From positions 629 through 64,628 of the forward strand of contig CANRKG010000005.1 of assembly GCA_947631155.1 (NCBI GenBank): a stretch of DNA of 64,000 nt, in the 5' to 3' direction. Shown piece after piece: positions 1 to 64,000 of this stretch. The notes under the pieces were generated by a model that saw nothing but the letters and a program-made list of their open reading frames with translations, was not told where the DNA came from and ran no database searches. A program made the translations under genes and the position numbers. Origin of the DNA: an uncultured Bacilli bacterium. GTDB lineage: Bacteria > Bacillota_I > Bacilli_A > RF39 > UBA660. How positions within the stretch are numbered: position 1 is the first letter of the stretch; each line of letters opens with the position of its first letter.

Positions 1-1431
1 AAACCAAGTGCTCGTTGTTCACAAGTGCTAGATGAAGTATTAGATTTATTTATCGAATTAGGAGCTTTAGATAACCAACTAGATTTTAAAGTTATTTATG
101 CTAGTGCTTTAAATGGTACCTGTTCTTTTTCCGAAGATTTGTCAACACAAACAGAAGGTTTTCAAGAAATTCTTGATACAATTTTGGAAGAAATTCCAGA
201 ACCAACAGGTGATAGCGATAAACCATTACAATTTCAACCAGCATTACTTGATTATAATGAATTTGTAGGAAGAATTGGAATAGGTCGTGTTCATAATGGT
301 GTTATTAAAACAGGTCAAATGGTTACTTGTTGTAGATTAGATGGAACTACTAAACAATTTAGAATTCAGAAATTATTTGGTTTCTATGGTTATAAAAGAA
401 TTGAAATAGAACAAGCTTGTGCTGGAGATATTGTAGCAATTTCAGGACTTGCTGATATTTCTGTTGGTGAAACTATCTGCGATACTAACACTGTTTTACC
501 ACTTGCGCCTCTTCATATTGATGAACCAACTTTACAAATGACTTTTGGAGCAAATTCATCGCCATTTGTAGGTCGTGATGGTAAAATAGTAACCGCTCGT
601 AAAATTGAAGAAAGATTAAATCGTGAATGTCAAAGAGATGTTAGTTTAAAAGTAGAACCTGCTAGTAATGATTCTTTTCTAGTATCTGGACGTGGTGAGC
701 TTCATTTAGGAATTTTAATTGAAAATATGCGTCGTGAAGGTTTCGAATTAGAAGTTTCTAAGCCTAATGTAATTGTTAAAGAAGTTGACGGTATTAAAAT
801 GGAACCGTACGAAGATTTACAAATTGAAGTACCTGAAGAATATGTTGGAAATGTTATTGAACAACTTGGATTACGTGGCGCTAAAATGGAAGACATGACC
901 AATTTTGAAAATCAAGTTAGATTAAGTTATACTATTCCTTCTCGTGGCTTAATAGGTTTTTCAACAGATTTTATGACCTTAACGAAAGGTTATGGAATTA
1001 TGAATCATACTTTTAAGGAATATGCTAAAGTAGAATCTGTCGATATAGGAGAGCGAAAACTAGGTGTATTAGTATCGGCTACTACAGGTTCATCCACGGC
1101 GTATTCAATAGGAAGTTTAGAAGATAGAGGCGTTATGTTTATTGAACCTGGTACTGACGTATATGAAGGTATGATAGTAGGGGAATGTAATCGCGATAAT
1201 GATTTAGCTGTTAATGTTACTAAGGGTAAAAATCTGACTAATATTCGTGCTGCGGGTAGTGATCATACAGTTGTCTTAAAAAAACCTCGACCAATCCCTT
1301 TAGAATATGCTCTTGATTATATTAATTCTGATGAGTTAGTAGAAGTTACACCTAACTTTATTAGAATTAGAAAAAGAATTTTAGATACTGAATCTCGTAA
1401 AAAATTTGATGCTAAGATAAAAAACAGTTAA
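1..1431 (+). CDS. typA: Translational GTPase TypA/BipA, 5'-truncated by the window edge
   Basis: Frame 1 is open from base 1 (KPSARCSQVLDEVLDLFIELGA...). The sequence matches BipA domains II-V and the C-terminal domain. The GTG at 25 in the ORF track is internal. Confidence 0.9.
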   Translation, partial: KPSARCSQVLDEVLDLFIELGALDNQLDFKVIYASALNGTCSFSEDLSTQTEGFQEILDTILEEIPEPTGDSDKPLQFQPALLDYNEFVGRIGIGRVHNGVIKTGQMVTCCRLDGTTKQFRIQKLFGFYGYKRIEIEQACAGDIVAISGLADISVGETICDTNTVLPLAPLHIDEPTLQMTFGANSSPFVGRDGKIVTARKIEERLNRECQRDVSLKVEPASNDSFLVSGRGELHLGILIENMRREGFELEVSKPNVIVKEVDGIKMEPYEDLQIEVPEEYVGNVIEQLGLRGAKMEDMTNFENQVRLSYTIPSRGLIGFSTDFMTLTKGYGIMNHTFKEYAKVESVDIGERKLGVLVSATTGSSTAYSIGSLEDRGVMFIEPGTDVYEGMIVGECNRDNDLAVNVTKGKNLTNIRAAGSDHTVVLKKPRPIPLEYALDYINSDELVEVTPNFIRIRKRILDTESRKKFDAKIKNS

Positions 1432-1445
1432 TATAAACTATTATG

Positions 1446-1475
1446 AGACTATTGAAAAAATAGTCTTTTTTTTTC
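1446..1475 (+). terminator. Rho-independent terminator after typA
   Basis: 8-bp stem agactatt/aatagtct with a 5-nt loop, followed by a T9 run. Confidence 0.7.
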
Positions 1476-1515
1476 TCAAAAAATTGGTATAATATAGTTA
1501 AGGTAGGGTGATTAT

Positions 1516-2130
1516 ATGAAAAAGATAGATGATCATTCAGAACAAATATTAAATTTATATGAAGTTCAAGAAATTGAACGTCAAGAAAAAATAAAAAAAC
1601 ATAAAATCTTACCTATAATATTAATAATAATAGGTATCATATTCGTATTTACTGGAATTTTTTATAATAATATTATTAAACTAATTGATAATATTGATAA
1701 AAAAAATGTTAAAGAAGAAACAAATATAGATGATAAAAACAAACTCAAATGTAATTACAAAAAAGATGATACTTCTTTGGGTGTTAATTATAGATATAGT
1801 AATAGTTATAAATTTGATAATAGATTATTAAAAAATAGTGAAATAACTATCATTATATCACCATTACCAAATAGTGATATAGCTAATAGTAATATTAAAG
1901 TATTAAAAGAAAAATATACTAATATAATTAATAATTTAAATACTATAAATGGTGTAAAAGCATCAGTGGTATTAGACAATAATAATTTAACTATCAAATA
2001 TAATATTAATTATGAAAAAGTTGATGTAACTAAACTTACACCAGAAAATAAGCAAATAATAAGTGATCAATTAGATGAAAAATATGCTTCCATCAAAAGA
2101 AAAAATCAGGAAAATAATTACTTGTGTTAG
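1516..2130 (+). CDS. Hypothetical N-terminally membrane-anchored protein
   Basis: RBS GGTAGGGTGA lies upstream and an extended -10 TGGTATAAT sits at 1485-1493. One TM segment (ILPIILIIIGIIFVFTGIFY) precedes an N/K-rich domain with no recognisable motif. Confidence 0.6.
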   Translation: MKKIDDHSEQILNLYEVQEIERQEKIKKHKILPIILIIIGIIFVFTGIFYNNIIKLIDNIDKKNVKEETNIDDKNKLKCNYKKDDTSLGVNYRYSNSYKFDNRLLKNSEITIIISPLPNSDIANSNIKVLKEKYTNIINNLNTINGVKASVVLDNNNLTIKYNINYEKVDVTKLTPENKQIISDQLDEKYASIKRKNQENNYLC

Positions 2131-2165
2131 TAACTATTAACCTGATTTTTTTAAGTGAAAATTAC

Positions 2166-2348
2166 TTATGCAGCAATTTTATCATTCTTCATTAAAGTTC
2201 TTTTTTCTCTAGCTGAAATTCTGAATCTTGTTCCATCTTCTAATCTAACAACTTGTAAATTTACTTTTTGTTTCTTATTAGTTCTTCTACATGAGTGAGA
2301 TACGTTTTTAGCAGAATTTGGTTTTTTATTTGATAAATTAATAGCCAT
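2166..2348 (-). CDS. rpmB: 50S ribosomal protein L28
   Basis: 60 aa with an L28-like core (NVSHSCRRTNKKQKVNLQVVRL). A strong RBS AAAGGAGGAA precedes the ATG. Confidence 0.85.
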   Translation of the reverse strand: MAINLSNKKPNSAKNVSHSCRRTNKKQKVNLQVVRLEDGTRFRISAREKRTLMKNDKIAA

Positions 2349-2475
2349 TTAAATTCCTCCTTTTGTGTCTTGATTCCTTGCTTTATAACTTTATCATAAT
2401 AGTTTGAAAAAGTCAAATAAAACCTATATATTTTATATGTTTTATGATACACTAAAACAAAAGGAGGAATCAATA

Positions 2476-5421
2476 ATGTATATTTCATTATATGTAAAAA
2501 GTAATTATTCATTACTATCTAGTATGTTAAAAATTGATGATGTAATTGCATATGCATTAAAACAAAAGGCTCCTTTTTGTGTAATAAATGATATTAATAT
2601 GTATGGAACAATGGAATTTATTAAAAAATGTAACCAAAATAAAATTAAACCAATTATTTCATTAGCTATTAAATATCAAGAATCTGAAATTATTTTATTT
2701 GCTAAAAATTATCAAGGTTATAAATCATTAATTAAATTATCGACAATCCAAAGTGAACATTTGCTTACTAGAGAAGATTTAAAAAAATATAATAAGGAAC
2801 TTTTAGTAGTATTGCCTTATTCAAGTTTAAACCTTTTTACTGAGATGCAAAGTATTTATGATGACCTTTATTTAGGATATACTAATTTAAAAGAAGAACA
2901 AAAAGTTAAAGAAATGAGTACTAATTATGTATTTTTTAAGGAAGCTTTGTATTTAAATAAAAAGGATTATGATTTATTAAATTATTTATATCTAATTAGG
3001 GATGGAAAAACAATAACTGATGATATTAGTTATGATGTGCTAAATCATGAGTTAATTCAAGAAGATATTACTTCTTTATCAGATAGCGAAGGACTTAATA
3101 ATACTTTCTTAATTTGTGAAAAGTGTAATGTAGAGTTTCCACCTAGTAAATTATTATTACCTATATATAAAGAAACAAAAGATTTATCTAGTGATAAATA
3201 TTTATTTGAACTTGCCAAAAAAGGCTTATCTAAGAGACTAAATAATGATATTAATGATCAATACAAAAAAAGACTTAGTTATGAGTTAAAAATAATTAAT
3301 CAAATGGGCTTTTGTAATTATTTTTTAGTAGTTTATGATTTTATTAGATATGCTAAAAAAAATAATATCTTAGTTGGGCCGGGTAGAGGAAGTGCTGCGG
3401 GAAGTTTAGTTTCATATTCACTAGGAATTACGGATATTGATCCTATTAAATATGATTTATTGTTTGAAAGATTTTTAAATCCTGAACGAAAAACCATGCC
3501 TGATATTGATACGGATTTTCCAGATAATAAAAGACAACAAGTTATTGATTATGTTATTTCTAGATATGGTAAGAAAAATGTATCTGGAATAATAACTTTT
3601 GGAACTTTAGGAATTAAACAGGTTATAAGGGATGTAAGTCGAGTTTTAAATATTCCTATATATAAAGTTGATGCTCTTTCTAAATTTGTTCCTAATTTTA
3701 CGCATGAAAAACTAATCGACTTTTATCAGAAAAATGAATTATTTAAATTTAGAATTGATAGTGATAAAGATTTAACAAAAATGTTTAAAATTGCTACTAA
3801 AATTGAAGGATTTCCGAGACATACTTCTTCTCATGCAGCGGGAATTATTATGAGTGCTGTCGAATTAGATGAAGTTATTCCCTTAACTTGGTCAGATGAT
3901 ATATACTTAAGTGGTTATTCTATGGAATATTTGGAAAATTTAGGTCTTCTAAAAATGGATTTCTTAGGCTTAAAAAACTTAACTATTATTAGTAATATTT
4001 TAGAAGATGTAAAGAAAAATTATAATATCAATATTGATTTTTCTACTATTCCTTTAGATGATAAAGAAGTTATTTCTTTATTTGCTAAAGCGGATACTTT
4101 AGGAATATTTCAGTTTGAATCTACAGGAATGCGCAACTTTTTAAAGAAACTAAAACCAAGTAATTTTGAAGATATTTTTGCTGCGATTGCTTTGTTTAGA
4201 CCTGGTCCAGCTGATAATATAGATACCTATATTAAAAGAAAAAATAATCAAGAAAAAGTTGAGTATCTAGATCCATGTTTAAAAAAAATATTAGCTAATA
4301 CATATGGTATTATTATTTATCAAGAGCAAATAATTCAAGTTGCTAATATATTTGCGGGTTATTCTTTAGGGGAAGCTGATATATTAAGAAGAGCAATGAG
4401 TAAGAAAAAATTAGAATTATTACAAGAAGAAGAAACCAAATTTATTAAGAAAAGTCAAGCAAAAGGCCATTCTTATGAAACTTCTAAGAAGATTTTTGAT
4501 TTAATTTTAAAGTTTGCTGGTTATGGCTTTAATCGTTCTCATTCGGTTGCTTATTCTATAATTGCATACAAGATGGCTTACTTAAAAAATTATTATAAAC
4601 ATGAATTTTTTGCTAATTTGTTAACTAATGTAATTGGTAGTGAAAGTAAAACCAAACAATATATTGAGGAAGCTAAGGCTAATCACATTATTGTTGAAAA
4701 ACCAAATATTAATTATAGTAGTGATAAATATATAGTTCATAACAAAAAAATAATATTTCCTTTTTCTAATTTAAAATCCATCGGAACTGTTGCAGCTAAA
4801 TCTATTTTAACCGCAAAAAATGATGGTATATTCTCAGATGTTTATGATTGTATTAGTAGATTAGTTATTGCTGGAGTTACTAAAAAGACTATCGAATGTT
4901 TAATTTTAACTGACGCGTTAAAAGATTTTGGCTATAATAGAAAAACTTTATTTTATAATTTAGATAGTTTATTTAATTATGCTGAATTAACTAAAGATTT
5001 AGATCCATCATTAGTAATGAAACCAGAAATAGAATATTATAAAGAGTATAGTGAAGAAGAAATATTAGACTTTGAAAAAGAAATATTTGGTTTTTATTTA
5101 ACCCATCATCCTACTACTAATTATTATAAAAATAATGAAAATTGTATTCGTTTAAAGGATATAAAAACCTATTTTAATAAGCGTGTAGAAGTATTAGTTT
5201 TAATTGATAAAATTAAGGTTATTGAAACTAAAAAGAAAGAAAAAATGGCTTTTATAGATGGTAGTGATGAAACTGCTAAAATGAGTTTTACTATGTTTCC
5301 AAAAATATACAATAAATTTCCTACTTTAAAAAGGGGAGATATTTTAAAAGTTTATGGTAATGTTGAAAAACGATTAGATGAATATCAAATTATCATTAAC
5401 AATTTAGAACAGTTAAATTAA
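2476..5421 (+). CDS. dnaE: DNA polymerase III alpha subunit (DnaE type)
   Basis: PHP-domain N-terminus (YISLYVKSNYSLL) and the GPGRGSAAGSLVSYSLGITDIDP signature. ATG 2476 follows AAGGAGG at 2461-2467, so the 2404 start in the track is an upstream in-frame extension. Confidence 0.92.
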   Translation: MYISLYVKSNYSLLSSMLKIDDVIAYALKQKAPFCVINDINMYGTMEFIKKCNQNKIKPIISLAIKYQESEIILFAKNYQGYKSLIKLSTIQSEHLLTREDLKKYNKELLVVLPYSSLNLFTEMQSIYDDLYLGYTNLKEEQKVKEMSTNYVFFKEALYLNKKDYDLLNYLYLIRDGKTITDDISYDVLNHELIQEDITSLSDSEGLNNTFLICEKCNVEFPPSKLLLPIYKETKDLSSDKYLFELAKKGLSKRLNNDINDQYKKRLSYELKIINQMGFCNYFLVVYDFIRYAKKNNILVGPGRGSAAGSLVSYSLGITDIDPIKYDLLFERFLNPERKTMPDIDTDFPDNKRQQVIDYVISRYGKKNVSGIITFGTLGIKQVIRDVSRVLNIPIYKVDALSKFVPNFTHEKLIDFYQKNELFKFRIDSDKDLTKMFKIATKIEGFPRHTSSHAAGIIMSAVELDEVIPLTWSDDIYLSGYSMEYLENLGLLKMDFLGLKNLTIISNILEDVKKNYNINIDFSTIPLDDKEVISLFAKADTLGIFQFESTGMRNFLKKLKPSNFEDIFAAIALFRPGPADNIDTYIKRKNNQEKVEYLDPCLKKILANTYGIIIYQEQIIQVANIFAGYSLGEADILRRAMSKKKLELLQEEETKFIKKSQAKGHSYETSKKIFDLILKFAGYGFNRSHSVAYSIIAYKMAYLKNYYKHEFFANLLTNVIGSESKTKQYIEEAKANHIIVEKPNINYSSDKYIVHNKKIIFPFSNLKSIGTVAAKSILTAKNDGIFSDVYDCISRLVIAGVTKKTIECLILTDALKDFGYNRKTLFYNLDSLFNYAELTKDLDPSLVMKPEIEYYKEYSEEEILDFEKEIFGFYLTHHPTTNYYKNNENCIRLKDIKTYFNKRVEVLVLIDKIKVIETKKKEKMAFIDGSDETAKMSFTMFPKIYNKFPTLKRGDILKVYGNVEKRLDEYQIIINNLEQLN

Positions 5422-5446
5422 TGGAGTAAAACTAGAAGGTGATTAA

Positions 5447-5908
5447 GTGAAAAAAGAAAAAATATATAGTATTTGTGGAACCTTATTATTAATAGATCAA
5501 TTGCTAAAAATTATTATTGATATGAAATTAAAATTAAATCAGAGAATCTCTATAATACCTAATTTCTTTAGTATTTATTATGTTAGAAATACAGGAGCGG
5601 CTTTTTCCATTTTAAAAGACCAAAGATATCTGTTTATTGGTATAGCTTTTATAACTTTCTTTTTATTACAAAGATATATTTCTAAGACTAAAATTACCAA
5701 AAAATTAGAAATTATTTCTTTAGGACTGTTAATGGGAGGATTAGTAGGTAATTTGATTGATAGATTGCTTTATGGTTATGTTATTGATTATTTATCATTT
5801 AATTTTTTCGGCTATTCTTTTCCTATTTTTAACATTGCCGATATTGGAATAGTAATAGGTATAATCTTATTTAGTATATATATAATGAAAACACCAAAGG
5901 GACATTAG
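5447..5908 (+). CDS. lspA: Lipoprotein signal peptidase II
   Basis: NTGAAFS and FNIADIGIVIG motifs and four TM segments. Confidence 0.9.
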   Translation: MKKEKIYSICGTLLLIDQLLKIIIDMKLKLNQRISIIPNFFSIYYVRNTGAAFSILKDQRYLFIGIAFITFFLLQRYISKTKITKKLEIISLGLLMGGLVGNLIDRLLYGYVIDYLSFNFFGYSFPIFNIADIGIVIGIILFSIYIMKTPKGH

Positions 5909-5911
5909 AGA

Positions 5912-5940
5912 TTGATTTTATTAGAATTATATGGTATAAT
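5912..5940 (+). promoter_or_regulatory. Sigma-A-like promoter for the 5963 gene
   Basis: TTGATT (5912-5917), 17-nt spacer, then TATAAT (5935-5940) with an upstream TG (extended -10). Confidence 0.5.
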
Positions 5941-5962
5941 CAGTTACTAATGGGGGATTGGC

Positions 5963-7327
5963 ATGAAAAAAAGGATTAAGAAAGATTTATACTATTATCT
6001 ATGCTATGGTGAAATTGGAATCATAGCATTATTAGGTATAGGGCATGTAGATCATGTTATAAAAAGAAATGCAAATGTTTGTAGTGAAAGTCAAGTTAAT
6101 AATACAATTTATCTTAATAATGTTAAAGAGTTAGATTCTTATTTAAATCAAGAAATTACTTTTCAAGATGTAAGAGTTGCACTTAGAAATAATCCTAATT
6201 TAGAAGATGATGATAAAGATTTAATAAATGAATTAATAGATAAATTAGAAGAAAAAACACCTTATTTAAACTTAAAATGTTTATATGAAAATATTAAATT
6301 ATTACAAATAAAAAGATTAGAAAAAACAGATTTTACCACAAATGTTATAGGCAGCTTTGATCGATACAGTGATGAGATAATTTTATACAATTATAAGATA
6401 AGTTTATTTAATAATAATGATGATACATTAAAACATGAAATGTTACATACTGCTCATTCCTTGGTTTTAGATACAAAAGAAGGTTCAATTGAAAAAAACT
6501 TTTGTATACAAAATGATAAAACATCATTTTTAAAAGAAGGCTTTATATGTTGGTTTAAAAATTACTTATTTCCAGAATCAAAATCTTTTAGCTATAGAGA
6601 CTTGGTAAACGATATTGATATTTTTAAATATATTCTAGGAGTTAATGATAAAGAATTAATTACTATTTTTACCGAGGGTAATTATAAAGATATTTTAAAT
6701 TCTAATGTGATGCATTTAGATGATTTAGAAATAGAAGAACTAATTAATATTTGTGATAAAGAATATAATATGATTCAATATAACAAAAGCGGAAGTCTTA
6801 CTACTTATGAATTAACTAGAAAATATGATTTATTATTAAAAGCTTGTATAAATTCCCACCAAGATGATATGAATGTAGATACAGTTTATCAGATCCAAAA
6901 TTTATTGTCTGATAGTTATAATTATTATAATATTATCGAACTACCAAATTTTCGTGAAAACTTATTAAAACAGGCTATAAGCGCATTACCAAGGAAAAAT
7001 AATAATATTAAAATAACAGATTTTTATGGAAAAAGAATAAATTATTGTGACTTTAACAATTTAGTTTTAATTCATAATAAAAATGGAACAGGGGTCTTTA
7101 CATATATAATTGGTGAAGAATATCAAGATACTAATCAGCAAACGACTTATTATGTAGATGATGATTTTATTACCTATAATAAAGAAAATAATAATGAAGT
7201 TTTCCGTCTTAGCGATGTAGCTAAAACTTTATTACCAACTGATGAGTTATCACTTATAGATATAGGTGATTATCTTGAAGAAAAGAATAAATCTAATTCT
7301 AAAACCAAAGTTTATAAAAAGAAATAG
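5963..7327 (+). CDS. Hypothetical protein with HExxH zinc-metalloprotease-like motif
   Basis: LKHEMLHTAHS motif and a weakly hydrophobic N-terminus. It is inserted between lspA and rluD, which are adjacent in B. subtilis. Confidence 0.6.
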   Translation: MKKRIKKDLYYYLCYGEIGIIALLGIGHVDHVIKRNANVCSESQVNNTIYLNNVKELDSYLNQEITFQDVRVALRNNPNLEDDDKDLINELIDKLEEKTPYLNLKCLYENIKLLQIKRLEKTDFTTNVIGSFDRYSDEIILYNYKISLFNNNDDTLKHEMLHTAHSLVLDTKEGSIEKNFCIQNDKTSFLKEGFICWFKNYLFPESKSFSYRDLVNDIDIFKYILGVNDKELITIFTEGNYKDILNSNVMHLDDLEIEELINICDKEYNMIQYNKSGSLTTYELTRKYDLLLKACINSHQDDMNVDTVYQIQNLLSDSYNYYNIIELPNFRENLLKQAISALPRKNNNIKITDFYGKRINYCDFNNLVLIHNKNGTGVFTYIIGEEYQDTNQQTTYYVDDDFITYNKENNNEVFRLSDVAKTLLPTDELSLIDIGDYLEEKNKSNSKTKVYKKK

Positions 7328-7344
7328 TATCTAAGGAGGTATTT

Positions 7345-8229
7345 ATGATTGTAGAAGAAACAGAAAAGAATATTAGGATTGATAAATATCTAGCCGAAAA
7401 ATTAGAACTATCCAGAAGTAAAATTCAAAAATTAATTGAAGAAGAAAAAGTTTTAGTTAATAAAAAGAAAATATCAGCAAATTATAAAATTAAAACTGGT
7501 GATGAAATTTTAGTAAATGATAAACTAGATTATAATATTACTATTGAAAAGGAAGATATTCCCTTAGATATTCTATATGAAGATGAAGATTTACTAATAA
7601 TTAATAAAAAAAGTGGTATGGTTGTTCATCCTGCGCCTGGTCATTATACAAAAACCTTAGTAAATGCATTACTTTATAAGTTTGATATAGATAGTAAAGA
7701 TAATATTCGTCCAGGAATTGTTCATCGATTAGATAAAGATACAAGTGGGGTTATGATTGTTGCTAAAAATGATGAAATGCATGATATTTTATCAAAGATG
7801 ATAAAAGACAAAAAAATACAACGTCATTATTTAGCCTTAGTCGAAGGAATTATTCCTCATGAGACCGGCACAATCGATGCTCCAATTGGCAGAGATTCGA
7901 ATAATCGTCAAAAAATGGCAGTTACAGATATAAATAGTAGGAATTCTATTACACATTTTAAGGTTTTAAAGCGTTTTAAAAATAATACTCTAATTGAGTG
8001 TAGGTTGGAAACGGGGAGAACTCATCAAATAAGGGTTCATCTAGCTTATATTAAACATCCAGTTGTAAATGATCCTTTATATAATAAAAAGAAAGCTACA
8101 GAATTTGGACAAATGTTGCATTCTAAAAGTATAGAATTTATTCACCCCAAAACAGGAAAAAGAATATACTATGAAGTAGATTTACCTAAAGAATTTTTAG
8201 AAAAAATAGAGGAATTAGAAAATGAATAA
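7345..8229 (+). CDS. rluD: 23S rRNA pseudouridine synthase, RluA/RluD family
   Basis: S4-like N-terminus, catalytic HRLDKDTSG motif and GRTHQIRVH motif. Confidence 0.9.
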   Translation: MIVEETEKNIRIDKYLAEKLELSRSKIQKLIEEEKVLVNKKKISANYKIKTGDEILVNDKLDYNITIEKEDIPLDILYEDEDLLIINKKSGMVVHPAPGHYTKTLVNALLYKFDIDSKDNIRPGIVHRLDKDTSGVMIVAKNDEMHDILSKMIKDKKIQRHYLALVEGIIPHETGTIDAPIGRDSNNRQKMAVTDINSRNSITHFKVLKRFKNNTLIECRLETGRTHQIRVHLAYIKHPVVNDPLYNKKKATEFGQMLHSKSIEFIHPKTGKRIYYEVDLPKEFLEKIEELENE

Positions 8230-9094
8230 AGAGAGATTTAAGTCAACTAAAATCGCTAGTATTTTAGGAATAATTGGTAATTTATTTTTATTAATTATTA
8301 AAGCTATTATTGGTTTTATTACTAATAGTCAAGCCATGATTGCTGACAGTTTTAATAGTTTTTTAGATATATTTTCATCGATAATGACCTATATAGGTAA
8401 TAAAATTGCATCTAAACCTAAAGATAATTGTCATAACTTTGGACATGGTAAAGCAGAATATATTTTTTCAATGTTAATTAGTATTACGATGATTTATTTA
8501 TCTTTTAAAGTTTTAATAAGTGGTATAACATCATTATTTTCTAAGCCAAGTTATCAATTTTCTATTTGGTTAATAGTAGTTTGTATTATTACTATCATTA
8601 CTAAATTATTGTTATATATTTATACTAAAAAATTATCTAATAAATATAATAATTTGTTAATTGAAGCCAATTCAAAGGATCATAGAAATGATTGTTTATT
8701 AACTTTATTGACTTTAATCTCAGTTTTATTTAGTATGTATGGTATTTATATTATAGATATTATTGTGGGAATAGTTATTTCTATTTGGATTTTTGTAACG
8801 GCTATAAGAATATTTATGAAAAGTTATGATGTTTTAATGGATAAGTCAATTGATGAAGGAACTAAAAAGAAAGTATATGATTTAATTAATTCATATCCAG
8901 AAATAAAGAAGATAGTTCATTTTAACTCTACACCGGTAGGCTATCGTTATCAAATTTCTTTTACAATATTTGTAGATGGAAATTTATCAACTTTCGAAAG
9001 TCATGCAATAGCGGATAAATTAGAAGATGAAATAGAAGAAAAAATCCCCGAAATTTATTTAACTATAATTCATGTAAATCCAATATCTTTATAG
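8222..9094 (+). CDS. Cation diffusion facilitator family transporter
   Basis: Six predicted TM segments, ADSFNSFLD and HRNDCLL motifs, and a C-terminal cytoplasmic domain. The start overlaps the rluD stop. Confidence 0.8.
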   Translation: MNKERFKSTKIASILGIIGNLFLLIIKAIIGFITNSQAMIADSFNSFLDIFSSIMTYIGNKIASKPKDNCHNFGHGKAEYIFSMLISITMIYLSFKVLISGITSLFSKPSYQFSIWLIVVCIITIITKLLLYIYTKKLSNKYNNLLIEANSKDHRNDCLLTLLTLISVLFSMYGIYIIDIIVGIVISIWIFVTAIRIFMKSYDVLMDKSIDEGTKKKVYDLINSYPEIKKIVHFNSTPVGYRYQISFTIFVDGNLSTFESHAIADKLEDEIEEKIPEIYLTIIHVNPISL

Positions 9095-9106
9095 TATATA
9101 AAAAAA

Positions 9107-9577
9107 CTATTTAGCATTTATAATGTAAATAGTAACACTTAAAACAGTTGCAAAAAGACTGAGTAGTACATAAGGATTTAAATATTTAGTACTTTTTTCA
9201 TTTAATTTAGATGTTTCTTCGTATAAAAATAAGCAAGATATAAATGTGCCTAGACAAGATATGAATCCTAAAAATGTATTTTCTAATGTGAAAAAGACAA
9301 AGGTAAAGGCTTGATTAAAAAGATAATTTATCAATAAGGTCTTTTTATAAGATTTAGGAACATTTTTCCAGGTATATTCATTAACAATTTGGTAGACACT
9401 AATCGCAATACAGATATAGGTAAATGACCAAGCAATTCCGTAAAAAGCATTAGGTGGAGTGAAAAAAGGTAGGATAAGCGAATTATAGAACTCTTGATTG
9501 AAAGGGAAAAGTGTAGATAAAAACCAAGGAGCTAAACATAGAATATATAAAACTATTTTTTTTAAAATAATAATCAC
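9107..9577 (-). CDS. TspO/MBR family (tryptophan-rich sensory protein-like) membrane protein
   Basis: Five TM segments and aromatic-rich motifs (FFTPPNAFYGIAWSFTY). The exact start is uncertain because the only canonical start, GTG, lies within the SD-like AGGTGA. Confidence 0.65.
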   Translation of the reverse strand: MIIILKKIVLYILCLAPWFLSTLFPFNQEFYNSLILPFFTPPNAFYGIAWSFTYICIAISVYQIVNEYTWKNVPKSYKKTLLINYLFNQAFTFVFFTLENTFLGFISCLGTFISCLFLYEETSKLNEKSTKYLNPYVLLSLFATVLSVTIYIINAK

Positions 9578-9639
9578 CTCTTTAAATATTGTATGTTTTA
9601 GTATATAATATTAGTAGTGATTTTTTAGGAGGCAGATTC

Positions 9640-10791
9640 ATGAATCAAGGCATGAGTATTGAATTAGATGGAAAAAATATAATTGTAATGAAATTATTAC
9701 ATTATTTTATTACTGAAAAAAATTATAATCCGATAATATTACAAGGTGCTGAAAATGAAATTTGGCTAGAAAATATGGATGCTGATTATAAAATAGTAAG
9801 AATTGTTTCTAACTATATTCATAATAAAGAACAGTTTGATTTTGATATTTTTAAAACAAAAAGGATTGTAAAGAAGATAAAGAAAAAGACATTAACCTTT
9901 AATATAAATACTTTAAGTATATTTTTAGATTTAGGTGATAATGTTTTATTAGAACCAGTTAAGAATGTGGATTGTATTAAAGTTAATGAAGAAAAAGATT
10001 TAGTTAAAAATGAAATTATTAATACAATTTATCCTGATTTATCTAAAAAATTAAAATATAGTGAAGAAGGAATTCAATTATTTATAAAAATTACAAGTGA
10101 TATTAATAAACATAATAAAAGTGATGCTGAAAAAATTGATGAAGTTTTTAAAATAAAATATCCTATGATAACTTATATATTAATTGCTTTGAATGTAATT
10201 ATTTATGTAGCTTCTATTTTTTCTGGAAGTTATGATACTATTTTAGAAAAATTTAGTATTTTTGCACCATTAATTAGAATGGGACAATATTATCGTTTAC
10301 TTACAGGAACTTTTTTACATGCTAACATTTTACATTTAGCTTTTAATTGTTATGCTTTATATGTTATAGGTACTCAATTAGAAAGTTATTTAGGAAAATG
10401 GCGATATATTTTTGTTTATTTATTTAGTGCTATAACAGGAGCCTTATTTTCAATGATATTTGGTGGTAATTCAATTTCAATTGGTGCAAGTGGAGCTATT
10501 TTTGGTTTGATGGGATCACTTGTCTACTTCGGTTATCATTATCGTGTGTTTTTAGGAAATGTTATCAAAAGTCAAATTTTACCGCTTATTTTTGTTAACT
10601 TATTAATTGGATTTATGTCTGAAGGTATTGATAATGCAGCACATGTTGGCGGTTTAATAGGTGGTTTACTTATAACTATGGCTTTAGGAATAAAATATAA
10701 AAGTACGACAATGGAAAAAATTAATGGAATTGTTTTATCAATAATATTTTTAGTATTTTCTATTTATATGGCATTTTATTATGCTGTGTAG
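9640..10791 (+). CDS. Rhomboid family intramembrane serine protease with N-terminal cytoplasmic domain
   Basis: GASGAIFG (catalytic Ser) and AAHVGGLIGG (His) motifs. ATG 9640 follows GGAGG. Confidence 0.85.
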   Translation: MNQGMSIELDGKNIIVMKLLHYFITEKNYNPIILQGAENEIWLENMDADYKIVRIVSNYIHNKEQFDFDIFKTKRIVKKIKKKTLTFNINTLSIFLDLGDNVLLEPVKNVDCIKVNEEKDLVKNEIINTIYPDLSKKLKYSEEGIQLFIKITSDINKHNKSDAEKIDEVFKIKYPMITYILIALNVIIYVASIFSGSYDTILEKFSIFAPLIRMGQYYRLLTGTFLHANILHLAFNCYALYVIGTQLESYLGKWRYIFVYLFSAITGALFSMIFGGNSISIGASGAIFGLMGSLVYFGYHYRVFLGNVIKSQILPLIFVNLLIGFMSEGIDNAAHVGGLIGGLLITMALGIKYKSTTMEKINGIVLSIIFLVFSIYMAFYYAV

Positions 10792-10797
10792 TTAAAG

Positions 10798-10826
10798 TTG
10801 CTATTATATAAAATTAGTGATAAAAT
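10798..10826 (+). promoter_or_regulatory. Sigma-A-like promoter of the ireB-ruvX-mltG operon
   Basis: TTGCTA, 17-nt spacer, TAAAAT, with TGA immediately upstream (extended -10). Confidence 0.5.
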
Positions 10827-10857
10827 AGAATTAATATGATGCTAAAGAGGTGTTGTT

Positions 10858-11112
10858 ATGGATAATCAAAAAACTACATTATTTGAAATCATAGATACAG
10901 AAGTATTAGAAACAAAAAAAATATTAGCAGAAGTTTATGGCATCTTAAAAGAAAGAGGATATAATCCAACTAATCAGTTAGTTGGCTACTTGATTAGTGG
11001 AGACCCTGGTTATATTTCTAGTTATAAAGATGCTAGAAATAAAATTCAAAAAATTGATAGGACTAAGATAATAGAAGTTTTGCTAGCTAATTTTCAAGGA
11101 CAATTAAAATGA
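10858..11112 (+). CDS. ireB: IreB family regulatory phosphoprotein (UPF0297/DUF965)
   Basis: 84 aa with YNPTNQLVGYLISGDPGYISSYKDARNKI. Position matches B. subtilis yrzL, upstream of ruvX. Confidence 0.8.
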   Translation: MDNQKTTLFEIIDTEVLETKKILAEVYGILKERGYNPTNQLVGYLISGDPGYISSYKDARNKIQKIDRTKIIEVLLANFQGQLK

Positions 11113-11525
11113 GATTTTTAGGATTAGATTTAGGATCTAAGACATTGGGCATGGCAACTTCTGATTTAACGGGAACTATCGCTACTTCGTATAAAACGAT
11201 TAGACATCAGGAAAATTATAATCAATTAATTGAAGAAATAGTAAAAGTTGTTGATCAAGAAAATATCGAGGCTATTGTTTTAGGCTTTCCTAAAAATATG
11301 GATAATACAATTGGACCCAAGGGAGAACTTAGTATAAAGTTACAAGAAAAATTGAAAAGCAAACTTAATATTCCAATTTATTTACAAGACGAACGACTTA
11401 CTACGAGACAAGCCGAGAATATTTTGATAGACAATAATACTTCTAGAAAAAAAAGAAAAAAAGTTATTGATTCTATGGCAGCGACAATTATATTGCAATC
11501 ATTTTTAGATAAGAAAGGGAGATAA
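11109..11525 (+). CDS. ruvX: Holliday junction resolvase-like protein RuvX/YqgF
   Basis: LGLDLGSKTLGMA N-terminus and DERLTT motif. ATGA overlap with ireB. Confidence 0.88.
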   Translation: MRFLGLDLGSKTLGMATSDLTGTIATSYKTIRHQENYNQLIEEIVKVVDQENIEAIVLGFPKNMDNTIGPKGELSIKLQEKLKSKLNIPIYLQDERLTTRQAENILIDNNTSRKKRKKVIDSMAATIILQSFLDKKGR

Positions 11526-11527
11526 TA

Positions 11528-11821
11528 GTGAAAAAAAATACTTTTACCATGATTGATCAAAATGGAAATGAAATATTATATTATGTATTATTTACATTTG
11601 AAAGTGAAGAAACAAATAAAAATTATATAGTTTATACTGATCAAAGTAAAGATGAAAATGGAAACATTCAAGTTTTTGCATCTATCTATGATCCAGAAAA
11701 TCCTAATTCTAAATTAGAAGCAATTACTACTGATAGAGAATGGAAAGTAATTGAAACTATATTAGAAACACTACAAGAAGAAATTAAGAAAAAACAAGAA
11801 CAACCTAATGATGAGCAATAA
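11528..11821 (+). CDS. DUF1292 family protein (YrzB-like)
   Basis: Small acidic protein. Size, sequence style and synteny after ruvX fit YrzB. GTG start after GGGAGA. Confidence 0.7.
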   Translation: MKKNTFTMIDQNGNEILYYVLFTFESEETNKNYIVYTDQSKDENGNIQVFASIYDPENPNSKLEAITTDREWKVIETILETLQEEIKKKQEQPNDEQ

Positions 11822-11847
11822 GCTCATATTTTTCTGGAGGAAAGTGA

Positions 11848-12930
11848 ATGACTAAAAGAAAATTAAAGACAAAAATAAAAGTTTTACTAATTAGTATTAT
11901 AGTTCTTATTATAGTATTAGTAAGTGCTTTTTTTACTTATATATATTTAGAAAGTCCTGTGGATAAAAATCAGGATACCTATGTACAATTAACAGTTAAT
12001 AAAGGAGCATCAACTAAAGAAATTGCTAAACTATTAAAGGAAAATACCTTAATTAAAAGTGAATTATTATTTGAATTATTAGCAAGATTTAATAAAAATA
12101 CCTTAAAAGCTGCAACTTATCAACTTCAAAGAAGTATGTCATCTAAACAAATATTGGATATATTGACAGATGGAAGTATATATGATCCAGATATTATTAG
12201 AATTACATTTTTGGAGGGTAATAGTATAACCCAATATGCTCAAACTATTGCGACTAAAACAGATCATACATATGATGAAGTTATTAAAGTAATGAATGAT
12301 AAAGAATATTTAAAAACTTTAATTAGTAAATATTGGTTTCTAACAGATGAAATTTTGAATCCTAATATTTATTATCCGTTGGAAGGTTATTTATCTCCTA
12401 ATACTTACGAATTTCAAAATAAACAAGTTGCAATAGAAAAAATAATTGAAACAATGCTAAGTCAAACGGATGTAGAATTAGAACCATATAAAGATAAAAT
12501 TACAGGTGAAAACACAGTTCATAAATTTTTAACAATGGCTTCTGTGGTTGAGTTAGAAGGAATTAAGCCAGAAGATAGAAAGATGATTGTAGGTGTTTTT
12601 AACAATCGTATAAATTTAGGAATGAATATGGGTAGTGATGTTACAACATATTATGCTTTACAAAAATCTATGACAGCAGATTTAACCGTTGATGAATTTC
12701 AAACTAAAAATTTATATAATACTAGGGCTGCAGATATGGGGGGTAAATTACCAATTGGACCAATTTGTAATCCATCTACTTCATCAATAGAGGCAAGCTT
12801 TCAGCCAGAAGATAATGATTATTTGTTTTTTGTAGCAGATAAAAATGGTAAAGTATATTATAATAAGACAGAACAAGAACATTTTCAAACAATTAGTGAA
12901 ATAAAAGAAGCAGGAGATTGGATATGGTAG
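11848..12930 (+). CDS. mltG: Endolytic murein transglycosylase MltG (YceG family)
   Basis: N-terminal TM segment, YceG-like core (LEGYLSPNTYEF, YNTR, LPIGPICNPS). Confidence 0.88.
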   Translation: MTKRKLKTKIKVLLISIIVLIIVLVSAFFTYIYLESPVDKNQDTYVQLTVNKGASTKEIAKLLKENTLIKSELLFELLARFNKNTLKAATYQLQRSMSSKQILDILTDGSIYDPDIIRITFLEGNSITQYAQTIATKTDHTYDEVIKVMNDKEYLKTLISKYWFLTDEILNPNIYYPLEGYLSPNTYEFQNKQVAIEKIIETMLSQTDVELEPYKDKITGENTVHKFLTMASVVELEGIKPEDRKMIVGVFNNRINLGMNMGSDVTTYYALQKSMTADLTVDEFQTKNLYNTRAADMGGKLPIGPICNPSTSSIEASFQPEDNDYLFFVADKNGKVYYNKTEQEHFQTISEIKEAGDWIW

Positions 12931-13520
12931 AATTAGACTATGAAGAAATAAAAAATATAAAGTTATATGCTCAAAAAAATAATGTTCCAATTATGCAAGA
13001 TGAAGGAATCTCTTTTTTAACTACTTTTATAATAAAAAATAAAATCAAGAGTGTTTTAGAAATAGGTACAGCAATTGGTTATTCAGCTATTATGATGGCT
13101 TTAGCTAATCCCTTATTAAAAATAACTTCTGTTGAACGAGACGAAAAAAGATATCTTGAAGCTTTAAATAATGTTAAAAAATTAAATTTAGAAGATAGAA
13201 TTACATTAATATTTAAAGATGCAACTGATTTAACTTTAGATGAAAAATTTGATTTAGTTTTCTTAGATGCTGCCAAAGCTCAAAATACTAACTTCTTTAA
13301 GTCTTTTTCTCGTAATCTAAACGATAACGGCTTTATTATAACAGACAATTTAGATTTTCATGGTTTTGTTAATCAGCCTGAGTCAGAAATTAAAAGTAAA
13401 AATGTTAGAGCCATTGTTAGGAAAATAAAAGAATATATTGATTTTCTAGAACAAAATGAAGCTTTTGAAACTAATTTTTATAAAGTTGGTGATGGAGTTT
13501 CTGTTAGTAGGAAAAAGTAA
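12924..13520 (+). CDS. trmR: Class I SAM-dependent O-methyltransferase, YrrM/TrmR-like
   Basis: VLEIGTAIGYSAIMMA (motif I) and VFLDAAKAQ. Synteny matches yrrM after mltG. ATG 12924 lies 7 nt after AGGAG, whereas the 12918 TTG is too close to the SD. Confidence 0.75.
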   Translation: MVELDYEEIKNIKLYAQKNNVPIMQDEGISFLTTFIIKNKIKSVLEIGTAIGYSAIMMALANPLLKITSVERDEKRYLEALNNVKKLNLEDRITLIFKDATDLTLDEKFDLVFLDAAKAQNTNFFKSFSRNLNDNGFIITDNLDFHGFVNQPESEIKSKNVRAIVRKIKEYIDFLEQNEAFETNFYKVGDGVSVSRKK

Positions 13521-13603
13521 AAAAATGTATACAAATATTAAAAAACTTTGAATATAAGTTTTTTTTTGATATACTAATTTTGAGAAATAAATGGGAGGCC
13601 AAA

Positions 13604-14374
13604 ATGAGTCATAGCTTTAAATTAGAAAATAATAGTAATAAATCTAATAAAATAAAAAGTGATTATTCATTGTTTTATATGATAGCATTTATTATTATTG
13701 CTATAGTATGTTTCGTTGTTTATTTCATTATGATAAATAATAATCCTACTATAAGTGTAAGTAAAAATGATGTAGATAAGTCCTATGTTTATACAGCAAA
13801 GAAAGAAAAAAGTAAAAATGAAGATACTTATAATAAAATACCAGCAATTAATTTAAAAGGTTCTAAGTATGAACAATTAAATAAAGATATTATGGAACAA
13901 TATGAAAAAGTATCTACAAATGATAATTTTGTTGATTATACTTATGAATTTAATCAGAGTGATGATATTTTATCATTAGTTACAGAGTATACATATTATC
14001 CAGAAAAATCAGTATATCCTATAATCAATTTTAATACTTATAATATTGATTTAAGTAAGGATCAAATTTTAACAGAAGATCAATTGTTAGATCGATATAA
14101 TGTTGAAAGAAAGCAAATTAAAACTTATCTCGAAGCAAAATTCAAGTTATATTATAAAGAGATTGTTGCTAATGGTTTTTATACTAAAAAGCAGTGTGAT
14201 TATGACTGCTTTCTTAAAAATAGGGGAATTACTGAAAATTATTTAGATAGTACTAGTTTGTATGTAGATAAAGGTGATTTAACTTTATTTAAATATTTTT
14301 ACTTTGATTCTATCTATGATGAAAGACAATATTTTAAGGATTTTTCTTACCAATTTTTAATAAAAAAGAGGTGA
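13604..14374 (+). CDS. Hypothetical membrane-anchored extracytoplasmic protein (DUF3298/RsiV-C-like pattern, tentative)
   Basis: One TM segment (YMIAFIIIAIVCFVVYFIMI). ATG 13604 follows GGGAGG. Domain resemblance was judged by eye only. Confidence 0.55.
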   Translation: MSHSFKLENNSNKSNKIKSDYSLFYMIAFIIIAIVCFVVYFIMINNNPTISVSKNDVDKSYVYTAKKEKSKNEDTYNKIPAINLKGSKYEQLNKDIMEQYEKVSTNDNFVDYTYEFNQSDDILSLVTEYTYYPEKSVYPIINFNTYNIDLSKDQILTEDQLLDRYNVERKQIKTYLEAKFKLYYKEIVANGFYTKKQCDYDCFLKNRGITENYLDSTSLYVDKGDLTLFKYFYFDSIYDERQYFKDFSYQFLIKKR

Positions 14375-14378
14375 TATA

Positions 14379-15218
14379 ATGAATATATTTCAAATCTTAG
14401 AGACAACCTGTTCTACCGATGTAAGTAGTTGTTGTAGTGATTATGGAATAGCGATGTTTCTTTATGTATTGAAACAAGCTCTTACTTTAATACAATTTGC
14501 AGTACCAATAATATTAATAGTAATGGGTGTTGTCCAATTGACAAAAATGATGATCACACCAGATGATAAAAAATCTATGAAATCATTAATAAACAAATTT
14601 ATTGCTGCTATTTTTATATTTTTTACTCCTTTGATTATTAATTTGATTTTAACGGCTTTATCTGAAGCAGGAACAAGTTTTGAAGTTGCTTCATGTTGGG
14701 AGTCTGCCGAAGGAATTGCTGAAGGAATGAAAAATGGTCCTAAGTATACTGTTAAACATACAGATAAAAGAGTTAAAGTTTTTAACACAGAAAAATATGC
14801 AATTATTAAAGAAAAAGATGTAGAAGAAGGAAAAGCAACTTCTGCTGATAGTTCTTCAACTGCTGGCCAAAAAATAGTAGATTATGCTCTACAATTTGTA
14901 GGAAATCCCTATGTATGGAAAGGTGCTTCTTTAACTAGTGGTTGTGATTGCTCTCATTTTGTTTATTTAGTATTAAAGGATGTTGGAGCTTATGATGGTG
15001 ATTATAAAACATCATCAAATTGGGCTGGACTAGGCAAAGAAGTAAAGGGTGGTCTAAAGAATGCTCAGGCAGGAGATGTCGTTGTTTATAGTGGACATGT
15101 TGGAATTTATGATGGAAAAAAATATTTAATTGAAGCAAAAAGTTCAAAAGAAGGAATAACTCATAATAGAAGACCAGAAGATCGTTCAGGACTTATAGCG
15201 GTTAGACGTTTTGTATAG
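14379..15218 (+). CDS. NlpC/P60 cell-wall hydrolase with N-terminal VirB2-like two-TM hairpin domain
   Basis: The C-terminus has the NlpC/P60 Cys (GCDCSHFVYLVL) and His (YSGHVGIYDG). The N-terminal 100 aa are paralogous to ORFs 49221 and 49678 (VPIILIVMG..ITPDDKKSMKSLINKFIAAIFIFF). Confidence 0.8.
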   Translation: MNIFQILETTCSTDVSSCCSDYGIAMFLYVLKQALTLIQFAVPIILIVMGVVQLTKMMITPDDKKSMKSLINKFIAAIFIFFTPLIINLILTALSEAGTSFEVASCWESAEGIAEGMKNGPKYTVKHTDKRVKVFNTEKYAIIKEKDVEEGKATSADSSSTAGQKIVDYALQFVGNPYVWKGASLTSGCDCSHFVYLVLKDVGAYDGDYKTSSNWAGLGKEVKGGLKNAQAGDVVVYSGHVGIYDGKKYLIEAKSSKEGITHNRRPEDRSGLIAVRRFV

Positions 15219-15221
15219 ATT

Positions 15222-15250
15222 AAGAAAGATCAGCATCTTTCTTTTTTTTT
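15222..15250 (+). terminator. Rho-independent terminator
   Basis: 9-bp stem aagaaagat/atctttctt, 4-nt loop cagc, then a T-run. Confidence 0.75.
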
Positions 15251-15283
15251 GCTAATGAGATATAATACAGACGAGGTGTTTTT

Positions 15284-16162
15284 ATGAAAGCTATCGTAAA
15301 ACCTACTAAATTAAATTTAGATGAATATATAAAAATTGGTATTATAAACTTTTTACTACCTTTAGAAGATTATGCCGTAGAATATACTAATTATTATAGT
15401 TTAGAAGATATCAAAGCGATTAGAAAAAAATATCCAAAAATTTCTATCTTTATTAGTTTAAACAAAAGTTTATTAAATAGAGAAATTGAAGATATAAAAA
15501 CAATTTTATTGAAACTAGATACATTGAATATACAAGGTATTTTTTACTATGATGTAGCAATATTAAATTTAAAAAGGCAACTTAATTTAAAAACAGACTT
15601 AGTATGGAGTCAAACCCATATGGTTACTAATTATAAGACTTGTAATTATTACTATGATAAAGGAGTTAAGTATTGTTTATTATCTAAAGAGATTACGAAA
15701 GAAGAAATATTAGAAATTTGTGATAAAACTAAATTAACTCCAATTGTAGAATTAATATCTTATCCAACAGTAGCTTTTTCTAAAAGAAAGTTAGTTACTA
15801 ATTACTATAAAGATGCTAAATTAAAGCCTACTAAACAATTAAATATTATAGAAACAAAATCTAAACAACCTTATCTTTTAGTTGAAGATAGAAATGGGGT
15901 TAGTTTTATATCTAAAAAATTAGTTAATGGATCCAAAATTTTACGGTTCTTATTAAAAAAGAATATTCAATATATTTTATTAAAGGAAGATTTAATTAAT
16001 CATGAGATTTTCTTACAATGTTTAGAGAATATAGTATATTATATTGAAAACTATCAAAAAATGTCTAATTTGGATGATAAGTTATGGTTAGAAAAACAAA
16101 ATGAGCTTTTAGGAAGAAATACAAATTTCCTTTATAGAAGAACAATTTATAGGGTGAAGTAG
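15284..16162 (+). CDS. Peptidase U32 family protein, YrrN-like
   Basis: Assigned mainly from size and synteny, directly upstream of the YrrO-like U32 gene. It lacks the canonical U32 Cys signature. Confidence 0.6.
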   Translation: MKAIVKPTKLNLDEYIKIGIINFLLPLEDYAVEYTNYYSLEDIKAIRKKYPKISIFISLNKSLLNREIEDIKTILLKLDTLNIQGIFYYDVAILNLKRQLNLKTDLVWSQTHMVTNYKTCNYYYDKGVKYCLLSKEITKEEILEICDKTKLTPIVELISYPTVAFSKRKLVTNYYKDAKLKPTKQLNIIETKSKQPYLLVEDRNGVSFISKKLVNGSKILRFLLKKNIQYILLKEDLINHEIFLQCLENIVYYIENYQKMSNLDDKLWLEKQNELLGRNTNFLYRRTIYRVK

Positions 16163-17344
16163 ATGGAAAAAATAGAATTATTGGCTCCAGCTGGCGATAT
16201 GGAGCGCTTAAAAATTAACTTGTTGTATGGTGCTGATGCCGTTTATATTGGTGGAAAAAAATATGGCTTACGTGCTAATGCTACTAACTTTTCAATATTC
16301 CAAATAAAAGAAGCCTGTAGTTTTGCACATAAATTGGGGAAAAAAGTATATTTAACTCTTAATATAGTTTTTCATAATGATGATATGAAAGATGTCGAAA
16401 CCTATATCAACGATGTCGTTGCTGCAGGAATTGATGCTTTTATTGTAAGTGATCCATTTATTATTTCATATATTAAAGAAAATTATAAAAATGTTGAAGT
16501 TCATCTTTCTACTCAAAATTCTACTTCTAACTATGAAGCAGTTAACTTTTTTAAACAAGAAGGAGTGGATAGAGTCGTTTTAGCTAGAGAGTTATCTTTA
16601 GAAGAAATAAAAACTATAATAGAAAAAACTAAAATTGATATTGAAGTATTTATTCATGGAGCGATGTGTACTTGTTATTCAGGAAGATGTGCTTTATCAA
16701 ATTATATAACTAATAGAGATGCTAATCGTGGAGGTTGTGCCCAAGTTTGTAGATTTAATTTTTTAACAGATAACAAAGATTTTACGATGGCTACTAAAGA
16801 TTTAAATGCCTGTAGATATATTAAAGATATGATAGAGCTTGGTGTTAGAAGTTTAAAAGTTGAAGGTAGAATGCGCTCTATTTATTATTTAGCAACAGTT
16901 ATTGGTACATATCGGAAAATAATAGATGCTATTTATGATAATAACTTAACAGAAGAGTTTTTAAAAGAACAAGAACAAATTTTGTCAAAAGTTGCTAACA
17001 GAGAAACATCAACTCATTACCTGACTAAAGAAGCTGATGAAACTGATCAGTATTATACAGGACGAGTTGAAATATCGAATCAAGACTATTTAGGACAAGT
17101 AATAAAGTATGATAAAAAGAATAAATTAATAAAAATATATGAAAGAAATTATTTTGAAATAGGAGATAAAGTTGAATTATTTACTCCTAAAGGACAAGTT
17201 ATTCCATTTACAGTGGAAAAATTATATGATGAAAAAATGAATCCAGTAGAGATAGCAAGACATCCAGATAATATTTATTATTTATATCTAGATACTTCAG
17301 TTGACATTTTAAAATATTCCATGATAAGATTAATGACAAAATAA
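16163..17344 (+). CDS. Peptidase U32 family protein, YrrO-like (TrhP-type, tRNA ho5U-associated family)
   Basis: U32 signature EVFIHGAMCTCYSGRCALS. Synteny matches the yrrM-yrrN-yrrO block. Confidence 0.85.
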   Translation: MEKIELLAPAGDMERLKINLLYGADAVYIGGKKYGLRANATNFSIFQIKEACSFAHKLGKKVYLTLNIVFHNDDMKDVETYINDVVAAGIDAFIVSDPFIISYIKENYKNVEVHLSTQNSTSNYEAVNFFKQEGVDRVVLARELSLEEIKTIIEKTKIDIEVFIHGAMCTCYSGRCALSNYITNRDANRGGCAQVCRFNFLTDNKDFTMATKDLNACRYIKDMIELGVRSLKVEGRMRSIYYLATVIGTYRKIIDAIYDNNLTEEFLKEQEQILSKVANRETSTHYLTKEADETDQYYTGRVEISNQDYLGQVIKYDKKNKLIKIYERNYFEIGDKVELFTPKGQVIPFTVEKLYDEKMNPVEIARHPDNIYYLYLDTSVDILKYSMIRLMTK

Positions 17345-17367
17345 TTAAATTAATAGGAGGTTATTTT

Positions 17368-17754
17368 ATGTATTATAAATTAAATATATACTATACATTT
17401 GAAGATACAGTTTTTTCTAAAACTGCTATTGTATCTAAGACAAAAAGGGGTATTAGAGAAATTATAACTAAAACTAAAATTCCTGTAGTAGATAATATGT
17501 TTGATGTTAGTTATGTAAGTAAAAAATATAATCTTTTTACTTATGATCGTGATATTACTAATTCGTCTCCAGCAACAGAAAAAGAAATTAATATCTATAT
17601 TGATACTTTTAATGAAAATCCTTCGTACGTTAACTCTTTTTTAAAAAAACAACAACAAAAGCAAGAAGAAAAAGAATATAAGAAACAACAAAGAATAATA
17701 AATAAAAAAGTAAAACAAAAAATAAAAGCGGCTAGAACAACATATTTTAAGTAA
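17368..17754 (+). CDS. Hypothetical protein with K/Q-rich C-terminus
   Basis: Strong RBS AGGAGG. No recognisable domain. Confidence 0.5.
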   Translation: MYYKLNIYYTFEDTVFSKTAIVSKTKRGIREIITKTKIPVVDNMFDVSYVSKKYNLFTYDRDITNSSPATEKEINIYIDTFNENPSYVNSFLKKQQQKQEEKEYKKQQRIINKKVKQKIKAARTTYFK

Positions 17755-17767
17755 AGGAAGTATTAGG

Positions 17768-18895
17768 ATGACTAATTTAGAACAAGCAAAACTTAATTTT
17801 TTGAACAAAGAGACTAATTTATCTAAATATGCTACTAAAAGTAGTGATGCTATTCGCATAAAAAAAATTAATGATGATATTAGAACGCCATATTTTAGAG
17901 ATATAGATAGAATAATTCACTCATTAAGTTATACTAGATATATTGATAAAACACAGGTGTATTCTTTTAAAGATAATGATCATATTTCAAAGAGAATGAT
18001 TCATGTTCAATTGGTATCTAAAATTGCTAGAACAATAGGACGATCTTTAAGATTAAATGAAGATTTAATTGAAGCCATTGCCCTGGGTCATGATATTGGA
18101 CATACTCCGTTAGGGCATGCTGGAGAAGCTATGCTAAATGAAATTTCTAAACAGGAATTAAATGAATATTTTGCACATAATATTCAAGGAGTTAGAAATT
18201 TAATGTATGTTGATAATAATGGTAACGGTCAAAATCTGACTCTGCAAACTTTAGATGGTGTATTTTGTCATAATGGAGAAATGGTTTGTGAAAAATATGA
18301 ACCCCTAAAAAAAGACTTAAAAGAGTTTATGCGAGAGTATGAAGAAGGATATATTGATTTAAAAAAATCTAAAAAATATGCGCCTATGACTTTAGAAGGT
18401 TGTGTCGTTAGAATATCTGATGTCATAGGATACATAGGTAGGGATATAGAAGACTCTATTAATTTGGGTTTGTTTAAAAGAAAAGATATACCTAAGAGTA
18501 TTTCTAAAGTATTAGGTAACAATAATCATGATATTATTAATACTATTATAACAGATATTATTAATGAAAGTATGGATAAACCATATATTAAAATGAGTAA
18601 AGAAGTGTTTAATGCTGTTTTTGAATTAAAGAAATTTAATTATGAAAATATTTACAAAAAATCAATGTCTGAGGCGGATTATGAATATTATAATCAGGGA
18701 ATGAAAAAAATTTATAATATTTATTTAGAGGCAATAAAGAAAAATGATCAAGAAAATATCATTTATAAAATCTTTTTAAATAGTCAAAGTACGGAGTATT
18801 TAAAAAATACTAATGATAAACGCAAGGTGATTGATTTTATTAGTGGTATGACTGATGAAATGTTTTTACATCAGATAAAAATTTGGTATAAATAG
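17768..18895 (+). CDS. HD-domain dNTP triphosphohydrolase-like protein (dGTPase family)
   Basis: HVQLVS...ALGHDIGHTPLGHAGE motif. Confidence 0.8.
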   Translation: MTNLEQAKLNFLNKETNLSKYATKSSDAIRIKKINDDIRTPYFRDIDRIIHSLSYTRYIDKTQVYSFKDNDHISKRMIHVQLVSKIARTIGRSLRLNEDLIEAIALGHDIGHTPLGHAGEAMLNEISKQELNEYFAHNIQGVRNLMYVDNNGNGQNLTLQTLDGVFCHNGEMVCEKYEPLKKDLKEFMREYEEGYIDLKKSKKYAPMTLEGCVVRISDVIGYIGRDIEDSINLGLFKRKDIPKSISKVLGNNNHDIINTIITDIINESMDKPYIKMSKEVFNAVFELKKFNYENIYKKSMSEADYEYYNQGMKKIYNIYLEAIKKNDQENIIYKIFLNSQSTEYLKNTNDKRKVIDFISGMTDEMFLHQIKIWYK

Positions 18896-18904
18896 AGTTT
18901 AACA

Positions 18905-18933
18905 TTGACAAATAACAAAAAATGTAGTATTAT
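18905..18933 (+). promoter_or_regulatory. Sigma-A-like promoter of greA
   Basis: TTGACA, 17-nt spacer, TATTAT. Confidence 0.55.
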
Positions 18934-18966
18934 TTAAACCGTATTATGTTTGTGAGGTGAAAAACA

Positions 18967-19443
18967 ATGGCAAATAATAGTAAAACAGTTTATTTAACTC
19001 AAGAAGGTCTAGATGAATTAAAAAAAGAGTTAGATAATTTAATTAATGTAAAAAGACCTGAAAATATCCAATCTATAAAGGAAGCTAGAGCATTAGGAGA
19101 TTTATCAGAAAATGCAGATTATGATGCTGCGCGTGATGAACAAGCTCAAATAGAAGGAAGAATTAAGACTATTGAGAAAATGCTTGAAAATGTTTCTATT
19201 ATTACAAAGACTGATACTGATAAAGTAGCCTTAGGAACAACCGTTTCTATTAAATATGTAGATGATGAAGACGAAGATGATGAATATAAAATCGTTGGTA
19301 GTCAAGAAGCTGATCCTTTTGAAAGCAAAATATCTAACGAGTCTCCAATTGCAAAGGCTTTACTTAATCATAAAGTAGGAGATATTGTTACAGTTGAAAG
19401 TCCAAATGGATCATATCAAATAGAAATTACAGCAATTAGTTAA
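18967..19443 (+). CDS. greA: Transcription elongation factor GreA
   Basis: LTQEGLDELKKEL coiled-coil N-terminus, GDLSENADYDAA motif, and C-terminal FKBP-like domain. Confidence 0.92.
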   Translation: MANNSKTVYLTQEGLDELKKELDNLINVKRPENIQSIKEARALGDLSENADYDAARDEQAQIEGRIKTIEKMLENVSIITKTDTDKVALGTTVSIKYVDDEDEDDEYKIVGSQEADPFESKISNESPIAKALLNHKVGDIVTVESPNGSYQIEITAIS

Positions 19444-19620
19444 AAACTTATTAATAGGTGAATATGTATATGTAATATAAAGCACAGAGTCACTATTATG
19501 ATTTTGTGTTTTTTGTTTAAATGGAATATAAAAAAATAAGCTTTATTATTATTAATCTTGTAATTTATAGTTGTCTAAATAAATAATATAAGTTATAATA
19601 TAACGTGTTGGAGGGATAAA

Positions 19621-20904
19621 ATGGCAAATAAAAAAGAAACAAATGAAACTAAAAAGAAAAATATTCATGAAATTACAATTAAAATTGATGGTGATGCATG
19701 GAAAGAAGCTTTAGATAAAGCGTTTAATGACAAAAAGAAAGATGCTAAAGTAGATGGTTTTAGAAAAGGAAAAGTTCCTAAAGATATTTATATTAAAAAA
19801 TTTGGAATAGAGTCTTTATTTATACCCGCAGCAGATTTAGTGCTACAAGATGCTTATACTAAGGCTATGGAAGAATCTAAATTAATACCTGTTGTGCAAC
19901 CCGATGTAAATCTAAAAGATATTAATGAAGAAGCTGTAGAATTTAGTTTTAAAATTATTACAAAACCAGAAGTTAATGTAAAAAAATATAAAGGACTAAA
20001 TATTAAACCAGAAAAAGTAAAAGTAACAAAAGAAGAAATTGAACACGAACTTTCTCATGTACTAGAAAGATATACAGAATTAGTTACTAAAGAAGGAAAA
20101 GTAGAAAATGGTAATGTTGCTGTTATTGATTTTGAAGGTTTTAAAGATGGAGTAGCTTTCGATGGTGGAAAAGGAGAAAATTATTCCTTAGAAATTGGTT
20201 CTAATACTTTTATTCCAGGTTTTGAAGACCAAGTAATTGGAATGAGTGTTGGAGAAGAAAAGGATATTAATGTTACTTTCCCAGAAGATTATCAAGTTGG
20301 AGATTTAGCAGGAGCACCAGTAGTTTTTAAAGTAAAAGTTCATGAAATTAAAGAAAAACAAACTAGAGAATTAGATGAAGATTTCTTTGAAGATTTAGGA
20401 ATTGAAGGTGTTGACACCAAAGAAAAATTAGAAGCTGAAATTGAAAAATCAATAAAAGCTCAAAAAGAAATGGATGTTGAAAATAAATATATTGATAAAA
20501 TATTAGAAGAAGTTTCAAAAAATGTTGAAGTTGATATTCCAGAAGAAATGGTAAATGAAGAAATTGATCGTTTAATGCGTCGTTTTGAAGAACAAATGAA
20601 AATGCAAGGAATTAGTTTAGATGTTTACTATCAATTTACTAAATCAACAGAAACAGATTTAAGAAATCAACTAGAAAAAGAAGCATATTCAAATGTTTTA
20701 TATAGATTGATGTTAGAAGAAATTATGGTACTAGAAAAGATTGAAGTAGCAGAAGAAGAAGCAGAAAAAGAAGCTACTGCTTTAGCTGAAAAGTATCAAA
20801 TGGAAAAAGATCAATTCTTAGAAAACTTTGGTGGAATTGATATGGTTAAATATGATTTAGAAATGCGTAAAACTTTAGAAGCATTAAAAGAATTAAATAA
20901 ATAA
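19621..20904 (+). CDS. tig: Trigger factor
   Basis: N-terminal ribosome-binding GFRKGKVP motif, central PPIase (FPGFEDQVIGM) and C-terminal domain. Confidence 0.92.
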   Translation: MANKKETNETKKKNIHEITIKIDGDAWKEALDKAFNDKKKDAKVDGFRKGKVPKDIYIKKFGIESLFIPAADLVLQDAYTKAMEESKLIPVVQPDVNLKDINEEAVEFSFKIITKPEVNVKKYKGLNIKPEKVKVTKEEIEHELSHVLERYTELVTKEGKVENGNVAVIDFEGFKDGVAFDGGKGENYSLEIGSNTFIPGFEDQVIGMSVGEEKDINVTFPEDYQVGDLAGAPVVFKVKVHEIKEKQTRELDEDFFEDLGIEGVDTKEKLEAEIEKSIKAQKEMDVENKYIDKILEEVSKNVEVDIPEEMVNEEIDRLMRRFEEQMKMQGISLDVYYQFTKSTETDLRNQLEKEAYSNVLYRLMLEEIMVLEKIEVAEEEAEKEATALAEKYQMEKDQFLENFGGIDMVKYDLEMRKTLEALKELNK

Positions 20905-21065
20905 ATGTAGGGAACGAATACATGAGTTCCTTTTAATTTGGTAAAATTAAAAAGAACTAAGTCAAATTTACATATTAAAATAAATGTCAAACAAAATTAA
21001 TAAAAAAGATTGATAATAAAATATTTTTTCTCCCGGTTATTATTCTACCGAAAAAGGTAATTTTA

Positions 21066-22190
21066 TTAAATTATACTTTTCCCACTACTTTTATAATTAT
21101 TATAACTATTTACAATTGGTTCATTAATTTCTACTTTCTTTTTATCAAAATCAACAACAGCGTTCACTCCATAGGGAATAATACATCTTGGTAGAGAATG
21201 TCCAAAATTTAAATTATATAAAAGAGGTGTATCAATATCTTTGAATACTTTTTTTAATATTTCTTTGTATTCTTCATAAAATTTTTCATCTTTTGGTTTA
21301 CCAAACAAAATACCTTTTACAGATTGAAGGATATTTCTTTTTTTCAATTCTAGTAAATACTCTTGTAATTCTTCTGGTTTTGGTTGTAAATCAGAAGTTT
21401 CCAAAAATAATATCATTTCCTTATATTCATCGATAGAAGGTAATATATTATATTTTTCTACTACTTCAGGTTCATAGGAAAAATCACCATTAAATCGTTT
21501 ACCAGTATAAGCATTATAAATCGTATCAATACAACCACCATATAAAATACCCTCTACAATACCATTGCCATTCAATAACTCAAACCCATGGTTTTCAAAA
21601 TTTGTTTTTCTTTTTTTTCCTATTTCTTCTATGCCATAAGAATCTCTATCACTGTACCATACCGGTGATGATTCAATTTCATATTGATTGGTATCATCTA
21701 ATAGTAGTTCAAAATATTTTTTTGTATAAGGTAACATTTCATAGTCTAACTCTGCAAAATCAGCAATGATAGATGGTCCATAAAATGTTTCAAGACCTAA
21801 TCGATAAAACATCAAATGATTCATTGTAGTATCAGAAAAGCCTAAAAAGACTTTAGGATTGTTTTGTACATTATTTATAAATTCTTGATCATTTAAAAGA
21901 TATTCATATGTTCTAAAAGTATCAAAGCCACCAATAGCTGTAATGATTCCTTTGATAGAATTATCTTTAAAGGCATCTTTTAAATCTTGAGCTCTTGCTT
22001 CTGGATGCTCATATAAATATTCAAATGACTGCATTGCATTTGGCATTATTTCAACTTCAAATCCATAATTATTTAATCTTTCAATTGCAATATCTAATTC
22101 GTGCTTTACTTTTGGATTACCAATTAATCCTCTTGATAAACTTACAATTGCTATTTTATCGCCTTTTTCTAATTTTTTTGGTTTAATCAT
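21066..22190 (-). CDS. S66 family LD-carboxypeptidase (MccF-like)
   Basis: Nucleophile motif FLGFSDTT, LFLETSD and FGHSLP triad-like motifs. RBS AGGAGG. Confidence 0.8.
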   Translation of the reverse strand: MIKPKKLEKGDKIAIVSLSRGLIGNPKVKHELDIAIERLNNYGFEVEIMPNAMQSFEYLYEHPEARAQDLKDAFKDNSIKGIITAIGGFDTFRTYEYLLNDQEFINNVQNNPKVFLGFSDTTMNHLMFYRLGLETFYGPSIIADFAELDYEMLPYTKKYFELLLDDTNQYEIESSPVWYSDRDSYGIEEIGKKRKTNFENHGFELLNGNGIVEGILYGGCIDTIYNAYTGKRFNGDFSYEPEVVEKYNILPSIDEYKEMILFLETSDLQPKPEELQEYLLELKKRNILQSVKGILFGKPKDEKFYEEYKEILKKVFKDIDTPLLYNLNFGHSLPRCIIPYGVNAVVDFDKKKVEINEPIVNSYNNYKSSGKSII

Positions 22191-22749
22191 TTTTTTCCTC
22201 CTAATAATATTCTATCATTTTTCTCTTTTCTTTCAAATTCTTTTCATTTTTCTGTTAATTTTGTTTGATTTCGATTTTTGCGCAGAGATTTGTTGAATAA
22301 TAAAAATTGAAATATTGTAAGTTTTGTCTAAAAGTTAAAGACAAGAAAACAAATAAGACCAAATAACAAATCTCCAAAAGCACTTGTTACTATTTTTGAT
22401 GTTGAAACTTTTAATAATATATTTTTTGGGGTCAATAAATACCAATCTAATGTAATTAGGAAGTTCAAAAATTCCATCAAAGAAAGATACCACAATACCA
22501 ACAATACCATAGGATGTAGAAGAAAAACCATTAATCCAAAAATATTCATAGGCATCCATCCATTTAATTCTCCAATGGTTTTCCCAAAATAGTACCATAT
22601 TATTAAGAACTCTATATTATTGAAAGCCATACCGATAACAGAAATAAGAAAAGAATAGTTTTTTTATGAAAAATATAGATATTTTCCTTTACTTTTTTTC
22701 TAAATTAATTATAATAATAAGCAGTATTTACTTAGGAGGTGAACCATAT

Positions 22750-25074
22750 ATGAAAACAAAACAAGTAGACGTTTTATTAATTCAAGATATGGTTTTATTT
22801 CCTCAGAATGAAGTTAGACTAGAAAGTGATGACAATAGTGATAAAGAAATTATGAAACTTGTTGATTCAAGTGAAGATAAATTAATATTAGTAGTAAATC
22901 CTATTATGGAAGAAAATAGTAAAGATATTACGACATTACCTAAAATAGGTGTTTTAGCCCAATTAAAATTAAGAATGGATGTGCCTAATGGTAAAACAAG
23001 AGTTCTTTTAAGTGGAATTAAAAGAGTTGAAGTTGACCGTTATATTCAAGTGGAAAATCGTTATGAAGCTGTTATTACAGATCTTTATTTGACACATTCA
23101 GATGATGAAGCCGTATATTCTAAACTTTTAGTTCAATCTTTAGAGGATTATATTCATTCTGTTCCTTATATGAGTAATGCGATTGTTAATCAATTATCAT
23201 CATGTAGTAATTTAGATCAACTATGTGATTTAATTGGTAGTTTCTTACCCGTTAGTTATGAAAAGAAGAAGCGTTATATAGTAGAAGTTAATCCTATTAT
23301 TAGATCTAAATTATTAATAGAAGATATGGCAGAAGATTTAAAATTAATTGAATTAGAACAAAAAATAGATAACGAAGTAGAAAAAGAATTAAGTGAGAGT
23401 CAAAAAGAATTCTATTTAAGAGAAAAGATTAAGGTTATTAAAAAGGAATTAGGTGATGTTAATTCTAAAGAAGATGAAGTGTCACTATTAAAAGAAAAAC
23501 TAAAAAAATTAAAAGCAAATCAAAAAGTCAAAGATAAAATTACGAAAGAGATTAATCGTTATGAAACTACTAATTCTAATTCACCTGAATTAGGAATGAT
23601 TCGTGATTATTTAGATTGGATGTTAAATTTACCTTGGAGTAAATATACTAAAGATGTAGAAAATTTATCTGACGTAGAGTATACTTTAAATTCATCTCAT
23701 TATGGTTTAGAAGATGTAAAATTAAGAATATTAGAGTATTTAGCTGTCAAACAAAATACTAATAATTTACGTAGTCCTATTTTATGTTTAGTGGGACCAC
23801 CTGGAGTTGGAAAAACTTCTTTAGCTTTATCAATTGCTAAAAGTTTGAATCGTAAAGCTGTTAAAATTAGTGTTGGTGGGATTAATGATGAAGCTGAAAT
23901 TGTCGGTCACAGAAGAACCTATGTAGGGGCTAATCCGGGTAGAATTATTCAAGGAATTAGAAAAGCAGGAACTACTAATCCGGTATTTGTAATTGATGAA
24001 ATAGATAAGATGCGAAAAGATTTAAAAGGAGATCCGGCTAGTAGTTTATTGGAGGTTTTAGATCCCGAACAAAACGCCAGATTCTCTGATCATTATATCG
24101 AAGAAGAATTTGATTTGTCTAAAGTTATGTTTATTGCAACAGCTAATTATATTGAACAGATTCCTTTAGAATTACAAGATAGATTAGAAATAATTGAATT
24201 GTCTAGTTATACAGAATATGAAAAACTAGATATTGCTAAAAATCATATAATTCCTAAAGAGTTAAAAGAACATGGGTTAACTGAAATTGAAGTTACACTG
24301 CAAGATGAGGCTATTTTAACTATTATTAGAAATTATACTAAAGAAGCAGGAGTCAGAAGTTTAGAGCGAATTATCGCTAGTATTTTAAGAAAAATCGTTA
24401 AGCAATTTTTGACTAATAAAGAAGTTGCCTTTATAGAAATTACAACCGATAATTTAGAACAGTTTATAGGTAAGAAAAAATATCAATATCAAGAAAAAGA
24501 GACTAAAAAACAAGTAGGGGTAGTAAATGGTATGGCTTATACTGCTTTTGGTGGCGATATTTTACCAATTGAGGTTACTTATTATAAAGGAAAAGGTAAT
24601 TTAATCCTTACAGGTTCTTTAGGAGAAGTAATGCAAGAATCGGCTCAAATTGCTTTATCCTATATTAAAGCTAATTTAAAGAAATTTAAAATTCTTTCTA
24701 ATATTATAGAAAATAATGATATTCACATTCATGTTCCTGAAGGTGCAACACCAAAAGATGGTCCTAGTGCAGGAATTGCTTTAACGACTTCTTTAATTTC
24801 TCTTCTTTCTGGTATTGCAGTTGATAGTAATATTTCCATGACGGGGGAAATAACTTTAAGAGGTAAAGTTTTACCAATTGGCGGATTAAGAGAAAAAGTT
24901 ATTGGAGCTCATCGTGCTGGAATTAAAACTATATTTTTACCTTGGGAAAACGAAAAAGATTTAGATGATATTCCAGAAGAAATAAAAAAAGAAGTTAAAT
25001 TTATCTTTGTTTCTAATTATAAGGATGTTTATGATAAATTATTTAAAGGCAAAAGAGTATATAGTGAAGGATAA
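22750..25074 (+). CDS. lon: ATP-dependent Lon protease
   Basis: LON N-domain, Walker A GPPGVGKTS, Walker B VFVIDEIDK, and protease motif PKDGPSAGIA. ATG 22750 follows GGAGGTGA. Confidence 0.93.
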   Translation: MKTKQVDVLLIQDMVLFPQNEVRLESDDNSDKEIMKLVDSSEDKLILVVNPIMEENSKDITTLPKIGVLAQLKLRMDVPNGKTRVLLSGIKRVEVDRYIQVENRYEAVITDLYLTHSDDEAVYSKLLVQSLEDYIHSVPYMSNAIVNQLSSCSNLDQLCDLIGSFLPVSYEKKKRYIVEVNPIIRSKLLIEDMAEDLKLIELEQKIDNEVEKELSESQKEFYLREKIKVIKKELGDVNSKEDEVSLLKEKLKKLKANQKVKDKITKEINRYETTNSNSPELGMIRDYLDWMLNLPWSKYTKDVENLSDVEYTLNSSHYGLEDVKLRILEYLAVKQNTNNLRSPILCLVGPPGVGKTSLALSIAKSLNRKAVKISVGGINDEAEIVGHRRTYVGANPGRIIQGIRKAGTTNPVFVIDEIDKMRKDLKGDPASSLLEVLDPEQNARFSDHYIEEEFDLSKVMFIATANYIEQIPLELQDRLEIIELSSYTEYEKLDIAKNHIIPKELKEHGLTEIEVTLQDEAILTIIRNYTKEAGVRSLERIIASILRKIVKQFLTNKEVAFIEITTDNLEQFIGKKKYQYQEKETKKQVGVVNGMAYTAFGGDILPIEVTYYKGKGNLILTGSLGEVMQESAQIALSYIKANLKKFKILSNIIENNDIHIHVPEGATPKDGPSAGIALTTSLISLLSGIAVDSNISMTGEITLRGKVLPIGGLREKVIGAHRAGIKTIFLPWENEKDLDDIPEEIKKEVKFIFVSNYKDVYDKLFKGKRVYSEG

Positions 25075-25124
25075 TAATCTTAAATATATAAAAAAATAAA
25101 TTAAAAGCATAATAACTAATAAAG

Positions 25125-25147
25125 GAAGAATAATTCTTCTTTTTTTT
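25125..25147 (+). terminator. Probable rho-independent terminator after lon
   Basis: gaagaa/ttcttc stem with a short loop, then a T8 run. Confidence 0.5.
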
Positions 25148-25179
25148 CATATTATTAAATGAAGAAAGAGGCGAAAAAA

Positions 25180-25965
25180 ATGAAAAAAATTATATCCTTC
25201 GAAAAAGAATTAGATTTTCCTAGTATGATAGGAGAAATTACATCTATTTCTTTAGATAATACTCTAGAATTTATAGACTCTAATAATATAGCTGGAGAAT
25301 TTAAAATTAGTGGTACTTATAAAATGACAGAAGCTAGTACTTTAGAAGAACCATTTAACTATGAAATCCCTGTCGATATTACTGTAGTAGAAAATTTTGA
25401 TTTAAGTAGTGTTAAAATAGGAATAGATAATTTTTATTATGAAACAATAAACGATGATATTTTAAAATGTAATATTGATGTTTTAATTGATGGCATAGAA
25501 GAAGTCATAGTCGATGATAAGGAAGATATTGAACCTTTAAAAGAAGTAGAAATCAAAGAAGATGAAATTGATATAAGAGAGTGTGATGGAGATAAAATGG
25601 AAACTAAAGAGATAGAAGTTGAAGAAATCTTAGATACTAAAGAAGAGGTAGCATTTAAACAAATAGAACCAGTAGAAGAATTAAATAAAGAAGTTATAGA
25701 ACAAAAAAGAGAGGAAGAAGAAATCTTGGAAGAAGCTAAAGAAGAAACTAATCCTAACAATAATATAAGTTCATTATTTGAAGCTTTTGAATCAACAGAA
25801 GAAACCTTTAAAACATATTCTGTATATATTTTAAGACAAGAAGATACGATTGATACTATTATGGATAAATATAAAGTAACTAAAGAACAATTAAGTGAGT
25901 ATAATGATTTAAGTAATTTAGAGATTGGTTCTAAATTAGTAATACCTACTACACTTGATGAATAA
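25180..25965 (+). CDS. SpoVID-like protein: N-terminal domain, acidic linker, C-terminal LysM
   Basis: C-terminal LysM (YSVYILRQEDTIDTIMDKYKVTKEQLSEYNDL..LVIP) and an E/D-rich middle. It is followed by a CotS/YsxE-like gene, as in B. subtilis spoVID-ysxE. Confidence 0.65.
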   Translation: MKKIISFEKELDFPSMIGEITSISLDNTLEFIDSNNIAGEFKISGTYKMTEASTLEEPFNYEIPVDITVVENFDLSSVKIGIDNFYYETINDDILKCNIDVLIDGIEEVIVDDKEDIEPLKEVEIKEDEIDIRECDGDKMETKEIEVEEILDTKEEVAFKQIEPVEELNKEVIEQKREEEEILEEAKEETNPNNNISSLFEAFESTEETFKTYSVYILRQEDTIDTIMDKYKVTKEQLSEYNDLSNLEIGSKLVIPTTLDE

Positions 25966-26869
25966 TTTAAAAGATATAGTTGATAAACTAAATTTAAATA
26001 TTAGATCATATCAAGAATTAAAAAAAATAAGAATATTAGATACTGATCAAGGAAAATATGTAATTAAATCTAGAGATAGACGCAATGATGATTTATATGA
26101 ATATTTGTCAAATAGGAATTTCTCATATATTTTAGAAAGAGAAAGAATAGATAATTATGACTTATTTCCGTTTATAAATGAAATTTCTCTTCCACAAGAA
26201 GAAAAGGCTATTGAATTAGTTTATATTCTAAGTTTACTTCATAATAAAACTACTTTCTATCAAGAAGTAGCTTTAGATAAAGTCAAAGAAATATATGAAA
26301 CATTAACGAAAGAGATAGAATATTTAAACTATTATTATCATGATTTACAAGACATAATAGAGCAGAAAGTTTATATGGCTCCAGAAGAATATTTATTAAT
26401 TAGAAATATTTCTCTGGTTTATTCTGCACTTGATTTTGCAAAATATAATCTAGATAAATGGTATGAATATAAAAAAAATCAAAAAAAAGAAAGAGTAGTG
26501 TTGTTGCATGGAAAGCCCAAACTAGATCATTTTTTAGTTGGAGAAAGTAGTCGATTAATTAGTTGGAATAATTATAAACGTGATTTACCTATATATGATT
26601 TTATATATTTTTACAAGAGTGATTATTTAGATTTAGAAATGTCTACTTTATTTGATACTTATCAATCTAAATTTGCCTATACAGAAGAAGAATTACTATT
26701 ATTTTTAACAATGTTAGCGATACCTAAAAAAATTATTTTTACACGAAATCATTATCATGATTGTTATGAAATATCTAAATTTGTTAAATACATGGAAAAA
26801 ACTAGAGACTTTATATTAAAAGAAAATAAGAAAACTGAGGAAACAAATCATTATGAATTCAATAAATAA
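25958..26869 (+). CDS. CotS/YsxE-like spore-coat phosphotransferase-family protein
   Basis: Kinase-like fold hints (LLHGKPKLDHFLV). Synteny after the spoVID-like gene. The start overlaps the upstream stop. Confidence 0.6.
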   Translation: MNNLKDIVDKLNLNIRSYQELKKIRILDTDQGKYVIKSRDRRNDDLYEYLSNRNFSYILERERIDNYDLFPFINEISLPQEEKAIELVYILSLLHNKTTFYQEVALDKVKEIYETLTKEIEYLNYYYHDLQDIIEQKVYMAPEEYLLIRNISLVYSALDFAKYNLDKWYEYKKNQKKERVVLLHGKPKLDHFLVGESSRLISWNNYKRDLPIYDFIYFYKSDYLDLEMSTLFDTYQSKFAYTEEELLLFLTMLAIPKKIIFTRNHYHDCYEISKFVKYMEKTRDFILKENKKTEETNHYEFNK

Positions 26870-27037
26870 AAGTATGGCATTTAACTTAGTTGTAATAAAT
26901 ATTAATATTAGAGCTTGATAAAAAATAACTACAAATAATATTAATAATAATAGTAAATAGAAAAGGCTTCCTCGTCTTTTTTGTTTGCAGTAATTACAAT
27001 TACAAAAGAATGTATGCTTAGGTCCTTTAAAATTCAT
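26816..27037 (-). CDS. Possible small membrane protein with N-terminal CxCxxC motif
   Basis: AGGTGAT lies 4-5 nt before the ATG (MNFKGPKHTFFCNCNYCKQKRR followed by TM segments). The 3' end overlaps the convergent gene by about 54 nt. Confidence 0.35.
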   Translation of the reverse strand: MNFKGPKHTFFCNCNYCKQKRRGSLFYLLLLLILFVVIFYQALILIFITTKLNAILLFIEFIMICFLSFLIFF

Positions 27038-27130
27038 GATAATCACCTATAATAATTTATGCTAAAAAAATATTTGTGAAACTATATTGTTTTATTTATT
27101 GATTTAGGTATAATAATAGTAGGTGATATA

Positions 27131-27550
27131 ATGAATAATAAAGGTTTTACATTAGTGGAATTATTAGTTACTATGGTTTTAGTAGGAATTATTAGTGGAA
27201 TTGCTTTTCCAGCTATTTCAAAATTACGTGATCAAAATAAAGATGAAGAGTATAAAGCCTATGAAAAAATTATTTTAAATGGCGCTAAAATTTATATGGA
27301 TGATAACGTAGATATATGGCAATATACCAGAAAAGAATCAAAGGCATTAAATAAAAGCGAATGTAAAAAGCTAACCTTTTCAGATTTATCGAAATATATT
27401 AAAGCCTATAACAAAAATGGAATTGATTGTGATTCATCATATGTAATTGTTAATAAGGATAGAGACTATAATATTACTTATCAGGCAGTTGCTATTTGTA
27501 AAAAAAACAGTCAAACAGTCTATAAAACAGAAACGGAAGCTAGTTGTTAA
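27131..27550 (+). CDS. Type IV pilin/pseudopilin with class III (prepilin) signal
   Basis: MNNKG|FTLVELLVTMVLVGIISGIAFPA is a canonical G-FTLVE cleavage/methylation motif. There are four Cys in the globular part. Confidence 0.85.
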   Translation: MNNKGFTLVELLVTMVLVGIISGIAFPAISKLRDQNKDEEYKAYEKIILNGAKIYMDDNVDIWQYTRKESKALNKSECKKLTFSDLSKYIKAYNKNGIDCDSSYVIVNKDRDYNITYQAVAICKKNSQTVYKTETEASC

Positions 27551-27568
27551 TTGTTGCAACTATTTTTT
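27541..27568 (+). terminator. Probable terminator after the pilin gene
   Basis: tagttg/caacta stem spanning the stop codon, then a T6 run. Confidence 0.45.
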
Positions 27569-27600
27569 CTAAAATTTGCAAAATCAGAGTGAATTGAGTC

Positions 27601-27629
27601 TTGACACTGTTAATTTTGAATACTATAAT
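27601..27629 (+). promoter_or_regulatory. Consensus sigma-A promoter of rubrerythrin
   Basis: TTGACA (27601-27606), exactly 17 nt, then TATAAT (27624-27629). Confidence 0.7.
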
Positions 27630-27685
27630 AAGTATTGTTAAAAACAATAAATATAGTAGTAGAAGTAAAGAAAGGAAGTATAATT

Positions 27686-28228
27686 ATGGAATTAGAAGGA
27701 AGTAAAACACAAGCAAACTTGATGGCAGCATTTGCTGGAGAAAGTCAGGCTAGAAACAAATATACTTATTATGCAAGTAAAGCTAAAAAAGATGGATATG
27801 AACAATTAGCTGCAATTTTTTTAGAAACAGCTGAAAATGAAAAAGAACATGCAAAATTATGGTTTAAAGAATTACATGGTGGCGATATTCCAGATACAGC
27901 TACTAATTTAGAAGATGCTGCAGCTGGTGAAAACTATGAATGGACTGAAATGTATAAGGATTTTGCTAAAACAGCTAGAGAAGAAGGTTTTGATAGAATT
28001 GCTAAATTATTTGAGATGGTTGGAGAAATTGAAAAAGAACATGAAAAGAGATACTTGACATTACTTCAAAATCTTAAAGATGATCGTATTTTCCATAAAA
28101 ATGGAAATAAAATTTGGGTATGTCGTAACTGTGGATATGTCTATGAAGGTAGTGATGCTTTAGAAGTATGTCCAGTATGTAAACATCCACAAAGCTTTAT
28201 GGAAGTTAAAGCTGATAATTACGAATAA
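27686..28228 (+). CDS. rbr: Rubrerythrin
   Basis: Ferritin-like di-iron motifs ([22 protein letters not shown]) plus a C-terminal rubredoxin-like CRNCGY...CPVCKHP. Confidence 0.92.
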
Positions 28229-28233
28229 TAAAT

Positions 28234-28272
28234 AATAAAGACTATTGATTATTTTTATCAATAGTCTTTATT
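28234..28272. terminator. Bidirectional terminator hairpin between convergent genes
   Basis: Perfect 16-bp stem aataaagactattgat/atcaatagtctttatt with a 7-nt loop and A/T runs on both sides. Confidence 0.75.
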
Positions 28273-28280
28273 ATTAATAT

Positions 28281-28664
28281 TTAATTAAAAGCAATTTCTA
28301 CTTCAACATTAGTATCAGTGATGGCTATATATAAAAAGATAAGGCCACTAATTAAAATTAAACTAGAACCTAAAAGACTTAATTTATTTAGGTCTTTTTT
28401 TAATTTAGAATCAGTTATTTTTAAATTTTGTACGCCCTTATAATTATCAATAAAAAAATATAAATAAATAATAGTAGCGATAGTGAAAATTAAAATATTA
28501 ACCTTACGGTATTTATTTTTACTATAATTATCTTGAAATAATATAAATTGTTTTTCTAATTTATTACCATATAAACAAATCGCTATTAAAATGATATAGA
28601 TTAGCCAAACTATATTTTCAATTTTAATTTGTTTTAAACGTTCCATTTTATCTTCTAATGTCAT
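28281..28664 (-). CDS. Small 3-TM membrane protein, paralogue of 28996-29355
   Basis: ENIVWLIYIILIAICLYGNKLEKQ aligns with ENLIWISFIIISFLDIYGDELIKK in the paralogue. No SD; the upstream ATATATTTTA element is shared. Confidence 0.55.
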   Translation of the reverse strand: MTLEDKMERLKQIKIENIVWLIYIILIAICLYGNKLEKQFILFQDNYSKNKYRKVNILIFTIATIIYLYFFIDNYKGVQNLKITDSKLKKDLNKLSLLGSSLILISGLIFLYIAITDTNVEVEIAFN

Positions 28665-28715
28665 ATTAAAATATATTCTAAAATTATAAATAATATAATT
28701 TTATAGGTGGTTGGT

Positions 28716-29006
28716 ATGAATTTAATTCCAAATATTTCTCCAAAAGCTTTTTCATTTAGTGCAGTTGTTGTTGGATATTTATTGATTGATGATTTAACAG
28801 CTAATGAACAAAATGCTTTAGGTAACTGGTTAATGTTAACCGCGCAAGTATTATGTACTAATGCTTATTATAAACAAGTTCAGCAAGAAAGAAAAAATAA
28901 CCAAGAACAATATAATAAAATGTCTAATGAAGATAATATCGAAATGTTAAAAAAGATGGTTAATGCTCTTAATCAAGAAATTGAGAATTTAAAAGCTAAA
29001 CGTTAG
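28716..29006 (+). CDS. Hypothetical small protein (one hydrophobic segment plus coiled-coil tail)
   Basis: ATG 28716 lies 7 nt after AGGTGG. No recognisable family. Confidence 0.5.
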   Translation: MNLIPNISPKAFSFSAVVVGYLLIDDLTANEQNALGNWLMLTAQVLCTNAYYKQVQQERKNNQEQYNKMSNEDNIEMLKKMVNALNQEIENLKAKR

Positions 29007-29355
29007 AAGCAGAATCAATAGGTGAGGTATTGTTTTTTTGATAATAAAGTAAACAGAAAGTTCCAATTAAAATTAAAAAACTGCCAATTAAACGAATTTG
29101 ATAGTTTTTATTATGATGTTTTTTATAATCATGGTAATTTCTACACAGAAAATATATGTATATTAAAATCGAAAAGTAGCTAATTTTTAAAAATAAGTTA
29201 TTGGCTTTAGATAATCTTTTATTATCGTGATAAATTACTCCTTTTTTTATTAATTCATCGCCATAAATGTCTAAGAAAGATATAATTATAAAACTTATCC
29301 AAATTAAATTTTCGAAGCTTAATCTCTTAACTAGTTCATCAACATTATTGTTCAT
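28996..29355 (-). CDS. Small 3-TM membrane protein, paralogue of 28281-28664
   Basis: See the paralogue alignment for 28281-28664. The 3' end overlaps the convergent ORF by 11 nt. Confidence 0.55.
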   Translation of the reverse strand: MNNNVDELVKRLSFENLIWISFIIISFLDIYGDELIKKGVIYHDNKRLSKANNLFLKISYFSILIYIYFLCRNYHDYKKHHNKNYQIRLIGSFLILIGTFCLLYYQKNNTSPIDSASNV

Positions 29356-29440
29356 AATAAAATATATGTTTTATAATAGATTTATATTTAATTATATGTT
29401 ATTCTGAAAATAAGTATAAATATTGAAGTGAGATGAGATT

Positions 29441-31597
29441 ATGAAACATGAATTATTAGCTCCTGCTGGTAATAAAGAAAGTCTATATCAAGCTATTCAT
29501 AATGGTGCTGATGCTGTGTATGTTGGGTTAAAGGACTTTGGTGCTCGCAGCTTCGCAACTAATTTTTCAAATTCAGAAATTATTGATGCTATCAAATTAT
29601 GTCATTTATATGGTGTAAAATTATATGTTACTATGAATACCTTGATTAAAGATAAAGAGATTAATTATTTTTTAGAACAAATAGAATTTTTACATAAAAA
29701 TGGTATTGATGCTGTTATAATGCAAGATTTTGGGATGATTTGCTTAGTAAGAGAAATGTTCCCTAATTTAGAGATTCATGCTTCAACCCAAGCTAATAAT
29801 AGTAGTAAAGAAACTATAGAATTATTTCATAAATTGGGAGTTAAAAGAGTAGTCTTACCTAGAGAAATGAATTTAGAAGAAATAAAAAAAATAGATATTC
29901 CTATAGAAAAAGAAGTATTTATTCATGGAGCATTATGTATTAGTTATTCTGGAAATTGTTATATGAGTTCGATGTTAGGAAATAGAAGTGGGAATAGAGG
30001 AGAATGTGTTGGTAACTGTAGACTTAAATATAGTTTAAAAAAGAATGATACTATAGTAAAAAAAGATCAATATTTATTAAGTACTAAGGAATTTAATACA
30101 ACTACAAAATTTCAGGATTTACTTAATACAGATATTTATAGTTTTAAAATAGAAGGAAGAATGAAAAGCCCAGAATACGTAGGCTTTGTTACTAATCTTT
30201 ATCGAAAATTAATTGACCAAAAAGATTTTTACTTAGATGAAGAACTTAATAAATTAAAAGTATTATTTAATCGTGGCTTTACAACAGGAAATTTATTTAA
30301 AGATAAGGATATTATGAATACAAATTCTTCGAATCATCTTGGCATTGAAATAGGTAAAGTAATCTCTGTAAATCCTAAAAAAATAGTAATTAAATTATTT
30401 AAAGATTTAAATCAAGAAGATGGCATTCGTTTTTATGAAAGTAAAAAAGGTTTTATTGTTAATTATTTATATGATAATAAAGGAAATTTAATTTCATCAG
30501 CCAAAGATAAAGTGACTCTTGATAATAAAGTTGGTTTAACTACTAACGATCGAGTTTTTAAAACTATTGATAGAAAATTAATTACTGAATTGAGAAAAAT
30601 AAATCTAAAAAAAATAGATGTTAATCTTTCTTTAATTGCTAAAAAAGATAAAAAATTAAAAATAATTATTGATGATTTTAAAAATATTTTAGAAGTAGAA
30701 GGAAGCATAGTAGAGCAAGCTAAAACAAGTAGTCTTGACCAAAATAGAATAATTAAACAATTAAATAAATTAGGTAATACACCTTTTATTGCTAAAGATA
30801 TTAAAATAGATATGGATGATAATATTTTTATATCTATTAAAGAATTAAATGAACTAAGAAGATTAGCTGTAGATAAATTAATTACTGTTAGATGCCAGAA
30901 TAATAATTCATTTATTAAAAAAGAAGTTAATTTTCAAAAATTAAATATCTCTAGCTCTTCTTATTTAACTGCTACTATTTATACGGAAGAACAGTTACAA
31001 ACTTGTTTAGAATTAGACTTTCAACGAATTTATGTAGCCGATATAAACTTATATAATAAATACAAATCTTATGAACAGGTTTATTATAAAATAGATCGTA
31101 ATCCATATGTGGTTAAAGATATTATTCAGGAAAAAAATCTTATTGGTGAAAATATATTATTTAGTCAATATAAAAATACATATGGAGATTATTTTTTAAA
31201 TATAACTAACATTTATTCTGCATATTATTTATTAAAGAATGGATTACCTTTAATACCAGTATCAATTGAGTTAACCAAAGATGAAGTGTTAAATTTAGTT
31301 AATCAATTTAAAAAGAAGTTTTTATTTGAATTACCAATAGAAGTAGTTGTTTATGGAAGAGTTTGTAATATGACTATAAAGGGAAATATTCTCAAATTAG
31401 ATCATAAATTTAAATATTGTTTAGTAGATAATAAGAAAAATAATTTTCCTGTATTTTTTAAAAATGATCGAACTTATATATTAAATTGTTCTAATAATCT
31501 AGTTAATTATAATGATTCTTTTTCAGGTGTTAAAAGATTTGACTTTTATGATGAAACTAAAGAAAAGATTGTAAATATTGTCAATATGTTAAAATAA
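29441..31597 (+). CDS. Peptidase U32 family protein, long form with C-terminal extension
   Basis: U32 signature EVFIHGALCISYSGNCYMS. The N-terminus is paralogous to 16163 (ELLAPAG...GADAVY). Confidence 0.85.
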   Translation: MKHELLAPAGNKESLYQAIHNGADAVYVGLKDFGARSFATNFSNSEIIDAIKLCHLYGVKLYVTMNTLIKDKEINYFLEQIEFLHKNGIDAVIMQDFGMICLVREMFPNLEIHASTQANNSSKETIELFHKLGVKRVVLPREMNLEEIKKIDIPIEKEVFIHGALCISYSGNCYMSSMLGNRSGNRGECVGNCRLKYSLKKNDTIVKKDQYLLSTKEFNTTTKFQDLLNTDIYSFKIEGRMKSPEYVGFVTNLYRKLIDQKDFYLDEELNKLKVLFNRGFTTGNLFKDKDIMNTNSSNHLGIEIGKVISVNPKKIVIKLFKDLNQEDGIRFYESKKGFIVNYLYDNKGNLISSAKDKVTLDNKVGLTTNDRVFKTIDRKLITELRKINLKKIDVNLSLIAKKDKKLKIIIDDFKNILEVEGSIVEQAKTSSLDQNRIIKQLNKLGNTPFIAKDIKIDMDDNIFISIKELNELRRLAVDKLITVRCQNNNSFIKKEVNFQKLNISSSSYLTATIYTEEQLQTCLELDFQRIYVADINLYNKYKSYEQVYYKIDRNPYVVKDIIQEKNLIGENILFSQYKNTYGDYFLNITNIYSAYYLLKNGLPLIPVSIELTKDEVLNLVNQFKKKFLFELPIEVVVYGRVCNMTIKGNILKLDHKFKYCLVDNKKNNFPVFFKNDRTYILNCSNNLVNYNDSFSGVKRFDFYDETKEKIVNIVNMLK

Positions 31598-31662
31598 TAC
31601 AGTTTGTTATTACTAAATAATAGAATTTGTGGTAAAATAAAAACAGATAGGAGTGTTGTTTT

Positions 31663-32190
31663 ATGTCTAATAAAAAAAATGATGATTTAAGAAAGATTCC
31701 AACTAAAAATTATGTAATTTTATTAATCATATTTTTAATTACATTTTTACTGGTATACTATTTATATCGCTTTTATGTAGTGTATTCTAGCTATCAAAAA
31801 GAAACTCCTATAATTAGAGATGTCTTACCAGAAATAACAGATCAAGAATTAGAACACTATATTCAAGAGTCTCCATCTATTGTTATTTATATGTGTACAG
31901 CTAGTGATGATACTTGTCGTAACTTTGAAAAAAGTTTTAAAAAATTGATTAATAAGAAAAATTTATCAACTTATATTACTTACTTAAATTTAAGCAATGC
32001 CGATATAGATAACTTTACTAATGAATTTAATAATTCATATCAATATAAACAAAAATTAACAAATAATTATCCAGCTTTAGTAGTATTCGAAGATGATAAA
32101 GTTAGAGATATTATTCAAAATAGTAAAAAAGAAAAAATAAATATGACTGATGTTGAACAATTTTTAAAAAGAAATAAAATAGGGGAGTAA
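31663..32190 (+). CDS. Membrane-anchored thioredoxin-fold-like protein (tentative)
   Basis: N-terminal TM segment. An extracytoplasmic domain of about 130 aa carries IVIYMCTASDDTCRNFE where thioredoxins carry CxxC. Confidence 0.45.
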   Translation: MSNKKNDDLRKIPTKNYVILLIIFLITFLLVYYLYRFYVVYSSYQKETPIIRDVLPEITDQELEHYIQESPSIVIYMCTASDDTCRNFEKSFKKLINKKNLSTYITYLNLSNADIDNFTNEFNNSYQYKQKLTNNYPALVVFEDDKVRDIIQNSKKEKINMTDVEQFLKRNKIGE

Positions 32191-32210
32191 GTCTTGTTAG
32201 GAGAAAGATT

Positions 32211-32720
32211 ATGAATCATATTGTACTATATCAACCAGAAATCCCTCAAAATACAGGTAATATTATGAGAACCTGTGTTGCTACTAATACGAAGTTACAT
32301 TTAATAAAACCATTAGGATTTTCATTAGAAGAAAAAAATTTAAAAAGATGTAGTGCTAATTATATGGATAAATTAAATTATGAAGTATATGAAAATTTTG
32401 ATGAATTTAAGAAAATGAATAAAGGGATTTATTATTATTTTACTAGATATGGAAAAAAGCCTCATACAAGTTTTAATTATGAAAATAAAGATAATGAGAA
32501 CTTATATTTTATCTTTGGTAGAGAATCTACTGGTATACCAAAAGAATTATTACAGAAAGATTTAGATCATTGTATGAGAATCCCAATGACAAAAGATGTA
32601 AGAGCACTAAATTTATCTAATTGCTGTGCTATAGTTATTTATGAAGCTTTAAGACAACAAAATTATAATGATTTATTGAAATATGAGCCTCATAAGGGTG
32701 CTGATTATTTAGAAAATTAG
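32211..32720 (+). CDS. trmL: tRNA (cytidine/uridine-2'-O-)-methyltransferase TrmL (SpoU/TrmH family)
   Basis: HIVLYQPEIPQNTGNIMRTC N-terminus, FGRESTGIP and LNLSNCCAIVIYEALRQ motifs. Confidence 0.88.
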   Translation: MNHIVLYQPEIPQNTGNIMRTCVATNTKLHLIKPLGFSLEEKNLKRCSANYMDKLNYEVYENFDEFKKMNKGIYYYFTRYGKKPHTSFNYENKDNENLYFIFGRESTGIPKELLQKDLDHCMRIPMTKDVRALNLSNCCAIVIYEALRQQNYNDLLKYEPHKGADYLEN

Positions 32721-32755
32721 GATTATAAAGAGACTGACATAATCAATCTCATTAT

Positions 32756-32784
32756 AAAAGTAAGAAATTAATTTCTTACTTTTT
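32756..32784. terminator. Terminator hairpin between convergent trmL and the Rpn-like gene
   Basis: aaaagtaagaaat/atttcttactttt inverted repeat followed by T-rich sequence. Confidence 0.65.
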
Positions 32785-32789
32785 GCTTT

Positions 32790-33659
32790 TTATAAATCTT
32801 TAAGACTTATACCTGTAATTTGAGATATCTCTTCTATAGAAAAATTTCTCTTTTGCATTTCTTTGGCTATTTCTTTATTTCTGGTATTAATTCCTTGTTC
32901 TATTCCTTTTTCCAAACCTTTTTCTATTCCTTGTTCTATTCCTTGTTCAAGTCCAGCCTTAACTCCATCTTCATAACCTTCACTTCTAATGGAATTTTCA
33001 ATCTTTCTATTATCTTCTTCTGCACTCATATATTCTCTAAATTCTGGTTCTTCATTTACTCTTTCTATCTCATTCATATACTTTGATACCACCTTATCTT
33101 TGATAGATAGTTTTCTTAATTCCTTTAATCCTAAATCTAGCATTAATAAATATTTATTTGCTTCTATCTCTTCTTGGTTCTTATTGTACCAAAAACTTTT
33201 ATATTTTTCCATATTTATTTCATAGATTATTAAGTTCTTGACATACTTATTTCCTTTATCATCTTGAACTAAATATTTCCTGATATATTCTTCATTTTTA
33301 ATATCATAACTCATGTTGATTTGAATTATTAATGTTTTCTCATTATACTCTTCTCCTACTAAGATATGGTGAGAATAGATATCACATATATAAGCCATAT
33401 TTCTACTATTTAAATATTTAGGATTTTCAGTATTTACTTCTACTTGAATCTTTCCTATATCTGTTTCTAAATATAAATCCAGATGTTTTCTTTTTACCTT
33501 AATATTATCTACATTTCTTTCTAGATTTAGAAATCTTATTTTGTCTATTTTTACTTTTAAGATTGTTTCTAAGACCTTTTCTAAAATATCTTTATTTTCT
33601 TCTTTCATAAAGACTTCTTTAAAGGCTCTATCATATTTACATGTGTAAAACTTTTCCAT
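32790..33659 (-). CDS. Rpn-family recombination-promoting nuclease / putative PD-(D/E)XK transposase
   Basis: N-terminus KYDRAFKEVF...LDLYLETDIGKIQVEVN (PD-(D/E)XK-like). C-terminal GLEQGIEQGIEKGLEKGIEQGI repeats are typical of this family. Confidence 0.75.
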   Translation of the reverse strand: MEKFYTCKYDRAFKEVFMKEENKDILEKVLETILKVKIDKIRFLNLERNVDNIKVKRKHLDLYLETDIGKIQVEVNTENPKYLNSRNMAYICDIYSHHILVGEEYNEKTLIIQINMSYDIKNEEYIRKYLVQDDKGNKYVKNLIIYEINMEKYKSFWYNKNQEEIEANKYLLMLDLGLKELRKLSIKDKVVSKYMNEIERVNEEPEFREYMSAEEDNRKIENSIRSEGYEDGVKAGLEQGIEQGIEKGLEKGIEQGINTRNKEIAKEMQKRNFSIEEISQITGISLKDL

Positions 33660-33666
33660 TAAAATT

Positions 33667-33694
33667 CCTCCTTACTCTATTATTCGTAAGGAGG
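33667..33694 (-). promoter_or_regulatory. SD-sequestering hairpin in the 5' leader of the Rpn-like gene
   Basis: On the minus-strand RNA, CCUCCUUAC (anti-SD) pairs with GUAAGGAGG (the SD itself) through a 9-bp perfect stem with a 10-nt loop. Confidence 0.5.
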
Positions 33695-33725
33695 ATGTTT
33701 TTTCCTTGCTAATAACATAAAAATT

Positions 33726-33754
33726 TTGACTAATAATATAATTTAATATATACT
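33726..33754 (+). promoter_or_regulatory. Sigma-A-like promoter of the M29 aminopeptidase gene
   Basis: TTGACT, 17-nt spacer, TATACT. Confidence 0.5.
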
Positions 33755-33792
33755 TTAGTAGATAATAATTAAACTGAGGAGATAGATAAAAT

Positions 33793-35004
33793 ATGTTAGA
33801 ACAAGAAGAAAAATATATAGACTTATTATTAAAAGGATGTCTTAATTTTAATCAAAGTAAGTCCTTATTTATTCATTATGATGTTATTATTAAACCTTTT
33901 GTAGAAAAAATAATAAAAAAAGCTCAATTAATGGGAATCAGTGATATTGTTTTAGATGAAAAGGATATTAATATAACTCATGAAAAATTAAAAAATACTA
34001 CCAAAGAAGAAATTGAAAAAGATTCTTATTTTAATAGAAGTAATTGGGATATTTATGCCAATAAAGGTGCTAGTTTTTTACTCCTTAATACAGAATTTCC
34101 ACATTTTATGGATGATATCGATCCAACTTTAATTGCTCAAGCTGCGCTAACTAATATAAATACTAGTCCTTTATATAAAAGATTACAATTATCTTATAAG
34201 ATTCCTTGGTGTATTGCTTCTTTTCCTAATGAATATTGGGCTAAAAGTATCTATGCTGAAGATGATTTGTCCTATAATAAATTATTTAATGCTATCATGA
34301 AAATGTGTATGGTAGATACTAAAGATCCTATTGCTAGTTGGGAAGAACAGCTAGCAATTGCAACGGAAAGGAGTACCAAATTAAATAATTTAAAAATTAA
34401 AAAGTTACATTATACAAATAGTTTAGGAACAGATTTAACAATAGAATTACCTAATAATTATTATTTTCAAAGTGCTGCTAATGCTGATAATGGAAAAATG
34501 TTAGTTAATATGCCTAGTTATGAAATATTTACATCCCCAAATTACCGTAAAACAGAAGGCATTGTTTATAGTTCCAAACCCTTGATTTATAATGGTTCAT
34601 TAATTGATGATTTTTATTTAATATTTAAAGAGGGAAAAGTAATTGATTATAATGCTAAAATAGGTAAGGAGATTCTAAAACAGATTATTGAAACTGATGA
34701 ACAATCTTGTTATCTAGGGGAAGTGGCTTTAGTTAATTATGATTCTCCAATTTCTAATACAGGTTTAGTATTTGGAACAACTTTAATTGATGAAAATGCT
34801 TCTTGTCATTTAGCATTAGGAGAAGGTTTTCCTGATGCTATAGAAAATGGGCTTAAGCTAACTAAAGAAGAATTAATAAAAAGAGGAATTAATCAATCTA
34901 AACAGCATGTTGATTTTATGATTGGAACTGAAGATTTACAAATTGAAGCTGAGACTAATGATGGTCAAATAATAATATTTAAAGAAGGAAATTTTGATAT
35001 CTAA
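33793..35004 (+). CDS. M29 family aminopeptidase (AmpS/PepS-like)
   Basis: About 400 aa with a typical M29 layout. C-terminal HVDFMIGTEDL motif. Confidence 0.8.
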   Translation: MLEQEEKYIDLLLKGCLNFNQSKSLFIHYDVIIKPFVEKIIKKAQLMGISDIVLDEKDINITHEKLKNTTKEEIEKDSYFNRSNWDIYANKGASFLLLNTEFPHFMDDIDPTLIAQAALTNINTSPLYKRLQLSYKIPWCIASFPNEYWAKSIYAEDDLSYNKLFNAIMKMCMVDTKDPIASWEEQLAIATERSTKLNNLKIKKLHYTNSLGTDLTIELPNNYYFQSAANADNGKMLVNMPSYEIFTSPNYRKTEGIVYSSKPLIYNGSLIDDFYLIFKEGKVIDYNAKIGKEILKQIIETDEQSCYLGEVALVNYDSPISNTGLVFGTTLIDENASCHLALGEGFPDAIENGLKLTKEELIKRGINQSKQHVDFMIGTEDLQIEAETNDGQIIIFKEGNFDI

Positions 35005-35588
35005 TGAGTAAAAATAAATATATTCTACCAATGCAAGGTTTATGGTATGTAGAATATGGGGGTCTTAATAGAAAAACATCACACTCTTGGGATGTTATTT
35101 CGCAAAGATATGCCTATGATTTTGAAATTAGAAAACAACAATTACCCTATCATAGTGATTATACTAAGTGTGATAATTATTATAGCTATAAAGAAAATAT
35201 TATTGCTCCCTTAGATGGTTGGGTAGTTGATATAAAAAATGAATATGATAATACAAGAATTTTAAAAGATAGACCAATTATTTGTGATTGCGATAATCCC
35301 ATGGGCAACTATATTATAATTAAGCATAAACATAATGAATATAGTGTGATTGCTCATATTGAAAAAAATAGTTTTAAAGTAGATATAGGCGATACAGTTA
35401 AACAAGGACAAACTATAGCTTTAGTTGGTAATAGTGGAAATACCCAAGGACCTCATATCCATTTTCAACTTCAAAATAGTGATAAAAAAGGATTAATTAT
35501 AACCTTTGATAATATTTTAGTTCAAAAGAAAAATAAATTTAAAAGAACTAAATATATAAATAAAGGCATCTATGTAAAAAATAAATAA
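35004..35588 (+). CDS. M23 family metallopeptidase domain protein (no signal peptide seen)
   Basis: GNSGNTQGPHIHFQL (HxH) and HxxxD-like region. TAATG overlap with the upstream gene. Confidence 0.75.
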   Translation: MSKNKYILPMQGLWYVEYGGLNRKTSHSWDVISQRYAYDFEIRKQQLPYHSDYTKCDNYYSYKENIIAPLDGWVVDIKNEYDNTRILKDRPIICDCDNPMGNYIIIKHKHNEYSVIAHIEKNSFKVDIGDTVKQGQTIALVGNSGNTQGPHIHFQLQNSDKKGLIITFDNILVQKKNKFKRTKYINKGIYVKNK

Positions 35589-35679
35589 TAATTTTTTAAT
35601 AAAATAAAAGATAATCTCTTTTATTTTTTTTGTAAATAATATATAATAAAAAATAAGAGATAATAGGAGGAGGGGTAAT

Positions 35680-37242
35680 ATGATTTTTAGAAAACCATAT
35701 GCATTCCTAATTAAAAATTTTAGGAAAATACATATTTTATTATTTATATTATGCTCATTCTTATTATATAAAACTATGCAGTTAGTTGGATTTGTCAAAG
35801 ATTTTATTACTTATGTTAGTTATGATCCTTATTTAGAACCAATTACTAAGTATACAAGCGTTATATTTTATATTTTTATTCTTAGTGTAATAGTAATATC
35901 TATTACTTTATTACTGTTATTAAGAAGAAAAAATAAACCCTGGATTTTGTATTTGATTCCAATTGTTACATATATATTTATTTTAGTTTTATTTATGTCA
36001 ATTCAAAATTATTTTGTTGGTTATGAAGGTGAAACTTCAACTGCTACGGCAAGAGCTTTTCGAGATTTCTTAAATATTGGAACTATACCGCAATATGTAA
36101 CACTAATTATTTTGTCAATCAGAATATTAGGTTTAGATTTAAAAAAATTTAGTTTTGGAAATGATGAAGAATTTTTAGAGTTAGATCAAAATGATAAAGA
36201 AGAAGTTGAAGTTAGTATTAATTTTGATAAACATATTTTTCAAAGACTTTTTAAAAAGACATTACGTTTATTAGGATATTTTTATCAAGAACATAAACTG
36301 ATTGTTAATATAGTATTTGTTTTAGTTATGATATTTTTAATAGGTTCATCAGCCTTATATATTATGAATCATAAACCAGTAGCAGAAACAAAAGTTTTAA
36401 ATGCTAATGGCTATTCAATTTCTGTAAATGAAAGTTATTTTACTAATTTAGATAAGATGGGGAATATTTTAGAACAAGATAGTAACTTTGTAGTGTTAAA
36501 TTTAACTGTTAAAAATAATAGTTATAAAAGAAAATTAAATATGTCTAACTTTCATTTAGTAAATGGTAAACATGATATAGTTTTTTCTGGAAGTACTTAT
36601 AGTAAATATTTTACTGATATAGGTAAAGAATATAAAGTTAGAGATTTTGAAGCAGGTGAAGAAAGAACTTTTGCTTTAATATTTAAGGTTGATAAAAAAT
36701 TATCAAAAAATAACTTTGTTTTATACTACCAGCAATATCAATCATATAAAAATATTTATTTAAGAAAACTTAAGTTAAATTTAAAAGAAATTTCTACTAT
36801 AGTTAAAAATCCTTCTAAAAATATTAATGAAGAATTAATTGTAACTTATCCTAATGGTACTAAGAAAAATATGATTTTTGAAACTGTAAATATAGTTGGT
36901 GAAACTACTTATAGAAAAGAAACTTGTGATGAAGATCAAAATTGTTTTATCGATACATTTGATATAAAACCTTTAGGAAATTATAAGGTATTACAAATTA
37001 ATTTTGCATCAGATGACTTTGAAGGGGAAGAATTGATTGACTTTTCTATTAATTATGGTAAAATTAGATATATAGATAATGAGAATATAACACGAGAGTT
37101 AAAGATAGAAGATGCAACAGATAATGCAGAATACTTAGGAAATTACTTGTATATTAAAATACCAACTAATTTAGAAACTGCTAAAAGTATAGAATTTATT
37201 TATACATTAAGAAATCAACAATATAGTTATAAAATTAAATAA
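35680..37242 (+). CDS. Polytopic membrane protein with C-terminal DUF4352-like beta-sandwich domain; first gene of the cluster
   Basis: Very strong RBS AGGAGGAGGGG. About five TM segments, then NFVVLNLTVKNNSYKRKLNMSNFHLVNGKH, which is typical of DUF4352-type domains (judged by eye). Confidence 0.6.
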   Translation: MIFRKPYAFLIKNFRKIHILLFILCSFLLYKTMQLVGFVKDFITYVSYDPYLEPITKYTSVIFYIFILSVIVISITLLLLLRRKNKPWILYLIPIVTYIFILVLFMSIQNYFVGYEGETSTATARAFRDFLNIGTIPQYVTLIILSIRILGLDLKKFSFGNDEEFLELDQNDKEEVEVSINFDKHIFQRLFKKTLRLLGYFYQEHKLIVNIVFVLVMIFLIGSSALYIMNHKPVAETKVLNANGYSISVNESYFTNLDKMGNILEQDSNFVVLNLTVKNNSYKRKLNMSNFHLVNGKHDIVFSGSTYSKYFTDIGKEYKVRDFEAGEERTFALIFKVDKKLSKNNFVLYYQQYQSYKNIYLRKLKLNLKEISTIVKNPSKNINEELIVTYPNGTKKNMIFETVNIVGETTYRKETCDEDQNCFIDTFDIKPLGNYKVLQINFASDDFEGEELIDFSINYGKIRYIDNENITRELKIEDATDNAEYLGNYLYIKIPTNLETAKSIEFIYTLRNQQYSYKIK

Positions 37243-37254
37243 GGAGATTTTGTT

Positions 37255-39027
37255 ATGAAGATTAATAAGAAAAGACAGAAACAAATAAAAGCTATATGTA
37301 TTTGTATAATTGTAGTTTTAGTAATATGGTTTGTGATATTAAGCCCAATACTTAAATTTAAAAAAGATGAAAAAACTGTTGAGGATGCTGCGAAAAGATA
37401 TTATGAAATTAACAATGGACAATTGCCAACAGGAAAGAAAATAAAAACAGTTTCTTTACAAACATTATATGAAAAGAAATTTATTGAAGAAGATATACGA
37501 GCTTCCTATACTAATAAAGTATGTGATAGTAAAAGTTCATGGGTAAAAGTTAAACAACAAGATAATGATTATAAATATTATGTTTATCTAGATTGCGGAT
37601 TATTTAAATCTAAAGTTGATCATACTGGTCCTCAGATAAAATTAAAAGGTCAAGATGAAGTAACTGTAAATAAAGGAGAAACTTATAAAGATTCTGGAAT
37701 AGATAGCATTACAGATGATACTGATGGTAAGATAGATATTAGTAAAGTTGAAATTAATGATAAAAAATTAGATACAAGTAAAGTAGGAACTTATGAGATT
37801 AGTTATAAAATAAAAGATAGTTTTAATAACGAAACAATAAAAATTAGAACAGTTAAAGTAGTAGAAACTTTAAATCATATTGTAGAAAAAGATACTAAAG
37901 GTAGTAAAGTTTATAAAGGTACTCAAGATAGTAATTATGTTAAATTAGATGGTATTCTATTTAAAATAGTTGGCGAAAATGAAGATGGAACTATTAAATT
38001 AGTTAGTTCTACTAATTTAGCCGCAGTAAATTATGATGGAGTTCAAGAATGGTTGAATGATTATTTTTATGAAAAATTAAGTGATAGTGCTAAAAAATTA
38101 ATTCAAAAAAGTAAATGGTGTAATGAAAAAGTTACTGATGCAAATCAATATACAACATGTAATGAATATAGTAAGAAAACTAATGTAGGTCTTTTATCAA
38201 TTGCTGATATTAATAATTCCAAAGCAGAAGATGAAACTTATAATATAGATATTAGTAACGTTTTATGGTTAGCTAATGCCAACGATAGCAAAACCAATTG
38301 GTCAATGAATTATGGTGAATATGTTGCAGAAAAAACAAGTTCTAATATACCAGCTAGTCCAGTTATTAATATAATAAAAGATACTATCGTTACTGAAGGA
38401 AATGGGTCGTTTTATAATCCATATATCTTAAAAGGAAACAAAAAGACTTTAAAAGCTGGAGAAAAAATATCAGAAGCCAGAGTAGGAGAATATATTTCAT
38501 ATTCTGGATATAGTTGGAGAGTAGAAAGCATAGAACAAGATGGAACTACTAAGATAGTAATGACAGGAATAGTTAATTATAATGGTGATAATTACTATAC
38601 AAGATTTGGTAATGACTCAAAACCATATTATAAACCGTCTTTAAAAAATAGTATTGCTTATAATATAACAAATGATGTAGTTGAATATGTCAAAACAGGA
38701 GTCTTCCAAAAGAAAAAAATAGATGTAGCCAATTATACAAAAACAATAGGATATTTAAAAGATAGTAAGAAAAATAATTATAATATAAAGTTGACAATCC
38801 CAAGTATGTATGACTTATTTAGTTATAGCTCGGATGTTGATTATTGGTATAGAGATTATTCAGAAGATGCTTCTAAATGTTGTTATACACGTTATGGAAA
38901 AGTTATTTGTGATACATATAGTGGAGATTATTTATATGGAATTAAAATAGAAGGATATTTAAAGGAATCTATTCAAGTAAAAAGTGGACAAGGAAATTTA
39001 GATGATCCATATGTAATTGCAAGTTAG
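37255..39027 (+). CDS. N-terminally anchored surface protein: pilin-like head, DUF5011-like Ig domain, two copies of a ~190-aa module
   Basis: After the TM anchor: AAKRYYEINNGQLPTGKKIKTVSLQTLYEKKFI (ComGC/pseudopilin-like alpha-beta loop). Ig-like block HTGPQIKLKGQDEVTVNKGETYKD...GTYEISYKIKDSFNNE. Modules end in GNGSFYNPYILKG and GQGNLDDPYVIAS. Paralogue of 59918. Confidence 0.65.
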   Translation: MKINKKRQKQIKAICICIIVVLVIWFVILSPILKFKKDEKTVEDAAKRYYEINNGQLPTGKKIKTVSLQTLYEKKFIEEDIRASYTNKVCDSKSSWVKVKQQDNDYKYYVYLDCGLFKSKVDHTGPQIKLKGQDEVTVNKGETYKDSGIDSITDDTDGKIDISKVEINDKKLDTSKVGTYEISYKIKDSFNNETIKIRTVKVVETLNHIVEKDTKGSKVYKGTQDSNYVKLDGILFKIVGENEDGTIKLVSSTNLAAVNYDGVQEWLNDYFYEKLSDSAKKLIQKSKWCNEKVTDANQYTTCNEYSKKTNVGLLSIADINNSKAEDETYNIDISNVLWLANANDSKTNWSMNYGEYVAEKTSSNIPASPVINIIKDTIVTEGNGSFYNPYILKGNKKTLKAGEKISEARVGEYISYSGYSWRVESIEQDGTTKIVMTGIVNYNGDNYYTRFGNDSKPYYKPSLKNSIAYNITNDVVEYVKTGVFQKKKIDVANYTKTIGYLKDSKKNNYNIKLTIPSMYDLFSYSSDVDYWYRDYSEDASKCCYTRYGKVICDTYSGDYLYGIKIEGYLKESIQVKSGQGNLDDPYVIAS

Positions 39028-39042
39028 TAAAGGAAATGTATT

Positions 39043-39804
39043 ATGAAGAGAATTAAGTATAAAAAACAATTAGTAATTTTATCTATTGTAATAATATTAT
39101 GTCTAATTTCTATTATAATTTTTAAACCCTATTATAAATCTAAAGATAGAGTGAGAAAAATAAAAAACTTTAATGAAAGTAAAGAAAATATAAAGCCACT
39201 TGGATGGTTAAGAGTTCAAGGAACTAATATTGATTTTCCAATTATGTATTACTATGATGTTGAAGATGTTGGAGATCCTACTTATGATTTAGGTTGGAGT
39301 TTTGATAATAATAGAAAATTAGCTAATAGAACAGTTATTTTATCGCATAATATGAGAAATGTTTCAAGTAAGCCTTTAATAGGAGATAAAGAACATGCGA
39401 GATTTGAGCAATTAATGGGATATATATATTATGACTTTGTAAAAGAAAATAAATATATTCAATATACAATAGATGGAAAAAATTATCTATTTAAAATATA
39501 TGGAGTATCTCTTCAAAAAGAAAAAGATATCGATTTAGAAAATCTAGACAAAGATGAGCTAGAAGATTATATAAAATATACTAAAGAACAGAGTTACTTT
39601 AAATTTGATATTAATGTTAATAAGAATGATAAATTAATAACATTAATTACATGTACAAGATTCTTTGGTAATAATGATTACTCATTTGTAGTGGATGCTA
39701 GGAAAGTGAGAAAAACTGAATTAATTAAGAATTATAAAGTGACAGAAAACGATAGTTATAACAAAATTAAAAAAATGTTGGAAGGAGATGATAAAAATGA
39801 ATAA
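39043..39804 (+). CDS. Sortase family transpeptidase (class B-like)
   Basis: N-terminal TM segment, LGWLRVQGTNIDFPIMY, His in VILSHNM, catalytic TLITC motif and downstream Arg (VVDARKV). Confidence 0.8.
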   Translation: MKRIKYKKQLVILSIVIILCLISIIIFKPYYKSKDRVRKIKNFNESKENIKPLGWLRVQGTNIDFPIMYYYDVEDVGDPTYDLGWSFDNNRKLANRTVILSHNMRNVSSKPLIGDKEHARFEQLMGYIYYDFVKENKYIQYTIDGKNYLFKIYGVSLQKEKDIDLENLDKDELEDYIKYTKEQSYFKFDINVNKNDKLITLITCTRFFGNNDYSFVVDARKVRKTELIKNYKVTENDSYNKIKKMLEGDDKNE

Positions 39805-42800
39805 AAAATGGGGTAAAAAATTATTGCTAGTATTATTAATTATAAGTGTAATTTACTTTCCTAATGATATCCAGGCAAAGAAAAATAAATGCACAGTGGA
39901 TCCTGAGGATTTCTTTGATGTTAGCAAATATAGTACAAACCCATTAACAGGTTATAGCAACGGACATTATATATATGGCATCAATGCTAGAACAATTAAA
40001 ATTACAGTTAGTAAACCTAAAAGATATCAGGTATTTATCTATAAAGGAGCAATTGATACAGTGTCTGGTGCTGAACACTTGGCTGGACTTAGCCAAGGTG
40101 ATTTAAATAAAATGTATGGTAAAGGAAAAATCTCAAAAACGAAAATAGAAGTTGGAGATTTAGAAAAGGATTATACAATTAAAGTAGAACCTGGTACTGA
40201 GGCTTTAGTAGTAGTTGTATATAAAGGAGATAAAGATACTAAAGCAACACAATCTGACAAATGTAACAATACAACAGGAAAAAGTAAAGACGGTTGTTGT
40301 ATTGGATATTTTAAACAAAATGGTGAGGATGATGAAATTTATGGAACGGGTGCTAGTACATTTGTTGAAAATCCAACTGATAATTTTTTAGTTCCGAATT
40401 TACGTGCTGTAGGTGCTAGTACTTCAGGGGTTAGTAATGCATGTACTAATGCTTATAATGGGATATTCCAACCTGTTAATAAAGAATATGAAAAAGATGC
40501 AGAAAATTTTACTATTAAAAACTGGAGCGGAGATTTAAATACATGGAGAAATGAATATTTTAATAAAATGTTTCCTTATTGTACCACTCCTTCTGTTGCA
40601 TTTAACTTAAGTGATCATAATATTAAAATTATTGCTAATAAATTGTTACGTATGTTTAAATACATTTCACAATTACAAAGCGTTGGTTCGGCTGGTTATG
40701 ATAGTATAAATGCTGAAATTAATAGGATAAAAGATGATTTAGAAAATAGACATCTTTCAAATAATTATTATATAAAAGATAATGGAACTTCTATTGGTAA
40801 CTCTAATATTTTAAATTCTTCTTTACAATGTAATTATAGTGATCTTGTATATAATAAAACAGAAAAAAAAGTAGAATATAAAGATGGTTCAGGAGAGTCT
40901 GATTATTTGTATGCTGAAAAAGGTAGTATTAGTGTTGATATAAAAACACTTTCATCAAAAAAACGCACATATAAAGTTTGTGATACAGCATGTTATGAAC
41001 ATTTAAAAGTGGTTTATAGTCCACCACAAGTTGTTAAAGCTGGATTATGTTTCCAATATAAAGTAACAATCAAGAGTGTAACTGATTGTGGAGCTGATTT
41101 TAATGAAGGATTAAAAGATATATTATCTAAACCTCCAGGTGATCCTAACGGTATGTATCCTGAAATGTGTTCAGCAACACCTATCTGTGATGGTAATGAA
41201 ACTAAAGTTTCAGCAGGACCATCTAAAGATTTTGATGATTGTGTATCTACTTGCGACGGAGGTGAATATACACAATCTTGTATAAATAAATGCTATAAAA
41301 AAGTTTATGGTAATACTTCTAAAAAATCTTCTAGTGACAATAAAATTCAAAAAAGTAGTAATGAAAATAAAACAGATAATATTAAAGAAGTGAATCCATC
41401 ATTTATGATACAAAATAATAATAATAACAGTAATTTAATTAACATTGCAAATATTAGTAAATTAAAAAGTGATGATGATTTTACAGAATATTTTGATGGA
41501 AATAAATTACCTGGAGAATATAAAAATATATGTGGTTCTAACAAAAACATAAGAGACCATATTGATGATTGCGCAGAATATTTCTTTACAGCAAAATCAG
41601 TTAAGCCATATGGACATTATAGCTGTAATAATAATGGACATTGTTCTTGGAATCAAACTGCTACAGCTACAAATTGTAATTCTAGTTATTATGGTTGTGA
41701 AATTGCTCGAGTAGCAACTTATTATGCTAGAGATTTGGAGTCTACTAAAATGTTAATCAAAAGGTTAATAGGAGGATCTTTAGCAGGTTTAAGTAGTGAA
41801 GATAGACGATATATAGTGAATAATAATGGAATATTAGTTCAACGAAAAAATTCTGGCTGGTATTGTCAAATGTCTTGTTCACATCATGGTTGTACTAATG
41901 ATAAGGCATTAACTAGTGGTGATTATACAGATTTAATGAATGAAAATTTAAAAGCAATAAATCAAGCTCTTCGTGATTGTAATGAATTAGTAGTAGGTAA
42001 TAATAATGATCCATGTGAGCCTTCTAACGGAGTAAAAACTTCTACCTTTGACATAAATATAAAGACTAATACTAAACGTGGTAGTGATGAACCTGGAACA
42101 AAAACTGGTAGTAATAAATTACATTCTTCTCTTGTTGATCCACCTGAACCTAATTGTCCTGATGACAAAATGTTTGTTAAAGCGGATAAAAACGATTCTT
42201 CTTCATCACTAAATGGTATTTTTGGAACTTGTTATAATGAAGTAGGTCAAGATGATAATGGTAATAGAGTTCATTATCAAACTACGATTACTTTCCCAGG
42301 ATCATGGATTGATTTAAAAACAGGTGAAGTTTTCTATGATTGTAAAGAGGAAGGTTATAAGAATAAAGTTCAATATTACTGTACACCATTTGATTCATTT
42401 AATGTAAATACTAATTGGTGGAACTGGGCTGTTAATAATGAGTATAATGGTTCTGCACCAGCACCAGATGATTGGAATATAGAAGCACATTTAGGATTCG
42501 TAAATGAAAGAAATGAAGATGTTGGTTTTGGTAAATATAAATGGCATATTGGTTTCCAATGTTTCTATTCTCAATTGGATGAAATAATAGGATCACCACT
42601 ACCACCACCAGATGGTCCATCATGTTATCGTGGTAAAGAAGGAACTTCAGAAGAATGTCCTGATGATTCTGATAAGAAGGGTACATCCACAAAAGTAAAT
42701 TATGATATTAGAATAGTTGATTTAGAAAATTTATTTCCTAATAACAGATTACGTGGATTTAACTGGGGTGATGCTGCTCAATTAAAATCTACTGATCCAC

Positions 42801-43132
42801 AAATTCAAACAGCTTTAAAAACTACAGGCTATGGTGTTTCTCCAGTAGATTATTCACATATTGTTCAAGGATTAGATTCATATGGTGGTGAAGGTGGAGA
42901 AAAAATCTATGATAAAGATTATGATTTAAGAGTAGTATTAAATGCAGATAATGTTGCTAACATAAAAAATGAAAAAATAGATGACTTTAGTGGAAACTAT
43001 ACAGCAGTAAATAATATTCCAGGACTTTATTATTATAGAATGCCAGATACGTTCTTAAGTTTAGTTAGCTCATATGATATAAATTGGGAACGAGGAAAAA
43101 ATAGTAAAATGGCTATTAAAGTTACAAAGTAG
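39797..43132 (+). CDS. Large secreted cysteine-rich protein (~1,110 aa), unknown function
   Basis: Sec-type signal peptide (KKLLLVLLIISVIYFPNDIQA|KK). About 35 Cys by my count, many in CxxxC or CxnC clusters. Internal poly-N/S linker. No LPXTG, lipobox or C-terminal TM segment. Confidence 0.7.
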   Translation: MNKKWGKKLLLVLLIISVIYFPNDIQAKKNKCTVDPEDFFDVSKYSTNPLTGYSNGHYIYGINARTIKITVSKPKRYQVFIYKGAIDTVSGAEHLAGLSQGDLNKMYGKGKISKTKIEVGDLEKDYTIKVEPGTEALVVVVYKGDKDTKATQSDKCNNTTGKSKDGCCIGYFKQNGEDDEIYGTGASTFVENPTDNFLVPNLRAVGASTSGVSNACTNAYNGIFQPVNKEYEKDAENFTIKNWSGDLNTWRNEYFNKMFPYCTTPSVAFNLSDHNIKIIANKLLRMFKYISQLQSVGSAGYDSINAEINRIKDDLENRHLSNNYYIKDNGTSIGNSNILNSSLQCNYSDLVYNKTEKKVEYKDGSGESDYLYAEKGSISVDIKTLSSKKRTYKVCDTACYEHLKVVYSPPQVVKAGLCFQYKVTIKSVTDCGADFNEGLKDILSKPPGDPNGMYPEMCSATPICDGNETKVSAGPSKDFDDCVSTCDGGEYTQSCINKCYKKVYGNTSKKSSSDNKIQKSSNENKTDNIKEVNPSFMIQNNNNNSNLINIANISKLKSDDDFTEYFDGNKLPGEYKNICGSNKNIRDHIDDCAEYFFTAKSVKPYGHYSCNNNGHCSWNQTATATNCNSSYYGCEIARVATYYARDLESTKMLIKRLIGGSLAGLSSEDRRYIVNNNGILVQRKNSGWYCQMSCSHHGCTNDKALTSGDYTDLMNENLKAINQALRDCNELVVGNNNDPCEPSNGVKTSTFDINIKTNTKRGSDEPGTKTGSNKLHSSLVDPPEPNCPDDKMFVKADKNDSSSSLNGIFGTCYNEVGQDDNGNRVHYQTTITFPGSWIDLKTGEVFYDCKEEGYKNKVQYYCTPFDSFNVNTNWWNWAVNNEYNGSAPAPDDWNIEAHLGFVNERNEDVGFGKYKWHIGFQCFYSQLDEIIGSPLPPPDGPSCYRGKEGTSEECPDDSDKKGTSTKVNYDIRIVDLENLFPNNRLRGFNWGDAAQLKSTDPQIQTALKTTGYGVSPVDYSHIVQGLDSYGGEGGEKIYDKDYDLRVVLNADNVANIKNEKIDDFSGNYTAVNNIPGLYYYRMPDTFLSLVSSYDINWERGKNSKMAIKVTK

Positions 43133-43143
43133 GTGATGAATAA

Positions 43144-43587
43144 ATGAATAAAGCTATGTTAACAGTAGGAATTATTTTATTAAGTATAATTGCCTTAGGA
43201 GTTATAAATGTAATTCAAAATTATACAACAGGTCAAGAATTAGATTATTATTTGTTAAAAGAAACTACAGAAGCAGCTATGGAAGATGCAGTGGATTTAA
43301 GTTATTATACTGAACAATCAACTATTAGAATGGATAAAGAAAAATTCGCTGAAAGTTTTATTAAAAGATTTGCTAGAAGTGTTGATGATCGTAGAAGCTA
43401 TCAAATTAGCTTCTATGATGTCAATGAAATTCCACCAAAAGCCAGTGTGGAAGTAAAATCTGCTACTAGTTATACTTTTAAGTCATCTGCTGTTGATATT
43501 ACAACAAGATTAGATATGATTGTTGAAAATAATAATAAAAAGGATCCATTAGCTTATAAACTTGCCAGTACTATAAAAGCTAGTTAA
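43144..43587 (+). CDS. N-terminally anchored small protein, TadE/pseudopilin-like (tentative)
   Basis: Short charged leader plus hydrophobic helix (MNKAMLTVGIILLSIIALGVINV), then a beta-rich domain of about 120 aa. Located directly upstream of the CpaB-like gene. Confidence 0.45.
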   Translation: MNKAMLTVGIILLSIIALGVINVIQNYTTGQELDYYLLKETTEAAMEDAVDLSYYTEQSTIRMDKEKFAESFIKRFARSVDDRRSYQISFYDVNEIPPKASVEVKSATSYTFKSSAVDITTRLDMIVENNNKKDPLAYKLASTIKAS

Positions 43588-43607
43588 ATACATGAAAGGA
43601 GAATAAA

Positions 43608-44411
43608 ATGGGTAATTTAAGTGTTGGTATTAAAAAATTTCTTTCTAATAAAAATACAGTTACAATTTTAGGTGTTGTTGCTGCTGTATTTGTATTATAT
43701 TTTGGATATAATTCTAAAGTAAATAAAGCTATTACACCGATTAAAGTTCCTTACGCTAAAGAAACTATTTCTCCAGGAGAACAAATTACTGATGATATGA
43801 TAGGAGAAAAAAATGTTTCTAGTGAAACTGTAAATGATGGTAGTGCTTATATAAATAAAAGTGAAGTTTTAGATAAATATTCAAATGCAGATACAGTTAT
43901 TCCTAAAGGAAGCTTATTTTATAAAAGAGCAGTTGTAACTAAAGAGCAATTACCTGATAAGATAATATATGATTATCCTAATGGTTATGTATTATTTAAT
44001 TTATCAGTTGATATAAATTCAACATACGGTAATTCAATTTATCCAGGAAATTATATTGATATTTACTTAAAAGCAATGAATGCTGTTGAAGAAGGACAAG
44101 AAATAACAACAACTGATAAAATTATGGTTGGTAAATTATTAGAAAATGTTGAAGTATTAGCAGTTTTGGATAGTAATGGTAATAATGTATTTGCTAATCT
44201 TGATGAAAAAGGTTCTCCTAGTATGATTATATTTGCGGTTCCTTCAGAGTATTATATATTATTAAAAAAAGCTGGTTTCTTAAGAGCTTATGATTCTACA
44301 TTAATACCAGTACCAACTGATGAGAGTTTAAAAGATAATCCAGGAGAATTAAAATTAAGTAGTAATGATTTAAAAGACTTTATTAATAGAGTAACAGAAT
44401 GGACAGAATAG
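43608..44411 (+). CDS. CpaB/RcpC-like Flp pilus assembly protein (SAF domain)
   Basis: TM anchor, SAF-like ITPIKVPYAKETISPGEQITDDMI, then GYVLFNLSVDINSTYGNSIYPGNYIDIYL and LLENVEVLAVLD, matching the CpaB pattern. Confidence 0.65.
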   Translation: MGNLSVGIKKFLSNKNTVTILGVVAAVFVLYFGYNSKVNKAITPIKVPYAKETISPGEQITDDMIGEKNVSSETVNDGSAYINKSEVLDKYSNADTVIPKGSLFYKRAVVTKEQLPDKIIYDYPNGYVLFNLSVDINSTYGNSIYPGNYIDIYLKAMNAVEEGQEITTTDKIMVGKLLENVEVLAVLDSNGNNVFANLDEKGSPSMIIFAVPSEYYILLKKAGFLRAYDSTLIPVPTDESLKDNPGELKLSSNDLKDFINRVTEWTE

Positions 44412-44439
44412 AATAAAAAGGAAGGTAGTGGGTTATTAG

Positions 44440-45753
44440 ATGAATGAAAATGTTTTTGATAAACTTGACTTTGGCCCTTTAAAGCCACTTCTTGATAATG
44501 ACGATATCACAGATATTTCATTTTGTAATGGTGGTCAAATTTGGATTCGTTCGTTAACCCAAGGATCTCAGAGAGTTGAAATTCAAGGATTAACTCCTGA
44601 GTTTATGGAAAAGTTAGCATTTCAATGTTCTAACGTTATGGGAACAACCTTTAATAATGCCAAACCTTTCTTAGATGCTGAATCCGCAGAATTACGTTTC
44701 AATTTTGTTCATCAATCGATAGCTACTAATGGGATTGCATGTGTTATTCGTAAAACTCCAGCAAAAATTAGATTAGAGAAAAATAAACTTCTAAAAGAAG
44801 ATTACTTTACAGCAGATATACATGATATTTTAATTAAATGTGTTGAAGGTCATTGCAATATAATAGTGGCTGGGGAAACTGGTTCTGGTAAAACAGAGTT
44901 TGTAAAATATTTAGCAAGTCATACTAAACAGGATGAAAAGATTATTACAATTGAAGATACACTGGAGCTTCATTTGGATAGGATTTTTCCACAGCGTGAT
45001 ATTGTGGCTATGAAAACTAATAATGTAGCTAGTTACTCAGATGTTTTGGTAACTTGTATGAGACAAAATCCAAAATGGATATTGTTGTCAGAAGTCCGTA
45101 GTGCTGAAGCAGTTAGTGCGGTTCGTAACTCAATTTCTTCAGGACACAATATTTTATCAACAATACATGCTGATAAAGCTAGCGCTATTCCATATCGTTT
45201 ATATAGTTTGATGGAAACTGATTTAGATGTTAATCAATTTTTATCTACAATTTATAGATATATTCAATTAGGTGTTCATATTAAAGCTTATTATAGTAAA
45301 GAATATGGTAAATTTCATCGTGAAGTAGATGAAGTTGTTGAATTTTACGTTGATGATGATAATGTTCCACAATCTCATACAATATATAGAAAAGTATATG
45401 GTAAACCACCTATGCAAAATAAACCTAGTGCACATTTAATAGAGTATTTAGAAAATCAAAATATTGATATAAATGCAATAACAGCTAATATGAAAGAAGG
45501 CGAACAACCTCCTAATCAAGCTTCAGCAACAAATATACCACAAGCTAATAATGTTGCAGTAGCAACCGTTCAAGCTGTAGCAAAACCAGTTCAAGCAGTT
45601 ACAAATGTTAGTGCAGTGCCAGTACAATCTGTTAATGTAAATACTGTTCAAGTACCTCCTGCGCAACAACCTAATGTGGCCAATGTTGGACAAGCTGTAC
45701 CAAATAATTTGGCAAATATCATGCCACCACCAATAAATAAAACTAATCAATAA
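44440..45753 (+). CDS. TadA/CpaF-type secretion ATPase (T2SS-E/VirB11 superfamily) with low-complexity C-terminal tail
   Basis: Walker A GETGSGKTE, Asp box ITIEDTLEL, Walker B WILLSEVRSAEA and His box SGHNILSTIHA. It is followed by two T2SS-F-like genes. Confidence 0.85.
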   Translation: MNENVFDKLDFGPLKPLLDNDDITDISFCNGGQIWIRSLTQGSQRVEIQGLTPEFMEKLAFQCSNVMGTTFNNAKPFLDAESAELRFNFVHQSIATNGIACVIRKTPAKIRLEKNKLLKEDYFTADIHDILIKCVEGHCNIIVAGETGSGKTEFVKYLASHTKQDEKIITIEDTLELHLDRIFPQRDIVAMKTNNVASYSDVLVTCMRQNPKWILLSEVRSAEAVSAVRNSISSGHNILSTIHADKASAIPYRLYSLMETDLDVNQFLSTIYRYIQLGVHIKAYYSKEYGKFHREVDEVVEFYVDDDNVPQSHTIYRKVYGKPPMQNKPSAHLIEYLENQNIDINAITANMKEGEQPPNQASATNIPQANNVAVATVQAVAKPVQAVTNVSAVPVQSVNVNTVQVPPAQQPNVANVGQAVPNNLANIMPPPINKTNQ

Positions 45754-45768
45754 AAGGGGTGAAATTAC

Positions 45769-46662
45769 ATGGAACTAATTTTATTATTACTTATAGCAGT
45801 AGTAGTAATGTTATATAGAGGCTACGAAGGTAAAGACGTAGGTAAATTTATTACTAGTCATATTGGTACTGTGTATGAAAAATTTGCCCCTTTTTCTTTC
45901 AAAGTAGTTCGCGAAAAAACTAAGCAATTAGGAAAAGAATACACTGTTAGACAATATTCAATACAGATTGTATTATTTTCTACTTTTGCAGGAGTAATTA
46001 CATATTTATATTTTTATAATATTTTAATTAGTATTGTGTATATAGTAGCGGTAATTATGGTTATTCCATATTTATCATATTTAAGGTGTAAAAGAGTATA
46101 TAGTGAATTTCTTTTTGAACAAATACAAGTATATACATCTAATACTATTATGGAATTTGCAACAACACAATCATTTGTAAAAGCAATTGAAGGAGTTAGA
46201 GACTCAGGTGTTTTAGAAGATCCAGTAAAAACAGATGTAGAGCATATGATAGAATTAGCTTATCAAAATGGTAGTATTGAAGAATCCTTAAAGTACATGA
46301 GTAATTTATATCCATATTATATAGTTAAAAATATGCATCAATTGTTTTTACAAATCACTAAAGAAGGTGCGAGAAATTCTGCTGATAGTTTGGAGAACAT
46401 GCAACAAGATATAGATATGTTAGTTGAAAGCGTTTACCGTGATAGACAAGATAGAGCAACTTTCCATAAGCAGTTTTTACAATTTGGAATCATGCTATAT
46501 TTCATGCTTATGTTAACTCAATATCTATTAGGACGTGAATCATATCTATTATTACTTGAAAAGCCAGTTATCAAAATATTATTACATGGTGCTCTTATTG
46601 TTAATAGTATCTTTCTTTTAAAAGGTGAGAAATATTATAATGAGAATGTAGGTGCTGAATAA
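45769..46662 (+). CDS. TadB-like (T2SS-F domain) inner-membrane platform protein
   Basis: TM-cytoplasmic helical domain-TM layout. Position is directly after the ATPase. Confidence 0.6.
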   Translation: MELILLLLIAVVVMLYRGYEGKDVGKFITSHIGTVYEKFAPFSFKVVREKTKQLGKEYTVRQYSIQIVLFSTFAGVITYLYFYNILISIVYIVAVIMVIPYLSYLRCKRVYSEFLFEQIQVYTSNTIMEFATTQSFVKAIEGVRDSGVLEDPVKTDVEHMIELAYQNGSIEESLKYMSNLYPYYIVKNMHQLFLQITKEGARNSADSLENMQQDIDMLVESVYRDRQDRATFHKQFLQFGIMLYFMLMLTQYLLGRESYLLLLEKPVIKILLHGALIVNSIFLLKGEKYYNENVGAE

Positions 46663-47444
46663 TGGATATAATTTTAGTTTGTGCAATTTTAATATTTATA
46701 TTATTTTATAATAAAACTGTTGACGGCAAAAAATTCTTAATCGATAATGAAAAATATTTTCAAGCTTTAAGAGAAGAAGATTATGATTTCTTATTATATG
46801 CTAAATATGGTGAGGAAGCAGAACCAGATCTTTTATTCCGAAAAAGAATAACAACCGCTTTAATTTTTGGCTTTATCTTTTTAATAATTTTTTTAAATGA
46901 AATATCTTTAATTAATATTGTGTTAGCATTAATTGTTATGTTTGGGGTTTTTAAATTTCCTTATTTACAATTGAAACAATATTATAAAGCACATTTACAT
47001 GAAATTGACATTATGTTGCCATACTATTTAAAAAGTTTAGAAATTTTAATTCAACATTATACAGTTCCAGTAGCAATTGGTAAATCAATTGATGATGCAC
47101 CGGAAATATTTAAACCAGGTTTACGACAAATTGTTGAAAGAGTTAATTCAGGTGATTCAAGTATTGATCCATATATGGAATTTTCTAACACTTATCCTGT
47201 TAGAGATTCAATGCGAATGATGAGATTACTATATCGTTTAGGAATTGGATCCCAAGAGAATAAACAAGAACGTTTAATGATGTTTTCAAGAACAGTTTCT
47301 AATTTACAAAATAAAGCCCGTGAAATTAAATATAAAGAACGTTTAGGACATATGGAAAGTCAAACTATGATTATGTTAGTTGTAACAGGTGTTGCAGTTA
47401 TGTTGATTATTCTAGTGTCAATGATGGGAATGTTTAATGTATAA
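46662..47444 (+). CDS. TadC-like (T2SS-F domain) inner-membrane platform protein
   Basis: LPYYLKSLEILIQHYTVPVAIGKSIDDAPEIFKPGLRQIVERVNSGDS fits the GspF/TadC repeat pattern. 1-nt overlap with the upstream gene. Confidence 0.65.
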   Translation: MDIILVCAILIFILFYNKTVDGKKFLIDNEKYFQALREEDYDFLLYAKYGEEAEPDLLFRKRITTALIFGFIFLIIFLNEISLINIVLALIVMFGVFKFPYLQLKQYYKAHLHEIDIMLPYYLKSLEILIQHYTVPVAIGKSIDDAPEIFKPGLRQIVERVNSGDSSIDPYMEFSNTYPVRDSMRMMRLLYRLGIGSQENKQERLMMFSRTVSNLQNKAREIKYKERLGHMESQTMIMLVVTGVAVMLIILVSMMGMFNV

Positions 47445-47468
47445 AATTAATTAAATTAACAATATATA

Positions 47469-47496
47469 TTGTAAATTTAAAAAAATTTGGTATAAT
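47469..47496 (+). promoter_or_regulatory. Internal sigma-A-like promoter ahead of the Flp-like pilin ORF
   Basis: TTGTAA, 16-nt spacer, extended -10 TGGTATAAT. Confidence 0.55.
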
Positions 47497-47532
47497 AATT
47501 ATGTAAGATAAGAAAGGATGTGTATTTAATAT

Positions 47533-47700
47533 ATGAAAGCAGCTACAGGTGAATTAAACTTAACAGTTATTACTTTAATTGCTATTGCAGCCATTGTAGG
47601 ATTCTTTTGGTTTATGTGGAATGGTAACGGAGATAGTAGTATTCAAAATAGTATTAGTAAACAATGGGAAACGATAAGTGATGATAGTAACGTTAACTAA
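47533..47700 (+). CDS. Flp-like small pilin candidate (55 aa), absent from the supplied ORF track
   Basis: My translation: MKAATGELNLTVITLIAIAAIVGFFWFMWNGNGDSSIQNSISKQWETISDDSNVN. It has a short leader ending in Gly, a hydrophobic helix and a short polar tail. An AAAGGA RBS and its own promoter lie upstream. Confidence 0.6.
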   Translation: MKAATGELNLTVITLIAIAAIVGFFWFMWNGNGDSSIQNSISKQWETISDDSNVN

Positions 47701-47722
47701 AGCAGTTAGGATGTGATTTTCT

Positions 47723-48145
47723 ATGCGTGATGCCTTTGGTGGAATCGTTAATATTACATTTATAGTTGTCTTTATGGTTATTGTAAATGGTTATTTAGCA
47801 TTTGCTGCTAATTATAATAAGGCATTTAAATATAAGAATAAAATTATTAATATTATTGAGCAAAATGAAGGCTATGATGCTAATGCATTAAAAAAAATTG
47901 ATGAATATCGTAGATCGATTGGTTATAGTCTAGATACAAATATTGAAGTTAGCGGAGCTGAATGTGTAAAAGAGGAAGGCTTTTGTTATAAGGAAGAACT
48001 AGTAGATACTTCTGGGCAATTTAGTAAAAAATACTATACTATAACAACAGCTGTTAATATTGATATGCCTATTCTTAGAAATTTTTTACCTAAAGTAAAA
48101 TTATTTCAAGTAAGTGGAACAACAAAGACAATAACTAAACATTAA
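47723..48145 (+). CDS. TadE-like pseudopilin candidate
   Basis: The N-terminus MRDAFGGIVNITFIVVFMVIVNG shares an A-x-G-(x)-[LV]N[LI]T[VF]I pattern with the Flp-like ORF. The C-terminal YYTITTAVNIDMPILRNFLP resembles TadE. Confidence 0.5.
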   Translation: MRDAFGGIVNITFIVVFMVIVNGYLAFAANYNKAFKYKNKIINIIEQNEGYDANALKKIDEYRRSIGYSLDTNIEVSGAECVKEEGFCYKEELVDTSGQFSKKYYTITTAVNIDMPILRNFLPKVKLFQVSGTTKTITKH

Positions 48146-48160
48146 AAAAGAGGTGATACT

Positions 48161-49144
48161 TTGAATGTCATAGTTGCTAACCAAAGAAAAGACTCATTGT
48201 CAAGTTTGGATATAGAAGTAATAAAGAGCATAGTAGGTGAGTTTGAAGCCGAGGAATTAGTTGCTATGTTCAAAGACTTCTTTTTTGATAGAATGATTTT
48301 AGATGTTACAGCAATTAAAAACTATCAAGAAATTTCTAATATTCAAAAATTAGCTATGGAACTTGGTGAAAGTAAATTAATATTAGTACTTCCAGATGAT
48401 GTTTGTTCTTCGTCTAGTTATTTGTCTAATATTATTTCAATGGGAATTTATAATTTTACTAATAATGTTAATGCAATTAAACAATTAGTATTAAGACCTA
48501 ATAGTTATAAAGATGTAGCTAAAATACAACAATTAAATAATGCTTCTATTGAAATTAGTAATAGAGTTAATAAAGAAAATAAAATTATTGGTATTAGAAA
48601 TATTACAGATCATGCCGGAGCAACTACTTTAACTTATATGTTAAAAAAAGAATTAACTTATATTTATGGTGGTTCAGTCTATGCTATTGAAGTTAATAAA
48701 AGAGATTTTTCATATTTTAATGAAAAAAATATGTTTTCTGTTAATGAATCAGAGTTAGCTAAAAAAATCGCTGAACTTCAACATCCCGTTGCAGTTATTA
48801 TTGATTTAAATGACTGCAAGATGGATACGATGTGTGATGATATTTTATATTTACTTGAACCTAGTACTATTATGTTAAATAAATTAATTAATAAAAATAG
48901 AAGTGTTTTTGAAAACTTAAATAATAAAAAAATTTTATTAAATAAAAGTATGCTTACAAATAAAGAAGTCAGTGAATTAGAGTATGAAGCTAATACCAAA
49001 ATGTTCTATAATATACCACCACTAGATGAAAGAAAGAAAAATTCTGTTCTTCATGAATTATTATTTCGCTTAGGATTAATAGATAATACTGGAGCAAAGA
49101 AAGAAGAAGGAAATAAGATATTTGGTATATTTAGTAGAAAATAA
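48161..49144 (+). CDS. TadZ/CpaE-like protein: receiver-like N-domain plus ParA/MinD-like domain with degenerate Walker A
   Basis: IIGIRNITDHAGATTLTYMLKKEL sits where the ParA/MinD P-loop (G-GKT) would be, with the Lys absent. TTG start after AGAGGTGA. Confidence 0.5.
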   Translation: MNVIVANQRKDSLSSLDIEVIKSIVGEFEAEELVAMFKDFFFDRMILDVTAIKNYQEISNIQKLAMELGESKLILVLPDDVCSSSSYLSNIISMGIYNFTNNVNAIKQLVLRPNSYKDVAKIQQLNNASIEISNRVNKENKIIGIRNITDHAGATTLTYMLKKELTYIYGGSVYAIEVNKRDFSYFNEKNMFSVNESELAKKIAELQHPVAVIIDLNDCKMDTMCDDILYLLEPSTIMLNKLINKNRSVFENLNNKKILLNKSMLTNKEVSELEYEANTKMFYNIPPLDERKKNSVLHELLFRLGLIDNTGAKKEEGNKIFGIFSRK

Positions 49145-49165
49145 TGTAAACATTTATATATTTTA

Positions 49166-49195
49166 TTGACATTTGTAACTAAAATAGTTTACAAT
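49166..49195 (+). promoter_or_regulatory. Internal sigma-A-like promoter ahead of the VirB2-like genes
   Basis: TTGACA, 18-nt spacer, TACAAT. Confidence 0.5.
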
Positions 49196-49220
49196 TATGG
49201 TATAGAAAGAGAGGTTAATT

Positions 49221-49580
49221 ATGGAATTATTTCAAATAGGAAAAAAACAGGTAACATTTGAGTCAGATTCTTGTAAAGGCTTAGGTCCTATTGTCAGATT
49301 AATAAAAAAAGGCTTATTCCCTATAATTCAAATTGGTATTCCAATTTTACTAATTGTTATGGGTACTATAGATTTGGGAAAGGCAGTTATTTCTAGTGAT
49401 GAAAAAGAAATTAAAGGTGCACAAAGCAAATTAATTAAACGTTGTATTTATGCAATAGTAATATTCTTTATGGTTACATTAGTTACTATTTTGATGTCAC
49501 TAGTAGGAGTGTCTAAGGATGATAATGTTAGTGAAGATCAGGCTACAAGTTGGAGTACTTGTTGGGATAGTATAAAATAA
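49221..49580 (+). CDS. VirB2/TrbC-like two-TM hairpin protein (no cleavable signal peptide)
   Basis: IPILLIVMGTIDLGKAVISSDEKEIKGAQSKLIKRCIYAIVIFF. Cys residues lie before TM1 and after TM2. Paralogue of 49678 and of the N-terminus of 14379. Confidence 0.6.
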   Translation: MELFQIGKKQVTFESDSCKGLGPIVRLIKKGLFPIIQIGIPILLIVMGTIDLGKAVISSDEKEIKGAQSKLIKRCIYAIVIFFMVTLVTILMSLVGVSKDDNVSEDQATSWSTCWDSIK

Positions 49581-49594
49581 ACAAATATATGAAT

Positions 49595-49633
49595 AAAAAA
49601 GAAATATTTGAATTGCTATTTCTTTTTTTTTTT
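49595..49633 (+). terminator. Weak A/T-rich terminator or attenuator hairpin
   Basis: aaaaaagaaata/tatttctttttt stem, 10-nt loop, long T-run. Only one G-C pair in the stem. Confidence 0.4.
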
Positions 49634-49677
49634 GCTATACTTAAAGTGATACTTTGTAAAGTAAGGAAGTGCACACT

Positions 49678-50112
49678 ATGTTTTTAAAATGTATGAAGTT
49701 CTTTCTTTTGTTTTTTGCTGTATTTACAGTGTTTTTCACTGGTGATGTAAAAGCAAAAGAATTTAATATAAATAATTATGTACAAATTGCAGAAGAATGC
49801 GATAATTCAGATCCAAATTCATGTTGTTCTATATTAGGAAACGTTGATGATGAAGATTCAGTAGCCTGGTTAGTACAGAGGTTATTAAATTATTTAAAGG
49901 TATTAGGCCCATCAATTGCCATTATTTTGGGTAGTATTGATTTTGGTAAAGCAATTATTACATCAGATGAAGAAAATATGAAAAAAGCTCAAGTAAGATT
50001 CATTAAAAGAATTATTGCAGCTGTTTGTTTATTTTTCGTGCCATTATTTACACAAATATTATTGGGATTATTTGGTATTACTAGTAGCAATGCTAGTTGT
50101 GGATTAAGTTAA
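49678..50112 (+). CDS. VirB2/TrbC-like two-TM hairpin protein with Sec signal peptide
   Basis: Signal peptide MFLKCMKFFLLFFAVFTVFFTGDVKA|KE, then NSCCSILG...IAIILGSIDFGKAIITSDEENMKKAQVRFIKRIIAAVCLFF...ASCGLS. ATG 49678 lies 8 nt after AAGGAAG. Confidence 0.65.
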   Translation: MFLKCMKFFLLFFAVFTVFFTGDVKAKEFNINNYVQIAEECDNSDPNSCCSILGNVDDEDSVAWLVQRLLNYLKVLGPSIAIILGSIDFGKAIITSDEENMKKAQVRFIKRIIAAVCLFFVPLFTQILLGLFGITSSNASCGLS

Positions 50113-50133
50113 AGAAGAAAAGAGGTGAGGCTT

Positions 50134-52203
50134 ATGTTTCAGTTAGGGTTTTCTTTAGAAAGTGATACCCAGAAACCGCATTGGTGGATGGATGTAATAA
50201 GAGCGTTTTTTGCTTTGTTTGATAAAGTTGTATATTCACTAATAATAATTATGTATGAAATTCTTTTTAATCTAGCTGATGCAACTATTATTCAGTCAGA
50301 AACTATGGTTAATTTTTATAGTAGGGTTCAATTGATTATTGGTGTTTATATGATTTTTAAAGTATCAATTTCTCTTATGCAAGCTGTTATGAATCCTGAT
50401 CAATTAACTAATAAAGATACTGGGTTGGGTAAAATTATTACGAGAATTGTTACAATGTTAGCCCTATTTGCAGCTATTATTCCTCTAAATATTCCAAATG
50501 CTGAAGAGGGTAGTTATAATGCCTATTTAAATGAGAATGGTTTATTATTTGGTGTTTTATATTCTTTACAAGCTAGAATATTAGATCAAAATGTATTAGG
50601 GAAATTGATTTTAGGAACTAAAGGTGGAACTACTTCATCCACGGCAGAGAATGGAGATGAGTTGCTGGGTGGCGATAAGTCATCAAGTGCTAGATCTTTT
50701 GCAACATTTGTTTTAAAGACATTTGTTAGAATTAATATGAAAAAAAATGCTACTGAAGAAGGTCCAGCAGATGCTTCTAATTATATGTGTAGAAATTTAT
50801 CTTCTGATGAAATAAAAAAAGTTAATACATATAAAGATGAAGCTGGAACGACATATCCAATTCAAATATTAAATAACATAAATGAGGAATGTGATTCCAA
50901 TGGTAATAATTTAGACGATAAATATTTATTTGTTTATACGCCAATTATTTCGACTATTGTAGGAGTAGTATTTATATTTGTTTTATTCGGTTTTTGTATT
51001 GATATTGCGATTAGGGCTATAAAGTTAGCTGTGCTTAGGTTATTAGCCCCAATTCCAATTCTTAGTTATATTGATCCAAAGTCTTCTAAAGATGGTTCTT
51101 TTGCAGCTTGGGTTAAAACTCTAACCTCGACATATTTAGATTTATTTTTGAGATTACTGATTATCTTCTTTGTATTGTTTTTAGTTCAAGAAGTAATAGA
51201 GCACGGTCTAGAGATACCAATTGGTACTGGAATAGTAGGAATGATATCTACAATATTTGTCTTTATTGGAATGTTCTATTTTGCAAAAATGGCACCTAAG
51301 TTTCTTAAAGACGCTCTAGGCTTAAAGGGAAATCTTAGTAATTTTGGTTTATCAGCCATGTTAGCAGGAGCAGGAGCTTTTCGTACAGGTGGTAGTTTGT
51401 ATGATGCTTTTGATGCAGGACGAACTGCTACTGATGCTCAAATTGCAGCTTATAATCAAGGAAAACAAGCTCCTGGGGTAGGACAAAGTTATACTAGTGG
51501 GCGTGATTATATGGCACAACAGCTTACTGGTGATAAAAACATGACTTATAGGCAAATGCACCGTGGTGAAAAAGCACTGGATAGAATGGGTCTAACTCCT
51601 GGTCGAGTAGATGCTGAAAAAGAAAAAATGTATGACTATATGGATGAAGCTGCTGTTATGAATTCTATTAAAGATAAAGTTAATAATAATGGTTGGTCTT
51701 CTCTTACTGATGACGAAAAGGCTAAGGTAGAAAATGCATATCGTGAAGTACATGGAATAAATCCAAATGCAGAATTAACTGCAGAACAGATTAGTGATCT
51801 GCATGCGAGAGGAGCTACAGATGCATATAATGCTGCTCAAACTAAGGCTAAGAAACAAGAAAGTAAATATAAAACTATGGATGATGAATTAACTAAACGT
51901 GGTGGAAGTAGAAATTCTTATCGTGCTAAATATGGTGATTTACAAGAAAGGCATCCTGGTGAAAGAAATACTAGATTTAGTGATTTACTTACTCATGAGG
52001 GTCGAGATGCCATTCGAACAGGTGACTTTAGAGAAACAATGCGTAATGTAGCTGCAATGCCTAGAAATGGACGTTTAGCTAGTGTTGATAAAATGAATGA
52101 AGAAATAGATGCTGCTAGGAGAGCTGATGAAGCAATGACGGCAAGAGTTAATGCTGCTACAGCACCTTTAAGAGAAAGAGAAAGAGAACAAGATAATGAT
52201 TAA
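50134..52203 (+). CDS. VirB6/TrbL-like polytopic channel protein (Tn916 Orf15/TcpH-like architecture) with long charged C-terminal tail
   Basis: About 6-8 TM segments over about 390 aa, then a hydrophilic A/R/D/E-rich tail of about 300 aa. Position is between the VirB2-like and VirB3/VirB4-like genes. Confidence 0.6.
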   Translation: MFQLGFSLESDTQKPHWWMDVIRAFFALFDKVVYSLIIIMYEILFNLADATIIQSETMVNFYSRVQLIIGVYMIFKVSISLMQAVMNPDQLTNKDTGLGKIITRIVTMLALFAAIIPLNIPNAEEGSYNAYLNENGLLFGVLYSLQARILDQNVLGKLILGTKGGTTSSTAENGDELLGGDKSSSARSFATFVLKTFVRINMKKNATEEGPADASNYMCRNLSSDEIKKVNTYKDEAGTTYPIQILNNINEECDSNGNNLDDKYLFVYTPIISTIVGVVFIFVLFGFCIDIAIRAIKLAVLRLLAPIPILSYIDPKSSKDGSFAAWVKTLTSTYLDLFLRLLIIFFVLFLVQEVIEHGLEIPIGTGIVGMISTIFVFIGMFYFAKMAPKFLKDALGLKGNLSNFGLSAMLAGAGAFRTGGSLYDAFDAGRTATDAQIAAYNQGKQAPGVGQSYTSGRDYMAQQLTGDKNMTYRQMHRGEKALDRMGLTPGRVDAEKEKMYDYMDEAAVMNSIKDKVNNNGWSSLTDDEKAKVENAYREVHGINPNAELTAEQISDLHARGATDAYNAAQTKAKKQESKYKTMDDELTKRGGSRNSYRAKYGDLQERHPGERNTRFSDLLTHEGRDAIRTGDFRETMRNVAAMPRNGRLASVDKMNEEIDAARRADEAMTARVNAATAPLREREREQDND

Positions 52204-52219
52204 GAGGGGTGTGATATAG

Positions 52220-52582
52220 ATGAATTATTTAATTCCTGCTAATACAAAAAAAGGTCAATTAATAATGGGAATATTTAGACCTTTTGATTTAATACTATTT
52301 GGTACAGGTATACTTATTACAGTCATATTTATGGCGTTATTACCTTTAACTTCTACAGCTATAACAATAATTATATTATTACCAGCAATGATTACAGGTT
52401 TTTTGGTAGTGCCTGTACCGTATTATCACAATATTTTAAATGTTATCCTAGAATTAATTGAATTTTTTACTAATCAAAGGAATTATGAATGGAAAGGTTG
52501 GTGTATTAGAATTGGCGAAAACAGTAGAAAAAGGAAGAAGATCAACAGAGGATTGGCTACCAGTACGAGCAATCCAAAATAA
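52220..52582 (+). CDS. PrgI/TcpE/VirB3-like small two-TM protein
   Basis: IPANTKKGQLIMGIFRPFDLILFG followed by two TM segments resembles the Tn916 Orf17/PrgI family. Directly precedes VirB4. The last ~100 nt overlap the next ORF. Confidence 0.6.
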   Translation: MNYLIPANTKKGQLIMGIFRPFDLILFGTGILITVIFMALLPLTSTAITIIILLPAMITGFLVVPVPYYHNILNVILELIEFFTNQRNYEWKGWCIRIGENSRKRKKINRGLATSTSNPK

Positions 52583-53066
52583 TATGATATTTACTTATGG
52601 AAATTATAAGGTCACAGGGGTGAAGATTACTCCTCGTAATATCTTTATTTTGGATGGTTCAACTCAAAATAATATCTTAATAAGTTTGAAAAATTTTTAT
52701 AATATGATTGATTTTGAATTTTGGTTAGTTGTAGCAGATAGACCTGTTGATTTATCAATTCATATGTCTCAATTGCAACTTCAACTAAATGACACCCAAG
52801 AACCAGCAATTAGAAAATTAATTTTACAAGATTTAGATAAGGATCAAATGTTTATTAGTAATAATGTAGTTGATACAGAGTATTATTTTCTATTTAAAGA
52901 AAAAAATGAGGATATTATTCAGAAAAAAATTAGATTATTAATTAATGGATTAGCTACTTGTGGGTTAAATGCAGCACAAGTTAGTAATGAAGACTTAAGA
53001 GTTGTTTTAGACAATTTCTTGAATGGGGGAAATACGACAGAATTTGGAACGGTGATGCCAGTATGA
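52485..53066 (+). CDS. VirB4-like ATPase, N-terminal domain fragment (separate ORF)
   Basis: RRSTEDWLPVRAIQNNMIFTYGNYKVTGVKITPRNIFIL matches the conserved N-terminus of Gram-positive VirB4 (Tn916 Orf16/TcpF type). The start is uncertain (ATG 52485 or TTG 52458). Confidence 0.6.
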   Translation: MNGKVGVLELAKTVEKGRRSTEDWLPVRAIQNNMIFTYGNYKVTGVKITPRNIFILDGSTQNNILISLKNFYNMIDFEFWLVVADRPVDLSIHMSQLQLQLNDTQEPAIRKLILQDLDKDQMFISNNVVDTEYYFLFKEKNEDIIQKKIRLLINGLATCGLNAAQVSNEDLRVVLDNFLNGGNTTEFGTVMPV

Positions 53067-54853
53067 GTGTAAGTTTAAGAGGTCAATTAGCCCCAAAGGG
53101 TTTAAGTTTTAATGCTAGTGATTTTTTTATCAGTGATAAGTATGCTACTATTTTATCAGTAGTATCATATCCTCGATATATTCAACCAGGTTATTTATCT
53201 ACTTTGACAAATATGTCTGGTATTAAAATTGTAGTTAAACATATTCCTGTTGAATTTTCGATGATATCTAAGATGTTAAATAAGCAAGTTGCTGATTTAA
53301 AAGATAGATATGGTAAAGAAAGAGATCAAACTGCTCGTGAAAGAATTAGACAAGACTATGAAAGCTTAGAATATTTTATTTCGATGTTAGCTGCTAGTCA
53401 AGCTCGTATCTTTGATTTTCAAATGCACATTATGATAACAGCAGATACTAAAGAAGATTTGGAAATGAAAAAGGTTAATGTTAAAAACTATTTAGATGCT
53501 ATGGAACTTAAAGCGATATCTTTACGTTTTGAGCAAGAAAAAGTTTTAAAATCTATTTTACCTATTTTCCCATCACAAGATATAGAAGAGAGAATAGGAA
53601 CACCAATTCCTTCTGTTACTATTGCAGCAATGTATCCTTTTATTTTTGATAGTATTAAGGATCCTGGTCTTTCAACATTACTTGGAGTAGATTTTTCAGG
53701 TGGAGTTATTCTATTTAATCAGTTTTTATATAAAATAAAGAAAGAGAATAATCGTAATAATGCTAATATGATTATTTTAGGTACTTCTGGTTCTGGTAAG
53801 TCAACTGCGGCAAAAGTAATGCTTAGAACTCATATAAGAAATAGATGCCAAATTGTGGCAATAGATCCTGAAAATGAGTATGAAGAAATTACTAGAACAT
53901 TTGGTGGAGATAAAGTAGATATTGGTAAAGGTGGAGAATTTGGTCTTATTAATCCTTTAGATGTAGTAATTGATGCTGATGACGAGGAAATAAAACAGGG
54001 ATTAGGTTATACTGTTTTAACTAGGACTTTACAATTTTTAAAAGCTTTTATGAAGTATTACGATCCATCTATTCCCGAAGATGTTTTAACAATGTTTAGT
54101 GAGATTGTTCAAGATACTTATAAACGTTTTGGAATTGATTTTGATACAGATTTTTCAGGTTTTACAGCAGAAGATTATCCCACATTTTCAGATGTTTATG
54201 CTACAATAAGAGGTAGACTTATGTCTATGACAGAACAAACTAATGAACGTGATATTATGGAACGTTTAGAATTAAAAGTAAGACCTATTATTAAAGAATT
54301 AAAATTTTATTTTGATGGGCATACTACTATTAATGGTAATAGTGACTTTATGGTATTTAATATTAAGGAATTAATGAATAGTGATTCTAATATTAAAAAT
54401 GCGTTATTCTTTAATGTCTTTAAATATGCATGGGGTCTATGTTTAGATCCTCGAGTTGATACAATTCTAATGGTAGATGAAGCTCATGTATTGTTAGGAG
54501 AACAAAATACTTTTGGAGCGGATTTCTTAGCTCAAGTACAAAGACGTGCTCGTAAATATAATACTGGTACAATTATTATTACTCAGCAACCTAGTGACTT
54601 TTCTGCTCCAGCTGTAATTACTCAAGGTAAAGCAATTTTTGATAATGCTTCCTATTATTTAGTAATGGGCTTAAAAAAGCAAGCAGTGGAAGATTTAAGT
54701 TTATTAATAGATTTAAATGAAAGTGAAAAAGAAAGTATAAAGCGTTATTCTCAAGGTGAGGCATTATTTGTCTGTGGAAATAGACGAATGAGAATAAATA
54801 TTTCTGTTACAAAACAAGAGTTAGATTTATTTGGTAGTGGTGGCGGCCTATAA
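53063..54853 (+). CDS. VirB4-like conjugation/T4SS ATPase, central and C-terminal ATPase part
   Basis: Walker A GTSGSGKST and Walker B ILMVDEAHVLL. The region before the P-loop is typical of VirB4. ATGA overlap with the N-terminal fragment. Confidence 0.85.
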   Translation: MSVSLRGQLAPKGLSFNASDFFISDKYATILSVVSYPRYIQPGYLSTLTNMSGIKIVVKHIPVEFSMISKMLNKQVADLKDRYGKERDQTARERIRQDYESLEYFISMLAASQARIFDFQMHIMITADTKEDLEMKKVNVKNYLDAMELKAISLRFEQEKVLKSILPIFPSQDIEERIGTPIPSVTIAAMYPFIFDSIKDPGLSTLLGVDFSGGVILFNQFLYKIKKENNRNNANMIILGTSGSGKSTAAKVMLRTHIRNRCQIVAIDPENEYEEITRTFGGDKVDIGKGGEFGLINPLDVVIDADDEEIKQGLGYTVLTRTLQFLKAFMKYYDPSIPEDVLTMFSEIVQDTYKRFGIDFDTDFSGFTAEDYPTFSDVYATIRGRLMSMTEQTNERDIMERLELKVRPIIKELKFYFDGHTTINGNSDFMVFNIKELMNSDSNIKNALFFNVFKYAWGLCLDPRVDTILMVDEAHVLLGEQNTFGADFLAQVQRRARKYNTGTIIITQQPSDFSAPAVITQGKAIFDNASYYLVMGLKKQAVEDLSLLIDLNESEKESIKRYSQGEALFVCGNRRMRINISVTKQELDLFGSGGGL

Positions 54854-54884
54854 AAAATAAATCATAGAAGTAGGTGATAGGACT

Positions 54885-56894
54885 ATGCCAATTTTTAGTA
54901 ACGAAGATAAAGATGCTAAGAAAAAAGGTCTTTCTAATGAAAATATAGATAAAGATAAAAAAAATATCTATCAAGCAGAAAAAAATGACCATAAAGCAGA
55001 AAAAAATGATTCAAAAAACAAAAATGATAAAAATAATGAATCAAATAAAAAAGCAGCAAAAACTGCTGCTAAAGGAGCTGCTAATGCTGCATTTGGACCA
55101 ATGGGTGGTAAAGCCGTTGATGCTATTTCTAAAACCAAAGCAGGAGATAAACTTTTAAATAAAGGTGGAGAATTACTAGGAAAAATTCCTGGTATATCTA
55201 AAGCTACTAAAAAATTAGATGATAGCGGAGCTTTAGATGCAGCTGATAAAGGAATGTCTGCAATGGGTGGAGGAGCAACTCCTGGAGTTGGAGCTACTAA
55301 TAATGCTGCTCAACAACAAGCTTCAACCAATGATGCGCCTGGTTTTTCAGGCTTTGGAAAAGGAAATTCTAAAAATAAAGGAGGTTTAGGTAAACCTTCT
55401 TCTTTGGATGGAGATAATTTAGAAAACCCTGATCAAATTGATAATAATGATAAACAAGGTGAAGGAGATTTTTCTGCTAATCTTTCAGGAACAGGATTTT
55501 TGCCTGGGGGAAAAAAAACATTACTCATTATTGGAGTAGTTTGTTTTATATTTTTATTTATGAGTGGTGGTATTCTTACTTCGATTGGTTCGGCAGATAA
55601 TAATGATGCTAAAAATGATATTGGAAATCCTGATAGGAAAGGTGCTAAAGGTACTAAATATGAAAGCCAAATAATAGATAATCCTAATAGTTCAGTAAAT
55701 GCAGGAGGAATTTGTACTTATGATATTAAAGGATCGACCAATGGTGTAAGTGTAACTAATTTTAATGAACAAGTTACAGATATAAAAGTTAGATTGATGC
55801 ATTCTAGTTTCTGTGATGGTACCGATAATGTTCCTATTGAAGGAGAGTCTTTAATTGATTTTGAAACTTATATTTTAGGAGTAGTTTATGCTGAAGTTGG
55901 TGGAGGTATGAATGAAGCTGAAGCTAAAACTCAAGCTATTGCGGCTAGAAGTTTTATTTTAGATCGTGCTATTAGAGGCGTCAATAAAGCTAATGGTGTA
56001 AAATTGGAAAATGAAGATGGACAGTGGGTATTACAAGTTCGAAATTGTGTTGCTGATCAAGTTTTTTGTAATCCAGATCAAGGTTGTTCTAAAAGAGGTG
56101 CTTCAGATAATCAATATCAAGATGTGTATTCAGGTATAAATAACATAATAACTTATAAGCCACCATTATCTCAAAATGCAAAATCTCGTCAATGGGTTGC
56201 AGAGACCACCGGGCAACTTCTTGTTAATAATAGTGGTTATATTGTAGGAACTAATTATGCATCTTCTAGGCAAAAAGAATGGAGAACTTGGGGTGCAATT
56301 TTAGATTATAAACAAGTCTTGTTGCAGTCTTATGGCTCTAATAAAGATATATATACAGCAAATTGCTCAGGAGGAGCAACTTCTACTGGTGATTATACTA
56401 CTTGGAAACAATATGGGGCTCCGTGGTCATCTATAACTTTAGGTAATAGTAGTGCTACTATCAATAATGCTGGTTGTTTAGCTACATCTATATCAATGTT
56501 AATTGCTAAATCTGGTGTAGCTACCTCTGTAGAAGGTGAATTTAATCCAGGTACTTTTGTTCAACAATTAAATAAGAGTGGGGGATTTGATGGAAGAGGT
56601 AATTTACAGTGGAATGTTGTTAGTAGTGCCGCTCCTAATTTTAAATATCAAGGAAAAATTAATGTTGCAAATGATTCTAGAAAAAATAAATTAGCAAGTA
56701 TTCAATCATTATTGAATTCAGGATATTATGTGGTTGCTGAAGTAAAAGGTAATACAGGACAACACTGGGTAGCTATTGATTCTGTTAATGGTGATACTGT
56801 TAATATGTTTGATCCTGCTAGTACTTCAACTAATATGTGGCAGCAATATAATTGGAAAAACACTAGTCGTTTAGCTTATTTTAAAGTAGTATAA
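54885..56894 (+). CDS. T4SS-associated cell-wall hydrolase: low-complexity N-terminus, TM, SpoIID-like domain, papain-fold Cys peptidase (C39/CHAP-like) domain
   Basis: YILGVVYAEVGGGMNEAEAKTQAIAARSFILDR (SpoIID/LytB pattern). C-terminal NNAGCLATSISML (Cys), GQHWVAIDSV (His) and MFDPAS (Asp). Confidence 0.7.
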   Translation: MPIFSNEDKDAKKKGLSNENIDKDKKNIYQAEKNDHKAEKNDSKNKNDKNNESNKKAAKTAAKGAANAAFGPMGGKAVDAISKTKAGDKLLNKGGELLGKIPGISKATKKLDDSGALDAADKGMSAMGGGATPGVGATNNAAQQQASTNDAPGFSGFGKGNSKNKGGLGKPSSLDGDNLENPDQIDNNDKQGEGDFSANLSGTGFLPGGKKTLLIIGVVCFIFLFMSGGILTSIGSADNNDAKNDIGNPDRKGAKGTKYESQIIDNPNSSVNAGGICTYDIKGSTNGVSVTNFNEQVTDIKVRLMHSSFCDGTDNVPIEGESLIDFETYILGVVYAEVGGGMNEAEAKTQAIAARSFILDRAIRGVNKANGVKLENEDGQWVLQVRNCVADQVFCNPDQGCSKRGASDNQYQDVYSGINNIITYKPPLSQNAKSRQWVAETTGQLLVNNSGYIVGTNYASSRQKEWRTWGAILDYKQVLLQSYGSNKDIYTANCSGGATSTGDYTTWKQYGAPWSSITLGNSSATINNAGCLATSISMLIAKSGVATSVEGEFNPGTFVQQLNKSGGFDGRGNLQWNVVSSAAPNFKYQGKINVANDSRKNKLASIQSLLNSGYYVVAEVKGNTGQHWVAIDSVNGDTVNMFDPASTSTNMWQQYNWKNTSRLAYFKVV

Positions 56895-56907
56895 AATGGA
56901 GGTTTAT

Positions 56908-57690
56908 ATGAAAAAATCCAACAAATCAATTATAATTTTTATAGTTTTATTAATTGTTCTTTCAACTATTTTTATGTTAACTATTGGAGTTAAGTTAATA
57001 AAAGATAATAAAAATAAAGATGTAATTATTGTAGGTAATGAGGCTATTTTTGAAAAACAAGATAATAAATGGGTTAATGTTTCATTTGCAAAGATAAATA
57101 ACTATAATTGGAAAAAATATTATACTTATATCGATAATCAATATTATGGCTATTATAGTTTATATAATAATGAAAAATGGTATTTATTTAAAGATAAAAA
57201 TCAAGCTGTTAATTATAATGGTGATTTATTAGCTTTAAATGGTGAGACTAGATATAAGGTTGTACAATTTAATTTACATGATATTGAAAATAAAGATTAT
57301 ATAACAAAAGTATTAAATGATAATAATATAAAAGATCACTCAGAACTTTCTAGTAGTTCTGTTGTATATGTTGATATAGATAATGATGGTGAAAAAGAGC
57401 CAATTTATACTATTAGTAACAAATTTTCTATGGAAGATGTTGGTAATACATATTTTAGTTTTATTTTTATGGTAAAGAATGATAAAATTATTTATTTATA
57501 TAAAAAATTAGAAAAAGATTTGGATAGTTCTTATAGTGGTTGTAAGCCATATATCAATAGTATTTTAGATGTAGATGAAGATGATCAATATGAAATTATT
57601 TTAAGTTGTGGATATTATAGTAATAATGGAATTAGACATAGCTTATATAAATTTAAAGAAGGTGTGTTTAAATTACTTGTTTCTAACTAG
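56908..57690 (+). CDS. Hypothetical membrane-anchored extracytoplasmic protein
   Basis: TM segment IIIFIVLLIVLSTIFMLTIGV. Two D-x-D-x-D-G/E-like acidic loops (DIDNDGEKEP, LDVDEDDQYE). ATG 56908 lies 5 nt after GGAGG. Confidence 0.55.
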   Translation: MKKSNKSIIIFIVLLIVLSTIFMLTIGVKLIKDNKNKDVIIVGNEAIFEKQDNKWVNVSFAKINNYNWKKYYTYIDNQYYGYYSLYNNEKWYLFKDKNQAVNYNGDLLALNGETRYKVVQFNLHDIENKDYITKVLNDNNIKDHSELSSSSVVYVDIDNDGEKEPIYTISNKFSMEDVGNTYFSFIFMVKNDKIIYLYKKLEKDLDSSYSGCKPYINSILDVDEDDQYEIILSCGYYSNNGIRHSLYKFKEGVFKLLVSN

Positions 57691-57731
57691 CTTTAAGTGA
57701 TATAATAAAAAAGAAAGAGAGAAGGTATTTT

Positions 57732-59894
57732 ATGAAACTTAAATTTACAGCTGACTCAGAAGATTTAACAATATTTATAATATTTGCTATTTTCTTATTA
57801 TATATAATATCAATAGGTGTAGTTAATTTAGCCTCCTTAGCAGAAAATGGTCATTTATCTGGATTAAATCCTTTTCCTGCTTTTTCAAAAGAATATATTA
57901 CATCTACTTTAGTATTTTACTTTATATCATTATTAGGATTAATTATTAGTGTTAGTTCTAGATTCTTTGAGATGGAAAAGGGAATTGGACTTAGTACTCA
58001 AAAGAAGAATAAAGGATATAGTCGTTGGGCTAAAGAAAAAGAGATGAAAGAAGAGTTATCTATGTTAACTCCACTTCAAAAAAAATCATCTGTTGCTGGT
58101 GTGCCACTTATCTTAAAAGAAAATGAAGCTTGGGTTGATAATGGTGAATATCATACTCTAGTAATTGGTGCTACTGGTAGTGGTAAAACACAAACAGTTA
58201 TTAAACCAACAGTAAAATTTTTAGCCAAGAAGGGTGAAAGTATTATTATTACTGACCCTAAAGGAGAAATTTATGAAGAAACAGCTGAAATGTTACGTGC
58301 TAGAGGATATCAGATTTTACTTCTAAACTTCCGAGATCCTCAAAATGGTAATGCTTGGAATCCTATGTCATTGCCTTATAAAGTTTACAAGAGTGGAAAA
58401 CAAGATAAAGCCATTGAGTTACTAGATGACTTAGCTTTAAATATCTTATATGATGAATCTAATGCCAATGCAGATCCGTTTTGGGAAAAAACTTCAGCCG
58501 ATTATTTTTCAGGACTTGCTTTAGGTTTATTTGAAGATGCCAAAGAAGAAGAAATAAATATAAATAGTATAAACTTGATGAGTACAGTGGGTGAAGATAA
58601 ATTTGGTGGTTCTACATATATTAAAGAATATTTTGGATTTAAAGATCCAGGAAGTGCCGCTGCTATAAATGCTTTTGGTACTATTACAGCACCAAGCGAA
58701 ACTAAAGGTTCAATTTTATCTGTATTTAAACAAAAAGTTAAATTATTTGCTTCACGTGAAAATTTAAGTGAGATGTTATCTTATAGTGATATTGATTTAG
58801 AATCAATTGGAAAAAGAAAAACAGCAGTGTTTATTGTTATTCAAGATGAAAAGAAAACTTACCACTCATTAGTTACTATTTTATTAAAACAAATTTATGA
58901 AACATTGATTGATGTTGCTCAAAAATGTGGTGGTAAACTTCCTATTCGTACTAATTTCTTATTAGATGAGTTTGCTAATATGCCACCATTAAAAGATGTA
59001 ACAACAATGATTACGGCAGCTCGTTCTCGTCAAATTAGATTTACTATGATTGTACAAAATTATGCGCAATTGAATAAAGTTTATGGAAAAGAAAATGCTG
59101 AAACTATCAAAGGAAATTGTGGAAATATTATTTACTTAATTAGTACAGAGCTAGCAGCTTTAGAAGAAATCTCTAAATTATGTGGTGAGGTTAAGAGTAA
59201 AAAAGATGATAAAACAGCTTCAACACCACTTGTCACTGTTTCTGATTTACAACGAATGGGACAATTTGAAACAATTATTTTACGTTTAAGAAAACAACCT
59301 TTCAAAACAAAAATGACACCAGATTTTAAAATAGATTGGGGTTATAAATATCCTAAAGCTACTTATCCTCATAGAGAAAAGAAAGATATTCATATGTTTG
59401 ATATTAAAGAATTTGTTAAAGGGGAAAAGAAGAAAAAGTTATTAGAAATGATGAATTCAACAGATGAACAACCTGGATTTGCACAAATGCCTCCAAATCC
59501 TTTTGGTATGCCGATGATGGATGGTAATAGAAGAGTACCAAATCCTAATAATCCATTCGCAGCTAATCAAGGCTTTAATCCATTTTCTTCTGATCCGTTT
59601 GGTAAACCAGCTGAACCAAGACAACAACTTGTTAATGATGATGATTCTAGTAATGAAGAGTTTAATGTCGATGAGTTAGTAAAGAAAATAGATGCCAAGA
59701 TTGCTGAATTAGAAAAAGAAGAACAACGAAATAAAGAATTGGAAGAGAAGAAAAAGGCGGAAAGTAAAACTGAAATTATTGGAGATAAGGAATCTGAAAT
59801 TGTTCATAAAGATAAAGTTATTGTTCAAAATTTAGATTTAGAAGATGATGATGACGATGATGATGAATTTTTTGATGATTTCTTTGATAATTAA
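57732..59894 (+). CDS. VirD4/TraG-type type IV coupling protein with P/N-rich and poly-Asp C-terminal tail
   Basis: Two N-terminal TM segments, Walker A GATGSGKTQ, Walker B NFLLDEFANM and RFTMIVQNYAQL motif. Confidence 0.85.
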   Translation: MKLKFTADSEDLTIFIIFAIFLLYIISIGVVNLASLAENGHLSGLNPFPAFSKEYITSTLVFYFISLLGLIISVSSRFFEMEKGIGLSTQKKNKGYSRWAKEKEMKEELSMLTPLQKKSSVAGVPLILKENEAWVDNGEYHTLVIGATGSGKTQTVIKPTVKFLAKKGESIIITDPKGEIYEETAEMLRARGYQILLLNFRDPQNGNAWNPMSLPYKVYKSGKQDKAIELLDDLALNILYDESNANADPFWEKTSADYFSGLALGLFEDAKEEEININSINLMSTVGEDKFGGSTYIKEYFGFKDPGSAAAINAFGTITAPSETKGSILSVFKQKVKLFASRENLSEMLSYSDIDLESIGKRKTAVFIVIQDEKKTYHSLVTILLKQIYETLIDVAQKCGGKLPIRTNFLLDEFANMPPLKDVTTMITAARSRQIRFTMIVQNYAQLNKVYGKENAETIKGNCGNIIYLISTELAALEEISKLCGEVKSKKDDKTASTPLVTVSDLQRMGQFETIILRLRKQPFKTKMTPDFKIDWGYKYPKATYPHREKKDIHMFDIKEFVKGEKKKKLLEMMNSTDEQPGFAQMPPNPFGMPMMDGNRRVPNPNNPFAANQGFNPFSSDPFGKPAEPRQQLVNDDDSSNEEFNVDELVKKIDAKIAELEKEEQRNKELEEKKKAESKTEIIGDKESEIVHKDKVIVQNLDLEDDDDDDDEFFDDFFDN

Positions 59895-59917
59895 TTATAA
59901 AAGAAAGAGGTATTTAT

Positions 59918-61219
59918 ATGGTGAAGAATTTAGGTCCTAATAATAACCGATATAAGGATATACAACAAAAACTTAATGATAGTGAGAAAACAGAAGAATT
60001 AGATGCACAAATCGAAGAAGATGATTCTGAAGATATTGAAGTAGAAATAAAGAAAAATGAAAAATTAGCAAAAAAACAGTTTAGAGATAGATTGGTAAAA
60101 ATGATGTTTATTATTATTTTTGTAGTAGTAATAATTTTAGTTATAGGTTTTATTGTTTCGTTAGTTTCTAAGAAAGATTACACCTATACAGAAGTTGAAA
60201 ATATTCTTACTTCAGCTGCTAAATCATATTTTTCTGATCATAAATCTAAATTACCCGCAACTACATCACAAAAAGTAGAAATTAGTGATACTGTTTTAAC
60301 TGCGGGAGAATATATGAAACCTATCTCAGATTATATTAGCTCAGATACATGTAGTGGTAAAGTTCTTGTCCAAAAATCTGATGAAGAAGGATACTATTAT
60401 ATTGCTTATTTAGACTGTGGTGAAAATTATCAAACAATTGAATTATACAAAAAAATAGTTAATAATAAAAATATTGTCACTGATGGTTATGGACTTTATG
60501 CTTTAAATGATGGGTATGCTTATAGAGGAAAAGAAGTAAATAATTATGTTAAATTTTCTGATTCAGATTTATTATGGCGAATTATAAAAATTAATTCATC
60601 TAATGAAATGACTTTATTATCAGATGATACAACTATAAATGGTTTTACTTGGGATGATCGTTATAATAATTTAACAGAAACAAATTCAGGTATTAATAAA
60701 TATAAAAATAGTGAAATTAGTATATTTATTGATAAAATATATCACAATAATTTAGATGATGACTCAGATGATTCATATTATTTTAATGAAGAGTCTTTTG
60801 TCTTTTCTAAAAAAACCAAGGCAAAAATGCTAACATTTAAAGCATGTGTAGGAAATAGAAGTACTTCTGATACTACTCGTGATGGAAGTGCTGAATGTTC
60901 TGAAGTTGTTGATACTAAAGTCTCTTTATTACCAGTTTATGACTTTATAAATGCTAGTTTAGATCCTAATTGTACAACTGCTATTGCTCCAGATTGTCAA
61001 AATTACAATTATTTATCTCTTAATAACAGAAGTAGTTATTGGTTAGCTAATGGAGTTACTGAGAATACTTACCGTGTTTATGGTGTTGATGAAAGTGGCT
61101 ATATAACTGAACATTATGCTAATAATTTAAAAAGATTAAAATTAGTAATTCATCTGGGAGATGATGTAATGGTAGAATCAGGGAAAGGTACAAAGAAAAA
61201 TCCATATATTATTAGATAA
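59918..61219 (+). CDS. N-terminally anchored surface protein, paralogue of 37255 (pilin-like head plus one ~190-aa module)
   Basis: AAKSYFSDHKSKLPATTSQKVEISDTVLTAGEYM...YYYIAYLDCG aligns with the 37255 head (..YYVYLDCG). The module YVKFSDSDLLWRIIKINS... ends in GKGTKKNPYIIR. Confidence 0.65.
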   Translation: MVKNLGPNNNRYKDIQQKLNDSEKTEELDAQIEEDDSEDIEVEIKKNEKLAKKQFRDRLVKMMFIIIFVVVIILVIGFIVSLVSKKDYTYTEVENILTSAAKSYFSDHKSKLPATTSQKVEISDTVLTAGEYMKPISDYISSDTCSGKVLVQKSDEEGYYYIAYLDCGENYQTIELYKKIVNNKNIVTDGYGLYALNDGYAYRGKEVNNYVKFSDSDLLWRIIKINSSNEMTLLSDDTTINGFTWDDRYNNLTETNSGINKYKNSEISIFIDKIYHNNLDDDSDDSYYFNEESFVFSKKTKAKMLTFKACVGNRSTSDTTRDGSAECSEVVDTKVSLLPVYDFINASLDPNCTTAIAPDCQNYNYLSLNNRSSYWLANGVTENTYRVYGVDESGYITEHYANNLKRLKLVIHLGDDVMVESGKGTKKNPYIIR

Positions 61220-61251
61220 GTAATCTATAATTATTTAGATTACTTTTTTTT
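61218..61251 (+). terminator. Rho-independent terminator closing the cluster
   Basis: 10-bp stem aagtaatcta/tagattactt, 8-nt loop, then a T-run. Confidence 0.75.
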
Positions 61252-61276
61252 CATATATTATATTGAGGTGTAATAT

Positions 61277-61576
61277 ATGTATAAACAGATAGATACATAT
61301 GAATTAAATGATTTATTGGATGAAAAAGCACTTAATTTAATAGATATTAGAGAAAATTATAAGTTTCTCCAAGGAACTATTGCTGATGCTAAAAATATTC
61401 CAATTAATTATTTATTAACAAATCCTAGTATGTATTTAAATAAAACAGATGAATATTATATTTTTTGTCATTATGGAACCGCAAGTACAAAAATATGTGA
61501 AATCTTATCAAAACAAGGATATAAGGTTGTTAATGTAATAGGTGGTTACAGTAGTTATGTAGAAGATAGTAAATAA
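61277..61576 (+). CDS. Single-domain rhodanese-like protein
   Basis: 99 aa with LIDIRE...G.I..A.NIP and active-site loop FCHYGTAS. Confidence 0.75.
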   Translation: MYKQIDTYELNDLLDEKALNLIDIRENYKFLQGTIADAKNIPINYLLTNPSMYLNKTDEYYIFCHYGTASTKICEILSKQGYKVVNVIGGYSSYVEDSK

Positions 61577-61639
61577 TTTTACTATCTTTTTCTTTTAAAA
61601 CCTATTTATTTATACTATAATAATAATAAGGTGATTAAC

Positions 61640-62209
61640 ATGGAAACAGTAAACGATATAGTTGAATACTTAACCTTATTATTGCAACAGGGTGGTTTTC
61701 TTTGTGGAATTTTATTAATTCTTTTAGAATCAATCATACCTGCTTTGCCATTAGGAGTATTTATTGCCTTAAATATTAATGCTTTTGGATTAATTATCGG
61801 TATTACTATTTCTTGGTTGGCTACTTGTTTAGGTTGTTATTTATCCTTTTTATTTTTTTATTTTTTATCTAATCGTTTTATCAAGAAAGAAACCAAAAAT
61901 GAAAAATTAGCTAAAATAAAAAGAAAAATGAAAACAATAGATTTTTCTAGATTAGTAGTAATTATTGCTTTACCATTTACACCAGCTTTTTTAATTAATA
62001 TCGCTTGTGGACTTGTGAAAATGAATAAAAGAAAATTTTTATTAGCTCTTTTAATAGGTAAAATTCCTATGGTTATTTTTTGGGGATGTATAGGAAAAAG
62101 TCTATTAGAAAGTATTACAGATATAAAGACAATTATTATTATTTCAGTAATGGTTATAATTGTTTATTTTATATCTAAAATAGTAAGTAAAAAAATGAAG
62201 ATAGAATAG
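61640..62209 (+). CDS. TVP38/TMEM64 (DedA-related) family membrane protein
   Basis: Multi-TM layout with a central basic loop and PFTPAFLINIACG motif. ATG 61640 follows AAGGTGA. Confidence 0.7.
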   Translation: METVNDIVEYLTLLLQQGGFLCGILLILLESIIPALPLGVFIALNINAFGLIIGITISWLATCLGCYLSFLFFYFLSNRFIKKETKNEKLAKIKRKMKTIDFSRLVVIIALPFTPAFLINIACGLVKMNKRKFLLALLIGKIPMVIFWGCIGKSLLESITDIKTIIIISVMVIIVYFISKIVSKKMKIE

Positions 62210-62247
62210 TTACTTAAACTATACTGTATTTTGAGGAGGTAAATAAG

Positions 62248-63321
62248 ATGGATTACATTATAATAGGTCTTTTAATAATTAATTTAGTATTAATAGTAGT
62301 TTCATTATTTAAAAATATTAATGAATCTAATATTACAGAAAGATTAGGTAAATTAGAAGTAGAAATGATTAAGGAGTTAGGTAATTTTAAATCTGATCTT
62401 ACTAAAAATATGAGTGATGATTTTACTAAATTAAATGAACAAGTAGAAAGACGTTTACTCGCTATTAATGAGAAAGTTAATGAACGATTAGATCAAAATT
62501 TTGATAAAACTAACAAAACTTTTATGTCAGTAATTGAACGACTTAGTAAAATAGATGAAGCTCAAAAAAAGATAGAAACTTTATCAACTGATATTGTGTC
62601 GTTACAAAGTATTTTAACTGATAAAAAGAGTAGAGGTATTTTTGGAGAAGTTAATTTAAAACATATTTTAGCAAGCGTTTTTGGTGAAAAGAATGATTCT
62701 ATTTATAGAATGCAATATACATTTAGTAATAAGTATATAGCTGATTCAGTTTTATTTGCTCCAGAGCCATTAGGAACAATCGCTATTGATTCTAAATTTC
62801 CTTTAGAAAATTATCAAACTATGGTGGATAAAAACCTTTCTCCAACAGAAAGAGAAAAATATGAAAAGTTATTTAAATTAGATGTAAAAAAACATATTGA
62901 TGCTATAAGTGAAAAGTATATTATTCCTTCTGAAACCAGTGATCAAGCAATTATGTTTTTACCAGCTGAAGCAATTTTTGCGGAAATAAATGCATATCAT
63001 CCAGATATTATTGAATATGCTTATAAAAAACGTGTCTGGATTACTTCACCAACTACTTTAATTTCTACATTAACTGTAATTCAAATGTTATTAAAGAATA
63101 TTGAACGAGATAAATATAGTACAATTATTCATAAAGAACTTAATAAATTAGGTATTGAATTTTCTAGATACAAAGAAAGATGGGATAAATTATCTCGTAG
63201 CATTCAGGCTGTTAATAAAGATGTTGAAAATGTATCTATTACAACTGAAAAAATCAGTAAAAAATTTGCTTCTATTAATCAAGTTGAAGTAGAAACTATT
63301 GAAAATAAAGAAGAGTCTTAA
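62248..63321 (+). CDS. rmuC: DNA recombination protein RmuC
   Basis: N-terminal TM segment, long coiled coil, and C-terminal nuclease-like core (GIFGEVNL..., AIDSKFPLE, MFLPAEAIF). Confidence 0.85.
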   Translation: MDYIIIGLLIINLVLIVVSLFKNINESNITERLGKLEVEMIKELGNFKSDLTKNMSDDFTKLNEQVERRLLAINEKVNERLDQNFDKTNKTFMSVIERLSKIDEAQKKIETLSTDIVSLQSILTDKKSRGIFGEVNLKHILASVFGEKNDSIYRMQYTFSNKYIADSVLFAPEPLGTIAIDSKFPLENYQTMVDKNLSPTEREKYEKLFKLDVKKHIDAISEKYIIPSETSDQAIMFLPAEAIFAEINAYHPDIIEYAYKKRVWITSPTTLISTLTVIQMLLKNIERDKYSTIIHKELNKLGIEFSRYKERWDKLSRSIQAVNKDVENVSITTEKISKKFASINQVEVETIENKEES

Positions 63322-63333
63322 CTCTTTTTTTTT
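63311..63333 (+). terminator. Terminator after rmuC
   Basis: aagagt/actctt stem, 4-nt loop containing the stop codon, T-run. Confidence 0.55.
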
Positions 63334-63400
63334 GTATAATAAAAAAAATAATCTGTATACTATAATTAGATATTTCATAAATATAAGTAGAGGAGTTAAA

Positions 63401-63622
63401 ATGTTAACTAGAATATTTTTCTTTTTACTTGGTTTTATTTTAATTGTTATTGGATTTATGTATATGATTATCTATCTTAACTTATTAAGTTTTGGTTATA
63501 CTATTAAAGAATACTTTTTATTTATATTAACTAGGTATGAATGTTTATCTTCAATACTTGGTTTTATTATCGTATTATTGACAGTATGCGGGAAGGAGAA
63601 AAAGCATGTTAAACGTATATGA
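63401..63622 (+). CDS. Small two-TM membrane protein
   Basis: ATG 63401 follows AGGAG. MLTRIFFFLLGFILIVIGFMYMIIYL... The 63299 start in the track lies in the terminator region and is unlikely. Confidence 0.5.
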   Translation: MLTRIFFFLLGFILIVIGFMYMIIYLNLLSFGYTIKEYFLFILTRYECLSSILGFIIVLLTVCGKEKKHVKRI

Positions 63623-64000
63623 TATAATTTTAAATTTACAAGATGGTGATAGAATATATGAATTTTTTGAATGGACTAATAAAGACAATATTGAGCATAT
63701 AAAAAAAATCCCCATGGTTAGAATTACCAGCAATTTCCTAGAAGATATAATAAAAAATAGTATTGTAATAGATACCAATTATTTAAAAGAAATTTATAAA
63801 AAAACAGAAATATATCATGATGATGGAATTAATATAATAGATTATGCTTGTTTATTTACAGATAATTTTAAAGTCGTTGCTGTGGAATTTAATGAAGAAG
63901 GAAAGGCCCTATTTAAAAGTTATTTATTACTTGATGAAGAAGAAGAAATATTAGAATTAAGTAATGAAATAAAATTACGAAATATTGATTATAAGGTAGT
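63606..64000 (+). CDS. Hypothetical protein, 3'-truncated by the window edge (not in the ORF track)
   Basis: GGAAGGAG lies 8 nt before ATG 63606. The frame stays open to the window end (MLNVYDIILNLQDGDRIYEFFEWTNKDNIEHIKK...). Confidence 0.5.
   Translation, partial: MLNVYDIILNLQDGDRIYEFFEWTNKDNIEHIKKIPMVRITSNFLEDIIKNSIVIDTNYLKEIYKKTEIYHDDGINIIDYACLFTDNFKVVAVEFNEEGKALFKSYLLLDEEEEILELSNEIKLRNIDYKV

What the first reader, a model, noticed from the sequence alone, without database searches (positions are those of the whole stretch)
35680..61251. 25.6-kb chromosomal cluster joining a Tad-type filament module to a Gram-positive T4SS module, with no DNA-processing genes
Seen in sequence. There are 22 same-strand ORFs with tiny gaps or overlaps. 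They start at a very strong RBS (35680) and end at a 10-bp-stem terminator (61218-61251).

Gene order: DUF4352-like membrane protein; pilin-like-anchored surface protein; sortase-B-like; 1,100-aa Cys-rich secreted protein; TadE-like; CpaB-like; TadA/CpaF ATPase; TadB-like; TadC-like; Flp-like 55-aa ORF; TadE-like; TadZ-like; two VirB2-like; VirB6-like; VirB3/PrgI-like; VirB4 (two ORFs); SpoIID plus Cys-peptidase hydrolase; unknown; VirD4 coupling protein; second pilin-like-anchored surface protein.

Internal promoter-like sites lie just ahead of both candidate filament-subunit genes (47469-47496 and 49166-49195). I found no relaxase, integrase or recombinase, replication or partition gene, or prepilin peptidase in the window. 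The flanks are housekeeping genes (M29 and M23 peptidases; rhodanese, rmuC).

Established knowledge. Characterised monoderm T4SSs (Tn916, ICEBs1, pCW3 Tcp, pCF10 Prg) pair VirB4, VirB6, a hydrolase and a T4CP with a relaxase, and use surface adhesins rather than type IV filaments. A T4SS combined with an accessory type IVb pilus is known from diderm IncI plasmids (R64 thin pilus).

Inference. This looks like a hybrid monoderm machine in which a Tad-like fibre and a conjugation-like channel are co-expressed. It may have been repurposed for DNA uptake or export, contact-dependent protein delivery, or cell-cell attachment. I am not aware of a described system with this composition.
Basis: partly seen in the sequence, partly recalled or inferred. 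Interest (0 to 1): 0.92.

Follow-up and report, generated by a model that had tools for sequence, protein, structure and literature searches.

The report
Lineage-fixed conjugation-type secretion machine in RF39
An uncultured, small-genome gut Bacilli lineage (RF39-type) keeps at one fixed chromosomal site a 22-gene machine of the kind Bacillus plasmids use for conjugation, but with no DNA-processing or mobility genes nearby, which suggests the host has adopted it for some contact-dependent function of its own.

Summary
The exceptions are both "TadE-like" labels and the "Flp-like" label, which remain untested or unsupported.

The claim that this composition is undescribed is wrong. Bacillus conjugative plasmids of the pLS20 family (pDSYZ) and the pXO2/pAW63 family (pBMB67) carry the same pairing next to a MOBP relaxase. 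That pairing is a CpaF/VirB11-type ATPase, two membrane proteins, small transmembrane proteins and, on pBMB67, a CpaB/SAF protein, together with VirD4, VirB6, VirB3 and a split VirB4. The literature calls the ATPase "VirB11" and the remaining genes "unknown".

What is new is the setting:
- The whole cluster, in the same gene order, occurs in at least 544 species-representative genomes of uncultured gut Bacilli/"Tenericutes" (RF39-type).
- Its right flank (rhodanese-VTT-RmuC) is kept in about 50 loci. A conserved left flank is seen in the 4 loci that reach it.
- VirB4 is 81-95% identical across these genomes and is more conserved than RmuC in 50 of 50 loci.
- The 64-kb window holds no relaxase, integrase, tRNA gene or flanking repeat.

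Best reading: a vertically inherited, host-adopted conjugation-type apparatus with a Tad-derived accessory module. Its substrate is unknown; DNA is the most likely candidate.

Novelty: new variant of a known kind. Interest 0.62.

The parts
35665..35675 (+). Shine-Dalgarno AGGAGGAGGGG ahead of gene 01
   Evidence: read in sequence
35680..37242 (+). gene 01: polytopic membrane protein with a weak DUF4352-like domain
   Evidence: Pfam DUF4352 at 19.1 bits, below the cut-off. Four TM-like segments. Orthologue present in 38-39 loci, median 40% identity.
37255..39027 (+). gene 02: N-terminally anchored surface protein with a bacterial Ig-like domain; paralogue of gene 22
   Evidence: Pfam Bact_surface_Ig-like, 59.7 bits. 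Cross-hits with gene 22.
39043..39804 (+). gene 03: membrane-anchored sortase (TLITC active-site motif)
   Evidence: Pfam Sortase, 32.8 bits, above the cut-off. srtB model sub-threshold. No C-terminal sorting signal found in any cluster protein.
39788..43132 (+). gene 04: 1,114-aa secreted, Cys-rich (35 Cys), hypervariable protein; candidate adhesin or contact determinant
   Evidence: No family hit. Only 24-34% identity where detectable, yet a gene of about 3.3 kb always fills this slot. Large surface or adhesin genes precede the equivalent module on pBMB67, pLS20 and the Brevibacillus plasmid.
   Evidence: Pfam DUF5411, 164 bits. No profile similarity to gene 11 or to the plasmid counterparts.
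43608..44411 (+). gene 06: CpaB/RcpC-like (SAF and beta-clip type) protein
   Evidence: TIGR03177 E = 1.8e-7 and RcpC E = 2.2e-5, both sub-threshold. tblastn to the pBMB67 SAF protein, E = 1e-19. hhalign to Ralstonia CpaB, E = 3.5e-4, including the shared GN..PG.Y.D motif.
44440..45753 (+). gene 07: PilT/VirB11/TadA-superfamily secretion ATPase
   Evidence: Pfam T2SSE, 96.8 bits. VirB11 and TadA models both sub-threshold. Best plasmid relative is pLS20-family pDSYZ, 37% identity. Median 82-85% identity across the lineage.
45769..46662 (+). gene 08: TadB-like platform membrane protein (distant T2SSF relative)
   Evidence: hhalign to Ralstonia TadB, probability 69.5%, E = 4e-5. hhalign to the Brevibacillus neighbour of the ATPase, probability 92%. 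tblastn to pBMB67, E = 2e-10. One of 30 distant homologues hits T2SSF. AF2 model is all-helical, pLDDT 84.8, with no PDB match.
46662..47444 (+). gene 09: second polytopic membrane protein in the TadC position
   Evidence: Assigned by position and topology only. No family or PDB hit. Weak similarity to gene 08.
47533..47700 (+). gene 10: 55-aa single-TM protein, candidate fibre subunit
   Evidence: N-terminus MK(A/E)ATGELN.T is invariant in 29 orthologues. Only 2 of 29 give a weak class III signal hit. No E at +5.
   Evidence: No family hit. hhalign to pBMB67 DUF4320 not significant.
48161..49144 (+). gene 12: TadZ/CpaE-like cytoplasmic protein (receiver-like N-domain plus MinD/ParA-fold domain with degenerate Walker A, HAGATT)
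   Evidence: AF2 model pLDDT 81.5. Foldseek matches to HypB, FlhG, ParA and BcsQ, and to two-domain IcmF. No sequence-level hit.
49221..49580 (+). gene 13: VirB2-like T4SS pilin A
   Evidence: 14 of 28 orthologues hit Pfam T4SS_pilin, best E = 1.4e-7. Paralogue of gene 14, hhalign probability 99%.
49669..50112 (+). gene 14: VirB2-like T4SS pilin B, with signal peptide and a variable N-terminal extension
   Evidence: T4SS_pilin E = 2.4e-5. 12 of 18 orthologues hit the family. Orthologue lengths range 109-567 aa.
50125..52203 (+). gene 15: VirB6/TrbL-like channel protein
   Evidence: Pfam TrbL_4, 32.6 bits, above the cut-off. Six TM-like segments.
52220..52582 (+). gene 16: VirB3/PrgI/TcpE-like two-TM protein
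   Evidence: Aligns to positions 2-97 of the fused Mycoplasma ICE VirB4 model NF045975 (E = 0.004). TcpE E = 0.1.
52458..53066 (+). gene 17: VirB4 N-terminal domain as a separate ORF (likely start at ATG 52485)
   Evidence: NF045975 positions 98-277, E = 3e-15. Called as 193 aa on metagenome contigs. The same split occurs in pBMB67 and in 114 loci.
53063..54853 (+). gene 18: VirB4 ATPase domain
   Evidence: NF045975, 356 bits; conju_CD1110, 174 bits; P-loop_TraG and AAA_10. 81-95% identity in the 80 best genome loci.
54885..56894 (+). gene 19: membrane-anchored peptidoglycan hydrolase (SpoIID-like domain plus C39-like Cys peptidase domain)
   Evidence: SpoIID, 33.2 bits, above the cut-off. Peptidase_C39_2 E = 3.7e-4 on the C-terminal 168 aa.
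56896..57690 (+). gene 20: N-terminally anchored extracytoplasmic protein of unknown family (VirB8-position candidate)
   Evidence: No Pfam or PDB profile hit. Conserved in position, median 36.5% identity.
57732..59894 (+). gene 21: VirD4-type coupling protein with an acidic C-terminal tail
   Evidence: T4SS-DNA_transf, 193.5 bits; TraG-D_C, 88 bits; TrwB_AAD_bind, 79 bits. 34% identical to the 'CD1115 family' T4CPs of Bacillus plasmids.
59918..61219 (+). gene 22: second membrane-anchored surface protein, paralogue of gene 02
   Evidence: Cross-hits with gene 02. Present in 62-69 loci.
61218..61251 (+). intrinsic-terminator-like hairpin (10-bp AT-rich stem, 8-nt loop) followed by T8
   Evidence: read in sequence; below the scanner's G-C requirement

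Best explanation
The cluster is a vertically inherited, chromosomally fixed version of the conjugation (mating-pair-formation) apparatus found on pLS20-type and pXO2/pAW63-type Bacillus plasmids. It has no adjacent relaxase, oriT or integration genes, and it is kept as a core locus by an uncultured, genome-reduced gut Bacilli lineage (RF39-type).

Shown by tool results:
- An envelope and adhesion block: a membrane protein, two paralogous anchored surface proteins, a sortase, and a hypervariable Cys-rich 1,114-aa secreted protein.
- A Tad-derived assembly block: a CpaB-like protein, a hexameric-type secretion ATPase, one or two T2SSF-like platform proteins, a TadZ-fold protein, and small single-TM proteins.
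- A monoderm T4SS channel block: two VirB2-like pilins, VirB6, VirB3, a split VirB4, a cell-wall hydrolase, and a VirD4 coupling protein.
- Lineage-wide synteny and strong conservation.

Inferred mechanism:
1. The hydrolase opens the peptidoglycan.
2. The ATPase and platform module drives a short fibre or piston made of the small TM proteins through the wall, and with the variable surface proteins makes contact with a partner cell.
3. VirB4, VirB3, VirB6 and the VirB2-like proteins form the translocon.
4. VirD4 selects a cytoplasmic substrate and feeds it outward.

Because every characterised monoderm T4SS that has a VirD4 moves DNA, the most likely substrate is DNA. That would mean host-controlled chromosomal or mobilisable DNA transfer between cells, using a relaxase encoded elsewhere or an unconventional initiator. 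This last step is the weakest.
For: Gene content.

The same two modules occur on conjugative plasmids that carry MOBP relaxases: pBMB67 and pDSYZ of the pLS20 family.
- tblastn of window proteins against pBMB67 gives CpaB 1e-19, ATPase 6e-32, gene 08 2e-10, VirB4N 1e-13, VirB4C 1e-83 and VirD4 4e-69.
- The ATPase's best plasmid relatives are Bacillus plasmids.
- Published descriptions: PMC8557374, PMC1196294, PMC9673590.
- VirB2-like genes next to virB6 are now reported as typical of Gram-positive T4SSs (bioRxiv 10.64898/2025.12.18.695078).

Fixation in the lineage:
- At least 544 species-representative genomes and at least 539 metagenome stretches hold close relatives.
- Gene order is identical in all 49 genome loci with full flanks and in all 28 long metagenome loci.
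- The rhodanese-VTT-RmuC right flank is present in about 50 loci.
- The left flank DUF6568-o32211 is present in L087, L095, L099 and L104.

Selection: median identity is VirB4C 85%, ATPase 82-85%, VirD4 70% and gene 08 71%, against RmuC 80%, VTT 55% and rhodanese 43%. VirB4C exceeds RmuC in 50 of 50 loci.

No mobility signals in the window.

Folds: the gene 12 model shows a receiver-like plus MinD/ParA-like fold. Gene 08 gives hhalign matches to TadB-type proteins.
Against: - Nothing shows that the machine is expressed or what it transports.
- A relaxase, oriT or prepilin peptidase elsewhere in the genome could not be searched for.
- Filament formation is doubtful. The 55-aa protein lacks the G/XXXXEY motif and the window has no A24 peptidase, whereas a stand-alone relative on a Brevibacillus plasmid has both.
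- The TadC, TadE-like and VirB8-like assignments have no family or fold support.
- Cluster GC (0.27-0.33) is above that of the flanks (0.22-0.25), so an ancient horizontal origin is likely. That origin is compatible with later fixation but is not proof of host function.
- Presence in every member of the order was not established. The scans were capped, and only the 80 best loci of each were read.
Confidence: 0.55

Rival explanations
1. An ordinary, currently mobile integrative conjugative element (or a recent remnant of one) whose relaxase and integrase lie just outside the window.
For: - All T4SS parts are of conjugation type, and the closest characterised relatives sit on conjugative plasmids and Mycoplasma ICEs.
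- Cluster GC is above that of the flanks.
- A PD-(D/E)XK 'transposase-family' gene lies 2 kb upstream.
Against: - The chromosomal right flank and the gene order are kept in dozens of species-level genomes. The left flank was seen in only 4 loci.
- The 35 kb upstream and 2.8 kb downstream are housekeeping genes, and metagenome contigs continue into YuzI, DUF3603 and a tRNA synthetase.
- There is no tRNA gene and no flanking repeat.
- VirB4 is more conserved than RmuC.
Confidence: 0.05
2. Two independent neighbouring systems: a Tad-like adhesion or DNA-uptake pilus and a separate T4SS, co-located but not working together.
For: - The Tad-like module exists alone on a Brevibacillus plasmid with no T4SS within 7 kb.
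- Module order differs between RF39, pBMB67 and pDSYZ.
- Intergenic gaps holding the best promoter-like sites precede gene 10 and gene 13.
Against: - The pairing recurs in three unrelated settings: RF39, the pLS20 family and the pXO2/pAW63 family.
- In pLS20 both modules lie in one conjugation operon (PMC8557374).
- In RF39 they are never separated.
- The T4SS-linked versions share the loss of the A24 peptidase and of the prepilin motif, which suggests the module has specialised for the T4SS.
Confidence: 0.12
3. A DNA or nucleotide import machine (functionally like H. pylori ComB, archaeal Ced/Ted, or Tad-dependent DNA uptake in Liberibacter) that feeds a lineage lacking de novo nucleotide synthesis.
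For: - RF39 are reported to lack de novo nucleic-acid precursor synthesis (PMC13155120).
- Liberibacters, which also lack nucleotide synthesis, need Tad pili for DNA uptake (PMC8513845, listed).
- Archaeal Ced/Ted import DNA with conjugation-like parts (PMC9905601, listed).
- There is no relaxase in the cluster.
- Housekeeping-level conservation.
Against: - A VirD4 coupling protein with TraG-D_C and TrwB_AAD_bind domains is a hallmark of export. From my own knowledge, ComB lacks one.
- No DNA-binding or nuclease component was identified in the cluster.
Confidence: 0.14
4. A contact-dependent protein-delivery or partner-attachment organ (interbacterial antagonism, or an epibiotic or host-attached lifestyle), as proposed for the T4SS and type IV pili of Saccharibacteria and for the Tad-like Kil system of Myxococcus.
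For: - The hypervariable 1,114-aa Cys-rich protein, the variable pilin B extensions and two divergent surface paralogues look like evolving contact determinants.
- The genome is reduced: one complete MAG is 1.52 Mb.
- A Tad-like apparatus kills prey on contact in Myxococcus (PMC8460266, listed).
Against: - No effector, toxin or immunity gene is recognisable in or next to the cluster.
- To my knowledge, no monoderm T4SS has yet been shown to deliver proteins alone.
Confidence: 0.14

Closest known systems
pLS20-family conjugation operon of Bacillus plasmids (here pDSYZ, NZ_CP030151; pLS20 genes 34-54)
   Same: - A large surface adhesin gene, then a small protein with an N-terminal TM segment, then a CpaF/VirB11-type ATPase (37% identical, the best plasmid hit), then two polytopic membrane proteins, then small TM proteins.
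- These are followed by VirD4, VirB6, a VirB3-like gene, VirB4 and a cell-wall hydrolase.
   Different: - pLS20 is a plasmid with a MOBP relaxase, oriT, and Rco/Rap/Phr regulation.
- No CpaB-like or TadZ-like gene is annotated there.
- The RF39 cluster is chromosomal, fixed in the lineage and has no relaxase in the window.
- The literature does not interpret the pLS20 module as Tad-like (PMC8557374).
pXO2/pAW63/pBT9727-type tra region (here pBMB67, NC_009841)
   Same: - VirD4, a small protein, TrbL, PrgI, a separate VirB4 N-domain ORF and the VirB4 ATPase.
- Plus a large surface protein, a small protein, a SAF/CpaB protein, an AAA ATPase, a T2SS/T4P/T4SS-family ATPase, two hypothetical proteins, a small protein and DUF4320.
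- The same three-way VirB3 / VirB4N / VirB4C split.
   Different: - A plasmid with a MobP3 relaxase, partition genes and group II introns.
- The module order is inverted.
- Identities are only 24-32%.
Mycoplasma ICE T4SS (NCBIfam NF045975, Mbov_0397-family VirB4)
   Same: It is the best-scoring VirB4 model for the RF39 protein (356 bits, against 174 bits for the clostridial CD1110 family). Three RF39 ORFs align colinearly along it. From my own knowledge, the host lineages are related (Mycoplasmatales and RF39, both in class Bacilli) and no canonical relaxase is known in mycoplasma ICEs.
   Different: - The score is below the family cut-off of 590 bits.
- The mycoplasma protein is a single fused polypeptide.
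- From my own knowledge, mycoplasma ICEs are mobile through a DDE transposase and have no Tad-like ATPase module and no cell-wall hydrolase.
Tad/Flp (type IVc) pilus systems (Caulobacter Cpa, Aggregatibacter Tad)
   Same: A CpaB/RcpC-like protein, a CpaF/TadA-superfamily ATPase, a distant T2SSF-like platform protein, a TadZ-like two-domain fold, and a very small pilin-sized protein.
   Different: No A24 prepilin peptidase, no G/XXXXEY motif, no recognisable TadE/TadF. As expected in a monoderm, no secretin or TadD.
IncI R64/TP114 thin type IVb pilus plus T4SS
   Same: An accessory type IV filament is encoded alongside a conjugative T4SS to help mating contact (PMC9045228, listed).
   Different: A diderm system with a type IVb pilus that has PilQ/PilS/PilV and a prepilin peptidase. 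It is plasmid-borne with a relaxase. No sequence relationship was tested here.

Membership tests
Monoderm (Gram-positive) conjugation-type T4SS | VirB4-family ATPase | tested here: met
   P-loop_TraG, AAA_10 and DUF87 above their cut-offs. NF045975 at 356 bits and CD1110 family at 174 bits, both sub-threshold for the equivalog.
Monoderm (Gram-positive) conjugation-type T4SS | VirD4-type coupling protein | tested here: met
   T4SS-DNA_transf, 193.5 bits (cut-off 20.1); TraG-D_C; TrwB_AAD_bind
Monoderm (Gram-positive) conjugation-type T4SS | VirB6/TrbL polytopic channel protein | tested here: met
   TrbL_4, 32.6 bits (cut-off 27); six TM-like segments
Monoderm (Gram-positive) conjugation-type T4SS | VirB3/PrgI/TcpE-like small two-TM protein next to VirB4 | tested here: inconclusive
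   Colinear with the N-terminus of NF045975 at E = 0.004. TcpE E = 0.1. Topology and position fit.
Monoderm (Gram-positive) conjugation-type T4SS | Cell-wall hydrolase | tested here: met
   SpoIID, 33.2 bits (cut-off 23); C39-like domain E = 3.7e-4
Monoderm (Gram-positive) conjugation-type T4SS | VirB2-like pilin encoded next to virB6 | tested here: met
   T4SS_pilin hit in 12 of 18 and 14 of 28 orthologues. The window copies themselves are just below the cut-off (24.8 vs 26.6 bits).
Monoderm (Gram-positive) conjugation-type T4SS | VirB8-like (NTF2-fold) protein | tested here: inconclusive
   Gene 20 is the only candidate. It has no Pfam or PDB profile hit. Its structure was not predicted.
Self-transmissible conjugative element (plasmid or ICE) | Relaxase (MOB) and oriT | tested here: not met
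   No relaxase family hit in any of the 22 cluster proteins, the 8 other flanking ORFs scanned or the 20 largest upstream ORFs. The rest of the genome could not be searched.
Self-transmissible conjugative element (plasmid or ICE) | Integrase or recombinase, att repeats, tRNA target | tested here: not met
   No such family hit. No tRNA gene. No repeat of 13 bp or more across the boundaries.
Self-transmissible conjugative element (plasmid or ICE) | Variable presence and variable insertion site among related genomes | tested here: not met
   The same gene order in every locus read and a conserved right flank in about 50 of them. The left flank was seen in 4 loci. Within-species presence or absence was not tested.
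Tad/Flp (type IVc) pilus system | TadA/CpaF secretion ATPase | tested here: met
   T2SSE, 96.8 bits. Family-level models cannot separate TadA from VirB11: TIGR02788 at 115 bits and TIGR03819 at 104 bits, both sub-threshold.
Tad/Flp (type IVc) pilus system | TadB and TadC (T2SSF) platform proteins | tested here: inconclusive
   No Pfam or PDB hit. For gene 08: hhalign probability 69.5% to Ralstonia TadB and 92% to the Brevibacillus homologue; one of 30 distant homologues hits T2SSF. Gene 09 is assigned by position only.
Tad/Flp (type IVc) pilus system | CpaB/RcpC | tested here: inconclusive
   Consistent but sub-threshold: TIGR03177 at 30.7 bits vs cut-off 71; RcpC at 24.8 vs 28.8. hhalign E = 3.5e-4. 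tblastn to the pBMB67 SAF protein, E = 1e-19.
Tad/Flp (type IVc) pilus system | TadZ/CpaE (receiver-like plus atypical MinD/ParA ATPase) | tested here: inconclusive
   The fold matches this architecture. There is no sequence-level match to CpaE or to the plasmid AAA ATPases, and TadZ itself was not among the top 50 structural hits.
Tad/Flp (type IVc) pilus system | Flp prepilin with the G/XXXXEY processing motif | tested here: not met
   The invariant N-terminus is MK(A/E)ATGELN(L/M)T, with T rather than E at +5. Only 2 of 29 orthologues give a weak class III signal hit. Brevibacillus relatives do carry G/TVL(L/I)E and G/FGFIEY.
Tad/Flp (type IVc) pilus system | A24 prepilin peptidase (TadV/CpaA) | tested here: not met
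   None among the ORFs scanned in the window. Present in the stand-alone Brevibacillus module. The rest of the genome could not be searched.

The most novel reading that the evidence does not exclude
RF39-type bacteria, a prevalent uncultured and genome-reduced gut lineage, have turned a plasmid-type conjugation machine and its Tad-derived accessory module into a core cellular organ that no longer serves a mobile element. It would be used to take DNA, nucleotides or other macromolecules from partner cells, to exchange them with partners, or to attach to and feed on partners. That would make it a monoderm counterpart of the archaeal Ced/Ted importers or of the T4SS and type IV pilus dependence of epibiotic Saccharibacteria.
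Probability: 0.25. Interest if true: 0.85.

Novelty: new variant of a known kind. Interest (0 to 1): 0.62.

Why it matters
RF39 is a widespread gut lineage with no cultured members, small genomes and missing biosynthetic pathways, and how it lives is an open question. A 25-kb contact-type machine whose ATPases are more conserved than the neighbouring RmuC gene across hundreds of species is a concrete, testable clue to that lifestyle.

The comparison also shows that the "VirB11 plus unknown genes" block of the pLS20 and pXO2/pAW63 conjugation operons is a Tad-derived module. This bears on the current debate about whether, and how, Gram-positive conjugation systems build surface fibres.

Tried and rejected
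- **Large Cys-rich protein:** a metagenome scan with it found no relatives because it is too variable.
- **PDB profile searches:** searches for genes 08, 09, 12, 14 and 20 and for the diverse gene 08 alignment gave nothing significant.
- **Gene 08 structure:** Foldseek of the gene 08 model against the PDB gave no match at E <= 0.001. As far as I know, full-length T2SSF structures are scarce.
- **Gene 12 vs CpaE-type proteins:** hhalign against Ralstonia CpaE, the Brevibacillus 391-aa protein and the pBMB67 AAA ATPase was not significant. Only the Walker-A-like stretch lined up.
- **Genes 05 and 11:** they showed no similarity to each other, to DUF4320 or to the Brevibacillus pre-CpaB protein, so I dropped the 'TadE-like' label.
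- **Gene 14 vs pBMB67:** pilin B did not match the pBMB67 126-aa protein.
- **VirB4 split as a pseudogene:** considered and rejected, because the split is conserved in 114 loci and in pBMB67.
- **Internal promoters:** considered and set aside as unproven, because promoter-like matches occur at chance frequency.
- **Literature:** searches for RF39 together with T4SS, pili or conjugation found no description of this locus. No paper found interprets the pLS20 module as Tad-like.

Full report
**Observation.**
The window is about 24% G+C. From 35680 to 61219 it holds 22 + strand ORFs separated by small gaps or overlaps.
- A strong Shine-Dalgarno sequence, AGGAGGAGGGG (35665-35675), precedes the first ORF.
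- Right after the last stop codon an AT-rich hairpin (arms 61218-61227 and 61236-61245) is followed by eight T. The consensus scanner missed it because it demands three G-C pairs.
- Promoter-like matches in the region are no more frequent than in shuffled sequence (119 vs 113.5; 91 vs 89.9). The two 'internal promoters' are therefore unproven, although the 49166-49195 site is the best match in the region.

**What the genes are: T4SS half.**
Pfam and NCBIfam scans support the following.
- *VirD4 coupling protein:* T4SS-DNA_transf, 193 bits.
- *VirB4:* an ATPase whose best model is the Mycoplasma ICE VirB4 (NF045975, 356 bits).
- *VirB6/TrbL protein:* TrbL_4, above its cut-off.
- *Hydrolase:* a SpoIID-type domain plus a C39-like domain.
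- *VirB2-like genes:* two paralogous genes (hhalign probability 99%). Their orthologues hit Pfam T4SS_pilin in 12 of 18 and 14 of 28 cases.
- *Split VirB4:* three consecutive ORFs (52220, 52458 and 53063) align colinearly with the single 894-aa mycoplasma VirB4 model, as VirB3-like, VirB4 N-domain and VirB4 ATPase. The same split is seen in 114 related loci and in plasmid pBMB67, so it is not a pseudogene.

**What the genes are: Tad-like half.**
- *Gene 07:* a T2SSE-family ATPase (96.8 bits). Models cannot separate TadA from VirB11.
- *Gene 06:* CpaB/RcpC-like, sub-threshold but consistent.
- *Gene 08:* a distant T2SSF relative. Its AF2 model (pLDDT 84.8) has no PDB match.
- *Gene 12:* folds as a receiver-like domain plus a MinD/ParA-type domain with a degenerate Walker A, which is the TadZ/CpaE architecture.
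- *Gene 09:* sits in the TadC position, with no other evidence.
- *The two 'TadE-like' genes:* one is DUF5411 and the other has no family. Neither has any detectable link to pseudopilins.
- *The 55-aa ORF:* it has an invariant MK(A/E)ATGELN.T N-terminus but no glutamate at +5, and only 2 of 29 orthologues give a weak class III signal match.
- *Sorting signals:* no C-terminal sorting signal for the sortase was found in any cluster protein.

**No DNA-processing or mobility genes in the window.**
- The 20 largest upstream ORFs are housekeeping genes: BipA, DnaE, RluD, a CDF transporter, rhomboid, MltG, U32 peptidases, trigger factor, Lon, rubrerythrin and others.
- The right flank is rhodanese, VTT and RmuC. 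On metagenome contigs it continues into YuzI, DUF3603 and a tRNA synthetase.
- There is no tRNA gene, no Rfam match, and no direct repeat of 13 bp or more across the boundaries.
- The only mobile-type gene is a PD-(D/E)XK_2 gene at 32790-33659 on the minus strand.

**The composition is not unprecedented.**
- The VirD4 protein's best plasmid matches are Bacillus thuringiensis plasmids (34% identity). One of them, pBMB67 of the pXO2/pAW63 type, carries a MobP3 relaxase, VirD4, a small protein, TrbL, PrgI, a VirB4 N-domain ORF and VirB4. A few kb further on it carries a large surface protein, a small protein, a SAF/CpaB protein, an AAA ATPase, a T2SS/T4P/T4SS-family ATPase, two hypothetical membrane proteins, a small protein and DUF4320.
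- Six RF39 proteins match this region by tblastn, with E-values from 2e-10 to 1e-83.
- The ATPase's best plasmid match (37% identity) is on pDSYZ, a pLS20-family plasmid with a MobP2 relaxase. There the ATPase and two membrane proteins lie just upstream of VirD4, VirB6, a VirB3-like gene and VirB4.
- The pLS20-family paper lists gene 37 as 'putative VirB11' and genes 36 and 38-41 as unknown small or polytopic membrane proteins. It states that Gram-positive elements do not form pili (PMC8557374). The pAW63 papers likewise speak of VirB11, VirB4 and VirD4 (PMC1196294, PMC9673590).
- So the pairing exists on known conjugative plasmids with relaxases. What is under-recognised is that the 'VirB11 block' is Tad-derived.
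- A stand-alone relative on a Brevibacillus marinus plasmid has CpaB, the ATPase, two membrane proteins, pilins with G/TVL(L/I)E and G/FGFIEY motifs, and an A24 peptidase.
- The T4SS-linked versions (RF39, pDSYZ, pBMB67) lack both the peptidase and the motif. That argues against a canonical processed Flp pilus in them.

**The new fact: the cluster is fixed in a lineage.**
- VirB4 has thousands of close relatives in public metagenomes, and the top 120 clusters are all 86-95% identical.
- In one-genome-per-species GTDB contigs, at least 544 stretches encode a relative. The best 80 are 81-95% identical.
- All 80 come from gut MAGs labelled uncultured Bacilli, Tenericutes or Mycoplasmatota, 'Mycoplasma sp. 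CAG:877', or Candidatus Onthousia or Faecimonas, apart from a few that are evidently mislabelled bins. NCBI places Candidatus Onthousia in Bacilli incertae sedis. From my own knowledge these names correspond to GTDB order RF39.
- A metagenome scan with the ATPase gave at least 539 further stretches.
- tblastn of all window proteins against 160 loci shows genes 01 to 18 in the same order in every long metagenome locus, and genes 06 to 22 in the same order in all 49 genome loci with full flanks.
- The rhodanese-VTT-RmuC flank follows the cluster in about 50 loci.
- In L087, L095, L099 and L104 the genes DUF6568 and o32211 directly precede gene 01. The PD-(D/E)XK, M29 and M23 genes are therefore a local insertion in this window.
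- Median identities are: VirB4C 85%, ATPase 82-85%, gene 08 71%, VirD4 70%, VirB4N 70% and gene 09 68-70%, against RmuC 80%, VTT 55% and rhodanese 43%. VirB4C is more conserved than RmuC in 50 of 50 loci.
- By contrast the 1,114-aa Cys-rich protein is barely alignable (24-34%), although a gene of that size always fills the slot. Pilin B orthologues range from 109 to 567 aa because of a variable N-terminal extension.

**Interpretation.**
- The anatomy is that of a monoderm conjugation apparatus of the pLS20 and pXO2/pAW63 kind.
- The inheritance pattern is that of a core chromosomal operon under strong purifying selection on its motors, with fast-evolving exposed parts.
- I therefore read it as a host-adopted conjugation-type machine.
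- How the parts work together is inferred from homologous systems, not shown. The hydrolase would open the wall. The ATPase and platform module would push a short fibre or piston and, with the surface proteins, establish contact. VirB4, VirB3, VirB6 and the VirB2-like proteins would form the channel. VirD4 would recruit the substrate.
- DNA is the most likely substrate because of the VirD4 protein with its DNA-transfer domains. A relaxase elsewhere in the genome could not be looked for.
- Rival readings remain open: nucleotide or DNA scavenging in a lineage said to lack de novo nucleotide synthesis (PMC13155120); protein delivery or epibiotic attachment; and two independent neighbouring systems. 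An ordinary mobile ICE is largely excluded.

**Literature.**
Full-text searches found no paper linking RF39 to a T4SS, pili or conjugation. The RF39 cell-envelope study does not mention secretion, pili or conjugation, but it notes that sortases are present in RF39 and absent from the sister orders (PMC10868615). A 2025 preprint reports that VirB2-like genes next to virB6 are the rule in Gram-positive T4SSs. That fits genes 13 and 14.

**Verdict.**
- The 'hybrid never described' interpretation is only partly supported.
- The finding is best classed as a new variant of a known kind: a lineage-fixed copy of a plasmid-type conjugation machine, with no relaxase in the 64-kb window.
- Its interest lies in what it says about the biology of RF39 and in identifying the 'VirB11 block' of Bacillus plasmids as Tad-derived.

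Noticed in passing
window 32790-35588: A PD-(D/E)XK_2 'transposase-family' gene (minus strand) and the M29 and M23 peptidase genes lie between o32211 and cluster gene 01 only in this window. In L087, L095, L099 and L104, o32211 directly abuts gene 01. This is a local insertion at the cluster's left edge.
   Followed up: partly
window 49669-50112 and orthologues (e.g. L041:5839-7029, L153:14738-15964, L074:5827-7059): The second VirB2-like gene ranges from 109 to 567 aa among species. A variable N-terminal extracellular extension is fused to the conserved hairpin, as if an adhesin domain were carried on a pilin.
   Followed up: partly
window 39788-43132: The 1,114-aa secreted protein has 35 cysteines and is hypervariable between species (24-34% identity, often undetectable), while its neighbours are 43-85% identical. 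It may be under diversifying selection.
   Followed up: partly
window 52220-54853; L003:22912-25826: VirB3, the VirB4 N-domain and the VirB4 ATPase are three ORFs in RF39 and in pBMB67 but a single 894-aa protein in the Mycoplasma ICE model NF045975. ORFs 16 and 17 overlap by about 100 nt in different frames.
   Followed up: partly
L165:4211-11293 (Brevibacillus marinus plasmid NZ_CP034542): A stand-alone Tad-like module of the same layout keeps an A24 peptidase and G/xxxxE(Y) prepilin motifs. The T4SS-linked versions (RF39, pDSYZ, pBMB67) have lost both.
   Followed up: partly
window 35680-61219 vs flanks: G+C is 0.27-0.33 inside the cluster and 0.22-0.25 in the flanking housekeeping DNA, including the well-conserved RmuC gene.
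   Followed up: no
window 37255-39027 and 59918-61219: Genes 02 and 22 are paralogues. Both have an N-terminal TM anchor followed by a similar Cys-containing domain, and both end in G.G...(D/N)PY(V/I)I. They bracket the cluster.
   Followed up: no
window 15284-17344 and 29441-31597: Three U32-family peptidase genes lie in the housekeeping DNA upstream of the cluster.
   Followed up: no
L032, L066, L083: Contigs labelled Acidaminococcus fermentans, Muribaculaceae and Clostridia carry the RF39-type cluster at about 29-30% G+C, and L032 and L066 also have the RmuC flank. They are probably mis-binned or mislabelled RF39 contigs.
   Followed up: partly

Follow-up and report, generated by a model that had tools for sequence, protein, structure and literature searches.

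The window, a stretch of 64,000 nucleotides from the 1.48 Mb genome (25.8 % GC, 96 % complete) of an uncultured gut Bacilli member, carries a giant gene that encodes a secreted cysteine-rich protein, P0001. The gene lies between genes for a sortase-like and a DUF5411 protein, at the head of a set of Tad-like pilus genes (Table 1), and no other gene of the cluster is as large, as the first-pass annotation had said. The open reading frame spans 39788-43132 and offers an alternative upstream ATG at 39788; the ATG at 39797 is the better start, because it lies about 10 nt 3' of a ribosome-binding site, GGAAGGAG. The sortase gene, whose stop codon is 39802-39804, shares 8 nt with the giant gene, so that the translational coupling claimed earlier is plausible; this overlap and the co-occurrence of the genes are the only links found between the two proteins.

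Table 1. Features of the giant gene and its surroundings (window positions; aa numbering refers to P0001)
Feature	Position	Strand	Basis
Rubrerythrin	27635-28228		domain match
PedC-like/DUF6568 protein, TM-anchored, thioredoxin-fold-like	31663..32190	+	PF20207, E 1e-35
590-aa TM-anchored protein, bacterial Ig-like domain	37255..39027	+	PF16403, E 3e-16
Membrane-anchored sortase-like protein	39043..39804	+	PF04203, E 6.7e-8
P0001 giant gene, 1,111-aa secreted Cys-rich protein	39797..43132	+	open frame, RBS spacing, sortase-stop overlap, Cys content
Sec-type signal peptide, aa 1-27	39797..39877	+	only hydrophobic peak (aa 9-27); homologue N-termini
N-terminal beta-sandwich (FN3/Ig-like), aa 32-192	39890..40372	+	predicted strands, Foldseek FN3 matches
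Helical bundle, aa 200-320	40394..40756	+	five predicted helices, pLDDT ~90; C216/C262 covariation
Beta-core, aa 330-469	40784..41203	+	long predicted beta-hairpins, pLDDT ~90; seven conserved Cys
Twin CX3C helical hairpin, aa 477-504	41225..41308	+	predicted helices H477-487, H493-504
Disordered N/S/K-rich linker, aa 505-556	41309..41464	+	sequence; AlphaFold pLDDT ~27
C-terminal half of body, aa 557-961	41465..42679	+	AlphaFold model, conservation
Conserved C-terminal module, aa 962-1111	42680..43129	+	hhalign, hmmsearch, 201-genome survey
DUF5411 protein, N-terminal TM helix, no Cys	43144..43587	+	PF17424, E 2e-48
Tad-like assembly genes	43608..47444	+	PF16976, PF00437; order conserved in relatives

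The Tad-like run comprises a CpaB/RcpC-like gene, a TadA/CpaF-like ATPase gene and genes for two polytopic membrane proteins that stand where TadB and TadC would be expected. The operon-like run that includes the giant gene also contains VirB2-like, VirB6/TrbL, VirB4 and VirD4 genes. The gene order is identical at every relative's locus inspected, and most members of this small-genome gut Bacilli order carry such a Tad-like pilus/type IV secretion (T4SS) apparatus. In some relatives (L001, L002 and L007) the Ig-like and giant genes have been duplicated together as a second cassette. Positional equivalents of the giant in other genera have bodies of 720 to 1,528 aa that are unrelated in sequence. 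The sortase reaches E 7e-14 against a class B sortase model, below that model's cut-off, and its H102, C204 and R220 are kept in 18 of 19 distinct homologues. The gene content, sortase included, is that of a monoderm; the rubrerythrin-type anaerobe marker reported near P0001 was confirmed.

Architecture and family of the giant protein

The protein begins with a signal peptide, as had been proposed (h-region at residues 9-21, likely cleavage between IQA and KK), and all 71 homologues examined have comparable signal peptides. Beyond residue 30 no stretch is hydrophobic (the best 19-mer reaches a Kyte-Doolittle score of 0.65), and the hydrophilic C-terminus, ...NWERGKNSKMAIKVTK, lacks a sorting signal. 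The only string resembling a sorting motif, NPLTG at aa 48-52, is N-terminal and not conserved. P0001 thus fails as a sortase substrate of the LPXTG/NPxTN class, which needs a C-terminal motif, a hydrophobic segment and a basic tail, and the hydropathy and sorting-signal scans bear out the earlier view that it lacks a wall or membrane anchor. As judged from these features, it is Sec-exported with no anchor of its own.

The AlphaFold model is of moderate confidence (pLDDT 73, pTM 0.64). Its N-terminal sandwich and the helical bundle that follows are both poorly conserved in sequence; the sandwich includes a disordered, cysteine-bearing loop (aa 145-180) and a probable C32-C167 disulfide. The beta-core contains seven cysteines (345, 395, 399, 418, 431, 458 and 464), the motif YSPPxVVKAGLCFxYKVTIKS and invariant E401, P410, G416 and Y421. 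The most conserved stretch of all is the twin CX3C (C482/C486 ... C495/C499), whose predicted helical hairpin has classic disulfide-staple geometry; we infer disulfides 486-495 and 482-499. Next comes the Asn/Ser-rich linker, confirmed as N/S/K-rich. The part after it consists of an alpha/beta domain, a helix that extends over aa 707-737, and a beta-rich domain in which the motif HYQTTITFPGSWINLKTGEV occurs. This part has conserved cysteines at 579, 690, 694, 699, 728, 740, 812, 862, 922, 943 and 954, and K841, N871 and N894 are invariant in the family. Overall, aa 395-505 and 826-925 are highly conserved, and at the deep, family-wide scale variability clusters in aa 28-395; close relatives differ evenly over the whole length, with no clustering of changes in a head.

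Searches against Pfam, NCBIfam, PHROGs, PDB sequences and Foldseek found nothing beyond the FN3-like N-terminal sandwich, in keeping with the earlier failure to recognize any domain. Pfam at E<=1 returned only a sub-threshold DUF6143 match, the family profile had no match among PDB sequences, and the suggested structure prediction with Foldseek gave no match at E<=0.001. The FN3 matches to the sandwich lie at E 0.008-0.05, the best (E 0.008) with probability 0.98, and superpose with TM (target) 0.48-0.51 at an rmsd of ~7 A over ~150 columns. Grouped at 50 % identity, the homologues fall into some 600 clusters, and every one stems from uncultured gut Bacilli; by sequence, P0001 founds a new, unnamed family restricted to tiny-genome members of that group. 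A tblastn search of 72,556 plasmids found no homologue, and the locus is chromosomal and lineage-wide.

Cysteine content, pairing and oxidation

P0001 has exactly 35 cysteines, the approximate count given before, and its translation contains every cysteine cluster quoted there. They make up 3.15 % of its residues, against a median of 1.0 % for the genome's open reading frames, and no other frame in the genome has as many (Poisson P ~8e-9 against a mean of 11). Of the 148 proteins crudely predicted to be exported, the runner-up has 12; exported proteins other than P0001 avoid cysteine, as Firmicutes generally do (PMC2823432). The earlier remark that a disulfide-rich extracellular protein is unusual here therefore applies both to this genome and to Firmicutes at large.

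The first-pass annotation had named non-conservation of the cysteines as grounds for rejecting its idea. They are in fact strongly conserved: 22 of the 35 are invariant across 30 homologues, and 17 are at least 99 % conserved across 205 sequences that are mostly less than 50 % identical to one another. Co-occurrence indicates that the variable cysteines are gained and lost in pairs, a signature of disulfides. Position 1101 and the C-terminal cysteine occur together (phi 1.0, 106 sequences), C495 is missing whenever C486 is (phi 1.0), and C216 and C262 co-vary (phi 0.81). Counts are even in most segments: in 189/205 members for both N-terminal domains, in 203/205 for the twin CX3C, where all four cysteines are present, and in 163/205 for the C-terminal half (from aa 556 onward, terminal module included). 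The family total, however, is odd in 93 % of 206 members, owing to the beta-core, which has exactly seven cysteines in 185/205 and an odd number in 189/205. The expectation of even numbers per subdomain thus held for most segments and failed for the core. Judged from sequences alone by the even-cysteine criterion for disulfide-bonded secreted proteins (Dutton/Daniels), P0001 behaves as one everywhere except in its seven-cysteine core. One conserved core cysteine is probably not part of an intradomain disulfide. The invariant core columns have no covariation signal, and hence carry no pairing information; some of these cysteines may bind a metal or cofactor instead, the third role named by the first-pass annotation.

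No canonical Dsb enzyme that would account for disulfide formation in this anaerobic gut organism was found in the genome. The recommended search for DsbA/BdbD-like oxidoreductases came back empty: PF13462, PF01323, PF02600, PF07884, PF02683 and PF08534 had no match in the 96 %-complete genome, so the DsbA/BdbD, DsbB, VKOR, CcdA/DsbD and Redoxin families are absent from what was searched, and the only thioredoxins found are two small ones of cytoplasmic type. The PedC-like protein is a weak candidate, and the only one, for an extracytoplasmic thiol-disulfide enzyme. It has C-x6-C in place of CxxC, scores far below cut-off against the PedC/BrcD model (E 0.0018), does not co-vary with the giant/pilus system and has lost both cysteines in one lineage.

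A shared C-terminal module and the DUF5411 protein

The last 150 residues form a module (NYDIRxVDLxNLFP..RxxGFNW...Y..DYxIxLT..I..IK) that is common to otherwise unrelated giant cysteine-rich proteins. By hhalign it matches the giant of L028 (95 %, E 2.8e-8) and by hmmsearch six further giants (E 3e-11 to 6e-7), and it has no match in Pfam or PDB. It contains no cysteine in P0001 and one terminal pair in many relatives. Across 201 genomes of the order, DUF5411 is found in 160 and the module in 142, every one of them DUF5411-positive. In all 50 genomes whose coordinates were compared, the DUF5411 gene shares the strand of the module and lies 6-246 nt downstream of its end; DUF5411 is the fixed downstream neighbour of the giant gene. 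The module may therefore be a docking domain, as we propose from its sequence distribution, and adjacency and co-occurrence lead us to propose the DUF5411 protein as its partner or pilus-side receptor.

DUF5411 is part of a fusion in L029, G082, G148 and G200. In L029 the added part is a 1,173-aa extension with 44 cysteines, implying that large cysteine-rich bodies are displayed on the DUF5411 protein. In the type IV pili of Streptococcus sanguinis, modular pilins carry bulky adhesive modules on a pilin-like N-terminus. The DUF5411 fusions resemble them, whereas the window's giant is a polypeptide separate from DUF5411, the candidate pilin-side protein. No prepilin-type cleavage motif was recognised in DUF5411, and no relative of it was found in PDB. 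Earlier work on gut Firmicutes had already noted the domain at predicted pilus loci (PMC9523054).

A probable pilus adhesin and its alternatives

Two families of known proteins offer parallels. In PilY1, the C-terminal domain contacts minor pilins and a vWA domain sits at the apex; that of strain PA14 has 7 cysteines and has been proposed to be a force-sensitive disulfide switch (PMC8806160). Like P0001, the PilY1/PilC proteins of Pseudomonas, Neisseria and Myxococcus type IVa pili are Sec-exported non-pilins of ~1,000-1,200 aa. Their genes lie beside minor-pilin genes, and they combine a conserved, pilin-contacting C-terminus with a variable, apical N-terminus, a plan to which P0001 is likened by its gene's adjacency to and co-occurrence with DUF5411. 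No sequence or fold similarity between the two was detected, however, and P0001 has far more cysteines, an alpha/beta module of ~150 aa instead of a beta-propeller, and a monoderm host with a Tad-like rather than a T4a machine. Membership of the PilC/PilY1 family was rejected, since Pfam, PDB-profile and Foldseek searches found no C-terminal beta-propeller. The second parallel, the F-type TraN, is likewise exported by Sec and is associated with a T4SS. Its core is conserved, and its variable tip determines partner specificity; the protein has 22 conserved cysteines, and its 20-22 conserved cysteines are all predicted to be in disulfides (PMC9246713). F-like systems also have thioredoxin-fold proteins of their own, TrbB and TraF (PMC7555446), recalling the PedC-like gene near P0001, although the latter does not track the system. 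TraN differs in being a diderm outer-membrane protein of ~600 aa with an even cysteine number and a different sequence family, and P0001 was rejected as a member by the lack of any Pfam, NCBIfam or PDB match or plasmid homologue (tblastn).

Of the three roles offered by the first-pass annotation, the context evidence speaks most for a tip adhesin or fibre-associated receptor-binding protein; we favour this role because of the conserved C-terminal module and the fixed site upstream of DUF5411 and the Tad-like genes. With a probability of roughly 0.55, P0001 is an adhesin of the PilY1/TraN kind, which docks through this module and whose variable body is stapled by disulfides. It would give the chromosomal Tad-like pilus/T4SS apparatus its adhesin or its subunit for target recognition, and DUF5411 and/or other pilin-like proteins would hold it non-covalently, either at the tip of the fibre or on the machine's outer face, as minor pilins hold PilY1. 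The body would point outward and bind a partner cell or surface, and some 17 disulfides, including the stapled hairpin, may brace it against gut proteases and pulling force. The beta-core cysteine left without a partner in its domain could stay a free thiol, act as a switch by disulfide exchange or form a bond to another molecule. The poorly conserved N-terminal third (sandwich and bundle), the strongly conserved cysteine-rich core and the paralogous second cassettes all agree with this adhesin. The cassettes resemble the interchangeable tip complexes of Tad pili, which have variable domains and occur several to a genome (PMC12075869), such as the Myxococcus Kil-type minor-pilin 'Tip' complexes; those tips, however, are pilin-like and processed by prepilin peptidase, whereas P0001 is a non-pilin whose signal peptide is of the ordinary Sec type. 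The even spread of variation among close relatives, the lack of a recognised prepilin motif in DUF5411 and the lack of a canonical Dsb enzyme count against the adhesin.

P0001 might instead serve the T4SS half of the apparatus in the manner of TraN or PrgB, as a surface adhesin that stabilises mating pairs or target contact and is held on the wall or machine proteins rather than displayed by a Tad-like fibre. The VirB/VirD4-type genes in its run and the example of TraN itself favour this, as does the statement that adhesins replace pili in Gram-positive T4SSs (PMC12857230), and the C-terminal module could equally bind wall or machine. We consider it unlikely, in that the fixed site is the head of the Tad-like genes, beside DUF5411, rather than the VirB genes, no known wall-binding or LPXTG signal is present, and P0001 is not similar to TraN, PrgB or TED adhesins. 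PrgB of pCF10 and TIE/p34 of pLS20 are large transfer-operon surface proteins that promote donor-recipient contact (PMC12857230, PMC8092201); the gene of P0001 does adjoin a sortase gene, but in the protein an LPXTG-type signal, a polymer-adhesin domain, a thioester domain and Cna repeats are all missing. Somewhat less probable still is a structural part of the envelope-spanning machine (a wall conduit, cap or fibre assembly platform). The module is near-universal alongside DUF5411, the core is highly conserved and PilY1-type proteins also prime pilus assembly (PMC5979040), but unrelated bodies across genera are unusual for a core part, and duplicated cassettes better suit interchangeable specificity.

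The odd cysteine, mapping to the most conserved domain, could be reactive, making P0001 an enzyme or covalent-binding adhesin: a thioester adhesin, Cys peptidase, transglutaminase-like domain, or sortase substrate or partner. Invariant E401 lies near C399, K841, N871 and N894 are invariant too, the adjoining sortase looks active, and Gram-positive conjugation does use thioester adhesins (PMC8092201). We nevertheless find this improbable. Pfam TED, peptidase and transglutaminase matches are absent, the Foldseek matches to Factor XIII and adhesins are non-significant and confined to the N-terminal sandwich region, P0001 has no sorting signal, and one lineage's giant adjoins a sortase homologue lacking the His, Cys and Arg. 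TED/TIE adhesins are defined by a conserved Cys...Gln pair in [YFL]C-hydrophobic-[DNEQ] and TQxA motifs. LC418F(Q/N) resembles the cysteine motif, in a region predicted as long beta-hairpins, but the Gln of the TQAGP motif is not invariant, being replaced in P0001 by V471-S472, and this identity was rejected. Least probable is that many invariant cysteines coordinate metal, as structural Zn or Fe-S sites, and that the protein folds without Dsb enzymes. The missing Dsb machinery, the anaerobic habitat with rubrerythrin nearby, the CX3C and CX5C spacings in the core and the uninformative invariant columns would suit it; against it stand the strictly paired gain and loss of variable cysteines, the staple geometry of the twin CX3C and the non-conservation of His402 near C399. 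The genome's other exported proteins with at least two cysteines are likewise biased to even counts (59 even versus 17 odd, by crude prediction).

A cysteine-rich exported protein and its family

The first-pass annotation had described a giant, cysteine-rich secreted protein, and such a protein is real: P0001 (1,111 aa; the giant) is the product of a single open frame, has exactly 35 cysteines and begins with a typical Sec signal peptide, and every cysteine motif quoted in that annotation is found in its translation. The assumed start, the second ATG, is also favored, because it lies about 10 nt from the GGAG in the upstream bases GGAAGGAGATGATAAAAATGAAT; the gene start overlaps the stop codon of the sortase-like gene by 8 nt. 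Beyond the signal peptide, a scan of the sequence turned up neither another hydrophobic stretch nor a sorting signal at the C-terminus. No other ORF of its own genome (1.48 Mb, 64 contigs, 25.8% GC, about 96% complete) has as many cysteines, and their share of 3.15% compares with a median of 1.0%. Among 148 proteins crudely predicted to be exported or anchored, the second richest has 12, and the median is 0.6%, against 1.0% in non-membrane proteins. This low content agrees with the "cysteine exclusion" reported in Firmicutes for proteins that are exported (PMC2823432). Against the background of a phylum known to keep cysteine out of such proteins, the cysteine pattern of P0001 stands out as extreme.

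The claim that the protein has no recognizable domain withstood structure prediction. Searching Pfam with the whole protein (hmmscan) gave nothing above threshold, only a sub-threshold DUF6143 match; NCBIfam and PHROGs gave no match, and no PDB chain matched the giant-family profile. AlphaFold2 models were built from a 30-sequence alignment (pLDDT 57) and a 71-sequence alignment (pLDDT 73, pTM 0.64, 702 residues at 70 or above). Foldseek found nothing at E ≤ 0.001 when both were compared with the PDB and the better one also with BFVD. The only consistent resemblance was of the N-terminal sandwich to FN3 domains (E 0.008-0.05, TM about 0.5); for the other ~900 residues, no relative of known structure was detected by Foldseek (PDB, BFVD) or by sequence against the PDB. 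Likeness to factor XIII, protein 4.2 or ester-/isopeptide adhesins was rejected, as those Foldseek matches are non-significant and only generic FN3/Ig sandwiches remain. A hypervariable head among close relatives was likewise dismissed: identity is 0.64-0.88 across all segments. In the beta-rich domain, K841, N871 and N894 (window about 42317-42478) are invariant in 205 members and would fit a candidate intramolecular isopeptide.

A word-indexed search found 52 giant-family clusters, all unnamed and about 900-1,150 aa long; an exhaustive profile search, run over 1.84 billion representatives, raised the number to 594 clusters (E ≤ 0.001), 410 of them at E ≤ 1e-30. All genome records with the family are MAGs of uncultured gut 'Bacilli' (rabbit, mouse, Hadza people, rumen), a few of them labeled Erysipelotrichaceae or Muribaculaceae at NCBI. 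In a GTDB-based set for the window's order, whose genomes span 0.7-1.5 Mb, the full-length profile matched 38 of 201 genomes in 13 of 98 genera, the matching ones being 0.7-1.6 Mb in size. Our literature search found no description of the family, its fold, the C-terminal module, the odd-cysteine rule or the absence of Dsb enzymes.

The C-terminal module and the locus

The last 150 residues of P0001, which contain no cysteine, align with the C-termini of unrelated giants and share the motif NYDIRxVDLxNLFP..RxxGFNW...Y..DYxIxLT..I..IKxYN; residues N989 and W990 are invariant. Comparison of this module with the protein of a relative's locus, L028, gave a probability of 95% (hhalign, E 2.8e-8), and with six other giants E 3e-11 to 6e-7 (hmmsearch). 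A profile built from 17 diverse modules (A4) matched 142 of the order's 201 genomes, and comparison of handle lists found all 142 to be DUF5411-positive as well. Where coordinates were compared (50 genomes), the two matches share a strand, and 6-246 nt separate the end of the module from the DUF5411 match downstream. Among 350 other Bacilli genomes, from outside the window's family, a single weak match to the module was seen; a phylum-level search added nothing to this, and neither Pfam nor the PDB has a relative of the module. The recurrence of the module and its adjacency to DUF5411 therefore define an architecture of a variable or replaced body, a conserved tail and a fixed neighbor. The module is also a simple sequence marker for equivalent, otherwise unrecognizable proteins in other genera.

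DUF5411 itself, for which a sequence search of the PDB gave nothing, is far commoner than the giant family (160/201 genomes, 81/98 genera). All seven DUF5411 loci inspected that lack a giant-profile match have another large secreted cysteine-rich protein upstream (526-1,528 aa, 10-70 cysteines), with unrelated bodies. At one of the seven, L029, DUF5411 itself carries a 1,000-aa cysteine-rich extension on its C-terminal side (fusion 1,173 aa, 44 cysteines), and it is a 526-aa ORF upstream that bears the module; this looks like a putative 'modular pilin'-type arrangement. Four other genomes (G082, G148, G200, G038) likewise have long open frames for DUF5411.

Gene order was conserved in every locus examined: a polytopic 520-aa protein, the 590-aa Ig-like TM protein, the sortase-like protein, the giant, DUF5411, CpaB-like, TadA-like ATPase, two polytopic proteins, small pilin-like ORFs, two VirB2-like proteins, TrbL/VirB6, VirB4-like, a SpoIID-like hydrolase and VirD4. 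Its flanks, too, are the same: housekeeping genes for a U32 peptidase and a SpoU methylase. The locus is therefore a lineage-wide chromosomal apparatus and not a mobile element. About 80% of the order's genomes sampled keep this Tad-like/T4SS locus, in which the giant is the largest gene. An origin as a conjugative-plasmid adhesin was rejected, tblastn of P0001 and of a divergent module having found no match in 72,556 plasmids. In the window, SpoU and the cluster start are separated by a gene of the PD-(D/E)XK transposase family and, after it, genes for M29 and M23 peptidases; in relatives L001-L003, SpoU leads directly into cluster genes. Some relatives have, upstream of the main cassette, a tandem second one (589-aa Ig-like protein and 1,065-aa giant) with no second sortase. 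The arrangement suggests that Ig-like protein and giant function as a pair, with heads that can be alternated.

The sortase-like gene co-occurs with the giant family, and its His, Cys and Arg are kept in 18 of 19 distinct homologues. In genera with a giant of another family, its position is taken by a protein of 211-263 aa that has a signal peptide, four conserved cysteines and a C-terminal TM helix with a KRR-type tail, but no LPXTG. No sorting signal was found in the giant's neighbors, and an NPLTG at aa 48-52 of the giant was discarded as a sortase motif, being neither conserved nor in the right place. At L020, the gene beside a giant-family gene encodes a pseudo-sortase that has lost all three residues (LGSNDN / LITNTNV / SAKLV). 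The sequences lend no support to the giant as a substrate of the adjacent sortase.

Positions of the features discussed: nucleotides of the window, or of a relative's locus where an L-number is given, and residues (aa) of P0001, with cysteine counts among 205 full-length members
Feature	Position	Strand	Details
Open frame of the giant	39788-43132	+	from the ORF listing of the window
Favored start codon	39797	+	second ATG
Stop codon of sortase-like gene	39802-39804	+	TAA
PedC-like/DUF6568 gene	31663-32190	+	TM-anchored, thioredoxin fold, conserved C-x6-C (YMCTASDDTCRNFEK) replacing CxxC
Transposase-family gene	32790-33659	-	PD-(D/E)XK
139-aa protein gene	27131-27550		PF07963, E 9e-9
N-terminal sandwich	aa 32-192		Cys even in 189/205
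Helical bundle	aa 200-320		AlphaFold model; Cys even in 189/205
Beta-core, long hairpins	aa 330-469		AlphaFold model; exactly 7 Cys in 185/205
Helical hairpin, twin CX3C	aa 477-504		AlphaFold model; 4 Cys in 203/205
Linker, N/S/K-rich	aa 505-556		disordered in AlphaFold model; 0 Cys in 179/205
C-terminal half as a whole			alpha/beta and beta-rich in AlphaFold model; Cys even in 163/205
Cysteines at least 99% conserved	aa 345, 395, 399, 418, 431, 464, 482, 486, 495, 499, 690, 694, 728, 740, 812, 862, 922		17 in total
Tandem cassettes	L001/L002 8189-13198 and 14844-20333; L007; G091 and G097		two matches each in genomes G091 and G097
Four-Cys proteins in sortase position	L023 3839-4612		
	L024 5123-5758	-	
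	L026 6998-7789	-	
	L027 4574-5254	-	
	L028 5298-6059	-	
Pseudo-sortase	L020 8533-9342		
DUF5411 fusion	L029 4295-7816		genome contig G110:C2

Cysteine pairing and oxidative folding

Of the 35 cysteines, 22 are invariant in 30 homologues (30-38% identity). Across 205 full-length members, conservation reaches at least 99% for 17 of them and at least 92% for C32, C167 and C458. The non-universal cysteines co-occur in pairs: those at position 1101 and the C-terminus are both present in 106 sequences and one alone in none, C486 and C495 are lost together, and co-occurrence is strong for C216/C262 (phi 0.81) and C291/C309 (phi 0.80). Such pairwise co-occurrence is the footprint that disulfide partners would be expected to leave. 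C482-x3-C486 and C495-x3-C499 lie one on each helix of the predicted hairpin, and from this geometry we infer likely disulfides 486-495 and 482-499.

With the signal peptide removed, the cysteine total (25 to 47) is odd in 192 of 206 full-length members, and at least 4 of the 14 even-count exceptions are mis-called cleavage sites. The members are related, so their counts are not independent; parity nonetheless holds over at least ten different totals. The proposal that cysteines are conserved and even in number in each subdomain held for conservation and for most segments, but not for the beta-core, with its seven, nor for the odd family total. Together, the odd totals and the seven-cysteine beta-core, which ranks among the two best-conserved parts of P0001, suggest that one conserved beta-core cysteine is probably not paired within its own domain. 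The odd-number rule points to one functional thiol, which may be free, form an inter-domain or intermolecular disulfide, or be part of an exchange switch. An intermolecular disulfide with the 590-aa Ig-like protein was rejected: its ectodomain cysteines are mostly even (4 or 6), with no matching odd rule.

The first-pass annotation had suggested looking for DsbA/BdbD-like oxidoreductases, and the genome, about 96% complete, yielded none. Profiles for Thioredoxin_4, DSBA, DsbB, VKOR, DsbD_TM and Redoxin all failed to match, the same searches matching in 3 to 14 of 14 control genomes; its only thioredoxins are two small ones of cytoplasmic type. The only extracytoplasmic thioredoxin-fold candidate is the PedC-like/DUF6568 protein, encoded a few genes upstream in conserved synteny and present in 163 of 201 genomes. 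It also occurs in genomes without the system (e.g., G006, G012) and is absent from several DUF5411-positive ones (e.g., G010, 100% complete, with a 34-cysteine giant), and the G110 lineage has lost both its cysteines though neighboring proteins hold 44. A role as dedicated oxidase or tight partner was rejected on this lack of co-variation and this loss, which leave it a weak candidate at best. Among crudely predicted exported proteins of the genome with at least two cysteines, 59 have an even and 17 an odd number, a bias that hints at some disulfide-forming capacity despite the missing Dsb enzymes.

Proposed function and rival readings

By analogy, the architecture matches that of tip- or machine-associated non-pilin adhesins, in which a variable body faces outward and a conserved domain at the C-terminus does the docking; cysteine-rich adhesins of pili or T4SSs are themselves a known kind. 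Our main reading, at a probability of roughly 0.55, is that the giant is an adhesin of the pilus/T4SS locus: it would be exported by Sec, fold with about 17 disulfides, dock through its module on DUF5411 and/or the pilin-like proteins, and present its body to bind a partner cell or surface. The analysis backs the export signal, the lack of an anchor, the conservation and pairing statistics of the cysteines, the module and the genomic coupling; that the giant docks and binds, where it sits and what the odd cysteine does we infer from genomes only. If the giant is the contact or recognition subunit, it would be the molecule that decides what the order's gut Bacilli attach to, and a concrete handle for co-culture or enrichment.

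The nearest functional analogue is PilY1, whose C-terminal domain contacts minor pilins and whose apical vWA domain has seven cysteines implicated in force sensing (PMC8806160). Myxococcus Tad pili carry interchangeable tip complexes (PMC12075869), and in gut Clostridia predicted pilus loci have DUF5411 beside CpaF/PilC-like genes (PMC9523054). On the T4SS side the nearest analogue is TraN, which has 22 conserved cysteines and a conserved core and chooses the recipient through a variable tip (PMC9246713); F-like systems encode thioredoxin-fold helpers of their own (PMC7555446). The gene run holds both Tad-like and VirB/VirD4 components, and we regard a T4SS contact adhesin that is not borne on a fiber as rather unlikely. 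That the giant is instead a structural part of the machine would suit its near-constant company of DUF5411 and its conserved core, less so its replaceable body, and seems distinctly improbable. The odd cysteine might also serve an enzyme or a covalent adhesin; the partner residues for the thioester and Cys-His ideas are not conserved (the Gln of a Cys-Gln thioester, the His of a Cys3-His zinc site C395/C399/H402), and this reading is very improbable. Metal binding by the cysteines in place of disulfides might suit a genome without Dsb enzymes; given their pairwise co-occurrence, we find it scarcely credible.

A bolder form of the adhesin reading, unlikely in our judgment, makes these organisms contact-dependent gut Bacilli with reduced genomes and casts the giant as the head that recognizes partners for an essential pilus/T4SS contact machine, one like the T4SS and pili of epibiotic Patescibacteria. 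The one conserved unpaired cysteine would link the giant to the target or the fiber, either covalently and reversibly (disulfide exchange) or in a force-gated manner. In a lineage without known disulfide-forming enzymes, this would imply that strict anaerobes have a route of oxidative folding still to be discovered. Outside the Tad-like/T4SS run, the window also encodes, adjoining rubrerythrin, a 139-aa protein with a prepilin-type N-terminal methylation motif.

Follow-up and report, generated by a model that had tools for sequence, protein, structure and literature searches.

A run of genes at 43144-49144 of the window, by which the whole 64-kb stretch of DNA analysed is meant, was originally predicted to encode a complete Tad module lacking a prepilin peptidase. 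The locus raises the question of which machine these genes specify and which enzyme, if any, would process its pilin. Support was obtained for a Tad-like (type IV filament) assembly module; however, "complete" proved an overstatement, since the Flp and TadE tests fail, the CpaB, TadB/C and TadZ assignments are sub-threshold or remote, and the ATPase scores below every curated cut-off. Moreover, the module sits within the gene cluster of a type IV secretion system (T4SS), a machine for DNA/protein transfer, a setting which the original prediction missed. We consider it probable that the cluster encodes a Gram-positive T4SS with a built-in type IV filament (Tad/archaeal-like) module, whose leader is cut by an A24 peptidase acting in trans.

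The probable filament assembly module

All eight module ORFs of the original prediction are present on the + strand, as follows.

43144..43587, + strand: DUF5411 protein, 147 aa, with an N-terminal TM (PF17424, 2e-48)
43608..44411, + strand: CpaB/RcpC-like protein with an N-terminal TM and SAF-like and RcpC-like domains
44440..45753, + strand: hexameric secretion-superfamily ATPase, CpaF/FlaI/VirB11 class (PF00437, 1.3e-27)
45769..46662, + strand: TadB-like platform protein, 297 aa, with remote T2SSF links
46662..47444, + strand: second platform protein, 260 aa, TadC-like, less well supported than the first
47533..47700, + strand: pilin-like protein, 55 aa, probable major subunit with a prepilin-like N-terminus
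47723..48145, + strand: 140-aa protein, putative minor pilin
48161..49144, + strand: 327-aa protein of TadZ/CpaE-like architecture, from its predicted fold

Of 80 related genomes, 68-80 carry a homologue of any given gene with the order kept, and these ORFs are therefore real genes rather than chance ORFs. Uncultured low-GC gut Bacilli share this gene order in at least 80 genomes counted at species level; the labels of these relatives include "Mycoplasma sp. CAG:877" and Candidatus Faecimonas.

The ATPase contains all three motifs attributed to it previously (GETGSGKTE, ITIEDTLEL and SGHNILSTIHA) and passes the PF00437 check with 96.8 bits against a cut-off of 24.9. Its identity across the 80 genomes is 71-88%, and its C-terminal tail (about residues 350-437) is variable and of low complexity. 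In NCBIfam, VirB11 (TIGR02788) is the top match at 115.5 bits, followed by TadA-conjugal (104), TrbB (93) and FlaI (92), all below the curated cut-offs (249.95 for the VirB11 model); VirB11, TadA and FlaI appear about equally well scored. Among PDB sequences, FlaI (3e-19) and CpaF (6e-19) are nearest, with VirB11 behind (6e-14), and hhalign aligns the ATPase with CpaF at 99.6%.

These matches bear on a second reading, in which the ATPase is the VirB11 of the T4SS, and the two membrane proteins and the small TM proteins serve as inner-membrane subunits of that system specific to the lineage; such a machine would make no type IV filament and would thus need no prepilin peptidase. We regard this as unlikely. 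The rank of VirB11 in NCBIfam and the location of the genes within a T4SS cluster favor it; however, the VirB11 score lies far below its cut-off, and FlaI and CpaF are nearer among solved structures.

The 297-aa protein comprises N-terminal TMs, a cytoplasmic helical domain and C-terminal TMs; the 260-aa protein is alike, and the start of its ORF overlaps the end of the preceding one via ATGA, the tandem pair being translationally coupled. Both had been described as T2SS-F-like, yet neither has a direct Pfam T2SSF match. For the first, a remote link supports the description: its family profile matches P0257 at 1.1e-9 (1.84e9 proteins searched), and P0257 matches PF00482 T2SSF at 2.3e-5 (24.8 bits vs a cut-off of 25.2) and the canonical TadB/C HMM at 6e-11, while hhalign places the protein with TadB and TadC at 87% (P=4e-6). 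Its AF2 model is of low confidence (pLDDT 52), which counts against the platform assignment. The evidence for the second protein is weaker, comprising an hhalign match to the 297-aa family (56%, P=1e-4), a weak one to TadB/C (P=0.03), and a match to the canonical TadB/C HMM at E=2e-4 in a small database. Fused two-domain relatives also exist (P0239 and P0273).

The SAF/CpaB-like assignment is retained as a weak one, as its matches to PF16976 (2.2e-5, 24.8 bits vs a cut-off of 28.8) and TIGR03177 (1.8e-7, 30.7 bits vs 71) are sub-threshold; the SAF match is 0.03, and three canonical CpaB sequences align with the protein at 81% by hhalign (P=1.3e-5). The 327-aa protein, proposed to be ParA/MinD-like, matches none of Pfam, NCBIfam and PDB by sequence; the proposal is supported by its predicted fold (AF2, pLDDT 80), which combines an N-terminal flavodoxin/receiver-like domain with a C-terminal MinD/ParA-fold domain. 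Foldseek relates this model to IcmF (4e-7), ATPase-type HypB (6e-5) and ParA 3ea0 (1e-3) in the PDB, as well as MinD, FlhG, BcsQ and Get3, all with prob about 1.0. Its Walker A motif is degenerate (HAGATT), and the hhalign match to CpaE covers only the P-loop region (P=0.017). VirB11 systems are not known to contain a tandem pair of TadB/C topology or a CpaB/RcpC-like or TadZ-like protein; each of these is independently, if remotely, supported here, which argues against the VirB11 reading.

Small pilin-like proteins

The 55-aa protein consists of a 6-residue leader, E, approximately 22 hydrophobic residues and a short variable tail; its N-terminus reads MKAATG/ELNLTVIT, where the slash marks the end of the leader. 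Across an alignment of 40 sequences, M1, A4, G6, E7, L8, T11 and T14 never vary, and 68 loci encode the motif GEL(N)LTV(I)T. The gene is preceded by a promoter-like site of the extended -10 type (47469-47496) and by a Shine-Dalgarno sequence, AGGA. The pilin-like character is thus upheld by an invariant prepilin-like N-terminus, but assignment to the Flp family fails, since none of the 40 family members matches Flp (PF04964) at E<=1. Matches to the archaeal Pilin_N (0.075; 5 of 40 members match, best 0.0024) and to the TIGR04205 class III signal (0.0027) are weak. The position of E at +1, rather than the usual +5, counts against the reading favored here.

The 140-aa protein begins with the leader MRDAFG/G followed by a hydrophobic helix, and its start, M(R/K)(D/E)(A/S)xG(G/S), is kept in relatives. 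A leader of the type M[KR]x[AS]xG with a hydrophobic helix is therefore common to both small proteins, and the presence of such prepilin-like leaders on two proteins is a further argument against the VirB11 reading. Conversely, the negative outcome of the tests for Flp, TadE and direct T2SSF similarity speaks for it. The 140-aa protein has no Pfam, NCBIfam or TadE match, including TadE by hhalign, and neither it nor the 147-aa protein, both formerly described as TadE-like, can be retained as such; the latter was reassigned from TadE to DUF5411, with TadE similarity absent by hhalign. In gut Clostridia, CpaF and PilC-like genes have been reported beside DUF5411 (PMC9523054).

Surface proteins and sortase

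The 5' part of the cluster and its edge encode the following features.

35004-35588: M23 peptidase, at the cluster edge
35680..37242, + strand: 520-aa polytopic membrane protein with a weak DUF4352-like ectodomain, opening the conserved cluster
37255..39027, + strand: 590-aa surface protein, putative adhesin, with an N-terminal anchor and a bacterial Ig-like domain (PF16403, 3e-16)
39043..39804, + strand: class B sortase-like transpeptidase (PF04203, 6.7e-8)
39788..43132, + strand: 1114-aa secreted/surface protein, putative adhesin or tip protein, with an N-terminal signal/anchor

The 520-aa protein has four predicted TM segments, DUF4352 (0.0017) as its only Pfam match, and homologues in 66 of 80 loci (median identity 42%); in most relatives its gene lies directly 3' of greA. 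The 590-aa protein is found in 71 loci with a median identity of 37%, while the 1114-aa protein, with no Pfam or NCBIfam match, is fast-evolving (median identity 28% in 75 loci), and some relatives carry a joint duplication of its gene and the DUF5411 gene. The sortase-like protein scores above the PF04203 cut-off (32.8 vs 26.6 bits) and below that of TIGR03064 (7e-14); its residues H102, C204 (LITC) and R206 are retained by all of 73 relatives. None of the cluster proteins carries a C-terminal sorting signal, and no sortase substrate is recognizable among them. The sortase had been regarded as the only protease-like gene in the cluster, which the M23 peptidase contradicts. Other proteases in the window are LspA, a rhomboid (9589-10791), Lon and U32 peptidases.

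Probable processing of the leader

The absence of an A24 peptidase from the cluster and the window was confirmed. No Peptidase_A24 match (Pfam or NCBIfam) was obtained among the scanned ORFs, which comprised 61 of the 65 ORFs of at least 90 aa, including every ORF with at least four predicted membrane segments, and the 55-aa ORF; nor does the window, read in all six frames, contain a GxGD(V/I)K-type motif. As a positive control, the same motif search and phmmer recovered A24 enzymes in unrelated loci. In 84 related loci, no A24 peptidase lies within ±10 kb, and the check for an adjacent peptidase is so far negative. The lack of any observed A24 gene from this lineage in these regions counts against processing in trans.

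The premise that Tad systems normally encode a dedicated A24 peptidase is, however, weak: tadV is modeled as a "loner" that may be encoded apart, and the prepilin peptidase is absent from all MSH loci (PMC6668835), whereas in Bifidobacterium tadV lies outside the tad cluster wherever present and is missing in 12 species despite their tad loci (PMC13091076). The window also contains one stand-alone gene outside the cluster.

27131..27550, + strand: canonical type IV prepilin, MNNKG/FTLVELLV...

This protein scores above the cut-off of TIGR02532 IV_pilin_GFxxxE (32.1 vs 16.3 bits) and is ComGC-like (4.5e-7); as a GFxxxE prepilin without an adjoining peptidase, it implies a trans-acting A24 enzyme. 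Given the loner status of tadV and this prepilin, the local absence of A24 is not anomalous, and the enzyme for the module is most likely encoded elsewhere in the genome, as is common for such systems.

A third reading retains the filament module but not the involvement of A24, with the leader either kept or cut by a new intramembrane enzyme, the rhomboid or the sortase-like protein. It draws on the missing A24 gene in the window and related loci, the atypical leader with E straight after G and none at +5, the Bifidobacterium species without tadV, and a conserved sortase-like enzyme without a visible substrate. We hold it to be distinctly improbable, since the GFxxxE prepilin points to a genomic A24 enzyme, the rhomboid, encoded 34 kb away, is of a housekeeping type, and a sortase-like motif is absent from the 140-aa leader. 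The sortase was rejected as the processing enzyme by topology inference, because its catalytic domain would be extracytoplasmic and the leader peptide cytoplasmic.

T4SS genes and the setting of the cluster

T4SS genes lie directly 3' of the filament module on the same strand, and the best promoter-like site of the region (49166-49195) precedes them.

49221-49580 and 49669-50112, + strand: two paralogous VirB2-like T4SS pilin genes (PF18895 T4SS_pilin, 2.4e-5)
50125..52203, + strand: VirB6/TrbL-like polytopic channel protein (PF19597 TrbL_4, 6.9e-8, 32.6 bits, above the cut-off of 27)
52220..54853, + strand: VirB3/VirB4 ATPase, three consecutive ORFs (52220-52582, 52458-53066 and 53063-54853)
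54885..56894, + strand: SpoIID-domain cell-wall hydrolase, functional analogue of VirB1 (PF08486, 8.3e-8; TIGR02669, 2.6e-8)
56896..57690, + strand: 264-aa bitopic protein with an N-terminal TM, putative, in the position of VirB8
57732..59894, + strand: VirD4-type coupling protein, CD1115 family (NF045973, 308.8 bits, above the cut-off of 250)
59918..61219, + strand: 433-aa bitopic protein with one TM and weak family matches only, closing the cluster

The VirB2-like match falls just below its cut-off (24.8 vs 26.6 bits), and the two proteins align with each other at 99.9% by hhalign. The three VirB3/VirB4 ORFs correspond to successive parts (2-97, 98-277 and 295-893) of the Mycoplasma ICE VirB4 model NF045975, which the third matches with 355.7 bits (3.9e-106); VirB4 identity in 59 loci is 78-85%. 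The coupling protein also matches PF02534 (8e-57), and the 264-aa protein has no significant family match.

All recognizable relatives of the cluster are conjugation genes (pLS20, pXO2, the Mycoplasma ICE VirB4 and CD1115-family VirD4), and a PD-(D/E)XK transposase-like gene lies at 32790-33659; both would suit an integrated conjugative element, or its remnant, in the chromosome rather than a host organelle. The probability of this fourth reading is very small: no relaxase, integrase or replication gene was found among the scanned window ORFs (a few small ORFs fell outside the scan), the GC content of the cluster matches that of its flanks, and its order is kept, with greA adjoining, in most of the 80 species-level genomes, across which the ATPase is 71-88% identical. 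The chromosomal site is fixed, the host being an uncultured gut bacterium, and the genes just past the cluster end are housekeeping genes (rhodanese, VTT/DedA and RmuC). The region from 35.7 to 61.2 kb would represent a single chromosomal cluster, vertically inherited within a lineage of uncultured low-GC gut Bacilli.

Proposed mechanism

Returning to the T4SS with a built-in filament module, we infer a filament from the genes alone, none having been observed in these organisms or for pLS20. The CpaF/FlaI-class ATPase would dock on a heterodimeric TadB/TadC-like platform (45769-47444) and pull the 55-aa pilin out of the membrane to polymerize into a thin filament, of which the 140-aa protein may be the primer or cap. 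The CpaB-like protein could form an extracytoplasmic collar through the wall, and the TadZ-like protein, probably catalytically dead, may position the machine, while adhesion would come from the DUF5411 protein and the 590-aa and 1114-aa surface proteins. The MKAATG leader would most likely be cut by the same A24 enzyme that the GFxxxE prepilin requires. We propose that the adjacent VirB2/VirB6/VirB4/VirD4 channel, through which a substrate would presumably be transferred, is served by the filament, which would establish or tighten contact between cells.

Comparison with pLS20 and pXO2

In the Bacillus plasmid pLS20, p37 is annotated as VirB11, and the products p36 and p38-41 are listed as unknown (PMC8557374), so that the VirB11 reading is also the published one for this gene. 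The small cluster proteins have no homology to the small proteins of pLS20 or pXO2 detectable by hhalign. The cluster ATPase, however, is 36-37% identical to the product of pLS20 gene 37, and the coupling protein shares 27-28% identity with the VirD4-like protein of pLS20. The 297-aa platform protein aligns with pLS20 p38 (95%) and a 277-aa protein of pXO2 (96%), while the match of the 260-aa protein to p39 is weak (59%, P=9e-5). The ATPase and the first platform protein are thus clearly homologous to genes of both plasmids, and the second platform protein is weakly so to pLS20 gene 39; the gene order is common to the plasmids. Judged by these alignments, the module is related to the pLS20/pXO2 conjugation operons, a relationship which had previously been missed.

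Genomic context and conservation of the cluster

The window has a GC content of ~25%, with nearly all genes on the + strand, and it is ordinary chromosome according to Pfam and NCBIfam scans. Its housekeeping set includes BipA, DnaE, LspA, RluD, a CDF transporter, TspO, a rhomboid protein, RuvX, MltG, U32 peptidases, and GreA, next to trigger factor, Lon, spore-coat-like proteins, rubrerythrin, SpoU, and an M29 aminopeptidase. The 5' part of the cluster (35680-61219) encodes a polytopic protein, a surface protein with an Ig-like domain, a sortase B-like enzyme, and a secreted protein of 1114 aa that evolves quickly, and the cluster is followed on its 3' side by genes for a rhodanese, a VTT/DedA protein, and RmuC.

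Features of the cluster
35680-37242 (+), first cluster gene, 520-aa protein
37255-39027 (+), 590-aa protein
39043-39804 (+), sortase B-like enzyme
43144-43587 (+), DUF5411 protein, 147 aa
43608-44411 (+), CpaB-like protein
44440-45753 (+), ATPase
45769-46662 (+), TadB-like membrane protein, 297 aa
46662-47444 (+), TadC-like membrane protein, 260 aa
47533-47700 (+), pilin-like protein, 55 aa
47723-48145 (+), putative minor pilin, 140 aa
48161-49144 (+), TadZ-like protein, 327 aa
52220-54853 (+), VirB3/VirB4, encoded by three ORFs in a row, of which two overlap
59918-61219 (+), 433-aa protein

The eight ORFs named in the original prediction (43144-49144) are all present exactly as described there. 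When one genome per species was scanned, relatives of the ATPase turned up in at least 576 species-level genomes; the best 80 of these are 71-88% identical and come only from uncultured gut MAGs labelled 'Bacilli', 'Tenericutes', or 'Erysipelotrichaceae', from 'Mycoplasma sp. CAG:877', and from Candidatus Faecimonas. The identical ATPase protein also occurs on four metagenome contigs. Each module gene is found in 68-80 of the 80 loci, with the gene order kept, and the module ORFs are real genes under selection.

The first cluster gene lies directly 3' of greA in most relatives; in the present genome, a ~16-kb block (19621-35004) separates greA (18967-19443) from the cluster. This block contains trigger factor, Lon, spore-coat-like genes, an orphan pilin, rubrerythrin, U32, SpoU, M29, and M23 genes, as well as a PD-(D/E)XK transposase-like gene (32790-33659). 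The greA adjacency in most relatives argues for a chromosomal, vertically inherited cluster and not a recent ICE. That the cluster is an ICE remnant is highly improbable, given the same adjacency and given that the ORFs scanned in the 64-kb window gave no hit to a relaxase, integrase, or replication (Rep) family. The module had no Megablast match in plasmids or phages.

Several further observations concern the surroundings. SpoVID-like (LysM) and YsxE-like spore-coat genes are located at 25159-26869 (+), which hints that the organism, whose lineage is publicly labelled Mycoplasma, Tenericutes, or Bacilli, may sporulate. In five related loci (L007, L009, L034, L041, and L072), an extra pair of genes for a large secreted protein and a DUF5411 protein lies 5' of the cluster, i.e., of the 520-aa homologue, which suggests that the adhesin/DUF5411 pair is a duplicating cassette. 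The C-termini of the 590-aa and 433-aa proteins are alike, G-x-G-x(3-4)-(D/N)PY-(V/I)-I (GQGNLDDPYVIAS and GKGTKKNPYIIR), and may constitute a shared module. An NlpC/P60 hydrolase (14379-15218, +), 30 kb from the T4SS cluster, has an N-terminal membrane region that weakly resembles T4SS_pilin (PF18895, 0.0018).

The ATPase

All Walker A, Asp-box, and His-box strings quoted in the original prediction are present in the ATPase, which contains a T2SSE domain (PF00437, 96.8 bits vs cut-off 24.9) and aligns with CpaF at 99.6% in hhalign. Its subfamily is ambiguous, and by its sequence the enzyme appears to fall between families: the NCBIfam scores amount to 115.5 bits for VirB11 (TIGR02788), 104.5 for TadA-conjugal (TIGR03819), 93 for TrbB, 92 for FlaI, and 81 for ComGA, with cut-offs (249.95 for TIGR02788 and 373 for TIGR03819) that lie far above them. 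The highest of these scores belongs to VirB11, and a plain VirB11 that acts with T4SS-specific membrane partners is the alternative to be weighed here. We regard it as unlikely, the VirB11 equivalog models not being reached (NF010475 gives 76.5 vs 389 bits) and the nearest PDB sequences being FlaI (3e-19) and CpaF (6e-19), with VirB11 weaker (6e-14). The tail of the ATPase (residues ~350-437, window 45490-45753) is of low complexity, with Q, V, P, N, and A as its prevalent residues; its length differs between relatives, in many of which it cannot be aligned and identity ends at about residue 353.

The putative platform proteins

The ATPase had been described as being followed by two T2SS-F-like membrane proteins. 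Neither protein matched T2SSF (PF00482) directly at E<=1; remote links point to a platform role for the 297-aa protein and, more weakly, for the 260-aa protein. An exhaustive search with an HMM of the 297-aa family retrieved only 270 clusters among 1.84e9 representatives, so the family is narrow. One database relative, P0257, is a full-length member (E=1.1e-9) that scores 2.3e-5 against T2SSF (24.8 bits, 0.4 bit below the cut-off of 25.2) and 6e-11 against a canonical TadB/C HMM, and the extended 297-aa family aligns with TadB+TadC across the cytoplasmic domain (hhalign 87%, P=4e-6). A profile built on the distant members retrieved only 6 proteins. The AF2 model of the 297-aa protein, obtained from a shallow MSA (76-100% identity), reaches a pLDDT of 52, and its Foldseek matches are meaningless. 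The 260-aa gene overlaps the preceding gene by ATGA, and its product has the same topology as the 297-aa protein; it aligns with the neighbouring 297-aa family at P=1e-4 (hhalign) and weakly with TadB/C at P=0.03. Fused two-domain relatives exist. Profile searches of PDB sequences returned nothing useful for the 297-aa, 327-aa, CpaB-like, and pilin families.

The pilin-like and accessory proteins

The 55-aa protein had been taken for a Flp pilin, an assignment that is not upheld: none of 40 members matched PF04964 at E<=1, and hhalign gave 0.2%. Across 68 loci, its N-terminus, MK(A/E/D)A(T/S)GEL(N)LTV(I)T, is almost invariant and is followed by a hydrophobic helix of ~22 residues and a variable tail; the present protein reads MKAATG/ELNLTV, in which the EY of the G/XXXXEY motif is missing. 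Weak matches were obtained to the class III signal model TIGR04205 (0.0027) and to archaeal Pilin_N (best 0.0024). The 140-aa protein has a leader of the same kind, M(R/K)(D/E)(A/S)xG(G/S), and a pattern that resembles a class III signal (short charged leader, Gly at -1, ~20 hydrophobic residues) is conserved in both families.

Of the two TadE candidates, neither 43144-43587 nor 47723-48145 matches TadE (PF07811) in Pfam, and hhalign remains <1%; the 147-aa protein is instead a DUF5411 protein (2e-48). The CpaB assignment is sub-threshold yet consistent across models: RcpC (PF16976) gives 2.2e-5 and 24.8 bits vs a cut-off of 28.8, TIGR03177 gives 1.8e-7 and 30.7 bits vs 71, and hhalign against three canonical CpaB sequences gives 81%. 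The 327-aa protein has no sequence match in Pfam, NCBIfam, or PDB. Its AF2 model (51-sequence MSA, pLDDT 80) shows two domains, i.e., a flavodoxin/receiver-like N-terminal domain and a SIMIBI fold, and Foldseek retrieves the SIMIBI NTPases IcmF, ATPase-type HypB, ParA, MinD, FlhG, and BcsQ (prob 1.0 for ParA, MinD, HypB, and IcmF), with TadZ itself outside the top 50. The predicted architecture resembles that of TadZ/CpaE, with a degenerate Walker A (HAGATT).

Promoter-like sequences were noted in the 47469-47532 gap 5' of the 55-aa gene (TTGTAA-16-TGgTATAAT, with an extended -10) and at 49166-49195, 5' of the VirB2-like genes (TTGACA-18-TACAAT, 11/12 matches), in a promoter/terminator scan of this AT-rich DNA that was overall not above chance (129 found vs 119 expected).

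The missing prepilin peptidase

As originally predicted, no prepilin peptidase of the A24 family (TadV/CpaA, PF01478) is encoded in the cluster or the window: there was no family match among the scanned ORFs and no GxGD(V/I)K-type motif in six frames. The ORFs with at least four predicted membrane segments were all scanned and comprise the CDF, rhomboid, VTT, VirB6, 520-aa, and 297-aa proteins, of which the last matches no family. As candidates for a hidden A24 enzyme, the polytopic window ORFs were discarded on being identified as CDF, TspO, rhomboid, VTT/DedA, LspA, and VirB6. Within ±10 kb of 84 related loci, neither the motif nor a phmmer match with a TadV-type enzyme was found; the same procedure detected A24 enzymes in unrelated metagenome loci, which served as a positive control. 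A metagenome scan with the canonical pilin of the window (27131-27550), aimed at an adjacent A24 gene in relatives, matched only generic pilin N-termini of other low-GC organisms.

The window also encodes a stand-alone, canonical type IV prepilin that is ComGC-like (27131-27550, +; MNNKG/FTLVELLV...; TIGR02532, 32.1 bits vs cut-off 16.3), which has a long AT-rich upstream region, no pilus-assembly genes nearby, and no adjoining peptidase. GFxxxE-type prepilins depend on a PilD/ComC-type enzyme; since this prepilin needs one, an A24 peptidase is very probably encoded elsewhere in the genome, outside the 64 kb. Moreover, tadV is a 'loner' in the TXSScan/MacSyFinder models, and MSH loci never have one (PMC6668835), and in Bifidobacterium it is always apart from the tad cluster and is missing in 12 species (PMC13091076). 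The absence, which had been presented as an anomaly, is therefore ordinary, and the missing peptidase by itself matters little. A filament matured without any A24 enzyme would also fit a window that lacks one, and the prepilin at 27131-27550 makes this rather improbable. The sortase was considered as the leader peptidase and ruled out by its topology and by the lack of a sortase-type motif in the 140-aa leader. Its His102, Cys204 (LITC), and Arg206 are invariant in 73 relatives; no C-terminal sorting signal, and hence no sortase substrate, was found in the cluster proteins.

The T4SS genes and their plasmid relatives

Directly 3' of the module and on the same strand are the T4SS genes, which begin with two paralogous VirB2-like T4SS pilins and include a VirB6/TrbL protein (TrbL_4, 32.6 bits vs cut-off 27), a SpoIID-type cell-wall hydrolase (8e-8), and a protein at the VirB8 position that is followed by a CD1115-family VirD4 (NF045973, 308.8 bits, over the cut-off of 250) and a final bitopic protein. 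The three VirB3/VirB4 ORFs match positions 2-97, 98-277, and 295-893 of an 894-aa Mycoplasma ICE VirB4 model (NF045975, 355.7 bits, 3.9e-106, below the cut-off of 590), and either form a genuine split or reflect frameshifts or start-codon miscalls. On these matches, the cluster possesses the VirB4, CD1115-family VirD4, VirB6/TrbL, and hydrolase components of a pLS20/pXO2-type T4SS; the relaxase of a self-transmissible element was not found among the scanned ORFs of the window.

Among plasmids, the ATPase is matched best by the pLS20 family, followed by pXO2 and pXO1 types, and pLS20 p37 is recovered at 36-37% identity in tblastn (9e-40). In hhalign, the 297-aa family aligns with pLS20 p38 (95%, P=3e-8) and with a 277-aa pXO2 protein (96%, P=2e-9), and the 260-aa family aligns weakly with p39 (59%, P=9e-5). 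The three proteins correspond to the p37-p38-p39 trio, p39 being the weak link, and the uncharacterised pLS20/pXO2 trio is the closest relative of the module. In pLS20 (genes 36-41) and in pXO2, a gene for a small TM protein comes first and the ATPase next, after which come two membrane proteins of ~250-280 aa, small TM proteins, VirB2, and the T4SS; the small proteins of the present cluster have no detectable homology to those of pLS20/pXO2. In pLS20, p37 is called 'VirB11', the other genes are 'unknown', and no filament module is described (PMC8557374). Our literature search returned no paper linking pLS20 genes 38/39 to TadB/C, none linking RF39-like Bacilli to a T4SS or Tad system, and none on the present combination.

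Proposed function

Of the complete-looking Tad module that had been predicted, the ATPase stands and the Flp and TadE assignments do not; a dedicated A24 enzyme is absent locally, as had been noted. Since both the pilin and the pseudopilins fall outside the Tad families, the module is better said to work like a Tad system than to be one. We consider it probable that the module is a type IV filament (Tad/archaeal-like) machine integral to a monoderm T4SS, which would polymerise the 55-aa subunit into a thin filament that mediates contact between cells once an A24 peptidase encoded in trans had cut off the leader. More tentatively, and less probably than not, the ATPase/TadB-like/TadC-like module may build a genuine type IV filament that is the mating or contact pilus of a Gram-positive T4SS. 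If so, the 'VirB11 plus unknown' genes of pLS20 and pXO2 would be those of a conjugative pilus, which T4SSs of monoderms reportedly lack, and in this small-genome lineage of gut Bacilli, the chromosomally fixed form without a relaxase would act as a core organelle by which contact-dependent exchange with other cells takes place, in analogy to the Saccharibacteria with their T4SS/T4P pair. Gram-positive T4SSs are described as seemingly without pili and usually without VirB11 (PMC8092201, PMC8557374).

The main value of the locus lies in a T4SS-embedded filament module with a link to a tractable plasmid model. The locus points to a Tad/archaeal-like filament machine as a built-in part of one widespread T4SS class in monoderms. 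Members of the proposed class are pLS20, which is genetically tractable, and the B. cereus-group plasmids of pXO2 type, and B. subtilis offers a direct test system. It further identifies a surface apparatus that is conserved in a very common but uncultured group of gut bacteria; no relaxase was found in the window.

Comparison with known systems

With monoderm Tad/Flp (type IVc) pili, such as the Bifidobacterium tad locus, the TANB77 cluster, and the DUF5411-CpaF-PilC-like operons of gut Clostridia, the module shares the ATPase and, as predicted parts, a CpaB-like protein, two half-size platform proteins, a TadZ-like protein, and a very small pilin without a globular domain accompanied by extra pilin-like proteins. 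It also shares the absence of a secretin and of a prepilin peptidase in the cluster, the latter often lying elsewhere in those systems (PMC13091076, PMC11680825, PMC9523054). In gut Clostridia, DUF5411 is found beside CpaF and PilC-like genes (PMC9523054), and the Tad-like cluster of the uncultured order TANB77 is listed without a peptidase (PMC11680825). Unlike these systems, the present pilin is outside the Flp family and lacks G/XXXXEY, TadE/TadF members are missing, the ATPase is equidistant from VirB11, and the module is inserted in a T4SS cluster.

The T4SSs of Patescibacteria (Saccharibacteria) are likewise of monoderm type, mostly relaxase-less, equipped with arrays of VirB2-like pilins, and chromosomally conserved in small-genome lineages (PMC12102498, PMC12857230). 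However, their T4P loci are separate and canonical T4aP, whereas the predicted Tad-like module belongs here to the same gene string as the T4SS. In IncI (R64) and PAPI-1, the T4SS element's own type IV filament, a type IVb pilus that is accessory or essential, serves mating-pair formation (PMC12857230), as proposed here; these are, in contrast, T4bP systems of diderms, have large pilins, and use PilD-type peptidases, and both their T4SS and their pilus classes are unrelated to the present ones.

From pLS20 and pXO2, the cluster differs in being chromosomal, at a conserved site, and without a relaxase in the window, and in adding the CpaB-like, TadZ-like, sortase-like, and DUF5411 genes; the M[KR]xAxG leader is found only on its own small proteins. 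As in pLS20 and the pXO2/pAW63-type plasmids, the ATPase gene precedes those of the two membrane proteins, after which come the small TM proteins, the VirB2-like proteins, and the T4SS, with a CD1115-family VirD4 on both sides of the comparison.
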